64,000 nt of DNA, from positions 25,400 through 89,399 of IMG/VR virus record IMGVR_UViG_3300032304_000700; one strand, 5' to 3'. Positions 1-64,000 of this stretch are shown piece by piece; position 1 is the stretch's first letter; the number at the start of each line of letters is the position of its first letter. The notes below the pieces were generated by a model, which was given only the letters and a program-made list of their open reading frames with translations, ran no database searches and was not told the origin of the DNA. This DNA comes from a virus. A program made the position numbers and the translations under genes.

Positions 1-1051
1 AGTTTGTTCTATCCAAAGTTTCAATCACTTTCACTTTTTGTTCGTTAGTCATGTTGTGAGCTCTGAATAATTTATTAGCGAATAATAACTTAGCGTTTAA
101 TAAGTTTACTTCGTTAATAGTTTTTTGTAAAGATTTGATAGTAGAATATGCTTCTTCAAGTTCTTTCTCTTTTTCGTCATCTTTAGATTCTTCAGCTTCG
201 TTTGTTAAGTCAGCTTCCATTTCTTTTAAGATTTCTTCTAAATCGATAACTTCATCCAAATCATCTTCTTTTTTATCATCTTCTTTAGCTTCTTCGTTAG
301 TAGCTTCTTTTTCTTCGGTTTCGTCTTTAGCTTCTTCAACTTTTTCTTCTTTTTCAGTTTCTTCAGCTTCGTACATAGATTCTTCGTTTTCGTCAGAATC
401 TTCACCTTCTAATTGTCTTTCTAACTCTTTTATGATAGAGTCTAAGTCCATATCATCTTCTGACATTTGGTCATCGGAATCCATATCCATAGAATCATCT
501 TCCATGTCGTGGTCAGCCATATCATGGTCACCATCGTTATCCAAATCACCTTCTTCAGGTGTAATTGAATCCATAGAATCTTCTTCAGAATCATCACCAC
601 CTTCTAATTCTGCAATTCTAGCTTTCAATTCTGCAATTTCTGCATCTTTGTCATCACCAGCCATAGCATCATCAGCAAATGGGTTTTCTTCTTCAGAAAT
701 GTCTGCTACTTTCTTATAGTCAGTACCAGCTTGTTCAGGTTTACCAGCATCTTTCTTTACACCAACTGATAAATCAGTCATTGCATCTAAAATTGGGTTT
801 GAACCTGGAGTCTCAGCGTATCCAGCGTCTACTTTAGACCCGATACCAGTTGAGCTTAATTCTTCGTTTGTTGTTTCTTGTTCATCATCCATATCCATTT
901 CTTCAGCTTCTGCTCTCATCTTTTGAGATAAGATAGATTGAAGTCTTGGAGTAAATGCTTCTTCAAGAGCCAACTTAGCGTTAGCTAATGCAGTTTCTTT
1001 AACGGCTTTAGCGTCAGCGATTGCTTCTTTCAATAATTTTGAATTTGCCAT
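1..1051 (-). CDS. Prohead core scaffold protein (T4 gp22-like), runs off the left edge of the window
   Basis: Not in ORF track. My translation from ATG at 1051: MANSKLLKEAIADAKAVKETALANAKLALEEAFTPRLQSILS..., a long Asp/Glu-rich middle, then ...LQKTINEVNLLNAKLLFANKLF...IETLDRT. Open to the edge, AAGGAG 8 nt upstream, lies downstream of portal and protease. Confidence 0.8.
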   Translation of the reverse strand, partial: MANSKLLKEAIADAKAVKETALANAKLALEEAFTPRLQSILSQKMRAEAEEMDMDDEQETTNEELSSTGIGSKVDAGYAETPGSNPILDAMTDLSVGVKKDAGKPEQAGTDYKKVADISEEENPFADDAMAGDDKDAEIAELKARIAELEGGDDSEEDSMDSITPEEGDLDNDGDHDMADHDMEDDSMDMDSDDQMSEDDMDLDSIIKELERQLEGEDSDENEESMYEAEETEKEEKVEEAKDETEEKEATNEEAKEDDKKEDDLDEVIDLEEILKEMEADLTNEAEESKDDEKEKELEEAYSTIKSLQKTINEVNLLNAKLLFANKLFRAHNMTNEQKVKVIETLDRTN

Positions 1052-1058
1052 CTTGTTT

Positions 1059-1066
1059 TCTCCTTA
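1059..1066 (-). promoter_or_regulatory. Shine-Dalgarno site (TAAGGAG) of scaffold gene
   Basis: Minus strand reads taaggagaaaacaagATG. Confidence 0.7.
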
Positions 1067-1220
1067 AATTTTGTTGTGAAGTTATTCTTGTAGGGAACTC
1101 CAATGTAATTATGTTGATTGTTCGGTCACACCTTATAGAGAAGGGTATTCATTAATCAACTATGTCTTGTAATCTCATAATAAAAAATGAGATATTTAGT
1201 AATATATATGTAAATTTTTT

Positions 1221-1239
1221 AGAAAACTAAAGAAAACTA
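1221..1239. repeat. Tandem AGAAAACTA repeat, putative operator
   Basis: agaaaactaa agaaaacta with 10-bp period; the 17-mer AAAACTAAAGAAAACTA (1223-1239) recurs exactly at 36542-36558. Confidence 0.6.
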
Positions 1240-1416
1240 TTAAAATAGTTTGTTTTTTCTTATAGTTTCTTGCCTTTCTATCCTTTTTCTTTTGGAAGGT
1301 TTAATAAAATTCTTCCTTTCTCTAAGTTCTTCTATTTGTTTTATGGACTGAACTCTCTTTTTGTAATCTTTTATTGCCCACTCTATGTTTCCACCTTTAA
1401 CACTAACTATTAACAT
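1240..1416 (-). CDS. rpsU: Phage-encoded 30S ribosomal protein bS21 (58 aa)
   Basis: Shorter than anything in the ORF track. Translation MLIVSVKGGNIEWAIKDYKKRVQSIKQIEELRERKNFIKPSKRKRIERQETIRKNKLF shows the bS21 pattern N-I-E-x-A-I-K..K-(K/R) ... E-L-R-x-R-x-x-F-x-K-P-S-x-x-K-R. Confidence 0.9.
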   Translation of the reverse strand: MLIVSVKGGNIEWAIKDYKKRVQSIKQIEELRERKNFIKPSKRKRIERQETIRKNKLF

Positions 1417-1418
1417 CC

Positions 1419-1790
1419 TTATTGTAAATTAACCAATTTGTATTTTGTTGAGTATAATAAAGTTACAACTGTATCTATGTCGTTTTGTAACCAACTCATT
1501 TGTAATTTTTCGTCTTGTCTTAACTTTGCAACTGCTGCAATCAATTTATCAAAATATGCAACTACATTTTTAATGTCATTGTTTGTATCTAATCCACTTA
1601 CTGCTTGTAATTTGATTAAACCATATTGTCCTTGATATGCTTCAACTAATCCGTCTACTATTCCACCAATTGAGTCGTAATAATTTCCCAATGCTAAATG
1701 TGCAGATAATGAACCAACACCTCTCTGTCCTAAATGAAATGAATGTGCCTGCGTTCTACTATGTAATAATAATGATGCTAGTTGTTCCAA
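1419..1790 (-). CDS. Dps/ferritin-like four-helix protein (DUF5856-like)
   Basis: QAHSFH, HLALGNYYD...DGLVEAYQG, and C-terminal KYKL pattern typical of phage Dps-like proteins; TTG start. Confidence 0.65.
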   Translation of the reverse strand: MEQLASLLLHSRTQAHSFHLGQRGVGSLSAHLALGNYYDSIGGIVDGLVEAYQGQYGLIKLQAVSGLDTNNDIKNVVAYFDKLIAAVAKLRQDEKLQMSWLQNDIDTVVTLLYSTKYKLVNLQ

Positions 1791-1800
1791 TTTATTTCTT

Positions 1801-2211
1801 TTATTTTATTCCCAATCTTTCTTTCATAACATCTTCAGAAATGTCTGCAATTTCAAAATATCTACCCAATACATTTCCCATATCTTCATAAAGTGCTTCC
1901 AATCTTTGTTGTTGTTGAGATGCTTCTTTAGCTTCTTTTTCAAATGCACCTTGTAGTTTTTTCAATTCACCCATATTTCTTTTAATAGTGACTCTATCAA
2001 ACCAATCATCACCTTCTCTCAAAGTGTATTCTTGTGCAGCATCTGCAATTGCTCCCAATGTTTCTGCAACCTGTCTAATGTCAGATTTTCTACTTATTCC
2101 TTCTCTATGTTGACCATATGTTGAAATGATTTCCAAAAAATGCTTCTTTAAGTTTGAAGGCAATTTTTGAAATTCTTCATTTTCTTTCATTAAATCTTTT
2201 AACTTTATCAT
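1801..2211 (-). CDS. Hypothetical head-associated helical protein
   Basis: ORF track; N-terminal MIKLKDLMKE amphipathic leader; sits in the head operon. Confidence 0.6.
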   Translation of the reverse strand: MIKLKDLMKENEEFQKLPSNLKKHFLEIISTYGQHREGISRKSDIRQVAETLGAIADAAQEYTLREGDDWFDRVTIKRNMGELKKLQGAFEKEAKEASQQQQRLEALYEDMGNVLGRYFEIADISEDVMKERLGIK

Positions 2212-2215
2212 CTTA

Positions 2216-2806
2216 TTAGTTTAATTCTATTATAATTTCTCTCATTAAATCTTGTGACTTACACCACTTACCACATTCCTCTGCTACTTTTGCCCATTGT
2301 TTACTTTCGTTCATAGGAGCCATAAATGCACCATGTGTTGATGGGTTTGATACAAAGTCCCATCCAACTAATTCAAAGTCTTCCTGAACCATTACAGTAC
2401 CATCTCTAAGTTCTTTTACCGAACCCAATCCTCTACTACTAATACCTAGACGGATATTATTTTTCAATAATTCTTTTAAGATATTACCAGATGGAGTTGA
2501 TAGTATTTCTACTACACCACACACATCATCACCTTCCCAAAAAATTTCTCTAATATTATGAGAAACATTTTTTAAGTTAATAACAGGAGAATCTGGATGG
2601 TCTAATTCACCCAATGCTCTTCTTTCTTTGATAAGTTGTTCGTATTTCTTACATTCTCTTTCTAAGATTTCTTTAGGATATCTTCTATGATTTTGATTTG
2701 GTGCACCTGCTCTTTGTAGGATTCCCTTAACCAAATAAGTTCCATTGTCTTCTTGTTGAAGTTTTGCTTCAAACAAATGGGTTTCTATCAATAATCCTTT
2801 ATTCAT
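2216..2806 (-). CDS. Prohead core protease (T4 gp21-like)
   Basis: N.N.R.YP, ALGELDHP, VSH, TPSG, GISSRGLGS, DFVSNPSTHGA motifs. Confidence 0.95.
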   Translation of the reverse strand: MNKGLLIETHLFEAKLQQEDNGTYLVKGILQRAGAPNQNHRRYPKEILERECKKYEQLIKERRALGELDHPDSPVINLKNVSHNIREIFWEGDDVCGVVEILSTPSGNILKELLKNNIRLGISSRGLGSVKELRDGTVMVQEDFELVGWDFVSNPSTHGAFMAPMNESKQWAKVAEECGKWCKSQDLMREIIIELN

Positions 2807-3111
2807 TATTTCTTATTTCTCAATGTTTCTAAATCAGAAGCTTCAATTTCACCATCACCATCGGTATCTAACTTATCTTGATTTCCAACCAATTCTTCTG
2901 GTAAGTTTGATAATCTACCTTCGTTCTTAGCTTTGTATGCTTTATCTACTGCAGTAAAGAACTTAGATTTTTGATTTGCGTCCATATCTTTTAAAGACTT
3001 ATGTGTTCTTTTCAACATATGTCTAAAAAGTTTTTCGTAGTCATCTTTGGACTCATCTAATACTTCTCTAACTACATTTCTTAATTGTTCTAAATTCATT
3101 TTATTGTGCAA
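2806..3111 (-). CDS. Small head protein with EF-hand-like loop
   Basis: C-terminal DTDGDGEIEASD; the real start may be the second Met (MNLEQL). Confidence 0.55.
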   Translation of the reverse strand: MHNKMNLEQLRNVVREVLDESKDDYEKLFRHMLKRTHKSLKDMDANQKSKFFTAVDKAYKAKNEGRLSNLPEELVGNQDKLDTDGDGEIEASDLETLRNKK

Positions 3112-3685
3112 TTTTTCTGATTTGTTGTTCTAATTTAAGTAATCTCTCTTTTATAGTATAAATATGTTTATTTGTCCTTTTCCAGAAATTTTGATTACTC
3201 ACACCATTTTCTTGCTTTATTCTACCATACCACCCCATAAATTTTTCAATTTCTGCAAGTTGTTTGTTGATATTTGAAATCCCTTTATTAACTTTTATAT
3301 AAGCTGGTGAATCTTCTTTTTTCAATTCTATCCAACGATTCTCATTAACTACACTATATCCGGTTAACTTTGCAGCTTTTTTTGCACTTTTTTTATCACT
3401 ACCTTTCTTACCAAATGCATTAGGAATTTCATATCCTTGCACATTACCTGTAACATTCATTTCATCAACCATACCCCTAATTATTTCTTTAAGTTTATCG
3501 ATTGATTCCGATTTTACTTTATTTGGCAATCCTTTATGTTTAGTTGATGCAAAGTCTTTTGCAGATTTGTCATCGATATCCTCTGCAGCTTTTGCAACTT
3601 CAGGAGAAGGTGCATCCATATCACCTTTTTGTACGGCATGAACCATACCCATAAATCTTTGTTGTGCTTTACTTTTTGCTGGCAT
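3101..3685 (-). CDS. Modular head protein with N-terminal DUF3008-like domain
   Basis: MPAKSKAQQRFMG...DFASTKHKGLP.KV motif; GGAG 6 nt upstream of ATG. Confidence 0.65.
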   Translation of the reverse strand: MPAKSKAQQRFMGMVHAVQKGDMDAPSPEVAKAAEDIDDKSAKDFASTKHKGLPNKVKSESIDKLKEIIRGMVDEMNVTGNVQGYEIPNAFGKKGSDKKSAKKAAKLTGYSVVNENRWIELKKEDSPAYIKVNKGISNINKQLAEIEKFMGWYGRIKQENGVSNQNFWKRTNKHIYTIKERLLKLEQQIRKIAQ

Positions 3686-3704
3686 ATTATTCTCCGTTTA
3701 AATT

Positions 3705-3977
3705 TTATGATAATAGATATGCCGAACCTGCCGTTACGGTAATACTTCTTACATGCATTGGTATTGGTTCTCCAACTGATAAATGTTCCAATTTAATTGT
3801 AGAACGATTGCTTGTTTGAGATATTGAACCACTATAATTTCCATCAACAACACCTTCTAAAACAACTGATCCAGATGTTATTCCATTTTTGGAAACCATA
3901 ACACCCCATGCATTTGTTAAAGAACCAGATTGTCCTGTGGTATATTCTTTTGCGTTATAAATTCTATAATTTACCAT
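3705..3977 (-). CDS. Hypothetical beta-rich virion protein
   Basis: ORF track, co-oriented in head operon, Ser/Thr/Gly-rich. Confidence 0.55.
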   Translation of the reverse strand: MVNYRIYNAKEYTTGQSGSLTNAWGVMVSKNGITSGSVVLEGVVDGNYSGSISQTSNRSTIKLEHLSVGEPIPMHVRSITVTAGSAYLLS

Positions 3978-3980
3978 TTT

Positions 3981-4856
3981 TTATTTTTTTATTGATTCTT
4001 TTAATTCACTTAATAATTCATAAGTCATCATCATTGCGGAAAGGTGTTGTTCTTTAATCTTTTTTACAGACTTAATCTTTTTAACATTTGCAATTGTTTC
4101 TGTTAGTTTGATTTTAGTTACTTTATCATTAATCTTAGAACCAACTTCTTTCAATGAATCTACTAATTTAGAAACTTCATTATTAACATATTCACTTAAT
4201 TTACCAGTATTGTTGATGTTATTTATATATTCTCTCAATAATGATTTTTGTTCAGATGTAAGACTTTTGTATTTGTTATTAAAAGATTCTACTAATAATT
4301 TGTATGATACTGCTCTTAAATCTTCGTCTTGTTTTCTATATTCTTCTAAAACTGCATCTTTTACCTTTACATCTTTATTTTGAATAGATGAATTGATAAT
4401 GTTTTCTGCAATAGTAAATCTAGATGAAACTATATCCGTTGGGTCAAATGATTCTTCAGATGTAACGGTTTCAAATATCTTATAAATAGATGCAAGAGTT
4501 TTGTAGTTTGATATTGGAGATTTAATAAACTCATCTAAATTATAAGTTTCCTTAATTTCTTTAATAAGGTTATACTTTTCTTTTGTAAGTTTTTTCTCGT
4601 CAATCTTTTTACGAGCTTCCAATATCGTATTGATAAATTGTTCAGCCTTTGATTCCGAATTATATTTTTCGTTAATCAAATATTGATATAACTTTAGTTC
4701 TTTAGATAATTCTTTTTTAGAATTAAAATGTTCTTTTAAAATTTTTTCTGCTACTGATTTATTTGCAGACATGATTTCAGACGTAATTTGTCTTACTAAC
4801 AATTCAAATATGAATCCAGTATTTTTAAATTTAGAATGCTTTATTTTTTTCATCAA
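3981..4856 (-). CDS. Hypothetical helical protein downstream of portal
   Basis: 291 aa ORF preceded by ATATTTATA motif; KHSKFKNTG N-terminus. Confidence 0.7.
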   Translation of the reverse strand: MMKKIKHSKFKNTGFIFELLVRQITSEIMSANKSVAEKILKEHFNSKKELSKELKLYQYLINEKYNSESKAEQFINTILEARKKIDEKKLTKEKYNLIKEIKETYNLDEFIKSPISNYKTLASIYKIFETVTSEESFDPTDIVSSRFTIAENIINSSIQNKDVKVKDAVLEEYRKQDEDLRAVSYKLLVESFNNKYKSLTSEQKSLLREYINNINNTGKLSEYVNNEVSKLVDSLKEVGSKINDKVTKIKLTETIANVKKIKSVKKIKEQHLSAMMMTYELLSELKESIKK

Positions 4857-4874
4857 TTGATATTATTTATCAGA

Positions 4875-4883
4875 TATAAATAT
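4875..4883 (-). promoter_or_regulatory. Putative late promoter ATATTTATA
   Basis: Recurrent intergenic 9-mer on the coding strand just upstream of a start codon. Confidence 0.65.
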
Positions 4884-4903
4884 GTTTTTATATTAGTTTA
4901 TTA

Positions 4904-6646
4904 CTATTTATCCAAATTCTCTGTTAGAATTGTTTTTTTATTACCATTCATATCTTTAAAAACTTCTAAATATGATATTTTTCTTGGTTTGTATGGTATT
5001 GAGCCTTCTTTTGATTTAAGTGTTTTAATACCTAATGGGTCTCTACCAGCAATGTGGTCATCTTTACCATATCTAACTGTGTCTTTTGGTCTACCGATTT
5101 TACTTTCACTTTCTAATTCGGAATTTATAGAATTAATCTCTTCCTCTACATCGGTAGGGCCTTCTGTACCTGTTGGTTTTGCCGGGTCCATTCCCTGAGT
5201 TTCAATTGAGTTTAATCTAAATGATTGTTTAGTATCCTCTAATACTTGCATTGCCATTTTCTCTTGTTCGTCTTTGGCCATATTTAAAATAGTCTCATAC
5301 ATCCATTCTTTTGAAACCATCTTAGTTTGTTGCATTTGTTGAATCAATGCAACTTTGGAAGTATATAACTCAACTTTTTCTTGTTCATATATTTTAGATG
5401 GGATTGTCAATTCTAATGTAAAGTTTGTCAATCTATCATCATCAATTCCTTGTGCATATAAGTGAACAATTGCAATCTTTGTTAATTCCGAAACTATTAC
5501 TCTTTGTATTCTTTCAATAGTTTTTGCAAATCTAACATCCATTGCGGCAAGTGTTGCCTTACCATTTGTGTCCTCTTCATATCCTAAATATGCTTTTGGA
5601 ATTTGTAATGCTGCCATAAACTTATTTTTCAAATAGTTAATGTCATCAATCATATTATATTCCAATCCTTTCAAAGTATCAATTGAAGTTCCATTATCAC
5701 TACCACGAACTGGCATGTAATAATCTTCAATTAAGTTTTGCATATTATATTTTAAGTTATACTCACCAGTTCTTTCATCGACAAATGGAACTTTTTTAGA
5801 TGAGTTAATAATTTTCTGCATGTAGTTATCCACTTCATTTGGTGGAATATTACCAACATCTACTTTAAAGATTCTCTTTTCAGGGGCTCTCATTACTCTG
5901 TGGATTAACATAGCGTCTTCCATCAATTGCAATTGTTTCCAAACTCTTCTACCACCTTCAATCATAGATTTTCCGTAAGGTAAGAAATTTGAGTCACCAT
6001 TTAATCTAAAATGAGCTATTTCATAATTCTCATATTCTTTCTTAGGTGTAGATGATGGTCCTGAATATGGGTTTTGGTATGGTGCGTATACAAATTTAAC
6101 TCTTTGTGGGTTGTTTGGGTCAAATCCTTCAACTCTACTCATTTCGTATGTTGATAGTGGCAATACATTAACAATTCCTAAGTTTTCTGCCATTTCTAAT
6201 TGTAAATAAAAATCACCATACTTAACCAAATTTCTTGCCCATGGCCATAAATTAAATTCTATATTAAGAATATCGTAAAATAGATTTTCTAATATTTGTT
6301 TAATTTCTGCATCTTCGTGATGTATTTTTAAAACATTTCCAAATTCATTTCTAGCAGTACATTCATCTGCATATACATTCAATGCAGCAGATAAAATTGG
6401 GTCACTATCCATTGAATCGTAATCTCTAAACAAATCAATTCTAACTTGTTGATATGCTAATGATGATTCTACGGTACCGGATGCGTAGTTACTAACCTTC
6501 AACTTCATAAATCTGTCTACTAGATTCGTAGTCATGTTTTGATACTCATCGGTATCAATAACTTTAATACCTCTCTCCGTTTTACGGACAATAGTATTTG
6601 TTGAAAATAATTTTTGTAACCTACTAAATATTGTTTTTTCTGCCAT
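4904..6646 (-). CDS. Portal vertex protein (T4 gp20-like)
   Basis: QL.LMEDAMLIHRVMRAPEKRIFKVDVGN, EDYYMPVRG...GTSIDTLKG, AL.IP motifs. Confidence 0.95.
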   Translation of the reverse strand: MAEKTIFSRLQKLFSTNTIVRKTERGIKVIDTDEYQNMTTNLVDRFMKLKVSNYASGTVESSLAYQQVRIDLFRDYDSMDSDPILSAALNVYADECTARNEFGNVLKIHHEDAEIKQILENLFYDILNIEFNLWPWARNLVKYGDFYLQLEMAENLGIVNVLPLSTYEMSRVEGFDPNNPQRVKFVYAPYQNPYSGPSSTPKKEYENYEIAHFRLNGDSNFLPYGKSMIEGGRRVWKQLQLMEDAMLIHRVMRAPEKRIFKVDVGNIPPNEVDNYMQKIINSSKKVPFVDERTGEYNLKYNMQNLIEDYYMPVRGSDNGTSIDTLKGLEYNMIDDINYLKNKFMAALQIPKAYLGYEEDTNGKATLAAMDVRFAKTIERIQRVIVSELTKIAIVHLYAQGIDDDRLTNFTLELTIPSKIYEQEKVELYTSKVALIQQMQQTKMVSKEWMYETILNMAKDEQEKMAMQVLEDTKQSFRLNSIETQGMDPAKPTGTEGPTDVEEEINSINSELESESKIGRPKDTVRYGKDDHIAGRDPLGIKTLKSKEGSIPYKPRKISYLEVFKDMNGNKKTILTENLDK

Positions 6647-6667
6647 TTTGATATAATTCTATTTTTT

Positions 6668-6699
6668 TAAATATATGGAAAATTTTTGGTTTTTCCAAA
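6668..6699 (-). promoter_or_regulatory. Bacteroidota-type promoter TTTG-N20-TATATTTA upstream of portal
   Basis: Minus strand TTTG gaaaaaccaaaaattttcca TATATTTA; the same spacing occurs at 28807-28838 and 40822-40853. Confidence 0.6.
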
Positions 6700-6701
6700 T
6701 A

Positions 6702-7730
6702 TTACCACTTTCTACAACTCCAATATCTTGCCTTATGTCTTGGTCCTGGAGTATCACAATTATGTCTAGCTCTAAACGACTTTCTCGCCTTTGGGTTAGA
6801 TTTTCTTATTTTCATTGTTTTTTCACCCTTAGACGCTGCCGATGTTCCACCATGTCCAAAATTTACTTTAACAACATTACCTGCTGGATTTTTTACATAA
6901 ACTTTAAATTTCTTAACATCACCTCTCATTGGTTTTCCTAAAGGAACATTTCTACCTTGATACTCTGCTTCAGTCATACATTCACATGTTGCCTCAGATA
7001 GTTCTGTATTATATTCTCTTATAAATTTAATAAAGTCTTTGAAATCATCATAGTTGTCTACATCATATTCCTCTGGTTCTACTTTACCATAATTTACATC
7101 ATCAGAATTTATATCTTCATAAAATTCTTCTTTTGTTAAAACTACTGCAGTTGTATAATTATCTTCAATCTCTTTTATAGGAACACAATTTGGTACCATT
7201 TTACCATTTTTCATTTTACCACCCACTTCTTTATATCCATCCCAACACTCACATAATGCATTAGATTCTCCCTCATTACATTTTTTCCAGCCACCACCTT
7301 TACTTTTGTAGTTTTTTGCTGCCCATCCGTTTGCGTATGCAGATGGATAAACATCAAATTTAGATTTTGCAGCTGATTTACTTGCAGACCATTTAGCCGG
7401 GTCAGTTGGACAATTCTTTTCTAAAAATAAATTTACTTTTTCTTCTATGTTCATAGTTTCATTTTTTGGTTTTGTTGAAACATATATTGGTTTTTTACCT
7501 TGTCCACTACTATCTTTACCACCTCTACCTGCTTTATTTTGTGCAGCTCTTTTTCTACGAGTTGCACTTTCTTTTTCTTTTTTACTCATTCCGGCTGCTT
7601 TTGCTGCAGGAACACATTTAGCATATCCTTTCTTTTCTCCCGAAGTTCCACATGGTGGATGTTTGCCATCAACTTTTTTGCCGATGTTTACCCATTTTTC
7701 TTTAAACCACTTATTTAAATCTTCGTTCAT
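6702..7730 (-). CDS. Modular basic head/internal protein (several small Cys/Trp/Lys-rich domains)
   Basis: Modules DLNKWFKEKWV..CG, KFDVYPSAYANGWA..YK..GGGW, CWDGY..G.K.K..KMVPNCVP, AEYQGR.V.L.KP...KFKVYV...SFRARHNC...ARYWSCRKW. Confidence 0.7.
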   Translation of the reverse strand: MNEDLNKWFKEKWVNIGKKVDGKHPPCGTSGEKKGYAKCVPAAKAAGMSKKEKESATRRKRAAQNKAGRGGKDSSGQGKKPIYVSTKPKNETMNIEEKVNLFLEKNCPTDPAKWSASKSAAKSKFDVYPSAYANGWAAKNYKSKGGGWKKCNEGESNALCECWDGYKEVGGKMKNGKMVPNCVPIKEIEDNYTTAVVLTKEEFYEDINSDDVNYGKVEPEEYDVDNYDDFKDFIKFIREYNTELSEATCECMTEAEYQGRNVPLGKPMRGDVKKFKVYVKNPAGNVVKVNFGHGGTSAASKGEKTMKIRKSNPKARKSFRARHNCDTPGPRHKARYWSCRKW

Positions 7731-7747
7731 CTATAATAGTTTCAACA

Positions 7748-7756
7748 TATAAATAT
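7748..7756 (-). promoter_or_regulatory. Putative late promoter ATATTTATA
   Basis: Exact motif 17 nt upstream of ATG at 7730. Confidence 0.65.
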
Positions 7757-7763
7757 AAAAAAA

Positions 7764-9374
7764 TTACTTTAGCAACCAAGTTAGGTTTTCTTTCTCACCT
7801 TTGCCTAAATCCATTTCATATGGATTTCCTTGTTGTTGCCAATTAGATGTATAAACTCCTGAATTAGTGTTTATAGTTGTAGCGTTTAACATATTCTTTG
7901 TCAAATCAATTCCCTCTTGTTTTAATCTCAATGCAGTATTACGAACCCAAAGTCCAATACCTAAGGCCATAATAAGGTCATCATTATATCCTTTCATTGC
8001 TTCCGCTCTACCACTATGCCAAATGAATGTAAACATCTCATCTATCAATCTACTTGAACGAATTAAAATATCTTTATCATTCATATATGTGTCTAATGCC
8101 GATATGATAAGTGGACGAGTTTTACTGGTTGTCGAAAATCCTGCAACCATTTGTCTTTCGTCTCTATAATATTTGTTTGACATTTGTCTTTCGGTATCAA
8201 TATATTGTAAATCATTACTCATATAGAATAAATTTGGATACCCTCTATTGATAATTTGTTGAATACATGCCCATCCTACATTTGAGTTCTCCACTACTAA
8301 GAGTGCATTATTATATTCAGTTGCAAGTGATGTTAGAAAGTTACCAAAATCTTTTGTGTCAATTTTACCTCTATATTCTGCAACTTGTGAGCTATCTTCA
8401 ATGTCTATAACCTGTGCAGTAGAATAGTCAGCTCCGTCACCACGTGCAACGTCCGCACACACCATATATGCTCTATTGTAGTTTGGATGCTCCCACACCC
8501 ATAGATTACTATCAAATCCTCTTTTTTCAACCGGGTCCATAACATATGTATCTTTATACCATGTCAATAATGCGGGTTCAAATACTGTATCACCCGAACC
8601 TACGAAGTCACAATCACATTCTTGTGCTGCACCTTTAACTCCTAAGATACGAGTTTGTTCATCTCTCCATGCCTGATTTCTTTCTGGATGAACTGTCCAA
8701 TGTAGATTGATATTATTAAATCCATTTTGGCCACTTTCACCATCTACCCACATTTTATGGAACCAGTTACCGATACCATTTGGAGTAGATAATACGATTG
8801 CGGAACCACCTGTTGATAAGGTTGATTGTGCTGATAACCAAATTTCATCGATATCTCTAATGAATGCTGCCTCATCCACAACTAATAGGGATAGGGCTTC
8901 AGAACGACCTGCGTCCGGAGAACTTGCGATTGCTTTTACTTGTGAACCATTTTTTAATTTAAGGGAAAGTTTGTTATCTTCTACCGAACTACTGCCACCA
9001 TCTCTTAACCAAATAGGAAGTAAGTCGTGCATAACTCTTACCTTCTCTACCAGATTCTTTGCCACAGTCACTTTCGTTGCAATTACCAATGCATTAAAGT
9101 CTTGGTTGAATAACATCTTCCATAAAATAAATCCTGCAGATAAGGTTGATAGACCCAACTGACGAGATTTAAGAATAATGTTAAAACGATTGTCTTTGAA
9201 GTCCGTTAAACAATCTTCCTGGAATGGATAAAGGTGAAAGGGTATTTTTCCTCTCACCGGATGCTGAATGACACAATACTTCTTCATAAAGTAAATTGGG
9301 TCTAACGCACACTTGCGATATTCTTCAGCAATTATCTCTTTTAAGGTTTTCTTAGGTTGCCCCTGAACTCCCAT
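7764..9374 (-). CDS. terL: Terminase large subunit (T4 gp17-like)
   Basis: LYPFQ adenine motif, KSRQLGLST Walker A, LLVVDEAAF Walker B, STPNG, nuclease ADVARG.G.DYS, VVENSN, NDDLIMA. Confidence 0.95.
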   Translation of the reverse strand: MGVQGQPKKTLKEIIAEEYRKCALDPIYFMKKYCVIQHPVRGKIPFHLYPFQEDCLTDFKDNRFNIILKSRQLGLSTLSAGFILWKMLFNQDFNALVIATKVTVAKNLVEKVRVMHDLLPIWLRDGGSSSVEDNKLSLKLKNGSQVKAIASSPDAGRSEALSLLVVDEAAFIRDIDEIWLSAQSTLSTGGSAIVLSTPNGIGNWFHKMWVDGESGQNGFNNINLHWTVHPERNQAWRDEQTRILGVKGAAQECDCDFVGSGDTVFEPALLTWYKDTYVMDPVEKRGFDSNLWVWEHPNYNRAYMVCADVARGDGADYSTAQVIDIEDSSQVAEYRGKIDTKDFGNFLTSLATEYNNALLVVENSNVGWACIQQIINRGYPNLFYMSNDLQYIDTERQMSNKYYRDERQMVAGFSTTSKTRPLIISALDTYMNDKDILIRSSRLIDEMFTFIWHSGRAEAMKGYNDDLIMALGIGLWVRNTALRLKQEGIDLTKNMLNATTINTNSGVYTSNWQQQGNPYEMDLGKGEKENLTWLLK

Positions 9375-10021
9375 TATTTTTTGAATTTAATCTTCCAATA
9401 AACACCACCACCAATATATGGGGATAATGTTCCGTTAGTTCCATCAGTTACTCTATTAGCAACACCAACACCAACTTGATAAATTTTGTCTTTTTTGGTT
9501 TTTACTAATAATCCTGCACCGACATTTGAAACCACATCTTCTTTATTGAATCCACCGGTAAAACCATAATATACTTGTGTCTTTGGTAATTCTTTAACAA
9601 TCATAGTTTCTTTAATTGTTCTTTCTTTAACTTTTGCATCAAAGGTTCTACCCCATATTTTATTTTGTGAGATTGTATCGATTACTGAAACTGTTCCTAA
9701 TGAATCAGGTAATACTAAAACATCCTTATATAATACTTTTGAATAGTAATCTTTTAATAAAGCCTGTGTATCTACTACTGCAGGAATTACAACTTCTTTT
9801 TCAACGATTGTTTCGTGATAGATATCTTCACCTTTCTTAGTTACTACTTTAGTTTTAACTACTTCAAATGTATCGATATCATGTTTAATCACTTCATATT
9901 TTTTACCATCAATTCTAACGGTTCTTCCTGGCATCTTTCCACCTGGATTAAAATATTCCAATAATACAATTACAACCAATACCACGATTGCGATGTTTTT
10001 TAAATTTAAGAATTTTTTCAT
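9374..10021 (-). CDS. Membrane-anchored protein with C-terminal amphipathic beta strands (possible lysis accessory)
   Basis: N-terminal hydrophobic IAIVVLVVIVLL; C-terminal VYYGFTGGF, VGAGLLV, IYQVGVGV, YIGGGVYWKI. Confidence 0.5.
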   Translation of the reverse strand: MKKFLNLKNIAIVVLVVIVLLEYFNPGGKMPGRTVRIDGKKYEVIKHDIDTFEVVKTKVVTKKGEDIYHETIVEKEVVIPAVVDTQALLKDYYSKVLYKDVLVLPDSLGTVSVIDTISQNKIWGRTFDAKVKERTIKETMIVKELPKTQVYYGFTGGFNKEDVVSNVGAGLLVKTKKDKIYQVGVGVANRVTDGTNGTLSPYIGGGVYWKIKFKK

Positions 10022-10026
10022 AATTT

Positions 10027-10695
10027 TTATTTTTTAATTAATTCTGGATGATTTAACTCAACCAATTTTTCTTCCAATAACCTTTTTCTTTCTATTAATA
10101 ATTCAATGGCCTCATATGCTCCATCGATGTCTTTTTTCAAATCTGTTTTTACTTTTTCAATATCTACATCCCATGTCCAAGTTTCAGTTCTACCATCTTC
10201 GGTGATAATTTCCATTTGTTTTCTAATACCACTCAAAGCTTCTTCATATCTATCCTTTAATTCTCTAACATAAGCAAGTTTGTTTCTTGTTATCTTATAA
10301 TCTTCATAGAAAGGATATGTTCCATCTTCTTTTAAACCTTGTTCAAACTTTGCAAGACAAACAATACACATTCCTGTTTTACGAATTAGTTTTTTGTCTG
10401 CATTACTATATGATTCTGTTTTACAATCTTCATTTGAACATGTACTCAACTTTTGTAAAAATTGTCTTACATCGTCCATTTGAGTAACTGCAACTTTGAA
10501 TCCTTCTTTTTGTTCCCACTCTTTTCCTTCTTTGTCAGTCCATCTTTCTCCAACCTCTCTCTTTTCTTCAGCTTCACCTTCATAACCAAAATGAGTTTGA
10601 TTATTATCTGTTCTTCCAAAAACCGTGTCAATAATGAGTTTACGAGATTTGTGCATCCCCTTTGATTTCTCATCAAAACTTTTTCTTTTTGCCAT
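10027..10695 (-). CDS. Hypothetical protein with putative Zn-binding Cys cluster
   Basis: CSNEDC...MCIVC; REVGERWTD.EG.EWEQKEG motif. Confidence 0.6.
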   Translation of the reverse strand: MAKRKSFDEKSKGMHKSRKLIIDTVFGRTDNNQTHFGYEGEAEEKREVGERWTDKEGKEWEQKEGFKVAVTQMDDVRQFLQKLSTCSNEDCKTESYSNADKKLIRKTGMCIVCLAKFEQGLKEDGTYPFYEDYKITRNKLAYVRELKDRYEEALSGIRKQMEIITEDGRTETWTWDVDIEKVKTDLKKDIDGAYEAIELLIERKRLLEEKLVELNHPELIKK

Positions 10696-10763
10696 ATTTC
10701 TATACTTTTATAACTGTTTCTTTATAGTATATATATCAAAATTATTCCTGAAAAATATACACA

Positions 10764-13016
10764 CTATCCTTTCATTGCCTGTTTTACTAATGTCACTGCT
10801 TGTTTTTTAACACGCATTGTATCATCATATTTCAATGCGGATTTAACTAAAATTGTATTTCCTGTGTCTGGATTTTTAATCTTAGTTTGTAATACTTTAT
10901 CAACCCTCTTTTTAGTCTTAGGGTCTAATGATTTTAATTTTGATTTTAAATCTCCTTTTTTAGTAGTTTCTTTTGATTTTTTAGCAGCTTCTGCTTTTTT
11001 GGTTGTAACTACTATATTTGCAAATACATCTTTATCAAATTTAGGATAAACTTGATTGAATATATCTTTCTTTTCTTTTGTAGTTAATAAATCGTTTCCA
11101 AAAGTAGCTCTTAATTGTGTTCCACTAATATTTTTACCATTTACTTTTAATTGCATTTCAGGTGCAATTATATAATATCCTTCATCTTCATATCCTTTCT
11201 TTTTATTGTCAGGTACTTTATCATAATTTTTAAAATATTTACCACCTTGTTCTAATCTTTCTGCATCTTTTTCGGATACTGCAGTTACATATTTTGTATC
11301 CTCCGGGTATTTACTTAATATTTCAACTGGTGAATATGGATTTTTAACCTGAATGATTTTGTTTGTTGGAATACCAAACATCTTATTCATTATTGCCTTT
11401 TTATCTTTAAATGGAAAAGGAGATTTAACGGGGTCTATCGTATTTGATGATGATATATAAACATTATCTTTACCAAATTTATCAACTAATGATTTATAGA
11501 TACTATAATGTCCTGCGTGAAATGGTTGGAATCTACCTGAAAAAATTGCAATTTCGTTTTTCTCCGTCTTATCTTCTTTTTTTGCAGGTTTGTCAAATTT
11601 GAAAGTTCCTTGTATTTGATTTATAGGTGCAAATGTTCCTGTGTATTTATATGGGTTTCCATTATACATAAAAACCACACCTTCCGATGGCACCAAATTA
11701 TCCAACCCAATACTATCTAATCTTTCTAACTCCTTTTGAAGTTTTGCAATTTTATCTGGGTCTTTACTATCTCTAATAGATTTTATTGCAGTAAGTGTAT
11801 CTCTTTTTAATTCTTTTGCTGCAGTCGGACTATTTGTTGATAAAAAATTACTAACTCTTTTTAATGTTTGTGCACCTGCATTAAGAAATATATTCTCAAT
11901 AGGTTTAATCATTTCTTTTTGAGATTGTTGTAATTCGTTTGTTTCAAAGTTTCTGAACCAATCCGATTTAGTACTATCATTAAAAGATTTTACACCAAAA
12001 GTTTTATCACCATTTGCCCATCTATTTACTAAACCTTGTTTTTCTTTAGGAGAAAGATTAAGGTTTAATTCTTTGTTTTCACTATCTATTTTTTTCTGCC
12101 ACCACTTATTACGATAATCTTCCAATTTAGATTTACTATTCAATCCATATTCCTTTGCAATATCATTTAAATTAGAATTATACTCTTTTGCAAGTTTTGC
12201 ATATTTCAAACTTTCTGCATCACTAAATGCAATTACTTTTGGGCCTTCAATTCCAAATGTTTTTTGTTTATCAGCACCTACTTTTTGAACCGCTTGTGCA
12301 AATTCTTCACCATCCGTTGATGAACGATTTATTTGTTCACCTTCTTTGTTATACTCAATAGTACCATGCATTACCAATACACTCTTACCATACGGAATTA
12401 CATTTTGAGTATCTGGTAATATGATTTCCAAACTCATAAATTTGGAACCATTTTTAAACATATTTTTAGTTTGTTCCGGTGTTAATTTTGAAATTGCACT
12501 TTGTAAATCTTCTGCAGCTCCAACGAATGCCTTTTCAATTCCACCTCTTCCTGCAAATTGTTGTGTTATACCTTTTACATCCAATGCATTTTTACCACTA
12601 TCTCTAACATGTCCTTTATTTCTACCAAATATAATTTTACCATCTTTGAAACTGAATGCTATGTTTTGCCCGTCTAATTTTTCAGTAACAGGTGCTTCCT
12701 TATCCAATCCACCTACTAACCCCCTCTTTATCATTTCCTTCATATCATTGAATGTCAAATCACCATCTTCAAACGGATGTGCCAAATGACCTGCTGCACC
12801 ACCTTCCAAAAGTAATGCTTCATTTAATGTTAGGTCAAAATATTCATCTATAAAATTATTTACATCATCCGTTATTTCATCCACAATATTGTAGACATAT
12901 TCGGAATCCGTATCTGATTTTTTACGAATTTCTTTGTTTTTCTTTTCTATTTTATCAACTTGTGATTTAGATGGATATCCTGCTGGCAATCCCATCATAG
13001 TATTTTCTGAATTCAT
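10764..13016 (-). CDS. Fusion of ligase-like nucleotidyltransferase (KxDG) and HIGH-type cytidylyltransferase-like domain
   Basis: EGGAAGHLAHPF, TEKLDGQN (motif I), SEGVVF and YKYTG (IV/V-like); then FSGRFQPFHAGH and ISGTQLR. Confidence 0.7.
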   Translation of the reverse strand: MNSENTMMGLPAGYPSKSQVDKIEKKNKEIRKKSDTDSEYVYNIVDEITDDVNNFIDEYFDLTLNEALLLEGGAAGHLAHPFEDGDLTFNDMKEMIKRGLVGGLDKEAPVTEKLDGQNIAFSFKDGKIIFGRNKGHVRDSGKNALDVKGITQQFAGRGGIEKAFVGAAEDLQSAISKLTPEQTKNMFKNGSKFMSLEIILPDTQNVIPYGKSVLVMHGTIEYNKEGEQINRSSTDGEEFAQAVQKVGADKQKTFGIEGPKVIAFSDAESLKYAKLAKEYNSNLNDIAKEYGLNSKSKLEDYRNKWWQKKIDSENKELNLNLSPKEKQGLVNRWANGDKTFGVKSFNDSTKSDWFRNFETNELQQSQKEMIKPIENIFLNAGAQTLKRVSNFLSTNSPTAAKELKRDTLTAIKSIRDSKDPDKIAKLQKELERLDSIGLDNLVPSEGVVFMYNGNPYKYTGTFAPINQIQGTFKFDKPAKKEDKTEKNEIAIFSGRFQPFHAGHYSIYKSLVDKFGKDNVYISSSNTIDPVKSPFPFKDKKAIMNKMFGIPTNKIIQVKNPYSPVEILSKYPEDTKYVTAVSEKDAERLEQGGKYFKNYDKVPDNKKKGYEDEGYYIIAPEMQLKVNGKNISGTQLRATFGNDLLTTKEKKDIFNQVYPKFDKDVFANIVVTTKKAEAAKKSKETTKKGDLKSKLKSLDPKTKKRVDKVLQTKIKNPDTGNTILVKSALKYDDTMRVKKQAVTLVKQAMKG

Positions 13017-13019
13017 ACT

Positions 13020-13028
13020 TATAAATAT
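13020..13028 (-). promoter_or_regulatory. Putative late promoter ATATTTATA
   Basis: Exact motif 3 nt upstream of ATG at 13016. Confidence 0.6.
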
Positions 13029-13037
13029 CGTAAAATA

Positions 13038-13163
13038 TTAGAAATTTTTATAGATAAATGGGTCTCTTTTTTTAAGTTCTTCTAATTTCTTTTTAAATCT
13101 TTGTTTTCTTTTTCTTTCTTCATATAATTTTACAAAAAAAGAAATAATTGGCCATTTTTTCAT
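13038..13163 (-). CDS. Small basic hypothetical protein (41 aa)
   Basis: Not in track; MKKWPIISFFVKLYEERKRKQRFKKKLEELKKRDPFIYKNF fills the gap, starting 4 nt after the upstream stop. Confidence 0.6.
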   Translation of the reverse strand: MKKWPIISFFVKLYEERKRKQRFKKKLEELKKRDPFIYKNF

Positions 13164-13167
13164 TTTA

Positions 13168-13728
13168 TTAATTTTTATAATATAATTCTGGATATTCTAC
13201 TAATATATATACTCCTTTGTTTTGTGTAGCATATTTGTATGATAATTCTATATCGGTTGGTGTTTTTAAATCCAATAATTCTATATTTTTACACATAGAT
13301 TTAAATTCTTCAAAATAATTACCTTTATGTTGATGTCCTGGGTCTAATGGTTTATCAGAACCCTTTCCCAATCTAATTATAATATGTGGTTTAAATCCTG
13401 TCATGGATTCGTATTTATCAATATGGTTTATTAATTGGTTTGTTGCACATATTATAAAATCCCAACGAGGATAAAATGTTACTACCAATTTATTAGTCAT
13501 TGATAGTCCCAAACTCATTCCCATTTGAGTTTCTTCCATAACAGGCAATTCAATCATTTTTTCTTTTGATACTTCTCCCAATGTTGTACTCATTGGATTT
13601 CCTGCATAAACTATTTGTTGGCCAATGAATATTGAATTATCCAAATTGGATATGTTTTTCATTGCGATAGTTAATGCATCTTTATATGGTGTATATTCTG
13701 GTTTATTCATAATTAAAAGGCTATCCAT
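13168..13728 (-). CDS. TPP-dependent dehydrogenase E1 beta / transketolase pyrimidine-binding subunit (truncated)
   Basis: ELPVMEETQMGMSLGL, DFIICATNQLIN, PGHQH; lacks the usual C-terminal domain; the real start is probably MNKPEY. Confidence 0.8.
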   Translation of the reverse strand: MDSLLIMNKPEYTPYKDALTIAMKNISNLDNSIFIGQQIVYAGNPMSTTLGEVSKEKMIELPVMEETQMGMSLGLSMTNKLVVTFYPRWDFIICATNQLINHIDKYESMTGFKPHIIIRLGKGSDKPLDPGHQHKGNYFEEFKSMCKNIELLDLKTPTDIELSYKYATQNKGVYILVEYPELYYKN

Positions 13729-14342
13729 TTCCCACTTCCGTAGTGTGGATATTTTGATTTGTAAGTATAATGAATAACATCCGATGGGATGTCTCTTTTT
13801 TTATTCCAAGTTGATTCGGTTGGAGTATATGTTGATACCCCATTATCTTCTACAACAAATATAATTGGTAAGTCAAAGTTTCTTGCATATTTGTGCACCT
13901 CATAGAATATACCACTTTCAAATGACATATCACCAATAAATACAAATACTTTCTCATCACTACCTTTTGATTTAATTCCCATTGCAACTCCTAAAGCAAT
14001 TGATAGAGTACCGCCTACGATTGCAGAAGCGTAGAATTTTTCGTTATGTTCACACATAGTGATTGATTTACCCTCTTTGATTAATTCGGTTGCATAGTCT
14101 GCAGATAATCCTTTTAAAACCCAATGGTAATGAGAACGCCATGTACTGAATACCCAATCGGTTTCTTTAATTCTTTTAAATATTTCTATCAATTGTTCTT
14201 CGTTTCCATTTGATAAATGTACTGGTCCTCTGATTTTACCACTTTCCCATATATCAACAATTTCTTGTTCAAACCTAATAAGTTTTTCTACTGTCCAATC
14301 GATATCTCTTACTATTGGATATTGTTCTAAATTTTTTAGCAT
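13713..14342 (-). CDS. TPP-dependent dehydrogenase E1 alpha subunit (compact)
   Basis: GPVHLSNGNEE, STWRSHYH, AIVGG, TPP motif IGDMSFESG...VVEDNG. Confidence 0.85.
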   Translation of the reverse strand: MLKNLEQYPIVRDIDWTVEKLIRFEQEIVDIWESGKIRGPVHLSNGNEEQLIEIFKRIKETDWVFSTWRSHYHWVLKGLSADYATELIKEGKSITMCEHNEKFYASAIVGGTLSIALGVAMGIKSKGSDEKVFVFIGDMSFESGIFYEVHKYARNFDLPIIFVVEDNGVSTYTPTESTWNKKRDIPSDVIHYTYKSKYPHYGSGKWIAF

Positions 14343-14884
14343 CTATCTCTTTTTTGTAATATTGGTGAATCCGTTGGCCATTCGATTTGAAATTCAGGGT
14401 CATTCCATTTTACAACACCTTGTGCGTTTTCTTCAACAAAATCACCTTCATAAAATAAATTATAATGAAATATACAATCGGTTAATGCATAATGTCCGTT
14501 TGCAAATCCTGGTGGAACTAATACTTGGTCTCTGGTTTTTTCAGTAAGTAAGTAAGAATTCCAATCACCATATGTAGGAGATTCTTTTCTAACATCCAAT
14601 ACTACTAAAAATATATCACCAACCAAAGCTTGAACCAATTTCCAAGTCTTATTATCCCAATGTAATCCTCGTAACACACCTTTGTATGATTTTGAAAATC
14701 TACCATGTACCTTCAAATCTCCGTGCATAAAATTATGAACAGGATGTTCCTCTGGATGATATGTTGTCCAAATTTCTCCTCTATATTCTCTATATACTGA
14801 TGGTGAAAATACTGGTACATCTTTACCAAATGGTTTTAAAAATGATACTTCTATATCATTCCATTTTTTGTCTTTGTAACTCAT
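14336..14884 (-). CDS. rmlC: dTDP-4-dehydrorhamnose 3,5-epimerase family (RmlC cupin)
   Basis: S.KGVLRGLH, KLVQ...G.IF.V.LDVR.ESPTYG, VPPGFANG, WNDP...IEWP. Confidence 0.9.
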   Translation of the reverse strand: MSYKDKKWNDIEVSFLKPFGKDVPVFSPSVYREYRGEIWTTYHPEEHPVHNFMHGDLKVHGRFSKSYKGVLRGLHWDNKTWKLVQALVGDIFLVVLDVRKESPTYGDWNSYLLTEKTRDQVLVPPGFANGHYALTDCIFHYNLFYEGDFVEENAQGVVKWNDPEFQIEWPTDSPILQKRDRC

Positions 14885-15708
14885 ATTAATTTATTTTTAT
14901 TATTTTTTTGAGGCCATCCTATAAATTCTGCAAGTTTTTTGGCATATTCTATGTGACCAAAATATCCAGGATGAGTATCAATATATTCCATCTTCCCCAA
15001 TGTCTCATCTTTTATTGTCATTTTATTTCGGAGACACCAACTGTATATATCATCTGATTTATTTTCTTTATTTGCAAATTTTATAATGTCCGATTTATTA
15101 AATAGTTCCGAAAAATATAATGAATTTCCATTCATTATAAAAATTTTAATATTATTTAATTTGCAAAAAGAATATAATCCAATAAATGCCTTTTCATCTT
15201 GACTAATATTATTCTCAAAACTATAATGGTTTTGATGCCAATTTTCAAATATATGCTTTGATGCACTATCCTCATTTCTATATGATAAATTAAAATAGTC
15301 TCTAGATGCACCGGCAAATGTGTGCACTGAATTATCAACTTTAGAATTTACAATAAAATATTCATTATGTTTTGCACTAAATACATCCGAACGAGACGAA
15401 TCTGGTTTTTCTAAAATTATAAAAAATTTATCTTTATTTTTCCAATTATTATAAATAAAATCATAAGTCATTCTTACAACCCTAGATGTGCTTCCTCCCG
15501 AATTGGCTTCGTTTATACATTTTATTCCTATAATTTCTTCTAATCTTTTTCCAAAATTAACTTCACTTGTAGATTTCCAATCTATACCATACAATTCTTT
15601 ATATATTGGAATTACACCAATTCCCCGAATTTCACTTGGCTCCAGGCCTCCACCTTCACTATGTGAACATCCATTTACATAAAAACAATTATACTTACTA
15701 AAATCCAT
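14881..15708 (-). CDS. SGNH/GDSL-like protein 1
   Basis: NGCSHSEG (block I), NEANSGGS (II), DTHPG (V). Confidence 0.65.
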   Translation of the reverse strand: MDFSKYNCFYVNGCSHSEGGGLEPSEIRGIGVIPIYKELYGIDWKSTSEVNFGKRLEEIIGIKCINEANSGGSTSRVVRMTYDFIYNNWKNKDKFFIILEKPDSSRSDVFSAKHNEYFIVNSKVDNSVHTFAGASRDYFNLSYRNEDSASKHIFENWHQNHYSFENNISQDEKAFIGLYSFCKLNNIKIFIMNGNSLYFSELFNKSDIIKFANKENKSDDIYSWCLRNKMTIKDETLGKMEYIDTHPGYFGHIEYAKKLAEFIGWPQKNNKNKLI

Positions 15709-15709
15709 A

Positions 15710-16681
15710 CTATCCTAAATTTGCATATCCTAATGGAAACCCATTTCTAAACTCTGCTCCCATTTTTGGAACAATCATTTGATATCCTTGAATTAGTTGT
15801 TTAATTCCCATATCCAAATCCCATTCAGGTTTCCATCCAGTATCTTCTATTTTTTTATTTGAAACTATGTAATTTCTTTTATCTGGGTCTTGATAATAAT
15901 CATCATATACTACTGCAAAATCTTTTACATATTTTTGTATTTTTTCCAATAGTTCTTGTTTATTTAAATTTGCAGAAGTCAATCCTACATTAAAAACTTC
16001 ACTATTGTATGTTTTATAATTTTTTAACATAAATAAAAATGCAGATGCAACATCTTCTACATGAATAAAATTTCTTTTAAACGATTTTTCAAATACTACA
16101 ATATATTTGTCTGTGATTGCTTTGTAAACAAAATCGTTTACCAATAAGTCCGTTCTCATACGAGGAGATACACCAAACACAGTTGCTAATCTAAAAATTA
16201 TAGAATCAGTTGATGTTCTTAAAAAATTTTCTGCTTCACATTTGGTTTGACCATAAACGGATATTGGAGTTAATGGGGATTCTTCATCACATTCCAACTG
16301 GCCAGTACCCAACCCATATCCACTATTTGTATTTGGATATAGAATCTTTTTTCCTTTTTTGTTGGTAAATTTAACTATATTTACAATTTGGTCAAAGTTA
16401 ATTTCTTTTGCTAATTGTGGGTCGGCGGCACATGCTGGAAATCCTACAATGGCTGCTAATGGAATTATTATATCATGTTCGTTACACAATCTTTCTAATT
16501 CGGTTACATTACGAACATCACCATAAATGAATTTAAATTTTGAATTTGATGTATATTGTAATAAGGATGTTTGATTGAATAACAATTTATCTAAAACGGT
16601 AACACTATATCCCGCATTTAACATAACTCCAGTAATTACTGAGCCCAAATACCCTGCACCTCCTGTGATAAGAATTTTCAT
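15710..16681 (-). CDS. NAD-dependent nucleotide-sugar epimerase/dehydratase (SDR)
   Basis: ITGGAGYLGS, PLAAIVG, YGQTK catalytic motif, RLATVFG.SPRMR.DLLVN. Confidence 0.9.
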   Translation of the reverse strand: MKILITGGAGYLGSVITGVMLNAGYSVTVLDKLLFNQTSLLQYTSNSKFKFIYGDVRNVTELERLCNEHDIIIPLAAIVGFPACAADPQLAKEINFDQIVNIVKFTNKKGKKILYPNTNSGYGLGTGQLECDEESPLTPISVYGQTKCEAENFLRTSTDSIIFRLATVFGVSPRMRTDLLVNDFVYKAITDKYIVVFEKSFKRNFIHVEDVASAFLFMLKNYKTYNSEVFNVGLTSANLNKQELLEKIQKYVKDFAVVYDDYYQDPDKRNYIVSNKKIEDTGWKPEWDLDMGIKQLIQGYQMIVPKMGAEFRNGFPLGYANLG

Positions 16682-17460
16682 AACTTATTTTTAATATAAG
16701 TATAAAATTGTTTTGAAAAATTCTCATGCCACATTTCACCGGGATGGTGATTATCCCTACCCTTTAAATCATTTTTATAACAATTCATTGGATTAAAAAA
16801 TGTATCGTAATTTATAGTATTTTTTAATTGTGGTTCCAATTCTTTAAAAACATCATAATAATATCCAGCAATTGTATGGAATATTTTAATGTTATGTAAT
16901 TTTGCAATAGTTTCTACAAATGTGTAAGCTTCCCAAAATGTCATTAAATCTTGATAATCATTTCTCAACTCTATAAATAATAAATCTTCACTTTCATTTT
17001 TCCAAACTAAATCATTATGGTTTGCAATTCTAAATCCTCCTACTTTTTTAAATGAACCATTTTCTCTTATATAATCTCTCCTACTAAATCCTGGCCACAT
17101 TATTAAAACCATATTTGGTATAAATTCGGTTGATATTATTTTATAAAGTGTTTTTGCAATAAATGATGTGGATACTCCATACATACCATAATTAAAAACT
17201 TTACCAAATTTATTACCAATTAGATTTGGCCAGATTTTATTATTATCAACACCGATGCCCATTGTCCAAGAACAACCCAATGTTATTACATTATACTCCG
17301 ATGTGTTATACAATGAATCCGAGCGATATCCATGTTCATTCATTTTATATTGAATTGTACCATCATCTATTGTATCACTTGCAAGAGTATTAAATGTTTT
17401 ATTTTTATATTGTTCAAAAACGAAAACATCATTTGATAATATTTTATTAACATCCATCAT
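16678..17460 (-). CDS. SGNH/GDSL-like protein 2
   Basis: YKMNEHGYRS, LGCSWTMGIG, NYGMYGVS, DNHHPG. Confidence 0.65.
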   Translation of the reverse strand: MMDVNKILSNDVFVFEQYKNKTFNTLASDTIDDGTIQYKMNEHGYRSDSLYNTSEYNVITLGCSWTMGIGVDNNKIWPNLIGNKFGKVFNYGMYGVSTSFIAKTLYKIISTEFIPNMVLIMWPGFSRRDYIRENGSFKKVGGFRIANHNDLVWKNESEDLLFIELRNDYQDLMTFWEAYTFVETIAKLHNIKIFHTIAGYYYDVFKELEPQLKNTINYDTFFNPMNCYKNDLKGRDNHHPGEMWHENFSKQFYTYIKNKL

Positions 17461-18899
17461 TACAAAATGATATTGTTTTGTATATTATAAAGTTCATTTA
17501 TAAAGTTAACACCATGTGGTTTTATTTTATGATACTCTAACAATAATTTCTGATTATGAACCAATATGTCTTCCATTTTCCAATACCAATCATGCAATTC
17601 TTCGTTTGACATTGCACATAATTTTTTAATTTCATTGTGAATTGCCAACATTCTATCTTCTTTCGATTCAATTGTGTCGTAAGTTTCATCTATAAAACCA
17701 TCAAATGTTTTAAATCCTAATTCTCTTAATAATTTTAAACCACCTGCAAATGTTACAAATATAAATGGTTGAAAATTTGCAATTGGTTTGAATATTTTTT
17801 CCGTAAGTGATTTGTGTTCTCCGTCTACTAATGTCTCAAATAATATTTCAAAATAAGAATCTAAATGAGCTTTAAAATGCATATCAGTCCATGCATTAAT
17901 ATCACCATAAGTATTTCCACTTTCACTTTGTAAATTATGTGGAAACATACTATACGATGATTTAATTTTTTCAATATCTACATCTAATTTATATTCATTT
18001 ATTAAATGTTGTATAGTTAATACATCCATACCATTTGTAGATAAAAAAGACCAATCACCATATTTTAATAAATCATCATTTATCATTCTATACATGACTG
18101 CCAATCTATGAAATCTGGCATTTCTCATTTTCATCAAATACTTATTTGGTCTTATAGTATTTCTACTATTATTAAAGTCATCTATACTCATTGATAACTT
18201 TAAGTTATTTGATATTCCATCTGCATAAAACCAAGAACTATGGTCTAAACAAAATGGTAAATTTCTAACCTGATATTTTCTTTGATGTGGAGGAAACCAG
18301 TTTTCATATAATTCTTTTGCATTAAAACTATTTACAATTATAAACACAGATGTAGCCGGTAATCCACTATTTTTTAAACATTCGGTTAAAGCATTATGCA
18401 TATTTAAATCTAAAAAAGGTTCCATAGTATAATCTATGTAAATAATTCCTTTTTTTTCTTTTACTTTTTCTAAAACTTCTCTAGAAATGAATTTCCAAAA
18501 ATATGAACCATTTAATTTATCAGCAATTGCATTATTTACCCCTGTGAATTGTGTAAATATTGGATTTGGTCTTATTGGATATATAAATTTTTTGTTTGGA
18601 TTTCTTTCAAATAAAACAGAAGATTCTTTGTATTCTAAATGGTCTCTATAAACATTGGCTTGAAAAAAATACCCATGTGCAGTATTTGGGTTGTGTCCCA
18701 TAGAATCTTCAAATATATCTTTCATAAAAATTTGATTACCTCTTTCGTTTACAGGTGCTTCAAATATTGTAGAATGTAATGTTCTATTAGTGTGTAATGA
18801 GGAGATATAATTTATAATACCAAGTTGTGTATCTAATGCATTTGGTAATATAAATGTTGGAAATATATAATCAAATACAAATGTTAATCTTTTTTTCAT
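17460..18899 (-). CDS. Putative glycosyltransferase with GT10-like C-terminal motif
   Basis: FET...LTEKIFKPI...PFI...LRELGFKTF...DETYD resembles the EN...TEK motif of GT10. Confidence 0.45.
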   Translation of the reverse strand: MKKRLTFVFDYIFPTFILPNALDTQLGIINYISSLHTNRTLHSTIFEAPVNERGNQIFMKDIFEDSMGHNPNTAHGYFFQANVYRDHLEYKESSVLFERNPNKKFIYPIRPNPIFTQFTGVNNAIADKLNGSYFWKFISREVLEKVKEKKGIIYIDYTMEPFLDLNMHNALTECLKNSGLPATSVFIIVNSFNAKELYENWFPPHQRKYQVRNLPFCLDHSSWFYADGISNNLKLSMSIDDFNNSRNTIRPNKYLMKMRNARFHRLAVMYRMINDDLLKYGDWSFLSTNGMDVLTIQHLINEYKLDVDIEKIKSSYSMFPHNLQSESGNTYGDINAWTDMHFKAHLDSYFEILFETLVDGEHKSLTEKIFKPIANFQPFIFVTFAGGLKLLRELGFKTFDGFIDETYDTIESKEDRMLAIHNEIKKLCAMSNEELHDWYWKMEDILVHNQKLLLEYHKIKPHGVNFINELYNIQNNIIL

Positions 18900-18901
18900 A
18901 G

Positions 18902-19693
18902 TTAAGAAAATATTTGAGGCCCTAATTGGTGGGATTTATTAAATGGTATTAAAATTTTTTTAGCGTAAGCTTGGAATTGAGATTCTATACTTCGTGTGTC
19001 AACAGCTGTTAATGATAATTCATATCTTTCTTTAGATTCTAATGTATCATATTCTGGAAAAATTTCTTTTAAATATTGATAATGCATTAATTGTGTAGGA
19101 TGTGTGTCATGTGTGTCTCTATCTTCATATTTTACATAATTGGATTCATTTTCAAAATTTATACGTTTCCAATCATCCATTGCTTCTTTTATATCTAATG
19201 TATCTTTTATATATGTGAAATATTTATTCATTAATTTATTTAATCTATGTTCGTTTTCTAATACAATATTATTCATAGATGTTAAAAATGTATGTTTAAT
19301 ATTTTTTAGAGTTAATATTTCTTTTATGGTTTTTACTGCTATATAAGTTTGATAAATACTCCATTCGTCAGACCACATATTTTCTAAAAAATCCTTTGGT
19401 ATATCTGTGTTCCAGTAAATATTACCACCATGTTTCCAATTGTTTTTATTTCTGAATGAGAATCTGTCCATATTCGTAAACATAACAACTACATAATCAT
19501 CTTCATTTAAAATATTACTAACTTCTATAAATCTATTCATTATAAATGTATTAGATGCACCTCCTTGGCCATAATTCATATATTCTTCAAAATTAGCACC
19601 CATATAATCTGCCCAAGTTGCAGTTACATATCCCGTATAACTACACCCAAATGTTATTAATCTTTTACCAACCATTATTTTTAATTTTTTCAA
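18902..19693 (-). CDS. SGNH/GDSL-like protein 3
   Basis: FGCSYT, NYGQGGASN, DTHPT; probable start at MVGKRL. Confidence 0.65.
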   Translation of the reverse strand: MKKLKIMVGKRLITFGCSYTGYVTATWADYMGANFEEYMNYGQGGASNTFIMNRFIEVSNILNEDDYVVVMFTNMDRFSFRNKNNWKHGGNIYWNTDIPKDFLENMWSDEWSIYQTYIAVKTIKEILTLKNIKHTFLTSMNNIVLENEHRLNKLMNKYFTYIKDTLDIKEAMDDWKRINFENESNYVKYEDRDTHDTHPTQLMHYQYLKEIFPEYDTLESKERYELSLTAVDTRSIESQFQAYAKKILIPFNKSHQLGPQIFS

Positions 19694-20450
19694 TTATAGA
19701 ATTATAAACAATTTCATGCCCGGTCTTTGAGGTATGCATGGTTCCCATATCATCCGGATATTGATGTGATAATTTCATAAAATCTGCATCTACTATATTT
19801 TCATCATTAATATAACCATCAAATCCTTTGTCGTATGTTAAAAATAAATGTCGTATTCCTTTATTTTTCAAAAGTATATGTGACATCACCATCATTCCTA
19901 TATCATATTGTCTTTGAATCTGGTCATCAAATATATTTAAATAATAATCTTTAAGTAATTTCATTTTATCATTACCTTCACTATCAAATCGGGCATAATA
20001 ATTAGATTGCCAGTTAGGATTATCTATACAATTATCAACATAATCTATTATACTATTAAAATTTTCGGTTAATAGTTTCCCATTATAATTTTTGTCATTT
20101 TGCATTGGATTGGGTATGGTGTATTTATAATTATCTTTACCATATGGTGGATACTGATGATAGTTTACATCCGTATTTTTAATTTCTCCAACAAAATCAT
20201 ATCCTTCCTTAAACCACTCCGTTCTATTATATGTGGTCACACCTATACACATGAAATCTATATTAGATATATTTTCCAATGCATATTTTACTTGTAAAGA
20301 TATTGAAAAATTTGAACTGGAACCTTTAGCTAAATTTATTAAATTTTTATTTAGATTTGATGCCAATAAACTGCCATACGGTTCCTTTTCTAAATTATGA
20401 CATCCTATTCCAATATTGAAGGAATCACCACATATAACTAAATTATTCAT
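19665..20450 (-). CDS. SGNH/GDSL-like protein 4
   Basis: CGDSFNIG, NLAKGSSSN, MHTSKTGH. Confidence 0.65.
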   Translation of the reverse strand: MNNLVICGDSFNIGIGCHNLEKEPYGSLLASNLNKNLINLAKGSSSNFSISLQVKYALENISNIDFMCIGVTTYNRTEWFKEGYDFVGEIKNTDVNYHQYPPYGKDNYKYTIPNPMQNDKNYNGKLLTENFNSIIDYVDNCIDNPNWQSNYYARFDSEGNDKMKLLKDYYLNIFDDQIQRQYDIGMMVMSHILLKNKGIRHLFLTYDKGFDGYINDENIVDADFMKLSHQYPDDMGTMHTSKTGHEIVYNSIIEKIKNNGW

Positions 20451-21324
20451 TTATAATTTTATTTTCTTTTATATAATTATACAATTCTTCTGCCCATATT
20501 TTGTGTGAGGATGGTGATGGGTGCCAACCACTATAAACATCTTCTTTATTGTTTAATTCCATAAAACTTTTAAATGTATTATTAATTTTATTTTTTTTAT
20601 AAAATCTAATATCATCGATTATGTTCCACATTGATAAATATTCTTGTTTATAATATTTTCTTTTAATATCATTAGATGACTGATAGGGGTGTAAATTCAA
20701 ATCTAATTTAGATATTTCATCGGTAATGTTTACATCAAACCATTCATTTGGAGATTTTCCCACATTTTGATAAAAAGAATTAAAACACATCCAATTAATG
20801 TTATATGTTCTACAAAAATTTTGAAATTGTAAAATATTTGTAATGTGTCTTGGTAAGTATTCTTCTTTATTCCAAAGATATTCTACATAGTAATCCCAAA
20901 ATATTTTTTGATTTTCTATTTGTAAATTTGGTATAGAAGGCCATATTCTTAATTTTTGAGAATTGTTCTCATCTTTATACCAAAAAGAATTTCTTTCAGG
21001 GGATGACCATCCAACCAATAAAAATAAATCATTTGTAGGTATTTCTTTTGAAATATAATTTGAAATAACAAATGATATAATTCTATTTAATATAGTTCCA
21101 TTGTCATCTGCAGGCCATGCTAAATTTATTAAATTTGCATTTAATTTTTCTGCAAGGTATGTTGGGAATATTTTTGATAATCTATAAGGTGTATTATCTT
21201 CAATCCAATCATATTCTCCCATATGTTTATCGAATGGTTGTGTTTTTATTATATCAGGGTCTACAATTTCTGAACCAAATACCCAACTGTCTCCATCACA
21301 TATTATAGTTAATTTATTTTTCAT
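20443..21324 (-). CDS. SGNH/GDSL-like protein 5
   Basis: DGDSWVFG, NLAWPADDN, VGWSSPER, GWHPSPSSH. Confidence 0.65.
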   Translation of the reverse strand: MKNKLTIICDGDSWVFGSEIVDPDIIKTQPFDKHMGEYDWIEDNTPYRLSKIFPTYLAEKLNANLINLAWPADDNGTILNRIISFVISNYISKEIPTNDLFLLVGWSSPERNSFWYKDENNSQKLRIWPSIPNLQIENQKIFWDYYVEYLWNKEEYLPRHITNILQFQNFCRTYNINWMCFNSFYQNVGKSPNEWFDVNITDEISKLDLNLHPYQSSNDIKRKYYKQEYLSMWNIIDDIRFYKKNKINNTFKSFMELNNKEDVYSGWHPSPSSHKIWAEELYNYIKENKIINE

Positions 21325-21962
21325 TAAATTAATTTTTTATCATTTATAAAATTAACCATTAAATGATTTGCAAAGTCTCTATGTCCTTTGAATGACCAAT
21401 GGTTATCATTTATTTTATTATTAGTTGCAGTTTTAATATTTTCAAATGATGTCCATAAATCAGTAACTTCCCAAAATATACAATTATTAATTTTTTTAGA
21501 ATATAAAAATTTTTCAATAAATGCATATCTAAAATTAGTTCTATCAATGAAAGATTGGTCATTTACTAAATTTAAAAAATAAATAATATGTTCACCTTCT
21601 TCTTTACTAAATCCCAATTGTATCAATAAATCATAGGCCGATGGGGTGATAGTTGTAAATCGTTTGTACAATGGTAAATTTATATTTTGATTATTTGGAA
21701 TATCAAATCTATGATAAAAAGTTTTACCAATTATAACAAAATCATTTTCACCTATTAAATGGTGATTTTCTAATATACTATCTATTATTCTGTCGTTTGA
21801 TAGTGAACCATATCCAAAATTTACAAGTTCTAAATTTAATTTAGATGCAATAATTTCAGCCCAATGAAAATCATTTAATTTTCTATATAATATAGAATAT
21901 TCATCTTCTTCATGAGTTTTATTAAATGTAAAAGAATCACCAAAAGTAAACAATTTATTCAT
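21324..21962 (-). CDS. SGNH/GDSL-like protein 6
   Basis: FGDSFT, NFGYGSLSN, DNHWSFKGH. Confidence 0.65.
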   Translation of the reverse strand: MNKLFTFGDSFTFNKTHEEDEYSILYRKLNDFHWAEIIASKLNLELVNFGYGSLSNDRIIDSILENHHLIGENDFVIIGKTFYHRFDIPNNQNINLPLYKRFTTITPSAYDLLIQLGFSKEEGEHIIYFLNLVNDQSFIDRTNFRYAFIEKFLYSKKINNCIFWEVTDLWTSFENIKTATNNKINDNHWSFKGHRDFANHLMVNFINDKKLI

Positions 21963-21965
21963 ATA

Positions 21966-22835
21966 CTATATTTTACCAAAAGAAGGGCCATACCAATCCA
22001 TTGATAGTTGTCTAATTTCTTTCCAATCTTCCATACTATGTAGGTTTCGGTCTTCCGCTGCTTTTCTAACTAAATAATAATTAGTAGTGTGTTCACCTTT
22101 TGGGTGTATATTCCAATTTACTAAATGTTTATATAATGTAGTTCCAGGTCCATAATAAAATTCTGGTCCATCCATAATTTCAAATGAATTTAATTTAATA
22201 AAATCATTATAAATAATTTTATGTTGCCAACGATACGCTTGTGCAATTATATCCATAGTTGGTGAATCTGCATAAAAAAAGATATCATCAAATGATGTAT
22301 AATTAAATTCTCTTGTAAATCTTGGTAAATATGATGAAGATGCATATGCAACAAATGGTTCTGTTGGATGTATATAAAACTTATTGGTCATTACTCCAAA
22401 TTTATTTTCTTCATCTAATGGAAAATTCAAATCAAATCTACCTTTTATTACTAAATCATAAACAAATTCATTTTCTATTTCATATTTTCTTTTTAAAAAA
22501 ACACTTTTCATAAAACTATAAAAAAGTGGAGACCATGCATTTGTAAATCGTGATTGTTCAAAATGTTCAAACTCCATTAAAACAGGATTGAATGCATTTT
22601 GAATTGCCAATCTATCATTATCATCTAATGTATAAATGGTAGATTCTTCTCTTTGTGTTGCATCGGTTTCTCTGTAAGAATTTATGTCCCAGGTATGAAT
22701 AAAAAAATCAACTTTAACACGTTGTTTTGTATTATTGTTTATTTTTATATCAAAATAATTTAATATGTTTTCTACTGCGTTTTTCCATGTTCTCGATTGA
22801 CCTGTTAAACACACTGCAACTCTAAATGTTTTCAT
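21966..22835 (-). CDS. Putative GT-A-like protein, HTWD/RxD family paralog A
   Basis: VAVCLTGQSR, DFFIHTWD, YDLVIKGRFD. Confidence 0.5.
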   Translation of the reverse strand: MKTFRVAVCLTGQSRTWKNAVENILNYFDIKINNNTKQRVKVDFFIHTWDINSYRETDATQREESTIYTLDDNDRLAIQNAFNPVLMEFEHFEQSRFTNAWSPLFYSFMKSVFLKRKYEIENEFVYDLVIKGRFDLNFPLDEENKFGVMTNKFYIHPTEPFVAYASSSYLPRFTREFNYTSFDDIFFYADSPTMDIIAQAYRWQHKIIYNDFIKLNSFEIMDGPEFYYGPGTTLYKHLVNWNIHPKGEHTTNYYLVRKAAEDRNLHSMEDWKEIRQLSMDWYGPSFGKI

Positions 22836-23587
22836 TATATCAAATTTAGCTTTGGTTCAATTGGAATATTTAATCTTTTTATTTTTATATCAAACATTCT
22901 TAAAAAAAATCCAAAAATTAATTCATTGGATGTATTTTTATTAAAATGTGTCTCATTTAACATTGGTAACATATTATATATGGATGTTATTATATCAAAT
23001 GTATGAGAGTTTGCAAAAAATAGATTGTAATCAATTTTATCGTATGGAAAAGTAAATGTTTTAATTGCCGATGCCGTATAAATAGTTTTATTTTCAGGTA
23101 TACAAAATTGGTCTGCTATTAAATTGTAACTAATTGTATCGAATTCAATATCTGGAGTTATTCTAATACAAACATCATATTCAAAATTATTAGATAATTC
23201 ATATTCTCTTTTTAAATGTGCAGACATCATTAAACTATATAGTTCCGGGCCGTACTTCGATATTAGACAATTTTGTGTTTCATCATTTGTAAAGTTTTTT
23301 CTAAGTTCATTTAAATGAGTTTCTCTACTATTGTATTTATCAAAATTATCGATTATTATTGATTTAGGTTTAATAAAATTTTTAAAATCTTCCAATGAAG
23401 AGTTGTGAATAATTTGGGTTTGATTGTGTTTAATATCAAAGTCCCAAGTATGAACAAATACATCAAATGATGTCTTTTCACTTGAAAATTGTGATAGTGC
23501 ACTTAATTTATAAAACAAATTTATCCAACTTTGATATTTGTTTGGCCAATTGTTTAAATGTCCTGATATACAAAATGCAAATTTCAT
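22835..23587 (-). CDS. Putative GT-A-like protein, HTWD/RxD family paralog B
   Basis: FAFCISG, DVFVHTWD, YDVCIRITPD. Confidence 0.5.
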   Translation of the reverse strand: MKFAFCISGHLNNWPNKYQSWINLFYKLSALSQFSSEKTSFDVFVHTWDFDIKHNQTQIIHNSSLEDFKNFIKPKSIIIDNFDKYNSRETHLNELRKNFTNDETQNCLISKYGPELYSLMMSAHLKREYELSNNFEYDVCIRITPDIEFDTISYNLIADQFCIPENKTIYTASAIKTFTFPYDKIDYNLFFANSHTFDIITSIYNMLPMLNETHFNKNTSNELIFGFFLRMFDIKIKRLNIPIEPKLNLI

Positions 23588-23588
23588 T

Positions 23589-24335
23589 TTAAAAATAAAT
23601 GTTGTTTTCTATATAAAATTGAAAATAATTACCTATACCAGTCATATCCCATATTTTATATTCAGTTGAATTTTTAAAATCACAAAATATTTTATATTTG
23701 TCTTTATATGGTATAGATTCATTTAATATAGGTAATCCCTGAAATGTATCCGTTTCTAAATATTTATTTTCATAATTACTTTTTGCATCGATAACATCTG
23801 TAATTTTTAATTTATCATTTAATGCAAATAATAATTTATATTCAAATGAACCAATATTTTTATATTCATCTTCAGTAATCATATTACCACATCCCAACCA
23901 TATTAAAGAATCGGTATATGTTAGTTTTTTCATATTCGTATATTCTATAAAACAAACAAGATTATCATTTACATATAAATTAATAATTGAATTAACATCA
24001 TCACATATCACTACATATTCATTAAATTCATTTTCTAATTCAGTTGGTAATGTATATGTTGCATTCTTGCAAATAATTTCTTCGTTGGAATCAAAAAACC
24101 AATAATTTAATTGAATCATTGTATTTCCATCATCATTTAATATTGCAGAAAGTCCACAATGTCTACCATTTCTTGCAAAAAAATATGAAGGATTTTCTTT
24201 CATTATAGATTCTTTTATAATTTTTACACTTGCAAAAATAGTAAAATCTTTTTCCATAAAATCATCAATTCTTTTTGATGTCTCATATCTTCCAACTGGA
24301 AGAATACAAAATATATTATCTTTATTGACTATCAT
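23589..24335 (-). CDS. Stand-alone LamG/concanavalin A-like domain protein
   Basis: DFTIFASVK, INLYVND, IWLGCG, IWDMTGIGN pattern; resembles the inserts in the two GT7 genes. Confidence 0.5.
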   Translation of the reverse strand: MIVNKDNIFCILPVGRYETSKRIDDFMEKDFTIFASVKIIKESIMKENPSYFFARNGRHCGLSAILNDDGNTMIQLNYWFFDSNEEIICKNATYTLPTELENEFNEYVVICDDVNSIINLYVNDNLVCFIEYTNMKKLTYTDSLIWLGCGNMITEDEYKNIGSFEYKLLFALNDKLKITDVIDAKSNYENKYLETDTFQGLPILNESIPYKDKYKIFCDFKNSTEYKIWDMTGIGNYFQFYIENNIYF

Positions 24336-24338
24336 AAA

Positions 24339-25754
24339 TTATAATTTAATACTTTTGCAAAAATGATAAAATTCTTCCAATTCAGGGAATGTTTTACAAA
24401 AATCAGTTCCTCTTCTAATATCATGATTAGAAAAATATTGATAAAAATTATATCTGTTTTTCATTTGTTGTTCTATATCTTGTGGTGAAATCATCCAATC
24501 GTAAATTCTTTTCACTTTTTGTACCTCCACATCACTATATCCAATATATTCCGGTGTGAATGATGGGGATGCATAATAGGTTATTAATTTGGATTGTTCT
24601 AAAATATATTTAGAAAAATCATATGGTAAAATTTGAACAGTTTGATGTTGTGGATGTCTTAAGTAAGATGAATCTAAAAATGTTGCAGAATTCCAATATC
24701 TATCGGTTGAACCATATTCTCTTTTTAAATTATAAACTTCAGTAATTAACTTATTATAATTAAATAAACTTAATGCATTATACGTAGACATAAAAGTTAT
24801 ATTAGTTCTTTTTAATGAACCTAATATTTTATTTACATTGTCCCAAAAACGATTAAATTCTAATCCTGTTCTAATATATTCAGCTTGTTCTCCCCATGTA
24901 TCAGTAGATGTAAAAATTACAATTTCTTTAACTCTATCTTCACCTTCTATTATTTTAAGTTTTTCTATAAATTTATCTATCAAATTATCCGGTGCACCTA
25001 AATTTGAATTAATTGCTAATTTTAATTCTTTGTTTGGATTTTTATTTTCAATTATAAAATCTAATACACCCCACGTATCTTTCGATAATAGTGGTTCTCC
25101 TCCGGTAATTCTAAATGTATGTAAATCTCTATATAATTCTGGCCACCACTTCCAAAAGGCTTCTACATATGGATTATATTGACTATGTGGGATTGGGAAT
25201 TTATCTTCAGCCTTTAACCATGCATCACCATTGAATCCATCTAATGTTGGATATGCACCAAATTTATTTATTTCCTCAACCCACTTGGAACTATATGCAG
25301 GGCCACAATATGAACATTTAAAATTACAAGCATTACTAAATGCAACTTCTACATATTTTGGATTATAATCATCTCTCCAATTTGAATTAAATATTTCTTC
25401 TTTAAATGGGAGTGACCAACTTTCTCCTGATTTAAAGATTCTATCACTAAACCTATCCGAATTATCTTCTACATTCCAACAATAATCACATTCGGTGGGC
25501 CTTGCACCACTTAACATTTCTTTTCTACGAAGTTTTTTATATCTCGTATTATGTAGTGCAGATGGATTTCTTGCAATTTCCGTTTCTGATATTTTATGAG
25601 TACGAGGGTGGTGGCATGAGTGATTGTGGCCACTTTGTAATTGTAAAGTTACTTGTGTCCATTTTGCCAAACACATTCCATTTCCTACTTGATTTAAATC
25701 TTCTTTTACTTTAACATAAAATGGATTATCAAAATTTCCTTTATCTTCTGCCAT
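24339..25754 (-). CDS. Radical SAM protein with N-terminal SPASM/twitch-like domain
   Basis: CNFKCSYC, ITGGEPLL, INSNL; N-terminal CLAKW...SCHH...ECDYCW. Confidence 0.9.
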   Translation of the reverse strand: MAEDKGNFDNPFYVKVKEDLNQVGNGMCLAKWTQVTLQLQSGHNHSCHHPRTHKISETEIARNPSALHNTRYKKLRRKEMLSGARPTECDYCWNVEDNSDRFSDRIFKSGESWSLPFKEEIFNSNWRDDYNPKYVEVAFSNACNFKCSYCGPAYSSKWVEEINKFGAYPTLDGFNGDAWLKAEDKFPIPHSQYNPYVEAFWKWWPELYRDLHTFRITGGEPLLSKDTWGVLDFIIENKNPNKELKLAINSNLGAPDNLIDKFIEKLKIIEGEDRVKEIVIFTSTDTWGEQAEYIRTGLEFNRFWDNVNKILGSLKRTNITFMSTYNALSLFNYNKLITEVYNLKREYGSTDRYWNSATFLDSSYLRHPQHQTVQILPYDFSKYILEQSKLITYYASPSFTPEYIGYSDVEVQKVKRIYDWMISPQDIEQQMKNRYNFYQYFSNHDIRRGTDFCKTFPELEEFYHFCKSIKL

Positions 25755-25756
25755 AA

Positions 25757-27202
25757 TTACGATTTTACGTTTATAAGTTTATGTTTGTCAAATATTGTAT
25801 CAGTACTAATATATGTATATTTCATATTATTTATACCATCATTTTTATAATTAATATTACCTTGTTGCATTTCTAATATGTATCTTTTTTCATTTTTTGC
25901 AGTAGTGTCTCCTTTTGCCCATTTATCTATTCCACCAACACTTATTAAACCTTCGGTTTGATGTGGTAAACATTTAAATTTGCCGTCGCGTCTGTATGGT
26001 AATATAGTATGTGGTATTATTATATCATCATTTTCAAAAGAAACATTTTTAATATTAAATTGTGTATTTTCTACATTGTTTTTAATTTTATTATTTGCAA
26101 ATGATAAATCAAATATCATTCCATTTTCTATATCATTTTTATGCAATGATTTTATCTCATTTGGATTTAAACATCTATCCCATATTTTTATTTTAGATAT
26201 ATTTCCTTTAAAATATTTAGAATTAGTATCACTTTGGGTTGGTGAATATCCTATATAAAAATCTTCCATTCCATATCTTTTTAATGGTTCTTCAAAAATT
26301 AATGGTGATAGAGTTCCAGTTCCTAATCTTGCATCACTTTCTCTACCATTTAAATAAAAATGTATTTTTTTATTTGTTGCATCAACTGACATAGTTACCC
26401 AGCTCCATTGGTTTTCATATCTTTTAATCCATTGATATAGATGTTGTTTTTTTCTGTCCCATAACATAGCAGTATATGCTCTACTATTATTGAATGATAT
26501 ACCCCAATCAAAACCTGGTTTTCTAAGAATTGGATATTCACAAAATCTTCTTTCGGTGTCACCAATCAAATAAATAGGGACTTTTTCTATTTGTTGTTCT
26601 GCTTTTACTAATATAGAAACAGTATGAGAGTTTGATATGGCATTTCTTAATTTAATATTAACTGGAAATGATATTTTTGAATTTTTACCATTAAAATATC
26701 CAGTTGTATCATTTTCATTATAATCTAATTTAGTTTTTTCGACATATCCTTCCATTACACATCTCCAAAATAGGTCATCATCTTCCATGCCCCAATCCCA
26801 ATAATCATTGGAATATCCATTGGTTTTTTCTACTTGTTCTTTTGAAAATACAACCGCACCCCCAAAGTATTCCTCATATTTTAATTGATAATCCGATTGT
26901 GAAATACGAACTGCAATATGTTGTGGATTTCCTTCTGGAAATGAATAATCACAACTTTCATCTTCTGGTACCATATCAATATCATGCCAAACTATATAAT
27001 CACATCCATCATCAAATGCATATTTTGCAGCAATGTTCTTCATTAAACCTCTATTAAAAAGTTTATCGTCACATTGATGTGCTAGATAAATTGTATGTTC
27101 AATTCCTCTTTCGGTTAAGAACTTGGATACATGTGGAACAAATATATTCATATGTTCCTCTCTATTTCTATATGGTACGCATACTCCTAATTTGTGGCTC
27201 AT
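25757..27202 (-). CDS. GT7 (beta-1,4-galactosyltransferase-like) with inserted LamG domain
   Basis: VPYRNREEH, FNRGLMKN, HDIDMVP, YFGGAV, NGYSNDYWDWGMEDDD, then LamG, then RRDGKF.CLPH...DGINNMKY. Confidence 0.85.
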   Translation of the reverse strand: MSHKLGVCVPYRNREEHMNIFVPHVSKFLTERGIEHTIYLAHQCDDKLFNRGLMKNIAAKYAFDDGCDYIVWHDIDMVPEDESCDYSFPEGNPQHIAVRISQSDYQLKYEEYFGGAVVFSKEQVEKTNGYSNDYWDWGMEDDDLFWRCVMEGYVEKTKLDYNENDTTGYFNGKNSKISFPVNIKLRNAISNSHTVSILVKAEQQIEKVPIYLIGDTERRFCEYPILRKPGFDWGISFNNSRAYTAMLWDRKKQHLYQWIKRYENQWSWVTMSVDATNKKIHFYLNGRESDARLGTGTLSPLIFEEPLKRYGMEDFYIGYSPTQSDTNSKYFKGNISKIKIWDRCLNPNEIKSLHKNDIENGMIFDLSFANNKIKNNVENTQFNIKNVSFENDDIIIPHTILPYRRDGKFKCLPHQTEGLISVGGIDKWAKGDTTAKNEKRYILEMQQGNINYKNDGINNMKYTYISTDTIFDKHKLINVKS

Positions 27203-28620
27203 ATTGATACTGTAATATGTGTTTGATTTCCTACTGTTGATTTACTTAATTCCTTAAATTTTAAATTAGACAACCCGTCATGTTTTGTATTTTTATGGCC
27301 AGGTGCAACTTCATTTATATATCGTAACTGATTATATCTAGTTGTTATATTTTTCCAAGAACCATTTACGAAACCATTTTCTTCATGTGGTAATAATTCA
27401 AAAGTACAATCTCTTCTATGTGGGATATAAATTATTTTATTTTTTTCAGTAGATACTCCGGCCATTCCACAATTATTAACAATTCCATCATTATTATTGG
27501 CGGATAAATCTATAAGTTTATATTCTTTCATAAATTTGGCATCGTAATAAGTTTTTAATAAATGAGGTGATTGATATTCCCCATAACTTTGACTAAGACC
27601 AAAAAAATCATTTGTGGATATTTCTAAAATTTCTTCTTCTTTCAATATTCCATCAAATATTGCAAATGATTGAATCAATCCTTTAAAGAATTTAGGATTA
27701 GTTTCTCTATTTGGGTCACCTGCTCCTAAATAAAAATATGGTTCTTTTTTATATAAGTGTAATCTATTTTCTATTTTTTTGGAACCAACGATAATACCAT
27801 CTTGATACATTGTCACTATTTCATTTTTTGGGTCAATAGTTACACATATATTTGTTTTATAATTTGGTTTTATTTCTGAATTTATATAAATGATATTTTC
27901 ACATGCATCATATATTTCAAAATTATATCTACCATATGAATTATAATTTATACTCATGTCAAATCCAGGTATTGTAAATACTGAAAATGTGTCATCATAA
28001 GTTTCCGGATTACAATTTAATTCTTCCGGCATAAATGATGCAAATAATGTAATCTGATTTTTTGTATCTATTGGATTTTTACCAACTACATATGAGTCTT
28101 TTCCATTAAATTGTAAAGATGCCATATTAACACCTGGCATTTTTATTTCTTTTCTATATAATTCAACATTATGTTCTCTACATCGATGTAGTAAATCATT
28201 ATCCTCATATCCCCAACCCCAATATTCATTTGAGTAACCATTAATTGCTTCAAATATAGAATTAGGAAACATTGTTACTCCACCAAAATATTCGTCAAAC
28301 AAAATTCTATTAAAAGATTTGTCAATTGATATAAAATTTGATGCCAAATGTATAGGGTGGTTAGAATAAGTATAATCTGCATCTATTGGTATCATATCTA
28401 CATCATGAAAGACAATATAATCACATTTTAATTTTTTGGCATAAAAAAATCCTATATTTAATAGTTTTCCTCTATTAAATATTTTAGAATCATCTTGTTC
28501 AACTACAATTAATTCATAAGGTATATCCGTATTACTTAGATAATTTGATATAACTCTTTTGAATATTAGTAATTGTCTATCTCTAGCCCTGTATGGAACT
28601 ATGATACCTAATTTTTGCAT
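27199..28620 (-). CDS. GT7 (beta-1,4-galactosyltransferase-like) with inserted LamG domain, paralog
   Basis: IIVPYRAR, FNRGKLLNIG, FHDVDMIP, YFGGVT, NGYSNEYWGWGYEDND, then LamG, then HRRD.TFELLPH...DGLSNLKF...ITVSI. Confidence 0.85.
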   Translation of the reverse strand: MQKLGIIVPYRARDRQLLIFKRVISNYLSNTDIPYELIVVEQDDSKIFNRGKLLNIGFFYAKKLKCDYIVFHDVDMIPIDADYTYSNHPIHLASNFISIDKSFNRILFDEYFGGVTMFPNSIFEAINGYSNEYWGWGYEDNDLLHRCREHNVELYRKEIKMPGVNMASLQFNGKDSYVVGKNPIDTKNQITLFASFMPEELNCNPETYDDTFSVFTIPGFDMSINYNSYGRYNFEIYDACENIIYINSEIKPNYKTNICVTIDPKNEIVTMYQDGIIVGSKKIENRLHLYKKEPYFYLGAGDPNRETNPKFFKGLIQSFAIFDGILKEEEILEISTNDFFGLSQSYGEYQSPHLLKTYYDAKFMKEYKLIDLSANNNDGIVNNCGMAGVSTEKNKIIYIPHRRDCTFELLPHEENGFVNGSWKNITTRYNQLRYINEVAPGHKNTKHDGLSNLKFKELSKSTVGNQTHITVSI

Positions 28621-28790
28621 TACTTATCCTGACTTAATTTATGAAATTCAGTCAAATAATATTGAATACGATTGCTCCACTCATCTTTATCAATTTCTTC
28701 AAACCAAACGGTAAGTGCGTCTAATGAATTTGCAATCTTTTCTAAAGCTTTTATTTTTTTTGTTTCTAATAATAACTCTTCGTCTGTCAT
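28620..28790 (-). CDS. Small hypothetical protein (56 aa)
   Basis: Not in track; MTDEELLLETKKIKALEKIANSLDALTVWFEEIDKDEWSNRIQYYLTEFHKLSQDK; its stop overlaps the next start (TAATG). Confidence 0.65.
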   Translation of the reverse strand: MTDEELLLETKKIKALEKIANSLDALTVWFEEIDKDEWSNRIQYYLTEFHKLSQDK

Positions 28791-28806
28791 AATTTATTTA
28801 TTTTTA

Positions 28807-28838
28807 GTAATATATGATTTTTTATTTAAATTACCAAA
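28807..28838 (-). promoter_or_regulatory. Bacteroidota-type promoter TTTG-N20-TATATTAC heading the main glycan operon
   Basis: Minus strand TTTG gtaatttaaataaaaaatca TATATTAC. Confidence 0.55.
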
Positions 28839-29687
28839 TTATATTGCAATAATTTTTTTAAGTAATTTTATCCATTGTTTATATCCAAATTCTTTTCCTA
28901 TGTATTCAAACATATATTCCGTATTTGTAACATCTATTTCAAAATTATTACTTCTCAATGATTGATACATTTTTAAATATTCATTTGAAAAAGAATAATC
29001 TTTTTTAATATCAGCAACTTCTTTAATCCTTTTAATGCAAGTTGAATCCCATTTGAAATGATGTACCTGAACATTATATTCATCAATAGGTGCAATCAAC
29101 GGATGATTCCAACCTTGCCATCTCCATGTTGTTTGTCCGTCTATTTTTGCGTAGTGTTGACCGGGTGTAATTTCAATATATCCCCTCATTATACATATTT
29201 TATTTGGACATGCACCACTCATTGGGTATCTAAAAAATCCTGCAACTGGAAATTGGTCGAATATATTTTCTTTTTTATTTATCTTTGGAAAATCTCCTGT
29301 TTGGCCAATTCTATCAATGAATCCACCTCTTACTAATTCCCACCCGTTTCTATCACAATCTGAAATTATTTCTTTTAGTGGTTTTGAGTAAATATGTAAT
29401 TCATCATCATCCGAAACTACCCACCAATCATTAGGAAATAACATTTTAGTTTCATTATATAATTCGGTAACATATTCCCAATTAAATTTTTCTTTGGTTA
29501 CTCTTTGTACAATTTTTGCTGTATTAAATTCTTTTGTTATTTTTAAAACTTCATTATAAGTACTAGAACCTTCCCACTCATAAACTACTACATACATTTC
29601 GTCCACCAAATCTTTATAATGATTCAGCATATGCCACAAAGTGTCTACCCTGCTGCCAGTAACAGTAACTAATCTTATTTTATTCAT
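28839..29687 (-). CDS. GT2-like glycosyltransferase
   Basis: HMLNHY..LVD, DWWVVSDDDE (DxD-type), ITPGQH, VHHFKW. Confidence 0.7.
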   Translation of the reverse strand: MNKIRLVTVTGSRVDTLWHMLNHYKDLVDEMYVVVYEWEGSSTYNEVLKITKEFNTAKIVQRVTKEKFNWEYVTELYNETKMLFPNDWWVVSDDDELHIYSKPLKEIISDCDRNGWELVRGGFIDRIGQTGDFPKINKKENIFDQFPVAGFFRYPMSGACPNKICIMRGYIEITPGQHYAKIDGQTTWRWQGWNHPLIAPIDEYNVQVHHFKWDSTCIKRIKEVADIKKDYSFSNEYLKMYQSLRSNNFEIDVTNTEYMFEYIGKEFGYKQWIKLLKKIIAI

Positions 29688-29708
29688 TTAATTTTTTATT
29701 AATCTTTT

Positions 29709-30467
29709 TTAAAGCTTTCTTGTTAGCAGTGCTAAACCAGTGCTTGTAACTTTTTTATCAAACATACGAAAATTTTTTAAATTTACCAAATTCCATTTTT
29801 TATCCTCTTCTAATTCTTTAATAAATTTACATGGTCCGTCAAAAGGAACAAAATCTTCCTTTGAATTTTCCGTAACAACTAATGTATCATGGTAGGTTTG
29901 GTCGGTATCGTGAATTGTTATAATACCATTTTCAGACATTATAGTTGAATATAATTCAAAATCTTTTTTAACTCCTTCGTATGAATGGTCTCCGTCAATA
30001 TGTAAATAATCTATTTTCATATCTTGTCTTACAAAATAATCATAAAAAGCTCTTTCGGATGTTTCTAATATAACTTGTGGTGAAAAGTGTTGTCTTAAAA
30101 AACTATTTTCATTTGTCCAATCGGTAAACCCACCAACACCATTAGCAGCATCTATTATTATTGTAGTTCCAATATCACCCCATTCTGCTTGGCCATTTCC
30201 TTCAAATATATTTTGAGAATGTAAATCCATTCTAGCTTGTGTCATAAGTCTTGGAATAAAACCTCCTCCTGACCCAATACAGACACATATTTTTGCTCTA
30301 ATAAATTGAATGAAAGAATATACCAATAATCCATCACCCAGGTGTAAATCGGTTGCACCATGTGTCCAACGATATTTGACAGGTTCTAAAACTTCTTCAT
30401 CATTTTCGTTTATTGTATGATTATTTGTTAAATACTTTTTTATAAGTACATCATTAAGTAACTGCAT
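29709..30467 (-). CDS. Class I SAM-dependent methyltransferase (Methyltransf_24-like)
   Basis: VCIGSGGG, IDYLHIDGDHSYEGVKKD, GIITIHD. Confidence 0.85.
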   Translation of the reverse strand: MQLLNDVLIKKYLTNNHTINENDEEVLEPVKYRWTHGATDLHLGDGLLVYSFIQFIRAKICVCIGSGGGFIPRLMTQARMDLHSQNIFEGNGQAEWGDIGTTIIIDAANGVGGFTDWTNENSFLRQHFSPQVILETSERAFYDYFVRQDMKIDYLHIDGDHSYEGVKKDFELYSTIMSENGIITIHDTDQTYHDTLVVTENSKEDFVPFDGPCKFIKELEEDKKWNLVNLKNFRMFDKKVTSTGLALLTRKL

Positions 30468-31426
30468 ATTTCTTTAATCCAATTTTGTTTATTTGTATAT
30501 TTTGTCAATCCATCTCTCAATTTACAAAATTCTAAATTTACTTTTTCAAATTCATCCTCTTGTAATTCTAAATATCTTTGATGAAATTCCCCTTTACTAC
30601 TTGCTCTATATTTGTAATCAATACCTTTCATCCAATCGGTATGTATAATTGGAACTTTACCATTATCAACTGCATCAAAAATTGCATATCCAAATGGTTC
30701 TTTGGTATAACATCCATGAAATATTTGAAAGTTTTTTTGAAAAAAATTATTATGAAAATTATAATCAAATTCCATAAAATTATGATAGTCCGAATTAGTT
30801 TTTGACCCTTCTAACATTCTTTTGTAATCGTATTTGTTTGAAAAGATAATTGATGGAATGCAATCTAAATAGTGTGCATTCTTTCTGGTCTCACATCTTG
30901 CAGCATATCCAATTTTATTAGTTATTATTCCTGTGAATGGTTTATTGTGTTTCCATTCATAGTAGTTTGTAATCGTTTTTGTTTTTGGATATTGATTGTG
31001 TATTGTATCGTTTTCATATCCTATCCAAACTATGTTTTCGGAATTATCTAATATTTCTTTTTGCCATTCCCAATCGACTTTTGTCATTATATTTTCGTAA
31101 TCAGAATTTAAACCCAACATATCAGGAATAAACGCATGGACAAATGTAAGATAAGTTTTGTGTAAATAGTTTTTAATAATAGGATTTTGTTTGTAAGAGT
31201 GATGTAAGAAAATAATCTTATCACATTCATCTAATATTTTATCAACTTCTTTTTCGTTTCCAAAAGTGTAGATTGCATCAATTTCTCTAATCAACGGCCT
31301 GCCATCAATTATAATTTTATAATCTTCTTTGACTAATGGTAAAACATTTTCTATAAAGTTATTGCACCAAATATCAGCACCACCGATAACATTTTTTCCA
31401 TAACCTGTTGTAATAAAAACTATCAT
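30440..31426 (-). CDS. GT-B (GT4-like) glycosyltransferase
   Basis: GGAD N-terminal motif, ARCETRKN, EPFGYAIFDAV..G..PI. Confidence 0.75.
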   Translation of the reverse strand: MIVFITTGYGKNVIGGADIWCNNFIENVLPLVKEDYKIIIDGRPLIREIDAIYTFGNEKEVDKILDECDKIIFLHHSYKQNPIIKNYLHKTYLTFVHAFIPDMLGLNSDYENIMTKVDWEWQKEILDNSENIVWIGYENDTIHNQYPKTKTITNYYEWKHNKPFTGIITNKIGYAARCETRKNAHYLDCIPSIIFSNKYDYKRMLEGSKTNSDYHNFMEFDYNFHNNFFQKNFQIFHGCYTKEPFGYAIFDAVDNGKVPIIHTDWMKGIDYKYRASSKGEFHQRYLELQEDEFEKVNLEFCKLRDGLTKYTNKQNWIKEICSYLMMYL

Positions 31427-31444
31427 AACTTATTTTAATATTTT

Positions 31445-31843
31445 TTACAATCCACAATCACCTAAATATCTAAAATCTCCAGAATTACTTATTCTACCAT
31501 ATGAAGTAGCATCTGAGTAAATTCTTCCACCACCAGCAAATTCGGTACCATCTGAATTATAATATGTTGTTCCATCATTTAAACCACCATACTCATTACT
31601 ATAAAGTACATTAGTATAATTTCCATTTCCGGCATTTAAACAAGCTGTTCCAGTTGGTCCAGTTGTTCCAGTTGCAACAAAAAATGCATAAGTATATCCA
31701 CCACCCCCTCCTCCTGGATTTAGCCAACTATCAAATTCCGACATACTATCTGGTGCAGTAAGTCCTCTAGCAGCGGCATAACTTCTAAGATTTAAATCCG
31801 AGCTTCCTAATTTATTTTTTATAGCTAACATTGATTGACTCAT
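31445..31843 (-). CDS. Gly-rich small fibre-associated protein (possible adhesin tip)
   Basis: Coupled (TAATG) to the tail fibre stop; PDSMSEF motif, poly-Gly linker, Gly/Tyr/Thr-rich C-terminus with two Cys. Confidence 0.5.
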   Translation of the reverse strand: MSQSMLAIKNKLGSSDLNLRSYAAARGLTAPDSMSEFDSWLNPGGGGGGYTYAFFVATGTTGPTGTACLNAGNGNYTNVLYSNEYGGLNDGTTYYNSDGTEFAGGGRIYSDATSYGRISNSGDFRYLGDCGL

Positions 31844-34800
31844 TATCTATTCCTTTTTAATTCTTCAATTTCTGATTTTAATTCTTTAATACACTCAACC
31901 AATAATGGAACGATTCTTTCATAATTTAAAGTCATATAATTTTCACCAGATTTACTTTGATTAGTTTGACCAAGAGAATCAAAAGGTGCCAAATCAATCA
32001 CTTCAGGTAAAACTTCGTTAACTTCTTGTGCAATTAATCCAATTTGTCTTTTTTTATTTTTAAATCCAAAATCTTCCGCTAATTTATTTTGTGTATAATA
32101 TACCCCGTTTAACTTTTCAATTTTATCTAACGGATTTTCAATTTTGCCTTCAATATTTTTTAATCTACCATCAGAATAGTTTGCCACTACATCACCCCAA
32201 ACCTGTAATTTTGTACCATTTAAAGTTGCCCATGGCCCCCCTGCATATTGACCAAAAGTAAATGAAGTCAGAGCACTCAATACCGTATTTCTTTCAATAG
32301 ATTCTAATCCTGGTATCCCCTCATTATATATAGTTTTATATCCTCTAAGAAATCCCATTATAGTTGCCGGTGTGTCCGGGTCCCTAAATTCAAAATTACC
32401 CCCAGGTGTAATCGTTTGCGGGTTCATACCTGATGCTAGAACATCTTTCCACCCTCTTATTATGACATTTGAATTTACAGTCATATTACCAGATAATGTT
32501 GCATTTCCACTACTATCTACTGAAAATTTATCCGGCCCGATATTAATAGTACCACCGGTTATGGTTGTACCACTTAAGGTTCCACCGGTTATGGTTGTAC
32601 CACTTATTGTTGTACCACTTATTGTTGTACCACTTAATGTTCCACCGGTTATAGTAGAACCACTTACTGCTCCTTTAAAGAATGCATTCCCCGATGTATC
32701 AATATAAAATTGTTGTGCATGTATAGAACCACCACTATTTAAAGTTATACCAGATGTTGAAAAACCATCTGTATCTTTTGTTCCACTAAATATTGAATTA
32801 CTATCTATTGTCCAACCACCAACAGTACCTGCCGTTTTAGCAGAACCATTTTGTTGAGCAGTTGCACCACTAGCCGCACCATCTTTAACGGTTGTTGCAT
32901 CTGTTCCACCAATTGTTGCCGTACCTGAAATTGAAACACTACCTGCTATTACAACTCCTTCACTTTCAGTGAATTTTATGTGTGCACCAGACGGGTCTCC
33001 AAATCTCATACTACCTGTTGTATCTAAGTAATATCCTTTTCCGGTCATTAATGCCGATGCATTTGCACTTCTAATAAATCCTTTATCACTTGTACCATAT
33101 GTTCCCATTACTAAACCTCGTGTAATAGTTGCATCTTGTGCCAAAAGAATATCAGTTGCAACCGAACTAAACGTTGCACCAAATGAACTCCATTGATTTA
33201 AATATGATGTACCAGTTATTGGTTTATCCACTGCACCATCTGCAGTAGATGTGTGTCCTACTTTTGTTAAATAGTATTGTGAATTACTACCTCTTACAAC
33301 ATCTATTCTAACGGATGATGAAAAATATGCTGTATTAGGTGCCCAATCTCCTCTATAAACTACACCTGGTCCTGCACCACCATCTGCACCATTTAAACCG
33401 TTACTTCCTGCAGTTCCCGTATTCACTTTTGTAAATCTTGCAACAATAGTTTGTGTTTGACCAGTAGTACCTTCACTATCAGTATGTGTTACAACAATTG
33501 TAGCAGATGCTTCAGCTGCATTCATTACTGCAGATGTCATTGTTAATATTGCACTACTAATTGTTGGATTTGTTGAAAACCCTGAATATGTTGCAGTCAT
33601 AGATGTAAATCTACTCGTAGTTCCTTCCAATGCAGTTACTGTCACATTTGATAAAATTCCAGTTTGAACACCAGCAGCATTGGCCAATACCGATTGTGCT
33701 TGTGGAGTTGCAGATATAACTACATTTGGAACTGCTTTTTTAGTTTTTGATAATGCCAATGTATCTGTTATAGTTCTACTTACACCTTCCGAATCTGTAA
33801 CTACTGCACTAATATCTACAGTTGTTGAATTTACTCCGTTTGCTAAAGTTTTTCCATTTAAAGTAATCAATCCTGTTGATGGTGTTGTTGATATAGTTGC
33901 AATATTTGCAGATGTTGCAGTTAAAGATGTTATCGTTAAATTTGTAGTAACACCATTATAAGTTTCTTTTACCGATATGGTTACATTTGAAAATGCATCT
34001 ATTTGTTCACCTGTTGATTTTGCAGTTACTGTTTGGTCTTTTGGTGTTGATGTAATTTGCAAAACGGGTGCAGCTTTTTTGTTTTTAGTATATGTTACTA
34101 ATTTTGTTGTATCAGATGTATCACCCGCACCATCTTTATATCTTATAGTCAAATTCAAAGAACCACTATCAGCATCTAATCTTGTTATGAAATAGTCGGT
34201 TGTTGAATAATTCAATGAACCAGTTTGAACATTTGTTGCAACTGCCGATACAACATCAAATCTATTATTTGCAGATAATCCATTATTATGTGTTATAGTT
34301 TCATTACCAACTTTAACACTAACCGAACCACTACTCAATACAAAAGAACCACTTTCTACAAATCCAGTAGAACGTGCCGGTAGTGATGCATTATCGTTTG
34401 TCAAAGATACAGATAATCCATCTAATATTTTTACAGGACTTATTTTAATTGCATCTGAAAATACATTCCCAAATTGGTCAGAACCAGAAATAGAATAAAT
34501 CGTTTCACCCGTTCCATATGGATAAGATGTTCCTGATAATGTATAAGTATCTACACCATTTGTTGTATTTGTGGAAACATATGTTAGAGCGGGTTTTCCA
34601 CTTCCAGAATTTACAGTTAAAGGAGTGTCTGCAGATGCTAAGTTTTTTCTTTTAGCTTCAAGTGTTATAACTTGACCTGTTGGGTTTAATGATAAATCGG
34701 TTGCTTTGTAAATAAATTGATTTGTATTTGCAGTTACAAAAACACCAGGTGCATTATCACCATCTTCAAATCTATAAATTGTTTCATGTTGATGTAATTC

Positions 34801-36465
34801 TTCACATGATGCAGTATATGTAATTGACCCAATCGTTATATTTGCAAGACTTCCAGTAAACTCATCTATATGTGCAATAAAACCATTTTCACTTGGATTT
34901 GTAGGTTCTCCTGGATATGGATAAGGGCCACCTGGAGCTGAAGCATAAACGGATGGTGCAATATAACTTCCTGTTAGGTCAAAAACTGAACGGCCGTATG
35001 TTACCGAACCTGTTAAATTTGTCCTTCCAACTGTAAATGCAATTTGTTGAAATCTCGGATTACCAATTGAACCAGTAGCAAATCTAAATGCATTTCTATC
35101 CGAATCAAATGTTAATGTTTTTGCTACTCTATTTAAATTACCTCCTGTAAAATTTGCACTTTGAGTAACAAACACAGGTACATAGTTATTATTAACATCG
35201 TAAAATTCAAACTTAAAATTATAATCTTCATTACCAATTGAAGTAGGCATTGTAGTTATAAAAGAAACCTCATCAGGAGAAAAAGCTGTATCTTGTGATA
35301 ATCTCAAACTAATATTTCCTAAATGCCATTCACCTTGAGATTGTGAAAAATACAAAGATGCAGTTGGATAATCTCTATCTATTTTAAATGGTATTACCGT
35401 ATCTAATAAATTTTTAGTTGGTTGTGTTCCTACTAAAGTTGCAAGACTACTTGTAAATGTTGTAGACTGAGAAACATAACTCAAATATATCCCCAAATTA
35501 CTAGATGTGGATGCTGAATAAAATGCATCTAAATTTAATTCATATGTATTTGCACTTTTTATATCTAAAGATGAGGTATATGTTAATTTTCCGTTACCAG
35601 TCATCTTTATACCACTCTCAACTCTATTATTTGATAATTGTGTATTCAATGAACCAGTATTCCAATAATTTTTAAGTGTTTCTGATGTAAATGTTCCTGT
35701 ATTTCCTACGACACTTCCCGATAGTCCAAATGTAGTTAATAATTCTTTTGATTCAACTAATATATCTTGTATCAAACTAAAATCGGATATATCACCCAAT
35801 GAAGTTCTAAATACTTTTACTCTTTTTACATCTCCGGCAAATGTTTCTAAATTTGATAACTTAATATCTGCAAATGATTGACTTATTCCTGAATTTATTT
35901 TTGAACCACTATCTATTCTATAAATTGGTTCTAATAATTCAGTAATACTTACGGTAGGCCTTTTATAAAATCTAATCTTAGTGGTATTTGCAAGAGATGG
36001 GTTTACATCAATTTGCTTTTGCCATTTTACATTATACTTATTTTCCCAATCCAACGGCACAGGAAGTGTAAGACCATTTGAATCTTGATATTCACTTAAT
36101 TCACCCAATATAGTAAGTGTACAAGGGCCATATGCAGTATCCGGATAAACATATACTGCAACTACTTTAGAAACACCTTCATAATATTCTGCAATAAATG
36201 GTTCACCACCTAATGATGAAGAAATCAAACCCTCACCAGGTTCGTGATAGATAACATTTCCGGCAGAATCTTTTAATTCAATCTGTATTTTAGTATCCGG
36301 AACCAAATATTCCGAACCTGCGATTAAGAATGCATTTTTTCCACCTGTAAATGTGTCAGGTAGTTCGGTTATTTTAAAATATTTACTATCCGATTGAGTA
36401 TCGTTTACTAATATAGCGTACTTATCTAAATTCTTTGGGAATAATGTTTTCTTTATAACAGCCAT
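31843..36465 (-). CDS. Long tail fibre/spike with C-terminal peptidase S74 intramolecular chaperone
   Basis: Ser/Thr/Gly-rich beta repeats, short collagen-like GxxGxxG, YRGDW..NTAY module, (S/T)G(T/G)T(I/L) repeats, YSDGRLKN...GLIAQEV...LNYERIVPLLVECIKEL. Confidence 0.9.
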   Translation of the reverse strand: MAVIKKTLFPKNLDKYAILVNDTQSDSKYFKITELPDTFTGGKNAFLIAGSEYLVPDTKIQIELKDSAGNVIYHEPGEGLISSSLGGEPFIAEYYEGVSKVVAVYVYPDTAYGPCTLTILGELSEYQDSNGLTLPVPLDWENKYNVKWQKQIDVNPSLANTTKIRFYKRPTVSITELLEPIYRIDSGSKINSGISQSFADIKLSNLETFAGDVKRVKVFRTSLGDISDFSLIQDILVESKELLTTFGLSGSVVGNTGTFTSETLKNYWNTGSLNTQLSNNRVESGIKMTGNGKLTYTSSLDIKSANTYELNLDAFYSASTSSNLGIYLSYVSQSTTFTSSLATLVGTQPTKNLLDTVIPFKIDRDYPTASLYFSQSQGEWHLGNISLRLSQDTAFSPDEVSFITTMPTSIGNEDYNFKFEFYDVNNNYVPVFVTQSANFTGGNLNRVAKTLTFDSDRNAFRFATGSIGNPRFQQIAFTVGRTNLTGSVTYGRSVFDLTGSYIAPSVYASAPGGPYPYPGEPTNPSENGFIAHIDEFTGSLANITIGSITYTASCEELHQHETIYRFEDGDNAPGVFVTANTNQFIYKATDLSLNPTGQVITLEAKRKNLASADTPLTVNSGSGKPALTYVSTNTTNGVDTYTLSGTSYPYGTGETIYSISGSDQFGNVFSDAIKISPVKILDGLSVSLTNDNASLPARSTGFVESGSFVLSSGSVSVKVGNETITHNNGLSANNRFDVVSAVATNVQTGSLNYSTTDYFITRLDADSGSLNLTIRYKDGAGDTSDTTKLVTYTKNKKAAPVLQITSTPKDQTVTAKSTGEQIDAFSNVTISVKETYNGVTTNLTITSLTATSANIATISTTPSTGLITLNGKTLANGVNSTTVDISAVVTDSEGVSRTITDTLALSKTKKAVPNVVISATPQAQSVLANAAGVQTGILSNVTVTALEGTTSRFTSMTATYSGFSTNPTISSAILTMTSAVMNAAEASATIVVTHTDSEGTTGQTQTIVARFTKVNTGTAGSNGLNGADGGAGPGVVYRGDWAPNTAYFSSSVRIDVVRGSNSQYYLTKVGHTSTADGAVDKPITGTSYLNQWSSFGATFSSVATDILLAQDATITRGLVMGTYGTSDKGFIRSANASALMTGKGYYLDTTGSMRFGDPSGAHIKFTESEGVVIAGSVSISGTATIGGTDATTVKDGAASGATAQQNGSAKTAGTVGGWTIDSNSIFSGTKDTDGFSTSGITLNSGGSIHAQQFYIDTSGNAFFKGAVSGSTITGGTLSGTTISGTTISGTTITGGTLSGTTITGGTINIGPDKFSVDSSGNATLSGNMTVNSNVIIRGWKDVLASGMNPQTITPGGNFEFRDPDTPATIMGFLRGYKTIYNEGIPGLESIERNTVLSALTSFTFGQYAGGPWATLNGTKLQVWGDVVANYSDGRLKNIEGKIENPLDKIEKLNGVYYTQNKLAEDFGFKNKKRQIGLIAQEVNEVLPEVIDLAPFDSLGQTNQSKSGENYMTLNYERIVPLLVECIKELKSEIEELKRNR
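32548..32666 (-). repeat. 15-nt-unit tandem repeat encoding pentapeptide repeats
   Basis: GSTITGGTLSGTTISGTTISGTTITGGTLSGTTITGGTI; exact 25-nt direct repeat at 32552-32576 and 32582-32606. Confidence 0.85.
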
Positions 36466-36477
36466 TTAATCTTTTTA

Positions 36478-36516
36478 AATAAATATCTCCAAAAAAATTA
36501 TTATCTCATATTTATA
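36478..36516. promoter_or_regulatory. Back-to-back divergent late-type promoters
   Basis: Minus-strand ATATTTATT (36478-36486) before the fibre gene and plus-strand ATATTTATA (36508-36516) before the RHH gene. Confidence 0.65.
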
Positions 36517-36517
36517 T

Positions 36518-36560
36518 AAAGAAAACTAATAAAGTCTTTAAAAAACTAAAGAAAACTAAA
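36518..36560 (+). repeat. Three (G/A)AAAACTAA boxes, putative RHH operator
   Basis: aaagaaaactaa at 36518, then aaaaactaaagaaaactaaa at 36541-36560, between the promoter and the ATG. Confidence 0.6.
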
Positions 36561-36566
36561 TAAGTT

Positions 36567-36752
36567 ATGAAATACGCAATGTTACAAATCAAAAAAGAAA
36601 CCCATGAACTTCTCAAAGAATATTGTGAAGAACACGGGTTTAAAATGGGTAGTCTAGTTGAAAATCTAATTAAGAAACACATTGGTGTCTCAAAACCACA
36701 ATCAAGTGTGTTGAAGGCTGATAAGGTAGTTCTTAGAAATCAATCTTACTAA
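36567..36752 (+). CDS. Ribbon-helix-helix (Arc/CopG-like) DNA-binding protein
   Basis: Strand YAMLQI, helix KETHELLKEYCEEHG, helix KMGSLVENLIKKHI; own promoter motif; fills an intergenic gap. Confidence 0.75.
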   Translation: MKYAMLQIKKETHELLKEYCEEHGFKMGSLVENLIKKHIGVSKPQSSVLKADKVVLRNQSY

Positions 36753-39700
36753 ATCCATTTTCTTTTTTTATTTCAATCAATCCGTCTACGATGTCTCTCA
36801 TTTGTTCTAAGTGAGAAATCATCCATATAAAATCAAATTGAGTTTTAAGATATTGCATCATCATAAATAAAGATGATAAATTGTCTGCATCTAATGTTCC
36901 AAATCCTTCATCTACTACTAAGAAATTTGGACGAGGTAGGTTACATACATTAATAAGTGCAACTCTAATAGCAAGTCCACTAACAAACTTCTCCATACCA
37001 CTACACATCTCCAACGGCCATTCCTGGTCTTCGTAAACAATCTTTGCATTGATTGACTTGCCGTCCATTTCCATTGTAATACCAAAATCTACAACCTGTC
37101 CTAAAATATTATTAATTTCATTCTCAATTACTGGAAGTGCTTTACTAATTAACTCATAAGGAATACCATCTCTCTTTACGGCATCCAAATAATAGGTGTA
37201 TAATCTGTTCTTTTCTTCTAAGTCCTTAACATCATTCATCTTTTGTTTAATACCTCCTATATAGGTCTCTAATGATGAAATAGAACCATTCTTAAATGAT
37301 ATTTGTTTACTGATATCTTTGATGTCCGACTCAATTTTCTTTTTCTCTACTTCTAATTCTTTAATTTGTTTTTCTAACTCTTTATTACTTTGAATTGTTT
37401 CTTCGTTTTCATAATACTTTTCAATATCTTCTTCAACTTTATCCAATTGATGTTGTAATAATTCTTCTTTTGTTTCTAAACCAGATAATTCAGCTTCGGC
37501 CGTCTTTAAGATGCCTTTGGATTGTCCAAGTTTTATTTTTAAGTCGGTCAATTCATTATATTGTTCCTCAACACCTTCCATCGTATCTATGGTTTGTTGA
37601 ATACTGGTACAATCAACTAAGGCTTCTCTAAGTATTTCTTTTAATTGAGGTAATAATTCTTTTACTCTCATTGCATCTTTTACAAAAGTATTATCACAAC
37701 AAAATTCACAATTTGGGTCGTATTTATGATTATCCAAATGTGTAATCGTTTCTTCTGCGGAACTTACATGCAATTTTGCAATATCATAAGTTTTAGTTGC
37801 TTCTATTAATGCTTTTTCTTCTCGTTGATAATTTGAATATGCCGTTTCAATATCAATACTACCAAATAATTTTTTATCTTCTATTGATTGTGAAATTTCT
37901 TCAATTTTTCCTTCTAATATTTTAATGAATGTTTCTTTTGTACCAATTAAAGTTGTATTGTTTTGAATATCTTCACTCAAACCCTTTCTTTTTTCTTTCA
38001 AAATAGGTAAGTCCAAATTAGAATCAATTGGAGTAAGATTTCTACTTAATTCCAATATAACACTATCTAATCCACCTTTGTCACCATTTAATCTAGCCAA
38101 TTCGGTTTCTAATTCTTTTAATTCAACCTTTGTTTCTTTTAAGATATTTGCATTATTTGCAAGTTCCGTTGTAAAGTCGGTTTTCTTAAAGTTCTTAATC
38201 AATACTGAAACTTCTTTGATATCCTCAATTGCTGTATCGTATAATTTATCAAAAACATTTAATCCCATAAATTGAGCAAGTAAATCTTTTCTTTCACTTT
38301 GTGACTTATCAATGAATATAGAGTTATTACCTTGTAAAGATAATGTAGTCAATACGAAATCTTCATACTTACCAACATATTGTTCAATGACTTGATTTGT
38401 ATCTCTCCTTTCGGTTCCGTTTAGGGACACCTTCTCACCACCCATGTCAATATACCAAAAGTTTACATCAACCTTTACATTCTTACCTTTGTTAATTGTT
38501 TTAGCAGTTCTTTCAATAAAGTAATCCACTCCATTAACTTGGAAATTCAAATAACATCTAAAATCAGTCTTACGATTGTTTAAGATATTAGCTGCTTTGA
38601 ATGCTCTACTACTTTTATCATAAAGACAAAATGAAATAGCATCAAAGATAGATGACTTACCTTGTGCATTAGGTGCAAACAATCCCATCAATCCATTTAA
38701 CTTACTAAAATCAATTTTATTATCTTCACCATAACTAAACATATTAGAAAACTCAAATCTAATTGGTTTCCACATAATGTTTCTTAACGTATCTTCATGT
38801 ACAATTCTACTATTTACATCTCTGTTAATATTTTCTAATTGTGCTAAATCTTTCTTATCAACAAATGGCATCATTCTTTCTACATACTCATTGATTAAAG
38901 AGTTTTGATAATTGATGTCGGAAATATCTTCAAAGTCTAATTTATTTTGTCTATCTCCTGTTTTCTTTTTTGATAATGAGTCCGTTCTAATAATTGTAAA
39001 ATCCTCAACACCATATTTCATTTTGATTTCTGCAATTACTTTTTTAGTATCGGCAGTATCGGTATTTGACAATCTTACTCTTAAACGAGGATGTTTTGGC
39101 ATATCATTTACAACTGGAACTTTACCATTGTCGATATCCATTGTATAATAACCATAATCATTTGGTAAATCAATTTCTTCGTAAGTCATTGTGTCTAAAT
39201 CCCATGCTAAAAAACCATGTCTACCCAATGTTTCACCAAAGTTTTGTTGAACCAATGAACCTGCATAAACTACTTTACAACCTTTTGGAGAAATCATCTC
39301 TTGTCGTTTATGAATATCACCCAATAAGGCTAAATCAAATCCATCAAATATATCCGTTGTAAAATGTCTACTACTTACTACATAACCTATATCAGTTTGA
39401 GAATTATCAACAGGTCCGTGAAATAATGCAATTTTTTTATCACCAACTAATTTATCAGCAGTAATCCAATTGTCTTTGTTATCCAAAATTGAAAATACCG
39501 AAAAATCAACACCACCAATAGAAAATACCTGTGTATCTTTTAGGTAATAAAAGTTTTCTAATTCTAATGCATCTACAATAGGAGTAAGAACATCCATTCT
39601 ATCCATATTGTTCATATTACAATCGTGATTTCCTGTAATAAGAATTGTAGGACAAGTTTTAGCACACTCTTTGAATAACCAACTTATTTCGTTGACTAAT

Positions 39701-39879
39701 TCTGGTGACATTTCTAATTTAGCGTGGGCAATATCACCTGCTAAATATATAATTGCGTCTTCGGTTCCTCTTTTACGGATTTCCTCAAACATCAATTCAA
39801 ATACCTGTCTATACTCTTTGTGTCTTTTCACATTACGGATATGAACATCCGCTATATGATAAATTTTCTTTAAACTCAT
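36733..39879 (-). CDS. Fused Mre11/SbcD nuclease + Rad50/SbcC ATPase (T4 gp47-gp46-like)
   Basis: ADVH, AGD, GNHD, FHG, GDIH phosphoesterase motifs; APNAQGKSS Walker A, coiled coil with CEFC hook, CSGMEK signature, VVDEGFG Walker B, ISH. Confidence 0.92.
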   Translation of the reverse strand: MSLKKIYHIADVHIRNVKRHKEYRQVFELMFEEIRKRGTEDAIIYLAGDIAHAKLEMSPELVNEISWLFKECAKTCPTILITGNHDCNMNNMDRMDVLTPIVDALELENFYYLKDTQVFSIGGVDFSVFSILDNKDNWITADKLVGDKKIALFHGPVDNSQTDIGYVVSSRHFTTDIFDGFDLALLGDIHKRQEMISPKGCKVVYAGSLVQQNFGETLGRHGFLAWDLDTMTYEEIDLPNDYGYYTMDIDNGKVPVVNDMPKHPRLRVRLSNTDTADTKKVIAEIKMKYGVEDFTIIRTDSLSKKKTGDRQNKLDFEDISDINYQNSLINEYVERMMPFVDKKDLAQLENINRDVNSRIVHEDTLRNIMWKPIRFEFSNMFSYGEDNKIDFSKLNGLMGLFAPNAQGKSSIFDAISFCLYDKSSRAFKAANILNNRKTDFRCYLNFQVNGVDYFIERTAKTINKGKNVKVDVNFWYIDMGGEKVSLNGTERRDTNQVIEQYVGKYEDFVLTTLSLQGNNSIFIDKSQSERKDLLAQFMGLNVFDKLYDTAIEDIKEVSVLIKNFKKTDFTTELANNANILKETKVELKELETELARLNGDKGGLDSVILELSRNLTPIDSNLDLPILKEKRKGLSEDIQNNTTLIGTKETFIKILEGKIEEISQSIEDKKLFGSIDIETAYSNYQREEKALIEATKTYDIAKLHVSSAEETITHLDNHKYDPNCEFCCDNTFVKDAMRVKELLPQLKEILREALVDCTSIQQTIDTMEGVEEQYNELTDLKIKLGQSKGILKTAEAELSGLETKEELLQHQLDKVEEDIEKYYENEETIQSNKELEKQIKELEVEKKKIESDIKDISKQISFKNGSISSLETYIGGIKQKMNDVKDLEEKNRLYTYYLDAVKRDGIPYELISKALPVIENEINNILGQVVDFGITMEMDGKSINAKIVYEDQEWPLEMCSGMEKFVSGLAIRVALINVCNLPRPNFLVVDEGFGTLDADNLSSLFMMMQYLKTQFDFIWMISHLEQMRDIVDGLIEIKKENGFSKIDF

Positions 39880-40817
39880 AATGAATTTATTTTGTTCAAT
39901 AATAATTCTTCCGATGAAAACTCTTTAGCTTCCTTTAACTCTTCGTAGAACTTTTCATACCCCATATCGGCGGCATCTTTATCTTTAAGATACATCATTT
40001 TTACATGAATACCTTGTTTTCTAAAATATTCGGCAGCTTTAAGTGCCTCATTAATTGCATCGTTGTCCAATGAAATAATAATATCGGTAATTCCACTCAT
40101 AAAGATTTTTTCAACCAATATTCTTGATGGAAATTTACCCAATAATGGAATTGCATTTCTTTTAATTGTGATTGCATCAAATACACCCTCACATAATATA
40201 ATAGGTTCGTTCCAATTTACTTGGGAGTCAAAACATATTACATTTTTGCTGATTGGAGGATTTTTGTATTTCATTTTATTGTCCGGATAATACGAACGAG
40301 AAACAAAGTAATTTAATGTACCATCGGAATTATATGATGGTATAATTACTCTTTGTCCATATAATCCTTCTTTACAATATCCTATATTATATTTGACTAT
40401 ATCTTTTTCCGTAATACCTCTTTGAGTAAGGTAATGTAATGCATTCTTATATTCAGGATTAAACCCTTTAGGAACCTCACTAAGACTAATAAATTCTTTT
40501 GGTAGAGAAATGAACACCTTTGTATCAACATCCTCTAATTGTGGGTTATAATTACTATCTCCGTAGATTTCTCTAATAATTGAAATAGTCTTTCTATCAA
40601 CATCCAACTTCTTTAATAATGAGGTCAATTTTTTACCACCACTATTACAAGTCCAACAATGCCATTTTTGAGTTTCCGTATTAACTTGTAGTTTTTGTTT
40701 GTGGTGATTGCAAAAAGGACAGTAAAATGCCAACTCATTCCCTTTTAGAGTGAGGTGACTACCTAACACACCGGTTAGAGTAGATACGACTATATTCTTA
40801 TCATTTTGCTTCAACAC
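39876..40817 (-). CDS. DNA primase (Zn finger + TOPRIM)
   Basis: CPFC...HCWTC, KYKNP, CEGVFD, LDND, KDAAD. Confidence 0.9.
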   Translation of the reverse strand: MLKQNDKNIVVSTLTGVLGSHLTLKGNELAFYCPFCNHHKQKLQVNTETQKWHCWTCNSGGKKLTSLLKKLDVDRKTISIIREIYGDSNYNPQLEDVDTKVFISLPKEFISLSEVPKGFNPEYKNALHYLTQRGITEKDIVKYNIGYCKEGLYGQRVIIPSYNSDGTLNYFVSRSYYPDNKMKYKNPPISKNVICFDSQVNWNEPIILCEGVFDAITIKRNAIPLLGKFPSRILVEKIFMSGITDIIISLDNDAINEALKAAEYFRKQGIHVKMMYLKDKDAADMGYEKFYEELKEAKEFSSEELLLNKINSL

Positions 40818-40821
40818 CCCC

Positions 40822-40853
40822 TAAATATAGGACAAATATTTGATATTACCAAA
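40822..40853 (-). promoter_or_regulatory. Bacteroidota-type promoter TTTG-N20-TATATTTA upstream of primase
   Basis: Minus strand TTTG gtaatatcaaatatttgtcc TATATTTA. Confidence 0.6.
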
Positions 40854-40857
40854 TAAT

Positions 40858-41283
40858 TTATGGTCTATTTTCCTCTAAAAACCACTCTTCTGGGATGAAT
40901 TTGTCGGCATACTTAAATCCGTTCTTTTCACACCACATTCCGTAGGTAGTTTTAGAGTTTTTGCTGATTTTGTTCTTTGAATTCGAAAATACAAAACGAA
41001 TATCCAAATTAGGATTTTGTTCCTTTACTAATTGGTGTTTCTTACGGTCTGCTGCAACAAATCTACCTTTGGTTTCAACTCTAATACCATTGGGTAATTT
41101 GAAATCAGGATGATAATTATGGGCCGATGCCGGTATGATATACTCAACCTTTTCGGTTTCATATTCAACCGGAATACCTTTACTTTCTATTTGAATTGAA
41201 ATGGATTCCTCTAAACCAGACTTAAATCCATACTTTTTTGCAACCCACTTTGGATTGTTCTTTTTTGTAACTTTTTTAGCCAT
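40858..41283 (-). CDS. T7 gp3-like endonuclease I (Holliday junction resolvase)
   Basis: FKSGLE, YHPDFKLPNGI.VETKGRF...DRKKH, LDIRFVF, TTYG.WC.K.GF. Confidence 0.92.
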   Translation of the reverse strand: MAKKVTKKNNPKWVAKKYGFKSGLEESISIQIESKGIPVEYETEKVEYIIPASAHNYHPDFKLPNGIRVETKGRFVAADRKKHQLVKEQNPNLDIRFVFSNSKNKISKNSKTTYGMWCEKNGFKYADKFIPEEWFLEENRP

Positions 41284-41288
41284 TAAAA

Positions 41289-41510
41289 TTATTTATTTTT
41301 CATAGCTGAAACAACAGCTGAGTATTTTCTCTCATTCACATCTCCGTTTCTACCAACTTTTAATTTAGCAGCATCTAATACTTTCTCATCTGCTTTTTGG
41401 AAATCGTTTGTAGTATATGGGGTTTTTGCATTTTCATATGCAGCTTTAGAAATTTTATCAACTCCTAACTCTTTCTGACCTGCATTGTATAAATCTAATA
41501 TTTTAGACAT
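41289..41510 (-). CDS. Hypothetical protein (late-type promoter at 41527-41535)
   Basis: ORF track; exact ATATTTATA upstream. Confidence 0.6.
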   Translation of the reverse strand: MSKILDLYNAGQKELGVDKISKAAYENAKTPYTTNDFQKADEKVLDAAKLKVGRNGDVNERKYSAVVSAMKNK

Positions 41511-41553
41511 AATCTTTTATTTTACTTATAAATATATGTTAAATATTAAAAAG

Positions 41554-42225
41554 TTATAATTTAGGCCTGAGATATCCAGCCGTAAAAGGGAAATGTGAAT
41601 TTGGAATTAAATTTAAAGACAAAAAAGTTTCAGCTAACCAAAAATGACTATGTATTTTTAAAGATATATCCGTTACATCTGGAATCATACTAATCCACTT
41701 ACTCATCACATCTACACTTCCCATAAACATAGAATCTTCACATATAAATTTATATGGATTTACTTCAATTATTTTAATGTCTCTCCCAAATAAATTATCC
41801 GGATGTTCCTTTATCCATTCATAAACATCTATATCAACTAATTCATTTATTGATAATACCGAATCACTTCTCATCAAAATAACTACATCATAATCTTTAT
41901 TTGACTCTAACATCAATCTATATAAATTTTTCCAATGAAAAAATAACTGATTGGAATTTGGATATTCTGGTTTTATTGGAAATATCAAATCTTCGTTTAA
42001 AATATCATAAACACAATTTGGCAAATAATCGGTTATCATATTGGGTGTAACATCAAACTCTTTAATTAAATCACTATTTGAATATTTTTGTTTTGATTTA
42101 TCCCAAGTGGAAAAATAATAATCACATTCATAATACTTTTCAATATCAACCCACTTATCTATACAATTATCAAATTCTCGATACATTCCATAAATTAAAA
42201 TAGCCGCTTTCATATTATGTGTCAA
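41554..42225 (-). CDS. Putative GT-A-like protein, HTWD/RxD family paralog C
   Basis: AAILIYGMYR, DYYFSTWD, YDVVILMRSD; probable start MKAAIL. Confidence 0.5.
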   Translation of the reverse strand: MTHNMKAAILIYGMYREFDNCIDKWVDIEKYYECDYYFSTWDKSKQKYSNSDLIKEFDVTPNMITDYLPNCVYDILNEDLIFPIKPEYPNSNQLFFHWKNLYRLMLESNKDYDVVILMRSDSVLSINELVDIDVYEWIKEHPDNLFGRDIKIIEVNPYKFICEDSMFMGSVDVMSKWISMIPDVTDISLKIHSHFWLAETFLSLNLIPNSHFPFTAGYLRPKL

Positions 42226-43390
42226 ACCTTATGATAAAATTTACAGGAATATCTGGTTCGGACTTAATTGGTTGTGGTAATTTTGCTACTGCAACTAAAT
42301 CACAATTATCATCATATAAACCAATTGTTGTAATAAATGGAGTTAAAAATGACCCCGTACTATCTACCGACCCACTTAAATCATAGTGTTCAAATCCTGC
42401 TTTTACACTTGAACTTACTTGTGATATGAATCGATAATCCAAACTATCACCAGTTTCTAATATAGATTTTTTACGAATATATTTAACTCCAGGATTAGTC
42501 GTTACTCTGTTTAATTTATTATCAGTATTCAAAATAGTTTCCGTTTCTCTACCAATTTCAACCACTGCAGACGGATTTTGTGAAACATTAAATTCATCTT
42601 CATTTACTATTAAAAGATATTCATGTTCATATATCGTCTCAGTTGATTTATAATACAAATTAAAACTTGATGTATTAAAGTTTTGAGCTTCTGTTAATAC
42701 AATTAGTCCTTGTGCATAAAATATATTACCCAATAGATTTATAATACCATTTAAAAACGGAATTTCATCCACCTCTAATATATCATTTTCGAAATCTATT
42801 TTTATTAATTGTAATGTATATTGTGTAGAATTGTATTCAACTATCAATACATTCGTTTCTAAATTTAATTGAATTATTTTAAAAGAAATTATGACATTGG
42901 TTAAATCTTGTATTGTTATTTGTTCATTGTCAAAATTTACAACTTCTAATTCAACATCAATCCTATTACCAGATAAATTACCAAACCCATCATCCGAATA
43001 TGTGGTTGTATCATCTGCCAATATAACAGAGCCTTTTTTAATTCCTTCACCAACACATTTTTCTGGAATTGATATAACTGTTGCACTACCACTTAAATAC
43101 CTTTCTTTTGCTTTGGTAAATATAGTAAATCCATTAGTTTTTATACCATATCTTTGAATTGGATTATCTTCTCTACCATTATAAAATGCAGATTTTATTT
43201 GACCATATACAGAGTGTTTATTATAAGTAGAACCACTTAAATGACCTACATTTATATCAATCATTTGTGTATCTGAATAACTCCCCTCTTCCGCAACTAA
43301 AACAGAAACTTCAGCTGAAGCTTCGTTCCACTCTTTATAAGCCTTAAACGGCCTTATACTAATATCCGATTTTGGTATTCTTTTTAACAT
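42215..43390 (-). CDS. Baseplate/tail-collar structural protein
   Basis: Start moved to MLKRIPK (43390) because the track's extension crosses a terminator and promoter; GNIFY..G..V and ITTIGLYDD...L.AVAKLPQPI motifs shared with the neighbour. Confidence 0.7.
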   Translation of the reverse strand: MLKRIPKSDISIRPFKAYKEWNEASAEVSVLVAEEGSYSDTQMIDINVGHLSGSTYNKHSVYGQIKSAFYNGREDNPIQRYGIKTNGFTIFTKAKERYLSGSATVISIPEKCVGEGIKKGSVILADDTTTYSDDGFGNLSGNRIDVELEVVNFDNEQITIQDLTNVIISFKIIQLNLETNVLIVEYNSTQYTLQLIKIDFENDILEVDEIPFLNGIINLLGNIFYAQGLIVLTEAQNFNTSSFNLYYKSTETIYEHEYLLIVNEDEFNVSQNPSAVVEIGRETETILNTDNKLNRVTTNPGVKYIRKKSILETGDSLDYRFISQVSSSVKAGFEHYDLSGSVDSTGSFLTPFITTIGLYDDNCDLVAVAKLPQPIKSEPDIPVNFIIRFDT

Positions 43391-43396
43391 ATCGTA

Positions 43397-43405
43397 TATA
43401 AATAT
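43397..43405 (-). promoter_or_regulatory. Putative late promoter ATATTTATA
   Basis: Exact motif 6 nt upstream of ATG at 43390. Confidence 0.65.
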
Positions 43406-43413
43406 TCTTTTAA

Positions 43414-43440
43414 TGAAAAACCCCCAAAACTGGGGGTTTA
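43414..43440 (-). terminator. Rho-independent terminator
   Basis: 9-bp inverted repeat AAACCCCCA/TGGGGGTTT with 4-nt loop ending in a T run on the minus strand, just after the stop at 43464. Confidence 0.75.
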
Positions 43441-43463
43441 ACATTATTTAATATATTCTCCGA

Positions 43464-44702
43464 TTAGAAGTCTAATTTAACTTTGATTGCAATCTCCTTA
43501 TCAAATGATTTCTCAATTGGTTTAGAAACTTTAGCTACTGCTAATAATTCATTTGCATCATCATAAAGACCAACGGTTGTAATGTATACTTTAGGGTCTC
43601 TTTCAAATAGTGGTTGAACAAATTCACCTACCAATCCAGTTACGAATGTTGGGTTATTTGAGAAGTTGAATTCTCTATTGTTTGCTCTTACGAAGTAATG
43701 AGATGTAGAAACATTCTCAGTTCTTCTCATTTGGAAATCTGCACCTGCACTAATTGAATTTAATAATGCAACTGAACCAGAGTTTGCTCCATTATTTTGA
43801 TGATAAATATTTGTTATTGATGAATTAGCTGGTGCTAATTTTACATCAACTCTATTTTTTAATGCAGTTGGGTTTAATAATATAATTCCCATATCAGGAT
43901 AGAATAAACCATACCCTTGACTTGAAGTTATATCCGAATAAGATGTAATACTTGAAGTTAATGCAGAACCTATATTTAAAGTTCCTTCTACTACATTATA
44001 AACTCTACCTGCAGTTGTTACATTTTCATCAGAACCACCACTATCATCAATAAGTGTCAAAGAACCCTTTGAACCTGATAATTCTATTGAAAAATTACCT
44101 GGGTCCAATCTTTCTTTGTATCTAGCTCTGTTTACATTGATTACATAGAAATTTTCTAGGTTGTGTCCGCCTGCAGTTGAACCTGTATAAACACTAAAGA
44201 ATGCATCAGAACTATCCAATAAAACATTCTTAAATTGATTATAAGTTGCCTTTGTTGGTAAATTTGATGAATCAGTTTGTTGTAATGTAGGTGCACCATA
44301 TCCATTCACATCACCATACGCAATTGAGAATTGAACCTCAGCTGCAGTAGAAGATGTTGCAATATTATAAACATCTAAATAATATTTACCACTAACACCC
44401 GATTGTTGTTCAGATGATGTGAAAAATGCTGTTAAACTTCCCGTATCACCACTCCATATTCCAGAAGTTACGATTTCGGTTCGGTTAGTTACTTTGTCAA
44501 TTGTACCAAATTTTTTGTAGATACCATTTGTAATTGTAGTGATATCCGAACTGATTTGTTCACCAGTTCCTAAAAATTGGTTTACGATTCTAACTAATTC
44601 GTTAGTATCTACTGGAGTTCCTGCGGTGTTTGCTGCACCGGCTAAGTAATTTGATATATTACTTGCTAAAAGGCTCCCTCTGCTGTCTCTTATTACTGCC
44701 AT
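43464..44702 (-). CDS. Baseplate/tail-collar structural protein
   Basis: YGLFYPDMGIILLN, EFNFSNNPTF, YITTVGLYDDANELLAVAKVSKP. Confidence 0.7.
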   Translation of the reverse strand: MAVIRDSRGSLLASNISNYLAGAANTAGTPVDTNELVRIVNQFLGTGEQISSDITTITNGIYKKFGTIDKVTNRTEIVTSGIWSGDTGSLTAFFTSSEQQSGVSGKYYLDVYNIATSSTAAEVQFSIAYGDVNGYGAPTLQQTDSSNLPTKATYNQFKNVLLDSSDAFFSVYTGSTAGGHNLENFYVINVNRARYKERLDPGNFSIELSGSKGSLTLIDDSGGSDENVTTAGRVYNVVEGTLNIGSALTSSITSYSDITSSQGYGLFYPDMGIILLNPTALKNRVDVKLAPANSSITNIYHQNNGANSGSVALLNSISAGADFQMRRTENVSTSHYFVRANNREFNFSNNPTFVTGLVGEFVQPLFERDPKVYITTVGLYDDANELLAVAKVSKPIEKSFDKEIAIKVKLDF

Positions 44703-44711
44703 AGTATTTTA

Positions 44712-45335
44712 TTATTGAACGTAAGTTACTGTTACTGGAATTGTTTGTGAACCACCCGTTTCGTTACCATAAACTGTAATTGTAGTTTTGATAGTCGAAG
44801 TTAATGATGGGTTTGGAATAAATTTGAAAGTTAATCCTTTAGCGATTGCTGCAGTTGCAGATACATCGTCTCCGATAAATACTGGAACTGAACCAATTTC
44901 TGATGTTACACCTTCACCGATAATATCACCAGCATTTTTGTTAGATAATACAATTGTATATCCTAAACTTCTATTTCCTGCAGGAGATGTAGTTGGAGAT
45001 AATGCAACCTCACCACTTCTTTGATTAACAGATACATTAGGAACACCAAATTCTACAACTGGAATTCTAGTTGTGTTTTTTGGTAAAGTTACTAACTTAT
45101 ACTTCATTACTTGAGTCTCATCTGGATTAGCTTCTAATACAGGCATGTTTTTAATAGCTGCATCATAGTAAGCCGAACCCAATGGGTGAGCTGGTTCGTA
45201 TAATGTGTAATCAATCTCATCATCTGCTAATGCAAATTGAGTGATGTTTAAACCTTGACCCGCAGCTAATTTCTCTCTACCTTTTTTGGTAAGAATTGCG
45301 TCAACAGTTAATTCTGTGTTACTTAAATATCCCAT
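44712..45335 (-). CDS. Baseplate/tail-collar structural protein
   Basis: VDAILTKKGREKLA.G...ITQFALADDEIDY, resembling tail-collar fibre N-termini; late-type motif at 45356-45364. Confidence 0.65.
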   Translation of the reverse strand: MGYLSNTELTVDAILTKKGREKLAAGQGLNITQFALADDEIDYTLYEPAHPLGSAYYDAAIKNMPVLEANPDETQVMKYKLVTLPKNTTRIPVVEFGVPNVSVNQRSGEVALSPTTSPAGNRSLGYTIVLSNKNAGDIIGEGVTSEIGSVPVFIGDDVSATAAIAKGLTFKFIPNPSLTSTIKTTITVYGNETGGSQTIPVTVTYVQ

Positions 45336-45382
45336 AGTATAATATTATCTTTGTTTATAAATATAATTATTTTAAAATTTCG

Positions 45383-48300
45383 TTATTCTACTTCCAAAAT
45401 TGGTTCAGAAGTATTTCTACCCGTTCTATTTACAGTTAATGTATTTGGATTAGATACAAATATTTCAACCGGTGGTGCACCATCCAAAGTAGTTGCTGCA
45501 GTATTTTTTGAACCCTTAAAGAAACTATTTTGCAATCCTTTTGTCAAATCCGATGTATTTCTATAATGTGTTGGTAAATATCCACTCACAGGTTTTACTG
45601 CAATTATATTACCTTGTACATTAGGAATAGTTGAACCACTAAATGGTTGTATATTCAATTTAGTTTCGGTATAAGTTTGAATATCTGAAATATATCCACC
45701 TCTAGGGTCACCCAAACCATTTGCAGATGCCGTTACTGCAAATTTCGTAACCATTCTTTCCTTCTCTTCAGTAATTAATTGAACTCTAATTCTTTCCGTT
45801 ACTCTCCTATTATCTTTGTCAAAATAAGTTCTAATTGCATTACCATCCTGTGCATAAATACCAAATCCAATCATTTCATATGCAGTTTGTCCATATGTCT
45901 CAATTCCTAAATTAAATTCTGTTGTAATTGTTGGTTCATCTAATCCAGCATCTATATTTACTTCTTTTTGATAAGAATCGGCATTTGTAATAGTAGTATC
46001 ATTGTTATCAATTAAACTATCGTATTGATATGAATCGGATATTAAATTTTCAGAAAGATTTGCATCCACTACACTATCGTATTGATTATTTTCAGCAATT
46101 ACATTTTCCGAAAGATTTGCATCAACTATACTTTCGTATTGTGTGTTATCACCACTCAATATAGTTGTATCTTGATAATGTATCGTTACATCTTGTTGAT
46201 ATTCGTCACTTGTTGGTTTCTTTTGTACAATCTTACTTCTTTCTAAAATATGAGGTTCGATTAATAAACCCGTAGTAGCTTTAACTCTTGCAGGTAACAT
46301 TTTTTTAATATCCCCAAACATAGATTTTTCATATAGTTTGATTAAGTTGATATATGCATAAATGTCTCTATTATCATATCTTTGGAAATAATAATGTCTT
46401 AATTCATCTAATCTCTTATAATTTGACCTATATCTATCCGATGGGTCTCCTATATAGTTATCCAAATTTAATCCACCCAAAGATTTTGCAATATCAATAT
46501 TTAACTCTTTTGTAGGAGAGAAAAATAAACCAACTCTATTGGAATCCGTTGGTGCTTGGTCAAATGATTTTTTAGTTGCTCTACTTTTTGAAGATAAATC
46601 GGACACCAATTCTTGTGACTCAAATCTAACTTTATTTGTAGAATATCTAGTAGAACCTGCATCTGGAATTTCCAATACAACGGTTCTATCTATTGCTTCA
46701 AATTGATGTGGATATGTTGATATAGATGTAAATCCACCAACTGAAGCTGATAATAGTGGTTGCACATTCATTGAATACAATGAAGAGGTTGTACCATTTT
46801 CATAGTCATTTCTAGTCAATCCACTCTCAAAGTATATATTTGTATCCACATTTGGCAAAGTTGTATATGTTGCCAAATTTTTAGGATATTCAAAATCTAA
46901 TCTAAAATATAAATCATCAGTAGATGCGGATGTATGGTTTCCGTTAATCATTTCTGGAAAAGAAACGTGTTCAAAGAATCTTTCTTTATCTAATGGAGTT
47001 GACCACAAACGAAACTCATCTACACTACCATTATAATTTCCACCCAATCTAATAGTTGAACCACTTTCCCAATTTGATGATGTTAATGATAAAATAGATG
47101 TTGATTGAAATATAGTTTTTTCTTTATCTGCCTGTCTTAAATTTAAAGACATAGTGACATCACTACCACTTCCAGTTAATCTACTAATTTCAACACCAAA
47201 AAATGAATCGTTAAAAATAGGTAATAAACTTGATGATACAGATTGTGATGCAATATTAAGAATTACATTACCAAATTTAGAATCAGCTGAACCACTTAAT
47301 TTAACATTCCAATTACTTCCGGATATTAGAGTAAAATCACCACTATATGCAGGTTTTACAAATAATTCAATTGTATCTGGTTTTCTATTTTTTTCCGTAT
47401 TTTGCCAATTTAATTGAATATATGAACCACTAACCATTTTTAATGCAGTAGTTATATTTTCAAATTCAAATTTAGTTTTATTCGTATCAGTAACTTCAGG
47501 ACCACCAAACTCTAAAATTGAAAGATTTGATGCAGGTACCCCATAACATGCTAATAATGCATAAACACCTCTTCGTGTACCTTTGTGTTTTAGTAAATAT
47601 GGTATGTTATTTGCAATTCTTCTCCAAACTTCGTATGTTCTTTGTTTAGCCGGATTTGTTTCTTTTATTTTACCATCGGAATCCATACCAAATACATAAT
47701 TCCAAAGTTGTGAATCTGCAGCTAAGTTTTTAGCATCCCAATTAAATGATTTCAATATGTCAAATAATAACTTATCCGAAACATTTTTTGATTTATACCC
47801 CAAACCTCTACTTCTTTCTATTGCCTTTGTATGAAAGTATATATTATCAAAGTGGTGTCCTATCATTGATAAAAATAATAAAACATCTTCATTTTCAGTA
47901 TTATTTACAATATGTTGTGGTATATTATTTATTACATTATCTCTATTTTCTAAATCATAATCGGTAGCTAAATCTATTATGTTATTATACCATTGTGTAA
48001 CAATAGTATCACTACTTGGTAGTCTATTATCACCCGAATATGGCCAAGACATTGACGATGATGTATATAAGAACATATCAAATCCATCAAATCCTTGTAT
48101 AATTTGTTCTTTCTTTATTCTATTTCTTTCAACATCCTGAATGGATGATATTGATGATGTATACGCGGATGATGATGTCGTAAAATTTGCAACATCTGTT
48201 GATGAACTTAATATTAGATGTTCATATCCCTCAATCAATTGTACTTTATATACAAAATTATCAACTCTTTCTTTTGCAGAACTAAAATGTACAAAATTAG

Positions 48301-49993
48301 GCCACTCGTAATTATCAGACCCACTTATGTAGTACTCAATGTTTAAACCATCCGTACTTACTAATGATGAACTCAAATATTGTGAAACCAATCCACTTGA
48401 TGATGAAACCGATGCACTTAGTATCAATTCATCCAACGATTCGTAGTTAGTAGATTTACCTTTTGTAAAATCTATGTCTATATCAAAATTGGGCCCCTTT
48501 AATGGTGGACATATTAAATTCGATTGTTCCGATAAAACTACCGTCTCAATCAATGGATTTGTTAATAATTTAGTAATCCAAAGAGTTGAATTTTCCGTTA
48601 TATTTGCAGGAAGTGGTGAATACAATTTTAATATTAAAGACTCAACCTCTTTAGTAACAATTGTATTTCCTAAAGCATCCTCTCCCTTATCAGATAATGT
48701 AAAATTATCCTCTTCCCATGATGAAATTATTATTTGTTCATCATTACCAAAGTTTGCAAGATGAGTTAAATATTTACTTTCCTTTTCTGGTTCTGTGAAT
48801 TTTACATTTTCAACAAATGCATCAAATAAAGTCTTTTTAAGTATATCTTCATCTAATCTTATACTTGATAATAATAATGATGTTTTTATTTCATATTCAT
48901 TACCAACTAATTCAACTGCACCACTTCTATTATATGGTTTTACGATAAAGGTTACATTATCACTACCAGCCCATGTTGGAAATTTAGTAGTTAAATTTTT
49001 TAAATTTATTTTAACTTTACCATTTGCAGGTAATGACTTAAATAATTTAATTCTACTTTTGTCCTTTGCAATTAAATCAATATCAACCGATGAAGCTGCA
49101 AACGAATTCCATTCTACATCATATTCCAAATTAAAATCTGAAAATGAAGGAACATCTATACTATTAGGAAATATAATTTGAGTAATTGATGGAAAATCAT
49201 TTACACTATTAAAATTAACAATGATATCCGTTTTATTTCCTGTACCATATGCATCACTATATGGGACTACTATTAATTTTTTACTACCATATACACCTGC
49301 AAAATCTTTTTTGAATGATAGGTCAATAAATCCATTAGTTGCAGGAATTCTTATTTTACTATTCGTATTTAAATAAAAATCAACAAAATCGGCATTAGAT
49401 GAGTTAAATGGTATATTAACTATTGTATCTAAATCGGAATCTTTTACATTATAGTCGTATTTTGTACTTGTAATAGATACGATTGGTTGTTCGGATAATA
49501 TTCTCTTTTCCATTACAACCGATACCGCAAATCCACCTGTTAGTAATTCAGTAGCTGGTATTGATATGAATTTGTCACCAACTGTCCACTTCGAAACATC
49601 TTTTGAATTTTTTTCTGCAACTTGTCTGTTTGCATAAAATATTTTTAAAATTTTATAATTAGTCGGAAGTGTTCCTTCTACATAAATTCGTAAAGTTGAA
49701 TTTGTAAGATTTGATTTTAATGTATTTTTACCATCCGTATTATAGTCAGCCAAACTTATAGTATCGGTAGATATTATAGTATCACCAGAAACTATTTCAT
49801 ATTTTAATTTTAATAAATCACCAACTTCATTTTGTAAATTAGATGCAAATACAATCTCATAATTAACTAAATAATCTGCAGTCAATGGTTCGTTTGCCGG
49901 TGTACTACCAGATGGTAGTGGAACAAAACCAATCTCACCACCGGTATTTATACCACCATATCCCAATTCTATATCTTCTTTACTTTCTACCAT
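45383..49993 (-). CDS. Large baseplate wedge protein (gp7/P2 gpI-like motif, LamG-like domain)
   Basis: NNIP..I, FLSMIG.HFD, YLLKHKGTRRGV.ALL.CYG; GSVDEFRLW LamG-like motif; KMLPAR...GLLIEPHILER; late-type motif at 50005-50013. Confidence 0.75.
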   Translation of the reverse strand: MVESKEDIELGYGGINTGGEIGFVPLPSGSTPANEPLTADYLVNYEIVFASNLQNEVGDLLKLKYEIVSGDTIISTDTISLADYNTDGKNTLKSNLTNSTLRIYVEGTLPTNYKILKIFYANRQVAEKNSKDVSKWTVGDKFISIPATELLTGGFAVSVVMEKRILSEQPIVSITSTKYDYNVKDSDLDTIVNIPFNSSNADFVDFYLNTNSKIRIPATNGFIDLSFKKDFAGVYGSKKLIVVPYSDAYGTGNKTDIIVNFNSVNDFPSITQIIFPNSIDVPSFSDFNLEYDVEWNSFAASSVDIDLIAKDKSRIKLFKSLPANGKVKINLKNLTTKFPTWAGSDNVTFIVKPYNRSGAVELVGNEYEIKTSLLLSSIRLDEDILKKTLFDAFVENVKFTEPEKESKYLTHLANFGNDEQIIISSWEEDNFTLSDKGEDALGNTIVTKEVESLILKLYSPLPANITENSTLWITKLLTNPLIETVVLSEQSNLICPPLKGPNFDIDIDFTKGKSTNYESLDELILSASVSSSSGLVSQYLSSSLVSTDGLNIEYYISGSDNYEWPNFVHFSSAKERVDNFVYKVQLIEGYEHLILSSSTDVANFTTSSSAYTSSISSIQDVERNRIKKEQIIQGFDGFDMFLYTSSSMSWPYSGDNRLPSSDTIVTQWYNNIIDLATDYDLENRDNVINNIPQHIVNNTENEDVLLFLSMIGHHFDNIYFHTKAIERSRGLGYKSKNVSDKLLFDILKSFNWDAKNLAADSQLWNYVFGMDSDGKIKETNPAKQRTYEVWRRIANNIPYLLKHKGTRRGVYALLACYGVPASNLSILEFGGPEVTDTNKTKFEFENITTALKMVSGSYIQLNWQNTEKNRKPDTIELFVKPAYSGDFTLISGSNWNVKLSGSADSKFGNVILNIASQSVSSSLLPIFNDSFFGVEISRLTGSGSDVTMSLNLRQADKEKTIFQSTSILSLTSSNWESGSTIRLGGNYNGSVDEFRLWSTPLDKERFFEHVSFPEMINGNHTSASTDDLYFRLDFEYPKNLATYTTLPNVDTNIYFESGLTRNDYENGTTSSLYSMNVQPLLSASVGGFTSISTYPHQFEAIDRTVVLEIPDAGSTRYSTNKVRFESQELVSDLSSKSRATKKSFDQAPTDSNRVGLFFSPTKELNIDIAKSLGGLNLDNYIGDPSDRYRSNYKRLDELRHYYFQRYDNRDIYAYINLIKLYEKSMFGDIKKMLPARVKATTGLLIEPHILERSKIVQKKPTSDEYQQDVTIHYQDTTILSGDNTQYESIVDANLSENVIAENNQYDSVVDANLSENLISDSYQYDSLIDNNDTTITNADSYQKEVNIDAGLDEPTITTEFNLGIETYGQTAYEMIGFGIYAQDGNAIRTYFDKDNRRVTERIRVQLITEEKERMVTKFAVTASANGLGDPRGGYISDIQTYTETKLNIQPFSGSTIPNVQGNIIAVKPVSGYLPTHYRNTSDLTKGLQNSFFKGSKNTAATTLDGAPPVEIFVSNPNTLTVNRTGRNTSEPILEVE
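45965..46205 (-). repeat. 57-nt (19-aa) degenerate tandem repeat
   Basis: tcgtattg at 46020, 46077 and 46134; gaaagatttgcatc at 46053 and 46110; protein QY(D/E)S.(V/I)D.N. Confidence 0.8.
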
Positions 49994-50017
49994 TTATTGT
50001 TTTTTATAAATATTTTA

Positions 50018-51313
50018 TTATCTAATATTTTCTACTCTACCCATTCCACCATCTGTTCTTTCTCTGCCATCATTCGGGTCGTCAAATGGATTTCCACCTC
50101 CTCCTGAGTTGCCACCGCCACTACCAGTTCCACCACCTGGTGCAACATATCCACATGTTGGTGAATTTGATGCAATCAATGATTCATATGAACCACCACT
50201 ACCATCTGCATATTTTCCATATTGGTCATATCCTTTACACAATGTTGAAAGTAATGTACCTTTTACCGGATATGATATTCCCAAATTAGAATCATCAAAT
50301 ACTGCAACTGAACCTGTTGGTGAATAAACATTTACTTTGGTTTCTGTAAATGTGGAAAAAGCTTCTAAATTGTTTTGTATTTGTTTTCTTAATTCTGTAA
50401 TTGCAAATTCTTTTGGTAATTGTTTTACTTCAACACTTCGTCTTTTCAATACTTTTGAATTAATGTCAATACAATTATTTAAAATCTTTTGAATTTCAGA
50501 CAACATCACATTGTAATCATATACTTCAAAATCATCAAATCTAGTTTCAGATTGTTTACCGAAAGTAGATTCCCCAATAATATAATATTTGTTAGTTAAA
50601 TAGTATCCAACTGATAATTTAAAATCTTCAAATATTTTTGTTCTAAAAGTATCAAATTTAGTTAATCCAAAGTCTTTTCTTAAAATTGCAAAAAAATCTT
50701 TACCAAATTTAGTTTCTAAGTATGAATCTATTTTAGTTAAAAAAGAATTTTCATATGCATTTAAAGAATCTAATATAGAAGTTTTATAATATAAAAAATC
50801 TTTATTTAAACTTTTAAGATTTTTAAATTGTCTATTAGTTATTGAATTGATATTAGAATCTTTAGTTTTTAAAGGTAAAATTCTTATCTCATTTCTGGAT
50901 GGTGAAACTTCTTGTATCCAAACTTTTGTCAATTCGTTTTCACTACCAACTTTTTGTTTTACAAAGTTTATATTAACTTTAAGAATTCCATTTTTAAATC
51001 CCAATGCATTCAATAATTTTTCAATATCAATTGCTAACTCTTTTTGGCCACCTTTATTTGTAATATTATAAAGATATTTTTGAATGTCACCTTTTTTAAT
51101 ATATGCAACATTATTCCCCGACTTATGTGGTAACAAATTATTGTTAATATCATAAACCGATACTTCCATAACATCATATCTACTATTACCAAAATCAGAT
51201 TTCTCTATTTCATTTTTGGATAATATAAATAAGTCTTTATCATCAATAAACTTTCCCTCGTTTGTTGAGTTATTATTGATTGAATCAATATTTGTATATT
51301 TTGTAATACTCAT
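50018..51313 (-). CDS. Hypothetical baseplate-region protein
   Basis: IQEVSPSRNEIR motif; Gly-rich C-terminus with a Cys pair. Confidence 0.6.
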   Translation of the reverse strand: MSITKYTNIDSINNNSTNEGKFIDDKDLFILSKNEIEKSDFGNSRYDVMEVSVYDINNNLLPHKSGNNVAYIKKGDIQKYLYNITNKGGQKELAIDIEKLLNALGFKNGILKVNINFVKQKVGSENELTKVWIQEVSPSRNEIRILPLKTKDSNINSITNRQFKNLKSLNKDFLYYKTSILDSLNAYENSFLTKIDSYLETKFGKDFFAILRKDFGLTKFDTFRTKIFEDFKLSVGYYLTNKYYIIGESTFGKQSETRFDDFEVYDYNVMLSEIQKILNNCIDINSKVLKRRSVEVKQLPKEFAITELRKQIQNNLEAFSTFTETKVNVYSPTGSVAVFDDSNLGISYPVKGTLLSTLCKGYDQYGKYADGSGGSYESLIASNSPTCGYVAPGGGTGSGGGNSGGGGNPFDDPNDGRERTDGGMGRVENIR

Positions 51314-51326
51314 AATCTATTTAAAT

Positions 51327-52481
51327 TTAAAAACCTTCATACGATTTAGGATGTGCAACTTTTAATCGAGTTTTAAAATCTTTTGAATCCGAAGTACCAT
51401 CCGCTCTAGTCACCTTTATATTAAGTACACCATCAAAGAATTCAGTATTACCTCTTTTATCAATTAAAAGTTTTTCAGGAGTTTCTATAAAAGTTATTTC
51501 TTCCGTTGAACCTGCAGTTATTTTAAATGATTCTTTTGGAGATTTAAACCAAGCTTGTTCCTTCACAGCTGTAGAAAATAGGGATGTAAGGGTTTCCGTT
51601 CTGAATTTTGTAGTTAAAGTAACAGTTACTGGTTCTAAATCATTATTTATTAATTTTAAATTTCTACCATATACCCATTCTTTTGCTCTATCTCTTGCAT
51701 TCTTAATTTTATAAGCCATTACCGGGTCATTTGCCGAACCTTTTGCTGAGAAGTTTGCGGTTACTATTTTATTGATAATAGCACCACCTTGACTTTGTGC
51801 AGTAGCTTCTAAATCTTTTTGTTGTCTTACTGCACCCAATTGAGCTTGTAAACCTTCAATGATTGCATTTAATGAATTTATTTGTTGAATTAATGCTTCA
51901 ATCTGTGCTTTAAATCCTGTCTTTTGTGATTGTAACGATGCTCTCAAAATGCTTTCATCAACCGACTTTTGTAATGATGTAGAAATTTGACTTGTAAAAT
52001 CTTCTATGGTTGCATTTAAAGTTTCAATTTGGTTAACCAATAAATCATTTGTTTGTTCAATACTTAATCTATTATTTATTTCAGTTTGAACTTGTGCTTG
52101 TAGAGTTGTTATCTGAGTATTTAAATCGGCAATTGTTAGTGTTAATCTTTGCACTTGCTTTCTTAAATCTTCAACCAAATTAACCTGTTCGGTGTATAAT
52201 GGTCTTGGAACTAAATCTAAATTGGCAGTAGGTATATTTGGTAATAATTCTTTAACTTCAACATCAACCGCCTTTACTAATTCTTCATTGTCGTATTTAT
52301 CTTTTGTTAAACCTTTGAAAACCAATGATGATGCAACATTATTGGAATCAACAACATTTATCCCATATTCGTTTCTTGAAATGGCAGCAGAGCCTGACAC
52401 ACTTAATATTTTCTCAAGTGATTCTGATTTAATTTGTTGTATTTTTTCGTTTATAGATTCTACTGATGTCATATTATTCAA
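51327..52481 (-). CDS. Coiled-coil structural protein
   Basis: Long Gln/Leu heptad region followed by a beta-rich C-terminal domain. Confidence 0.6.
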   Translation of the reverse strand: MNNMTSVESINEKIQQIKSESLEKILSVSGSAAISRNEYGINVVDSNNVASSLVFKGLTKDKYDNEELVKAVDVEVKELLPNIPTANLDLVPRPLYTEQVNLVEDLRKQVQRLTLTIADLNTQITTLQAQVQTEINNRLSIEQTNDLLVNQIETLNATIEDFTSQISTSLQKSVDESILRASLQSQKTGFKAQIEALIQQINSLNAIIEGLQAQLGAVRQQKDLEATAQSQGGAIINKIVTANFSAKGSANDPVMAYKIKNARDRAKEWVYGRNLKLINNDLEPVTVTLTTKFRTETLTSLFSTAVKEQAWFKSPKESFKITAGSTEEITFIETPEKLLIDKRGNTEFFDGVLNIKVTRADGTSDSKDFKTRLKVAHPKSYEGF

Positions 52482-53541
52482 TTATTTCAAATATCATTTT
52501 ATCGTCTATAATAGTCGATATCCCACTTTCCTCTATTTTTATTTTTAACTTATAAACTCTATCAGGTGCAATAGAATGTAAATCCATATCAAAATAATTT
52601 GATGTAGAATCACAACTTACTTTAGTATAATCACCAAACGGGAATATTATTTCACCTGTAATATAATCTTCTAATTGATAATAAGTAGAAACTGGTAAAT
52701 ATTTAATTTGTTCGTATGAAAATGTTGTTCCAAATGATTTTGATGGATATGATTCTCTACCTTTTAATCTAATTCTATTTTTACTATTTTTAAAATATTT
52801 GTTTTTTAAATTAGTAATAATAACTTTATAATTATCATCATACAATGAACCCACCACAGGTTCTAAACTTCCTGTATTAAAAGAAAAATCATTATAAACT
52901 ATTTCTAATTTAGGTTCATATATTGTATTGGTTTCTTTTGAAAAAAACTTTAATAAACCATAATCTAATGTATTTGCTTCATTTTCCAAACTGTGGTGTA
53001 TAATAAACCCATTATTTGGTATAGACCCACTAATCCACAACTTAATTATATTGGTCACATCCATCCTAACATCATCAGGTTCATTGTTAAATGATTGAGA
53101 TGCCATAGATGCAGTATACCAAGTACCACCTTCTGCATTTGCAGAACCGGTAGTTCCAGTTGCAAATACCGCAGTACCTGCAATCACATTATCCTGCCAA
53201 CTATCGATTCCATTTCTATATTTCCAACTAACACCATCCGATGTTATGTTATCAAATTTGGTACCCGTACCCATTGTCCAACTTTGAGAAATGGCATTTG
53301 CATAAATTGTGTATTCCAACGGAATTTCTTCTGCATTAGCAGATTTTAAATTTAAGAAAGCTTTCCATCCACTACCAGTTTCAATTGAGTCAATATCAAA
53401 TTTAATTAAACTTCTATTCACATCTTTAGATGCTCCATAATAAAGTTTACCTATTTCTAAAATCTCATCCCTACCAGCATTTTGGTCTGGTTGTTGTAAG
53501 TAAATACTTGCATCGTATGATGATGTATAAAATTTATGCAT
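52474..53541 (-). CDS. DNRLRE-like beta-sandwich virion protein
   Basis: DASIY, N.G.DEILEIG, RSLIKFD, DVTNII..W....NNGFII, FFSKE....PKLEI. Confidence 0.6.
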   Translation of the reverse strand: MHKFYTSSYDASIYLQQPDQNAGRDEILEIGKLYYGASKDVNRSLIKFDIDSIETGSGWKAFLNLKSANAEEIPLEYTIYANAISQSWTMGTGTKFDNITSDGVSWKYRNGIDSWQDNVIAGTAVFATGTTGSANAEGGTWYTASMASQSFNNEPDDVRMDVTNIIKLWISGSIPNNGFIIHHSLENEANTLDYGLLKFFSKETNTIYEPKLEIVYNDFSFNTGSLEPVVGSLYDDNYKVIITNLKNKYFKNSKNRIRLKGRESYPSKSFGTTFSYEQIKYLPVSTYYQLEDYITGEIIFPFGDYTKVSCDSTSNYFDMDLHSIAPDRVYKLKIKIEESGISTIIDDKMIFEIIE

Positions 53542-55553
53542 TATAAAGCCCTCCCTTTTATGTCTTTTGTTGGATATTTAACTTCAAATATTGATGGGTC
53601 TAATGATGGATATACAATCTTACCTTTAGTTGCCTCATCTATGTTGTATCTATTTGGTGAGTAATTTCCATCACCACCACATAAGTTTGAAAGTTTTACG
53701 GATGGTACACTCATTACTCCATCTACATTTGCAAGTATCAATTCTATTTCTGAAATATTGATTGGTTTGTTAAATGTCCAATTATCAATATTAAAGTATT
53801 CTTGTAATTCGGTTAAACAATTTGTTACAACTTCTCTTTTATTATAGTTTGAATAACATATTATTTCAAAATCTACTCCAATGTTTATAATAAATCCGTC
53901 TATGATATTAACACCATCTGTTAACATTCTATATTCGGAAATGTAAGTTTTTAAGTTCTCTTTAACCGCTCTATTTAAGTTTGTTAATTTTTTATTAGAG
54001 TCATATCCTAAAATGTATAGATTAATTGCAAATGGATTATTTACTTCTGAAATTGATGTTTTCTTTTGTGTAAGATATTTAACCAATTCTTTTTGAATAT
54101 TCTCTCTACTACTATCTTTAAGACTATCTACTAAATTTACAAACTCAGTTATGTTTTTAGGATTAGCTAAAATAGATGCTGGTGAGTTATTATCAATTTC
54201 ACCATCGGCACTTACGTATGCTTTAGTTACACTACCATATCTTTCAGGCATCGATAAAGCTCTTACTATATAATCTTCTTTTGTAACCGCTCTATTTTGA
54301 GAACCAAAAGTAGCTAATGCATTTTGTCTAATTTCTTCTATTGTTTCTACACCTCTACCACCAGCTGCAGGTTCTAAGTTTTCAACTGCAACAGATTGTT
54401 TCATTGAGTTATATAAAACTTCATTATCAACAGCTAATAAATCTTCATCATATTCTATTCTAGAAATACTAGTTAAGTCACCCGTATTTACATTAGATTC
54501 TACACCACCACCAACTAAGTATTTTATAGTTAATGTTTTATTTACAGGTGCAATTCCAAATGTATTTGTTTTTAAGAAATTGGATGGGTCTATTCCTTGA
54601 TTTAATCTTTGAATAGAATTAGCCAATCCTAATCCTACATTTTTTGGATTTGGTAAAATGATTTCATCATTCATATTAACATCACCACTTCCAAATTCTA
54701 AATCCAATGTATTGTCGGAATTTACCTTAACGGAAAATCTACGAGGGACTTTTTGTACTTCTAAAATATATGGTACAATTGATGATGATGTATATAAGTC
54801 ACTATTTGATTCGATATTTGGTTTTTCAACAAAAATACTTTCTTGTGCTAAATAAGGTACTTCGTAATATTTTAAATTATCTTGGTCTGCAACCGATGTT
54901 ATACCAATTATATTAGTATCACTCAATGTTGTTGTAGGATAATCCGTTGAATCTCCAAATGTTTTAGTAGTAGTTACTTCCTGTGCAGATATTGCTTTAA
55001 TTCTTTTTGTTAATAGATAAAAAGTTGGATTGCCGGTTACATCTCTTTCAAACACATCAATTTCTCTATCATTTGTATTTGAAAAATCCAAAGAATCTGT
55101 TGTTCTAAATACTATATTTGAATTAGAGGTAGATGCAACTTCCATCCCATCTTTTATTCTCAAACAATAACTTTCGTCTGGAACAACACTTGAACCTGAG
55201 TTTTTAGACGGAATCAATTGATATACCGTCAATATTGTTACTGCAGGTGATGATGTTTTTGGTTTATATCCCATTGTTTGTGCCAATGCAACAACATTTT
55301 TTCTTTCCGTTGCATTTGCCAACATTGATTCTTTTAATTGAACATCTTGATAGAAAGATAATATATCTCCTATAACAGCAGCTTGTTCCAAAAACACCAT
55401 ACCAGGTGATGCTTCGTTGAAATCGGAATATGTGTTTGGGAAATATGTTTTAGTATAATCAATTAGGTTTTCTTTTAAAGTATTAAAATCTTTACCTAAA
55501 TAATTTATATTTTTTTCACTTCCCCAACTTTTTTTAACAGGTTTAATAGCCAT
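53541..55553 (-). CDS. Baseplate wedge protein (T4 gp6 / P2 gpJ-like)
   Basis: YL.KDF..LK..L, YSDFNEASPG, LEFGSG, AAGG...ETIEEIR, QNRAVTKEDY. Confidence 0.92.
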   Translation of the reverse strand: MAIKPVKKSWGSEKNINYLGKDFNTLKENLIDYTKTYFPNTYSDFNEASPGMVFLEQAAVIGDILSFYQDVQLKESMLANATERKNVVALAQTMGYKPKTSSPAVTILTVYQLIPSKNSGSSVVPDESYCLRIKDGMEVASTSNSNIVFRTTDSLDFSNTNDREIDVFERDVTGNPTFYLLTKRIKAISAQEVTTTKTFGDSTDYPTTTLSDTNIIGITSVADQDNLKYYEVPYLAQESIFVEKPNIESNSDLYTSSSIVPYILEVQKVPRRFSVKVNSDNTLDLEFGSGDVNMNDEIILPNPKNVGLGLANSIQRLNQGIDPSNFLKTNTFGIAPVNKTLTIKYLVGGGVESNVNTGDLTSISRIEYDEDLLAVDNEVLYNSMKQSVAVENLEPAAGGRGVETIEEIRQNALATFGSQNRAVTKEDYIVRALSMPERYGSVTKAYVSADGEIDNNSPASILANPKNITEFVNLVDSLKDSSRENIQKELVKYLTQKKTSISEVNNPFAINLYILGYDSNKKLTNLNRAVKENLKTYISEYRMLTDGVNIIDGFIINIGVDFEIICYSNYNKREVVTNCLTELQEYFNIDNWTFNKPINISEIELILANVDGVMSVPSVKLSNLCGGDGNYSPNRYNIDEATKGKIVYPSLDPSIFEVKYPTKDIKGRAL

Positions 55554-55556
55554 TTA

Positions 55557-55994
55557 TTAATTATTTATACTAACATTTAGTGTTTCACTTAATGATGGAT
55601 TTGACTTTAATGAAAATTTTACTTCTAAAGTAATTCTATTTGCATCTATATCATTTTCATCATAATCAAATATTATATTATCTACATTTATATAAGGTAA
55701 CCAAATATTTACTGCATCTAATATAGAATTTTCAATATCAGTTGCAATAGATTCTTCAACAATTTGTTCAAAGATTAAATTATGAATATCACAACCAAAG
55801 TCAGGTTGCATTTCTCTTTCACCTTTTTTAGTTAGTATTAAATTTACTAAATTATCTTTTGCTTGTGTTAGAGTAGTGTAATTAACCGCAAATATACCAT
55901 TAGAATTAGATTTCCTACCGAAACCAATTCCTAATGATTTATAATCGTTTTCCGATAAATCATTTACATTAATTCTACCTAACTCTATTGCCAT
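55557..55994 (-). CDS. Baseplate protein gp25/GPW-like
   Basis: NL.NLILTKKGER.MQPDFGC.I..LIFE, WLPYI. Confidence 0.92.
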   Translation of the reverse strand: MAIELGRINVNDLSENDYKSLGIGFGRKSNSNGIFAVNYTTLTQAKDNLVNLILTKKGEREMQPDFGCDIHNLIFEQIVEESIATDIENSILDAVNIWLPYINVDNIIFDYDENDIDANRITLEVKFSLKSNPSLSETLNVSINN

Positions 55995-55997
55995 TTA

Positions 55998-56489
55998 TTA
56001 AAATCGTTTAACTAATTCTGAATAATTTCTCGTCAATGCTTTTATTGTTGCATCTTGTAATCCATCACCGGTTGATTCAAAATTTGGAACATTTGATGGC
56101 ACATTTACCTCTCTAAAATCCATTGTTTCCCACTCACTTTCATCAACTCTTAATTCTGGTTTAATCATATCCAATACACTTCCAACCGCTTGAGCTCCCT
56201 CTTTTCTTTGTTCTGCAGTAAATGGTTGTGTCATATTCAAAATCTCATTTATCATTGGGTCTTTTGAAAATTCCCTTGCAGGTTTTTGTGTTTGTTGAAT
56301 TGATTGTTGTTTTTTAATAGGTGCAACTGGAACCTCCGTCATCTCTCTTAAAGATGGTGTTGATTTATTTTGTGAGTTTAATGTAACTGCACCAGATTTG
56401 ATAAGCTTAGTTATTTCCTCTTTAACTTGTTGCTTAACTTCGTTTTTAACAACTTCTTTAATTAAAGTTAGTAAAATTTCTGATTTCAT
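55998..56489 (-). CDS. Hypothetical protein
   Basis: ORF track; LIKEVVKNEVK leader; ATATTTATT at 56514-56522. Confidence 0.6.
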   Translation of the reverse strand: MKSEILLTLIKEVVKNEVKQQVKEEITKLIKSGAVTLNSQNKSTPSLREMTEVPVAPIKKQQSIQQTQKPAREFSKDPMINEILNMTQPFTAEQRKEGAQAVGSVLDMIKPELRVDESEWETMDFREVNVPSNVPNFESTGDGLQDATIKALTRNYSELVKRF

Positions 56490-56535
56490 AATAATTGTTT
56501 ATATATGTTTAGTAATAAATATTTGATTTAATAAT

Positions 56536-57990
56536 TTATCCAACATTCGGTATAGTTGGTGTTTTAATGTCTGCATTAACCTCAGGCATCTTTATGTCTA
56601 TGTTTGGCAACGATATTATTAATAATGATGCCAAATCGGTCACACTTATATTTGGCAATTGTGGTAACTCCGGAAATTGTGGTAATTCTATACTACCTAA
56701 ATCAACTTCGGGGAATTCAACAGTAGATGGAAAATCAGGAACAGGAGGGCCCATCTTAACTTGATATCCATTGTAATTTATAATTGCAGGTGCCGGTGGA
56801 GTTGCAGGTGTATATTGTGCCGTAACTACCATATTTCCACCCACATTTAATAAATGTAATTGTGCCAAAGATAAAAATGGGTCAAGCATTACATTTGTTT
56901 TTGTACTGAAAATAAAACTTGGTGGAGTAAAACTAATAAATGGTGGGTCTGGTATTAACCCCTTTATCTTATCTTCCGCCAATGCTCTAATCTCCTCTTC
57001 AGTAGGAGTTTTATCTTTAATTTGTTTTTCCAATTCTTCTTTTGTTGGAAGCTTCGGTAATTGAATTTGTAAATCTATATCAGGAACTAAACCATTTATT
57101 GTATCTTTTACAAATTTTTTAATTTCTTTTAAGTTTGGTTTTGGTTTTGGAATGGAATCTAAAATTGCAACAACTGCTTGAACATATTGATATATTGGTT
57201 GTAATATAATATCTTCAATTGGAGGAATGATTTGTTTTTTAACTTCTTCGATTGCCTGTTCTAATAATTTTTCTTTAGTTTCTTCTATTATTTTCTTTCT
57301 ATCTGGTAATTTTGGAAATTCAAATTTTAATGCCTTTTTAATTTGTTTTCCAATTGCTGATTTTTTCTTTTTTGCTTCTTTTAATTTCTTTATTATTTCT
57401 ACTGCACCCTTAACTATTGGGTTATTTTTTATATCCGGTGCAACAACTTCTTTATTTATTATCTTTTGTGCAGTTTCATATACAGGAATTGTAATCGGTG
57501 GTAAAGGTGGAACAGATGGTAAAATAATTGTTTGTTTTTTTAATTCGTCCTCTAAAATTTTTAATGCTTCTACTTCAGCTTTATGTGCTGCAGTAGTTGC
57601 AGTTAACGTAATTGGGTCTGGCCCTATGTTTTGAATAGCTCCAGGTGCAGGTGGAGTTGATGGCCATCCTAATGGTTTTATTAAAGGATTTGGCAATGGT
57701 GACATTTCTGCACCTAACCAGTATGCATCAAATGCAGATGGATATAATTCTTGTAATACATTGAAATTACTACCTACACTATCTGTTCCCTTTTTTAATG
57801 CAATTTTTATAGCATCTGCCATACCTTTAACATTACCATTGATAACATTAACTCCGTATAATAAATCTCCACCACTTTTAATTGCCTTATCATATTCATT
57901 TGCATAAAATTCAGCAAATGCATCAGGGTCAGCTTTAAATTGACCAGTAAGCATTGCAGTTAATACATTCAATTTAAAAATTGCCCACAT
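56536..57990 (-). CDS. Pro/Ile/Lys-rich protein downstream of the spike gene
   Basis: 484 aa ORF closely coupled to the spike gene; low-complexity Pro-rich tracts. Confidence 0.55.
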   Translation of the reverse strand: MWAIFKLNVLTAMLTGQFKADPDAFAEFYANEYDKAIKSGGDLLYGVNVINGNVKGMADAIKIALKKGTDSVGSNFNVLQELYPSAFDAYWLGAEMSPLPNPLIKPLGWPSTPPAPGAIQNIGPDPITLTATTAAHKAEVEALKILEDELKKQTIILPSVPPLPPITIPVYETAQKIINKEVVAPDIKNNPIVKGAVEIIKKLKEAKKKKSAIGKQIKKALKFEFPKLPDRKKIIEETKEKLLEQAIEEVKKQIIPPIEDIILQPIYQYVQAVVAILDSIPKPKPNLKEIKKFVKDTINGLVPDIDLQIQLPKLPTKEELEKQIKDKTPTEEEIRALAEDKIKGLIPDPPFISFTPPSFIFSTKTNVMLDPFLSLAQLHLLNVGGNMVVTAQYTPATPPAPAIINYNGYQVKMGPPVPDFPSTVEFPEVDLGSIELPQFPELPQLPNISVTDLASLLIISLPNIDIKMPEVNADIKTPTIPNVG

Positions 57991-57991
57991 A

Positions 57992-59206
57992 TTACTTACT
58001 TAAAAAGTTTCTAGATGATTGTATCTTAGATAGTCTTTGTTTAATTGATGTGAATATTGCCGAATTATGTGGGCCTGCACCGGTTGGGCCGACACCTGTT
58101 GCAAATACCATTTTATTTATGGCATCCAACATTTCACTCATTAAATCAATCAATTCACCTGATAGTACCATTCTTTGAACTTCAGAACCGGCACCACCTG
58201 GATTTCCAACTTTACCAACATAAACAACTCCGGATGCATCACTATTTAATACTATATTTTTATTGGTATGGATTACAATATCACTATCAGAATGTGCATA
58301 TATTTCTTTTGCAGAATCTATACTATATCTACCATCGGTTATAACTCCAGTATTTCCTTTTCCAAATATAATAAACTCACTTGCCTTTGCAGACAATACT
58401 ATTCTATCGGAATTTACGAATAATTGGTTACCTGTTAGTTTTTCTGAATTAGGATATTCTCTAAACGCTATTTTGGTTTTATTTATGTTTTCTTTAAATG
58501 GTACTTTAATTTTATTAGATGTAAAATATACGGATGTACCATCACCATTGATATCTTCGTCTATTAGTGTTCCTATTTTTGAATTGTCAAGTTGTGGATT
58601 TTGTTTATTTCTTATAAAAATACCAGGAGATGAAGTTTTACCATCCTCAGTTAAAAAGAATTCACTAAATCTAATCGTATTACCAACTCTACCACTTATA
58701 ATAGTATCTCCATTTCTTGGTTTTAAGAATTTAATCTTTTCATTTATTTTATATCGTTTTTCATCCGATTTTTTAGGTGTACCTGTCTGACCTGTGGAAC
58801 CTGTTTTGGTTTCCGTATAGTTTTTATTTTTACTTTCAGAATTTCCAGTAGATACATTTTTTTCTCTACCAATTTCGGAAACCAATAATGACTCTCTGAA
58901 ATTTGGATATTGTGTTGCAGAATATGGTAACCAATAATGTGAATTTTGAATGTTTAATATCAATACAGTTTCACCTATTAGTGGATATGTTATATTATTT
59001 TTGTCAAATGGAAATGCATAGTCTTCTTTGTTGATAAAACTTTCTCTTCTATATTCTATTGCACCCAAAAATCTAACATCAGTATCCGTAAAGTCATTAT
59101 TATCATTATATACAGGTACTAATTTTTTCTCTAAATCATTTTTTATAGATTTATCCGATTCAGTATAAACTCTGTATACGGTTGCTAGATAAGTTTCACC
59201 AATCAT
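57992..59206 (-). CDS. Baseplate hub/central spike (gp5/gpV-like)
   Basis: YPLIGETVLI OB-fold motif, GD.IISGR.GN.IRF, NSDRIVLSAK beta repeats, VGPT tip. Confidence 0.7.
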   Translation of the reverse strand: MIGETYLATVYRVYTESDKSIKNDLEKKLVPVYNDNNDFTDTDVRFLGAIEYRRESFINKEDYAFPFDKNNITYPLIGETVLILNIQNSHYWLPYSATQYPNFRESLLVSEIGREKNVSTGNSESKNKNYTETKTGSTGQTGTPKKSDEKRYKINEKIKFLKPRNGDTIISGRVGNTIRFSEFFLTEDGKTSSPGIFIRNKQNPQLDNSKIGTLIDEDINGDGTSVYFTSNKIKVPFKENINKTKIAFREYPNSEKLTGNQLFVNSDRIVLSAKASEFIIFGKGNTGVITDGRYSIDSAKEIYAHSDSDIVIHTNKNIVLNSDASGVVYVGKVGNPGGAGSEVQRMVLSGELIDLMSEMLDAINKMVFATGVGPTGAGPHNSAIFTSIKQRLSKIQSSRNFLSK

Positions 59207-59610
59207 TATAATTTAGTTTTAATTTCTTCAATTTCAATTTGAATATCCGTTAATTTCTCTTTATTTTTTTCTTCTACTTGATTTATCGTATCTTCCATAT
59301 CTGCAAGTAATTGTTCTTTTTCATGTTCACTTAACCAACCATCTTCACCGATGCCTTTAGCTTCGGCAGCTGCAAGTCTTTGTGCAATAGTTGCAAGTTT
59401 AATTAAATGGTCGTCATTTTTAACCGATACCTCAATCAAATCTTTTATGATAGGTGCTATGACCGTTGCTTCACCAACATTTCTAATCAATTTCCTTAAA
59501 GATTCAATTAATTCGGAAATGTTTTTCTTTTTGTTTTGTTGGTTTTCGTATATATCTTTAAATAATGATGATAAATTTTTACCATCAAATAGTTGAAATT
59601 CTGTTGCCAT
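59206..59610 (-). CDS. Helical hypothetical protein (possible small terminase)
   Basis: 134 aa helical ORF; the function is a guess from size and helicity only. Confidence 0.4.
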   Translation of the reverse strand: MATEFQLFDGKNLSSLFKDIYENQQNKKKNISELIESLRKLIRNVGEATVIAPIIKDLIEVSVKNDDHLIKLATIAQRLAAAEAKGIGEDGWLSEHEKEQLLADMEDTINQVEEKNKEKLTDIQIEIEEIKTKL

Positions 59611-59634
59611 ATTTTTTTGTTTATCTACTAATAA

Positions 59635-61338
59635 TTATTTAGTAATCAAATAATTACCTAAAACCAAATAATCCATATCACAATTGTTAAATGTCCATAT
59701 TGCTTTTTCGGGGTCATTCGTCATCGTGTGGTCTTTTAAGTTAAATGATGTATTTAACAAAATAGGTGTTCCTGTTAGTTTTTCGAACTCCTTTAATAAG
59801 TCATAGTAAAGTGGGTTATCTTCTCTTTTAAGTGTCTGTATCCTTGCAGAATTGTCAATGTGGGTTACTGACGGAATGTTTACTCCATTTTTAACTTTGA
59901 CAACCTGATTCATATAGGGGACATCTTCTTCCGATAGAAAATACTTTTGATAATCTTCAATTGTAACTGATGGAGCAAATGGTCTAAACATTTCTCTCTT
60001 TTTGACAACCTTATTAATTCTATCTCTAATGTTGGACAAATGTGGATTACCTAATATAGAACGATTACCTAAAGCTCTTGCACCAAATTCAGTTCTACCT
60101 TGAAACCAACCTATGATATTCCCCTCATTAATTAATTTTGCAACTTCTTCACATAACATTTGTTTACTTTCATACATTGTAATACCATTGCCCTTAACTC
60201 TTTTTTGCAAAATTATCTTAAGTAATTCAGGACCACTCCACTCTTCTCCCAAATATGGAGATTGATTATCACCACCCTTTACTTTTGGATTACCTAATAC
60301 AATATGGTGTTGATATAAACATGCACCAATTGCAGAACCTGCGTCGGATGGTGCAAATGGAATCCAAACATTTTTAATTGATGTATATGTTTTTATTTTA
60401 CCATTGGCAGTTCCGTTGTAAGCACATCCACCACCCAATACCAAATTCTCACTATTCCATATATTTGTAACTCTATTGATGATGAAATATAATGCACTTT
60501 CATACCATCTTTGTAGTGATGCTGCAAGGTCTTTATGATGTTGTTCGATTGGTTCGTCTTTAAAACGTGGAGGAAATCCAATTAAATCAATTAGTTTATC
60601 GTTAAACATATCATTATCGGATGTTTCCCATGTAAAATACTTCATATCCATCTTTACAATATCAATCTCACCACCAATCGTTGCAACCTTATCAAACAAA
60701 CTATGATATCTTTGTTTATCACCATATGGTGCCAATCCCATTATTTTATACTCACCTTCGTTTGGTTTGAATCCTAAATACGCAGTAAATGCCGAATATA
60801 TCAATCCTAATGAGTGTGGAAATTGTAATGTTTGTATTTTATGAAACCCTTTATCATCACACATTGTAGCATACACCGAATGTCTTTCTCCAACACCATC
60901 AATTGACAAACCTATTGATTTATCAAATGGAGATGTGTAATAAGAAAGTGCTAAATGTGATAAATGATGTTGAGTGTAAGTGATAATTCCTTCATATCCA
61001 ATCGATTTTAATAATCTTTTTAAATTACCTTCGGTTTCATTCCATCTTTTATTAAATTTTCTCCATTTTTGTGGAAATCTTAAACCACCCCATTTTCCAA
61101 TAGTTTGTCTAACTCTTTCATATTTATCGTTTGGATTTTCATACCAACAAACCATATCAATTTCATCAATTGTTATTTTTGTATATTCCAAACACCATTG
61201 GATTGCCTTAAACGGAAAAGAACTATCATGCTTTTCACCAGATAGTTTCTCTTCTTCAATAGCACATATTACTTTACCATCTATTACGATTGTTGCAGCT
61301 GAATCATGGTAAAATCCTGATAAACCTAATTGTATCAT
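59635..61338 (-). CDS. Carbamoyltransferase (NodU/CmcH/TobZ family)
   Basis: YHDSAA, HHLSH, IDGVGE, SLGLIY, EGEYKIMGLAPYG, GGCAYN, DAGSAIG, EFGARALGNRS, KKRE.FRPFAP, LLNTSFN. Confidence 0.95.
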   Translation of the reverse strand: MIQLGLSGFYHDSAATIVIDGKVICAIEEEKLSGEKHDSSFPFKAIQWCLEYTKITIDEIDMVCWYENPNDKYERVRQTIGKWGGLRFPQKWRKFNKRWNETEGNLKRLLKSIGYEGIITYTQHHLSHLALSYYTSPFDKSIGLSIDGVGERHSVYATMCDDKGFHKIQTLQFPHSLGLIYSAFTAYLGFKPNEGEYKIMGLAPYGDKQRYHSLFDKVATIGGEIDIVKMDMKYFTWETSDNDMFNDKLIDLIGFPPRFKDEPIEQHHKDLAASLQRWYESALYFIINRVTNIWNSENLVLGGGCAYNGTANGKIKTYTSIKNVWIPFAPSDAGSAIGACLYQHHIVLGNPKVKGGDNQSPYLGEEWSGPELLKIILQKRVKGNGITMYESKQMLCEEVAKLINEGNIIGWFQGRTEFGARALGNRSILGNPHLSNIRDRINKVVKKREMFRPFAPSVTIEDYQKYFLSEEDVPYMNQVVKVKNGVNIPSVTHIDNSARIQTLKREDNPLYYDLLKEFEKLTGTPILLNTSFNLKDHTMTNDPEKAIWTFNNCDMDYLVLGNYLITK

Positions 61339-61340
61339 AC

Positions 61341-62039
61341 TTAAATTTTTATATCACCATATTTGTCATACTCATTATATAATTCCATTTGTCTTTCTTT
61401 CATTTTGTTGACAACTTTGGTTATATAATGTGTAGGGTGACCTGTCATTTCTCTAATAAGTAAATATAATGATTTCTTATTAAAATTTTCTATATATTCT
61501 GCTCTACGAAATAATTCCAATACTGAATCTGCAATCTGTAAATCTCTCTTCTTTGGAAAATAATTCTCCAAATGTTTGTCCCAATATTGTAACATTCTAA
61601 CATTAAAAGTTTTAAACTCATCATTTCGTTCTTCTTCTCTAAAATTATTTTCAGTATCAAATGATTCAGGTAAACCGGACATTATATCGGTATCTTTATA
61701 TCTCTTATAATTTGCATTATTATTTAAAATAAGATAATTTCTTGCAACAATAGTAAAATAAGAAAATGCTTTACCTTTACCACTTTTGTACATATGAATT
61801 TTTTCAATCATAAATGTAACAACTTCTGCCATTACATCTTTTGGGTCGTCATCAAAATAGGTAAACTTCCATTTATTATAAACTATCTCTGCAAGTTTGT
61901 CAAAAGCAGATGCAATTCTTTCTCTATATAATTTATCTTTAATATATTGGTCATCGGTTAGATTATATTCAATAATAGCATCTTCCGTATCTTTTGTAAA
62001 ATATTGACGATTGGGCCCTCTTTTCTTTCTAATTGGCAT
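61341..62039 (-). CDS. Late-transcription sigma factor (T4 gp55-like)
   Basis: YFT...E.AII.YN, KLAE, KGKAFSYFTIVARNYLI region-2-like motif; small size. Confidence 0.7.
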   Translation of the reverse strand: MPIRKKRGPNRQYFTKDTEDAIIEYNLTDDQYIKDKLYRERIASAFDKLAEIVYNKWKFTYFDDDPKDVMAEVVTFMIEKIHMYKSGKGKAFSYFTIVARNYLILNNNANYKRYKDTDIMSGLPESFDTENNFREEERNDEFKTFNVRMLQYWDKHLENYFPKKRDLQIADSVLELFRRAEYIENFNKKSLYLLIREMTGHPTHYITKVVNKMKERQMELYNEYDKYGDIKI

Positions 62040-62304
62040 TTTGTTGTGTTTTGAATTTTTCGATGGTTTCTTTTATTTGATAAAATATAGAACCTACTTC
62101 ATCGTCCTTCTCAAACATTTCACGAGAATCTATTTCTCTTAATGCCTCCAGTAATGATTCGTTTCTTTCTAACTCGGTTTGTAAAAATATATCATTTTCT
62201 ATAATGATGACTTCGTATTTTTCTAATTTATTTAAAAGATTATAAGTTGCAAATGACAATGCAACTACTAATACTGATAATATTGTGATTATTGTATATA
62301 ACAT
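62029..62304 (-). CDS. Small membrane-anchored hypothetical protein
   Basis: N-terminal TM helix plus coiled coil, FEKDDEVG..F motif. Confidence 0.6.
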   Translation of the reverse strand: MLYTIITILSVLVVALSFATYNLLNKLEKYEVIIIENDIFLQTELERNESLLEALREIDSREMFEKDDEVGSIFYQIKETIEKFKTQQNAN

Positions 62305-62306
62305 AA

Positions 62307-62942
62307 TTAAACGATTTCGTATCCTTGTAAAAAATATTTGTTTGCATTTTTGTATTTAATTTCAACCATTTCACCTTGTGGAGATTTCATTACAATTTTA
62401 TCATTTCTACCATAATTCACTTTTTTGACAACTTGTGTGTTATAAACTCTATCTCTAATGGTAAATCCGTCTAAGTGGTCAATTTCGTGTTGAACTATTA
62501 CCGTCATCATTGTTTCCTTAGATACTGACTTATTTTGTTCATCACCTTCTGGATTAATTTCAAATGTTAATTCACCTAAATTATCGGTAGATACTACAAC
62601 TTTAGAAGCTCTAATTGTTTTAATTGGAGACCTTAATGTTGATGGTATTGATAAGCAACCTTCAAAGAATAAAAATCCTTCTTTTGACTTTTCTTTAATA
62701 ATTGGATTTACTAAGAATAATTCCTCATTACCAAGCTGAATTAAGCAAGCTCTTTTCTTAATTCCTATTTGTGTTGCGGAAATTCCTAATCCAGGGTGTT
62801 TTGCCAAAGCTTCACTTAGTTGCAATCTTAATTCATCCGATTCTTGTTGTGTTATTTCCGATTTTAATACAGGAGTTTTAAGATACTCCGTAAACTCTTT
62901 TGTTGTTAGGCCATTAGAACCTTTGTCTACTATTAATTTCAT
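62307..62942 (-). CDS. def: Peptide deformylase
   Basis: GLGISATQIG, EGCLSIP, QHEIDHLDG. Confidence 0.95.
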   Translation of the reverse strand: MKLIVDKGSNGLTTKEFTEYLKTPVLKSEITQQESDELRLQLSEALAKHPGLGISATQIGIKKRACLIQLGNEELFLVNPIIKEKSKEGFLFFEGCLSIPSTLRSPIKTIRASKVVVSTDNLGELTFEINPEGDEQNKSVSKETMMTVIVQHEIDHLDGFTIRDRVYNTQVVKKVNYGRNDKIVMKSPQGEMVEIKYKNANKYFLQGYEIV

Positions 62943-62952
62943 TTTGTTATTT

Positions 62953-63285
62953 TTATATTAAATGTCTTACTAATATTGTTAATGATATTACTATCCATAT
63001 TGTATTGAATAGAATCAATGTAGGTAAATCCTTTCTCATTGATGCCCAAATTAATAATGAAGATGTAAGTAATGTTAAGAAATGCATATACCATAATTCA
63101 ATACCAAATATTAAACCTGGTACAATGATTATAGCTTTAGCCATCCATGCACAAAACTCAATTACATTATAATCCGTCCAATAACTTTTATCTTTGAACA
63201 TAATAATTCGTTTCCAAATTCTTTTAACTCCAATTGTCAAAAACAAAGCAGTTAAAAATACAATATATGTCATTATGTATTTCAT
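62953..63285 (-). CDS. Small multi-pass membrane protein
   Basis: About four hydrophobic segments. Confidence 0.6.
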   Translation of the reverse strand: MKYIMTYIVFLTALFLTIGVKRIWKRIIMFKDKSYWTDYNVIEFCAWMAKAIIIVPGLIFGIELWYMHFLTLLTSSLLIWASMRKDLPTLILFNTIWIVISLTILVRHLI

Positions 63286-63286
63286 A

Positions 63287-63496
63287 TTATTTTTTTAGTC
63301 CGTATTTTATCCACTTATACCAAATTCTTTCGTGAATATAATATTGAATAGGTTTATATACCAATTCTGCTACCCCAAATGCGGCACCTATTTTTATTGA
63401 ACCACTTATCAACCACATTAATAAGAAACCAACTACGGTACTTATAACGCGATATGAAATGGTTTTTGCAATATGTCTTTTACGCTCTACTACCAT
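63287..63496 (-). CDS. DUF2061-like membrane protein
   Basis: RHIAKTISYRVIST...YYIHERIW motif. Confidence 0.8.
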   Translation of the reverse strand: MVVERKRHIAKTISYRVISTVVGFLLMWLISGSIKIGAAFGVAELVYKPIQYYIHERIWYKWIKYGLKK

Positions 63497-63878
63497 CTTC
63501 AGTATCTATATTGTAAACAATTACATCTCCATTTGAGTCAATGTATTTTTTTCTAATTGCAGTTCCACTAATTTGTTCTATTTCTTTTGGTGGTTCGTGA
63601 TATATTACATCATATCCTACACCTCTACCATAGTTTACACTTTCAATGTCTGGAATAATTGATAACATTATTTTATCCCAATTGTTTGTAAAAAATGGTT
63701 CTTTTTGTAATTCTTGTAATACTTCTTGTGCTGATTTAGGATTATTTTCATCCTTTTCTACATCTCTAATTGCAACCCAACAATTATTTCCTTTTTCTAA
63801 TTGTTGATTGATTAACCACTCATGTCCTTTGTGCCAAGTTTGCCATCTTCCGATGAATAATGCGTATTTTCTTTTCAT
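63480..63878 (-). CDS. HIGH-type cytidylyltransferase-like protein
   Basis: FIGRWQTWHKGH, YGRGVGY, ISGTAIR. Confidence 0.8.
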   Translation of the reverse strand: MKRKYALFIGRWQTWHKGHEWLINQQLEKGNNCWVAIRDVEKDENNPKSAQEVLQELQKEPFFTNNWDKIMLSIIPDIESVNYGRGVGYDVIYHEPPKEIEQISGTAIRKKYIDSNGDVIVYNIDTEDGSRA

Positions 63879-63884
63879 TGTATA

Positions 63885-64000
63885 TTATATTAATTCGTTT
63901 TTTTCAATTATTATATTTTTGGTTAATGGTAATACTATTGACCATCTCTCACCTTTTGTTATTTCTTTTATTTCATGTGGGACCGTACAATAATATGCGA
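63885..64000 (-). CDS. C-terminal fragment of a 2OG-Fe(II) oxygenase (starts beyond the window)
   Basis: My translation ...AYYCTVPHEIKEITKGERWSIVLPLTKNIIIEKNELI*: distal His plus G-x-R-x-S motif. Confidence 0.7.
   Translation of the reverse strand, partial: AYYCTVPHEIKEITKGERWSIVLPLTKNIIIEKNELI

Follow-up and report, generated by a model that had tools for sequence, protein, structure and literature searches.

An uncultured freshwater T4-like phage encodes, directly behind its tail fibre, an island of genes that we read as a phage-owned glycosylation line working in the cytoplasm, whose putative acceptor is a virion protein belonging to the tail-fibre apparatus. Judged from the genes alone, this reading has in our view about an even chance of being right. 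The window analyzed here is a stretch of 64,000 nucleotides, to which all coordinates refer, taken from an 89 kb record that represents ~49% of the phage genome.

A co-directional gene array behind the tail fibre

The island comprises ~22 minus-strand ORFs (13168-31426) flanked by an RNA-ligase-like gene and the gene for a 1540-aa tail fibre (31843..36465, minus strand), which was recognized by its C-terminal S74 chaperone domain (Peptidase_S74, E = 5e-12) and by matches to tail-fibre PHROGs. Across this span, all 21 ORFs with 120 aa or more lie on the minus strand with overlapping or abutting ends, and the sole apparent gap (28620-28842) is filled by a 56-aa ORF read from the sequence (28620..28790, minus strand), whose stop overlaps the next start. 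An earlier sequence-only reading had described more than 20 tightly coupled genes beside the fibre, and this layout bears it out. Fibre gene and island form one co-directional array without a gap; a late-promoter-like motif was not enriched (21 observed vs 20.6 expected), and co-transcription of the two stays putative. The sequence TATAAATA lies 44 nt upstream of the tail-fibre start.

No membrane-type hydrophobic segment was found in any protein within the island, consistent with a soluble cytoplasmic line for glycan assembly and tailoring. In five complete relatives, Bac_transf, Glycos_transf_4 and Polysacc_synt were each absent (0/5; positive controls were detected), and neither a priming phosphoglycosyl transferase nor Wzx was found there. 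This agrees with the earlier remark that the island lacks a flippase and a lipid-carrier transferase.

Glycosyltransferases and LamG proteins

Five glycosyltransferases are supported by fold or family, with putative specificities: two GT7-LamG proteins, one GT-A-like protein and two GT-B proteins. GT7a (25757..27202) and GT7b (27199..28620; both minus strand) each combine Glyco_transf_7N, Glyco_transf_7C and Laminin_G_3 domains. They share 34% identity and match B4GalT7/B4GalT1 with E values of 1e-32 to 6e-27 (GT7a vs B4GalT7, E = 1.2e-32), and H73, D74 and D76 of GT7a are invariant in the alignment. A stand-alone LamG-like domain protein (23589..24335, minus strand) was matched by hhalign to columns 170-386 of the GT7-LamG alignment, its LamG part, with 99% probability (E = 5e-18, 211 columns). 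The two GT7 proteins and LamG domains had been anticipated correctly.

The candidate GT-A-like (GT2/GT92-like) transferase (28839..29687, minus strand) has an invariant D93 D94 D95 E96 (DDDE) motif and GT2/GT92 proteins as Atlas neighbors, in keeping with the earlier GT2-like call, but its Pfam match falls under the cut-off (Glyco_tranf_2_4, E = 0.0021), and a profile search gave no PDB match. Models, Foldseek and VIA uphold the proteins called GT4-like and GT10-like as GT-B folds. For the GT4-like protein (30440..31426, minus strand), the model (pLDDT 87.7, pTM 0.85) resembles GlgM, tll1591, PimA and BshA (Foldseek E = 2e-9 to 6e-8, TM 0.57-0.66). The other, U479 (17460..18899, minus strand), has a GT10-like C-terminal motif; its model (pLDDT 70.4, low at residues 11-134) matches OtsA in Foldseek (E = 9e-5) and GT-B enzymes in VIA (Z 9-11.3), with four GT10 fucosyltransferases at Z 9.0-9.3.

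Two further proteins had been proposed as ‘RxD’ transferases: the DUF7796-related Rx1 (21966..22835, minus strand; phrog_13607, E = 6e-6) and its paralog Rx2 (22835..23587, minus strand; alignment A3). They do belong to a real, virus-enriched family, with DUF7796 found in 9/22 members, viral clusters, and viral Atlas neighbors for Rx1. Nothing supported a transferase identity, and a profile search found no PDB match for Rx1.

Sugar-nucleotide and putative tailoring enzymes

The predicted TPP E1 pair was recovered as an E1-beta-like half (13168..13728, minus strand; 186 aa, Pyr domain only) and an E1-alpha-like half (13713..14342, minus strand; 209 aa, PP domain), which together make up the two halves of a single 405-position profile, phrog_34187 (positions 237-401, E = 1.3e-20, and 2-199, E = 4.6e-51, respectively). 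The former also matches the PDH E1 beta profile NF006667 (E = 4e-6) and, under the Pfam cut-off, Transket_pyr (E = 2.2e-4); the latter matches Pfam E1_dh (E = 1.3e-18) and human PDH E1 alpha (E = 9e-12), and has 4334 homologs in a set of 5.8 billion proteins.

A cupin sugar-nucleotide C3/C5-epimerase (14336..14884, minus strand; Pfam dTDP_sugar_isom, E = 7.8e-34) is of heptose type by best match. Its best eight PDB matches are C3 or C3/C5 epimerases of the C. jejuni heptose pathway (120-131 bits), of which five were deposited as GDP-D-glycero-4-keto-D-lyxo-heptose 3- or 3,5-epimerases and three (7ang, 7an4, 7ani) under a dTDP-epimerase name, whereas no other dTDP RmlC entry exceeds 92.5 bits. 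Near it lies an extended SDR resembling sugar-nucleotide C4-dehydrogenases (15710..16681, minus strand; Pfam Epimerase, E = 1.2e-33), whose residues 2-309 match PDB 6VO6/6VO8 (E = 2.8e-98; runner-up, E = 3e-21); 6VO6 we take to be Cj1427. The earlier RmlC/SDR call was right as to family. On these matches, however, the two proteins appear to combine a C4-dehydrogenase with a C3,C5-epimerase of heptose type, and not of the dTDP-rhamnose type that the RmlC label would suggest. The homology is clear, and the substrate presumptive.

Among the putative tailoring genes, all six proposed SGNH-like paralogs were corroborated (all minus strand). Paralogs 2 (16678..17460), 3 (18902..19693), 4 (19665..20450) and 6 (21324..21962) are defined by alignments A5 and A9, and paralog 2 has no Pfam match. 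Paralog 1 (14881..15708; DUF6075, E = 7.4e-5) has the common G-x-S, N and C-terminal H columns, and the family profile of paralog 5 (20443..21324; DUF6071, E = 1.9e-9) matches GDSL/SGNH/carbohydrate-esterase PDB entries (best E = 5e-4). A radical SAM enzyme with an N-terminal twitch (24339..25754, minus strand; NF033640, E = 1.9e-100, 336.8 bits vs a cut-off of 170; C143, C147 and C150 invariant) and a class I SAM methyltransferase (29709..30467, minus strand; Pfam Methyltransf_24, E = 7.4e-11) were likewise as predicted. The carbamoyltransferase noted elsewhere in the window was located at 59635..61338 by family match, distant from the island, while the 2OG oxygenase once listed with it was not found in the window or the 89 kb record by Pfam, tblastn or HMM searches.

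Candidate acceptors beside the fibre

Ser and Thr together make up as much as 36% per 100 aa of the tail fibre. Next to the fibre gene lies that of G132 (31445..31843, minus strand), a small protein and candidate glycan acceptor whose N-terminal module is common to ORFs in 21/72 loci; its linker is Gly6 in the window phage, whereas relatives have (TP)n, poly-Pro or poly-Thr there. Of 80 related loci, 14 encode P4H-type 2OG oxygenases (HMM, Pfam-confirmed), five HPAT and four the Skp1-type GlcNAc transferase (PF11397), the last two spanning six loci altogether, and these genes lie in the stretch that separates the fibre from the conserved GT core. G132-family ORFs adjoining P4H/Hyp-transferase genes have (TP)n, P15 or TPQVTPAPNV repeats, and two others have poly-Thr. 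The 11 family members whose Pro fraction is 0.325 or more over a 40-aa window all have a P4H gene within 3 kb, against 0/10 others, with this cut-off chosen after viewing the data; at the initially set value of 0.33 the counts are 9/9 vs 2/12 (Fisher p = 2e-4). Both comparisons take in related loci, which form ~6 sequence groups by eye.

The occurrence of Pro/Thr-rich, fibre-adjacent proteins beside P4H-type oxygenases and Hyp-glycosyltransferase families favors a virion protein as target. Since the window phage has neither P4H nor Hyp-transferase and its G132 linker is Gly6, the best evidence on the acceptor comes from the relatives. Our literature search found no phage report of such genes for Hyp-linked glycosylation.

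Conservation among relatives

A GT7a relative is encoded in at least 262 viral contigs, and homologous islands on that scale exclude chance. The radical SAM enzyme, GT7a and GT7b are each present in 80/80 kept related loci, followed by the GT2-like protein (79), the methyltransferase (77) and the GT-B protein (72). Wherever all six core genes occur their order is identical (72/72 loci), so recent capture of a host locus, a possibility that the sequence-only reading had raised, does not explain the island. Of the 57 loci whose flank exceeds 3 kb, 49 have a fibre homolog upstream. The whole island is retained by near-identical strains that other studies recovered; GT7b diverges in parts between such strains, and in one of them the C-terminal part of G132 is swapped out. 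A second SDR occurs in relatives only and not in the window. Cultured phages gave almost no match for GT7-LamG, the radical SAM enzyme or the island DNA.

Proposed route and alternative explanations

In the route we favor, the SDR would oxidize C4 of a host-supplied NDP-heptose or similar NDP-sugar and the cupin would epimerize C3/C5, after which the mini E1 alpha/beta TPP enzyme may, speculatively, add a two-carbon branch to the 4-keto sugar. The five supported glycosyltransferases would build the glycan, with LamG modules perhaps recognizing the acceptor. Tailoring would fall to the methyltransferase, the radical SAM enzyme and six SGNH-like proteins acting as acyl-esterases or transferases, and perhaps to the distant carbamoyltransferase. 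The relatives suggest a G132-family protein and/or the Ser/Thr-rich fibres as acceptor.

Counting against this route, peripheral GTs of LPS and capsule synthesis likewise lack membrane segments and could act on host lipid-linked intermediates, and many LPS GTs are soluble or peripheral; the nearest characterized homologs of the SDR/epimerase pair are bacterial capsule enzymes. Phage enzymes might then, during infection, modify the host's lipid-linked intermediates of LPS or capsule synthesis on the inner side of the membrane, borrowing host priming, flipping and export and changing the surface, for instance blocking superinfection. This we consider unlikely. It draws on the C. jejuni capsular heptose matches of SDR and cupin (pathway described in PMC10680097), on the LPS role that Sullivan et al. 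proposed for 24 sugar genes of P-SSM2 (PMC1079782), and on bacterial chromosomes that carry relatives of the radical SAM enzyme, DUF6071 and carbamoyltransferase together, with a GT1-family gene adjacent in one locus. However, priming transferase, flippase and polymerase are missing from the five complete relatives, throughout the lineage the island keeps its place immediately behind the fibre gene, and GT7-LamG is almost without counterpart among cultured phages. Moreover, the P4H, HPAT and Skp1-type GlcNAc-transferase families of the relatives are protein-directed and adjoin Pro-rich ORFs. A free or peptide-linked specialized metabolite or modified peptide, with the radical SAM enzyme acting on a peptide that the GTs decorate, is very unlikely. 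Cellular homologs of that enzyme (36-47% identity, mostly Bdellovibrionota) often stand in tandem radical SAM arrays, one such locus also having a SPASM radical SAM gene and an M16 peptidase; up to five paralogs occur in some phage relatives (L026), and another locus (L072) has a SPASM radical SAM gene after a poly-Thr G132-family gene. Yet no transporter, protease or precursor-peptide signature was found in the window’s island, where nucleotide-sugar enzymes and at least five GTs predominate, and the radical SAM gene is linked to GT7 in 80/80 loci. Were the modified peptide a G132-family protein, this explanation would merge into the route we favor.

The sequence-only reading had named virion protein or DNA as target; the protein half gains from the P4H and Pro-rich ORFs of relatives, while glycosylation of a hydroxylated pyrimidine by the GT-B enzymes, the remaining genes supplying and decorating the sugar, is most improbable. 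The phage is T4-like, its record is incomplete, and a ThyA-family protein occurs in four of the five complete relatives, with a weak second copy in two. Matches of U479 to the T4 beta- and alpha-glucosyltransferases (VIA Z 11.3 and 10.4) and of the GT4-like model to T4 glucosyltransferases (Foldseek) point the same way, but they tie with dozens of other GT-B enzymes. We know of no DNA role for GT7, LamG, P4H or HPAT. DNA as target loses support because no base-hydroxylating enzyme was found in or near the island and the complete, island-carrying relative G002 has no match to a ThyA or hydroxymethylase family; neither was found in the 89 kb record, as first noted for the window. In other relatives ThyA genes lie ~120 kb (G001) and ~38 kb (G003) from the island. 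Tet_JBP was matched in 0/5 complete relatives, an uninformative result as its control matched nowhere. Known systems, as described, resemble the present case in their T4-like phage background, their sugar-nucleotide genes and their enzymes of GT-B type: T4 makes glucosyl-hmC, RB69/DLP3 make poly-arabosylated 5hoC with sugar-nucleotide genes and GTs (PMC13326640), and metaviromic GT clusters (MT-TET-GT) glycosylate 5hmC (10.1101/2023.12.21.572611). They cluster base-modifying enzyme, nucleotide kinase and GTs (PMC13326640), whereas neither a base-hydroxylating enzyme nor a nucleotide kinase or dCTPase is linked to the island.

Relation to known systems

To call the putative virion-glycosylation line an undescribed system, as had been done, is too strong given two precedents. 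The T4-like cyanophage P-SSM2 has 24 sugar genes in two clusters, read as altering host LPS (PMC1079782); it too is a T4-like myovirus with a large epimerase/transferase/synthase block whose function was inferred from annotation alone. Likened by described gene content, the present island differs in its fixed place behind the fibre gene, its conservation over hundreds of contigs, and its GT7-LamG fusions, TPP E1 pair, N-twitch radical SAM enzyme and SGNH arrays. Virion glycosylation is reported for mycobacteriophages Che8 and Rita (Freeman et al. 2023, cited in PMC11256854), where phage-encoded soluble GTs glycosylate virion proteins in the cytoplasm. As described, these actinobacteriophages use few GTs on capsid proteins, while here ~22 fibre-adjacent genes include sugar-nucleotide modification and tailoring, for a glycan predicted from genes.

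The C. jejuni capsular heptose pathway, with Cj1427 (C4-dehydrogenase), Cj1430 (C3/C5-epimerase) and Cj1428 (C4-reductase) (PMC10680097), provides the best PDB matches of the cupin and, if 6VO6 is Cj1427, of the SDR. In contrast to it, the window has no C4-reductase and a TPP E1 pair attached instead, the island has no capsule export genes, and a GmhA-type isomerase is absent from the five complete relatives. P4H and Hyp-transferase genes (PF13640, PF11397, PF23452) beside a Pro-rich ORF in six related loci recall cytoplasmic Hyp-linked glycosylation of the Skp1 P4H/Gnt1 type and plant HPAT, a likeness by family that belongs to the relatives and not to the window. Giant viruses, too, are described as using their own nucleotide-sugar enzymes and GTs to make unusual virion-protein glycans without the host ER/Golgi (PMC9614988); ours are bacteriophages with another gene set, and the likeness is one of kind. 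One link is the GT10-like protein, whose viral structural neighbors reach E = 7e-16, the best being a Mimivirus-MAG protein.

A dense island of soluble proteins behind the tail fibre gene

The record (89,399 bases, linear; completeness ~49% by CheckV) comes from a myovirus that is distantly T4-like. It encodes a gp20-type portal, a large terminase, a prohead protease, baseplate wedge proteins, SbcCD and a primase, and a gp23-type capsid protein is encoded just upstream of the window. Among cultured phages, its portal is nearest to those of Microcystis phage Mel-JY01 (51.5%), on which our literature search found no papers, and the Flavobacterium phages vB_FspM_immuto (47.5%). All long ORFs of the window lie on the minus strand. 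Downstream, in transcription order, of the gene for a tail fibre (31843-36465; 1540 aa, carrying an S74 chaperone domain), 13168-31426 holds 21 ORFs of 120 aa or more whose ends overlap or abut, in agreement with the dense island described by an earlier, sequence-only reading; a 56-aa ORF occupies the sole apparent gap. GC content is 24-30% in the island and 24-36% in the window. The same reading had noted no flippase, polymerase, lipid-carrier transferase or signal peptides, and we detected no transmembrane-type hydrophobic stretch in any island protein, the top 19-residue hydrophobicity scores coming from Rossmann, TPP and SAM-binding motifs. The T4 late-promoter motif TATAAATA was found 21 times against 20.6 expected, and sigma-70 promoters and terminators were also at chance level.

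On the other side of the island, 10764-13016 (minus strand) encodes a 750-aa protein in which a ligase/nucleotidyltransferase-like N-terminal part, called ligase-like from a K-x-D-G motif read by eye, is fused to a cytidylyltransferase/NMNAT-like C-terminal domain. In three related loci (L037, L038 and L048) the fusion protein also adjoins the island on its right-hand side, a conserved position.

A six-gene core is conserved across the viral lineage

A scan of IMG/VR returned at least 262 contigs encoding a relative of GT7a, one of two GT7 proteins in the island (25757-27202). We kept 80 of these loci, each reaching at most 10 kb either way and many ended by contig edges, and scored gene presence by tblastn matches. 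The radical SAM protein (rSAM; 24339-25754), GT7a and the second GT7 protein, GT7b (27199-28620), were each present in 80/80 loci, the GT2-like protein in 79, the methyltransferase in 77 and the GT4-like protein in 72. The order of these six genes was identical in 72/72 loci having all of them, and of the 57 loci whose flank exceeded 3 kb, 49 had a fibre homolog upstream. A GT10-like protein, U479, followed in 61 of the 80 loci, an SDR in 60, a cupin in 55, E1-alpha in 53 and the LamG protein in 47; the SGNH paralogs occurred in 2-14 loci, and the 'RxD' proteins Rx1 and Rx2 in 14 and 13. Run across relatives, the variability comparison proposed in the sequence-only reading returned a constant core with variable cassettes that differ between relatives, among them extra rSAMs (some of B12 or SPASM type), a DegT aminotransferase, UDP-glucose dehydrogenase, a HAD phosphatase, more SDRs, a cytidylyltransferase-like protein and a third GT7-LamG. 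Complete relatives were available as five genomes of 198-288 kb.

The lineage is well represented in environmental data. One island protein had 4334 homologs at E ≤1e-5, the best 120 all at least 83% identical; the island recurred at ~97% identity in contigs of at least three other aquatic/freshwater studies, and the summed contig word depth in one run was ~770. Searches against cultured phages gave no match to the island DNA (megablast) or to the GT7a protein, and rSAM gave only Ralstonia phage RsoM2USA (37%) and two weak Vibrio phage matches. In the jumbo phage RsoM2USA unannotated genes surround the rSAM homolog (217327-218748), and an SDR epimerase lies ~6 kb away; no other island gene is present at this locus, and the neighbours gave nothing beyond one SDR.

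The best cellular homologs of rSAM came mostly from Bdellovibrionota, often in tandem rSAM arrays and sometimes beside carbamoyltransferase, DUF6071, GT1 or U479-like genes. Because these homologs are only 36-47% identical and the core is lineage-wide, we rejected the idea that an O-antigen locus was recently captured from a host. In Bdellovibrionota (L110, L122-L124, L131 and others) up to ~8 rSAM paralogs stand in tandem around an NF033640 homolog; at L138 rSAM and U479-like genes alternate twice; the surroundings at L152 include a SPASM rSAM, an M16 peptidase, a GT1 gene and a carbamoyltransferase, and carbamoyltransferases accompany rSAM at several bacterial loci. 'Genome' matches of 55-79% were short, low-GC contigs with island genes inside MAGs (a fuller island in L088 and L090), and the MAG labels of L086-L090 conflict (Pelagibacter, Pelagibacterales, Alphaproteobacteria, Gammaproteobacteria and Flavobacteriales). 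We do not count them as host evidence; they are probably phage DNA binned into MAGs.

Predicted glycosyltransferases and LamG modules

Two GT7 enzymes had been proposed from the sequence, and both GT7a and GT7b, each of which also has a LamG domain, matched Glyco_transf_7N and 7C above Pfam cut-offs, with residues 2-168 matching B4GalT7/B4GalT1 (E 1.2e-32 to 5.7e-27). The hallmark motifs of GT7 enzymes are a metal-binding DxD and an acidic WGxEDD; here 'HDIDM' aligned with 'HDVDL' of B4GalT7 and 'WGMEDDD' with 'WGREDDE', and in an alignment of 20 sequences H73, D74, D76 and D143 were invariant and E140 and D141 at least 90% conserved. By sequence, then, GT7a and GT7b are CAZy GT7-like proteins (beta-4-galactosyltransferase fold) and predicted transferases.

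Profile-to-PDB sequence searches returned nothing usable for U479, the GT4-like and GT2-like proteins, the Rx proteins or the stand-alone LamG protein. The GT4-like GT-B protein (30440-31426, minus strand; pLDDT 87.7) matched PimA/GlgM/BshA-type enzymes in Foldseek (E 2e-9). U479 (17460-18899, minus strand) is a second GT-B-fold protein with VIA Z scores of 9-11.3 and GT10 fucosyltransferases among the ties: four GT10 structures scored 9.0-9.3, and many GT4, GT20, GT63 and GT72 enzymes 9-11.3. GT10 fucosyltransferases carry an F-E-x...T-E-K motif; the invariant residues of U479 are Y349, E355, T356, E367, K368 and P372, and a Pfam search gave no GT10 match. The GT2-like protein (28839-29687, minus strand) is GT-A-like, with an invariant DDDE and GT2/GT92-like neighbours. 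The stand-alone LamG homolog (23589-24335, minus strand) was recognized by hhalign at 99% (E 5e-18), and the same method found only generic similarity (probability 5%) between the GT7 LamG and a structural LamG protein encoded upstream of the window.

Nucleotide-sugar and tailoring enzymes

The island's presumed RmlC/SDR pair does comprise an epimerase and an extended SDR, but resembles a heptose-type pair more than a dTDP-rhamnose pair. The eight best PDB matches of the cupin (120-131 bits) were all C. jejuni capsular heptose-pathway 3- or 3,5-epimerases, five of them entered as GDP-D-glycero-4-keto-D-lyxo-heptose epimerases and three bearing a dTDP-epimerase name; other dTDP RmlC entries reached 92.5 bits at most. 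The SDR matched PDB 6VO6/6VO8 at E 2.8e-98, with the next entry at 3e-21; we take 6VO6 to be Cj1427, a GDP-heptose C4-dehydrogenase. The C. jejuni route proceeds from C4-dehydrogenase to C3/C5-epimerase to C4-reductase, as described in PMC10680097. The island holds homologs of the first two GDP-heptose enzymes but, with one SDR only, no C4-reductase; in relatives a second SDR (~23% identical) adjoins E1-beta. Since a GmhA-type isomerase (SIS_2) was found in 0/5 complete relatives and a sugar-1-phosphate nucleotidyltransferase (NTP_transferase) in 1/5, the starting NDP-sugar (NDP-heptose) is presumably supplied by the host.

The conserved neighbour of the cupin/SDR pair is an E1 alpha/beta mini-enzyme, a split minimal TPP E1 whose halves fall on positions 2-199 and 237-401 of a single PHROG profile. 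TPP enzymes such as YerE and AviB1/B2 add two-carbon branches to 4-keto sugars, and given this precedent and the position of the E1 pair beside 4-keto-sugar enzymes, we offer a C-branched sugar as a speculative guess at the joint product.

Six SGNH-like proteins had been recognized in the island. The G and S of block I are invariant in 6/6 paralogs and 28/28 family members; the six paralogs have one invariant Asn column (N66), and in the 28-member alignment N67, N75 and H274 are at least 90% conserved and H268 is invariant, with no conserved Asp before the His of block V. Against the PDB, the family profile drew weak GDSL/SGNH/carbohydrate-esterase matches (~12 of the 19 listed; best E 5e-4 and 9e-4). 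The rSAM belongs to the N-terminal-twitch family NF033640 (336.8 bits; curated cut-off 170), with C143, C147 and C150 of its CxxxCxxC motif invariant in 16 sequences, and the methyltransferase (29709-30467, minus strand) matched the Methyltransf_24 family. Together with a further paralog at 41554-42225, Rx1 (21966-22835) and Rx2 (22835-23587) make up a genuine family of mostly viral members, related to DUF7796, on which our literature search found no publications. The transferase activity suggested for them was not supported, and hhalign found no relation between Rx and the GT2-like protein.

Candidate acceptors beside the fibre

Between the fibre gene and the island lies G132, a 132-aa ORF (31445-31843) whose N-terminal module of ~45 aa is common to ORFs in 21/72 loci. 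The C-terminal domains of this family are variable, DUF5977 and BACON among them. The linker after the module is Gly6 in the window and, in relatives, (TP)n, a run of ~16 Pro (P16), TPQVTPAPNV repeats or poly-Thr (L044 and L072). The 2OG oxygenase claimed by the sequence-only reading was not found in the window or the 89-kb record, nor was any of P4H type; P4H-type 2OG oxygenases were present in 14/80 related loci, some Pfam-confirmed. The closest relative, L036 (GT7a 97% identical), has both a (TP)n protein and a P4H, whereas the window has neither. A P4H lay within 3 kb of 11/11 G132-family members with a Pro fraction of at least 0.325 per 40-aa window and of 0/10 other members; this cut-off was adopted after a first one of 0.33, at which the counts were 9/9 and 2/12 (p 2e-4) and both exceptions scored 0.325, and because the P4H/Pro-rich loci are interrelated (~six sequence groups by eye), the statistic overstates their independence. 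At L065 and L053 a P4H follows a Pro-rich ORF lacking the N-terminal module.

Six loci carry HPAT (L033, L056, L057, L061 and L077) and/or PF11397, a Skp1-type GlcNAc transferase (L056, L057, L061 and L081), with Pro-rich adjacent ORFs. The components of Hyp-linked glycosylation (P4H, Hyp-transferase and Pro-rich acceptor) are found in related loci but are all missing from the window, where we found no HPAT, PF11397 transferase or Pro-rich acceptor.

Ser+Thr content peaks at 53-57% per 40-aa window in several fibre-like proteins. In the part of the record upstream of the window, L003:8817-17588 encodes fibre-like proteins of 1417, 593, 562, 157 and 965 aa whose repeats are rich in Ser (Ser+Thr 50-57% per 40-aa window), as well as a second S74-chaperone fibre and the structural LamG protein.

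A strain recovered in two other studies is otherwise ~97% identical, but the C-terminal part of its G132 (31435-31730) is replaced by 260 other letters, and residues ~158-226 and 305-396 of its GT7b (27433-28145) have diverged at equal length, spanning the LamG edges. The two changes may reflect co-variation of enzyme and acceptor, a lead drawn from a single variant; across the mapped loci we saw no simple correspondence between GT7b type and G132 type. A Hint/intein-like module forms the C-terminal end of some G132-family proteins (L056:337-1983, a Cys...HN pattern read by eye; L075:2508-5018, a weak Intein_splicing match of E 4.8e-4, below cut-off), which suggests possible C-terminal self-cleavage. 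Two complete relatives encode G132-family proteins with BACON domains (L084:3163-5313 and L075:2508-5018), and this, combined with the Flavobacterium-phage portal relatives, hints weakly that part of the lineage infects Bacteroidota.

Proposed function and alternatives

We give roughly even chances to a phage-encoded cytoplasmic line that would assemble and tailor an oligosaccharide with a modified heptose-type sugar in it, attached to a virion protein associated with the fibre; the G132 family and/or the Ser/Thr-rich fibres would be the acceptor. Our data show the gene families and folds, their conservation and position, the solubility of the proteins and the patterns of co-occurrence; we infer the substrates, step order, acceptor and timing of such a line. 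A fuller version is possible, though we hold it more tentatively: an abundant lineage of freshwater T4-like phages would perform eukaryote-style, cytoplasmic O-glycosylation of mucin/extensin type, in which a modular fibre-tip protein of the G132 family (with poly-Thr, (TP)n or poly-Pro linkers), prolyl-hydroxylated in some phages, would be decorated by the conserved transferase core (GT4-like, GT-A, two to three GT7-LamG and GT10-like) with a modified heptose that the phage makes, perhaps C-branched, and that is methylated and acylated. LamG domains would read the acceptor, and the resulting coat would shield the fibre or adjust host recognition.

Among characterised sugar enzymes, the nearest belong to a capsule pathway, which would fit remodelling of the host-surface polysaccharide, an alternative that we consider unlikely. 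Loci of the Wzx/Wzy or ABC type have a primer, a flippase or transporter and a polymerase, and none was found in the island or the complete relatives. As read from the sequence, the island lacks a flippase and lipid-carrier transferase: priming transferases and Wzx (PF02397, PF00953 and PF01943) were each found in 0/5 complete relatives, where positive controls matched, although host functions could still serve export and priming. Glycosylation of DNA as the island's purpose is a weak candidate and highly improbable. In phage DNA-glycosylation systems the enzyme providing the hydroxyl handle (a hydroxymethylase, a 5hoC synthase or a methyltransferase plus TET) is usually clustered with the transferases, and we found none near the island. 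Known clusters bring together a base-modifying enzyme, a nucleotide kinase and transferases (PMC13326640). The window had been noted to lack a hydroxymethylase or thymidylate synthase, and PF00303 indeed had no match in the 89-kb record, which is only about half of the genome; the complete relative G002 has the island and no PF00303 match, and in other relatives ThyA is far from the island. Tet_JBP (PF12851) was found in 0/5 relatives, an uninformative result as its control had no matches anywhere. A peptide or metabolite as the product is likewise very improbable.

In the complete relatives G003 and G005 a second, weak ThyA-family ORF (233-238 aa; 19.9 and 26.8 bits; G003:C1:203325-203660 and G005:C1:186869-187219) stands beside a canonical-looking ThyA and could encode a hydroxymethylase-like enzyme.

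Relation to known systems

The island had been put forward as an undescribed system. A literature search (subscription journals and bioRxiv supplements lay outside its reach) did not find the fibre-linked conserved island itself, but the kind of system is already known from the large sugar-gene blocks of T4-like cyanophages (PMC1079782), virion glycosylation in mycobacteriophages (PMC11256854) and giant-virus glycosylation (PMC9614988). The search found no published description of phage GT7-LamG fusions, of a split mini-E1 beside 4-keto-sugar enzymes, or of P4H and Hyp-transferase families beside Pro/Thr-rich fibre-adjacent phage proteins. To our knowledge, phage-encoded virion glycosylation has been established experimentally for only a few actinobacteriophages, and the cyanophage sugar-gene blocks have gone unexplained since 2005. 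The island offers a defined test case, with the same genes in the same order behind a fibre gene in hundreds of contigs, and the G132 family is a concrete acceptor candidate that can be co-expressed with the enzymes. The lineage also offers enzyme types that reports on phages seldom or never mention, namely GT7-LamG fusions, a split E1 TPP enzyme of minimal size beside 4-keto-sugar enzymes, P4H with HPAT/Skp1-type transferases in relatives, and an rSAM family of the N-twitch type. If our proposal is true, environmental phages would have glycoproteins as their receptor-binding structures, with a bearing on host-range prediction, phage-antibody or grazer interactions, and enzyme discovery.

Two further genes of the window deserve mention. 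A T7 endonuclease I family protein (40858-41283, minus strand; Phage_endo_I, E 4e-57) is encoded within this T4-like genome, and 59635-61338 encodes a Nol-type carbamoyltransferase (E 1e-116 to phrog_1601), followed by two ORFs without assignment (61341-62942 region) and then a peptide deformylase.
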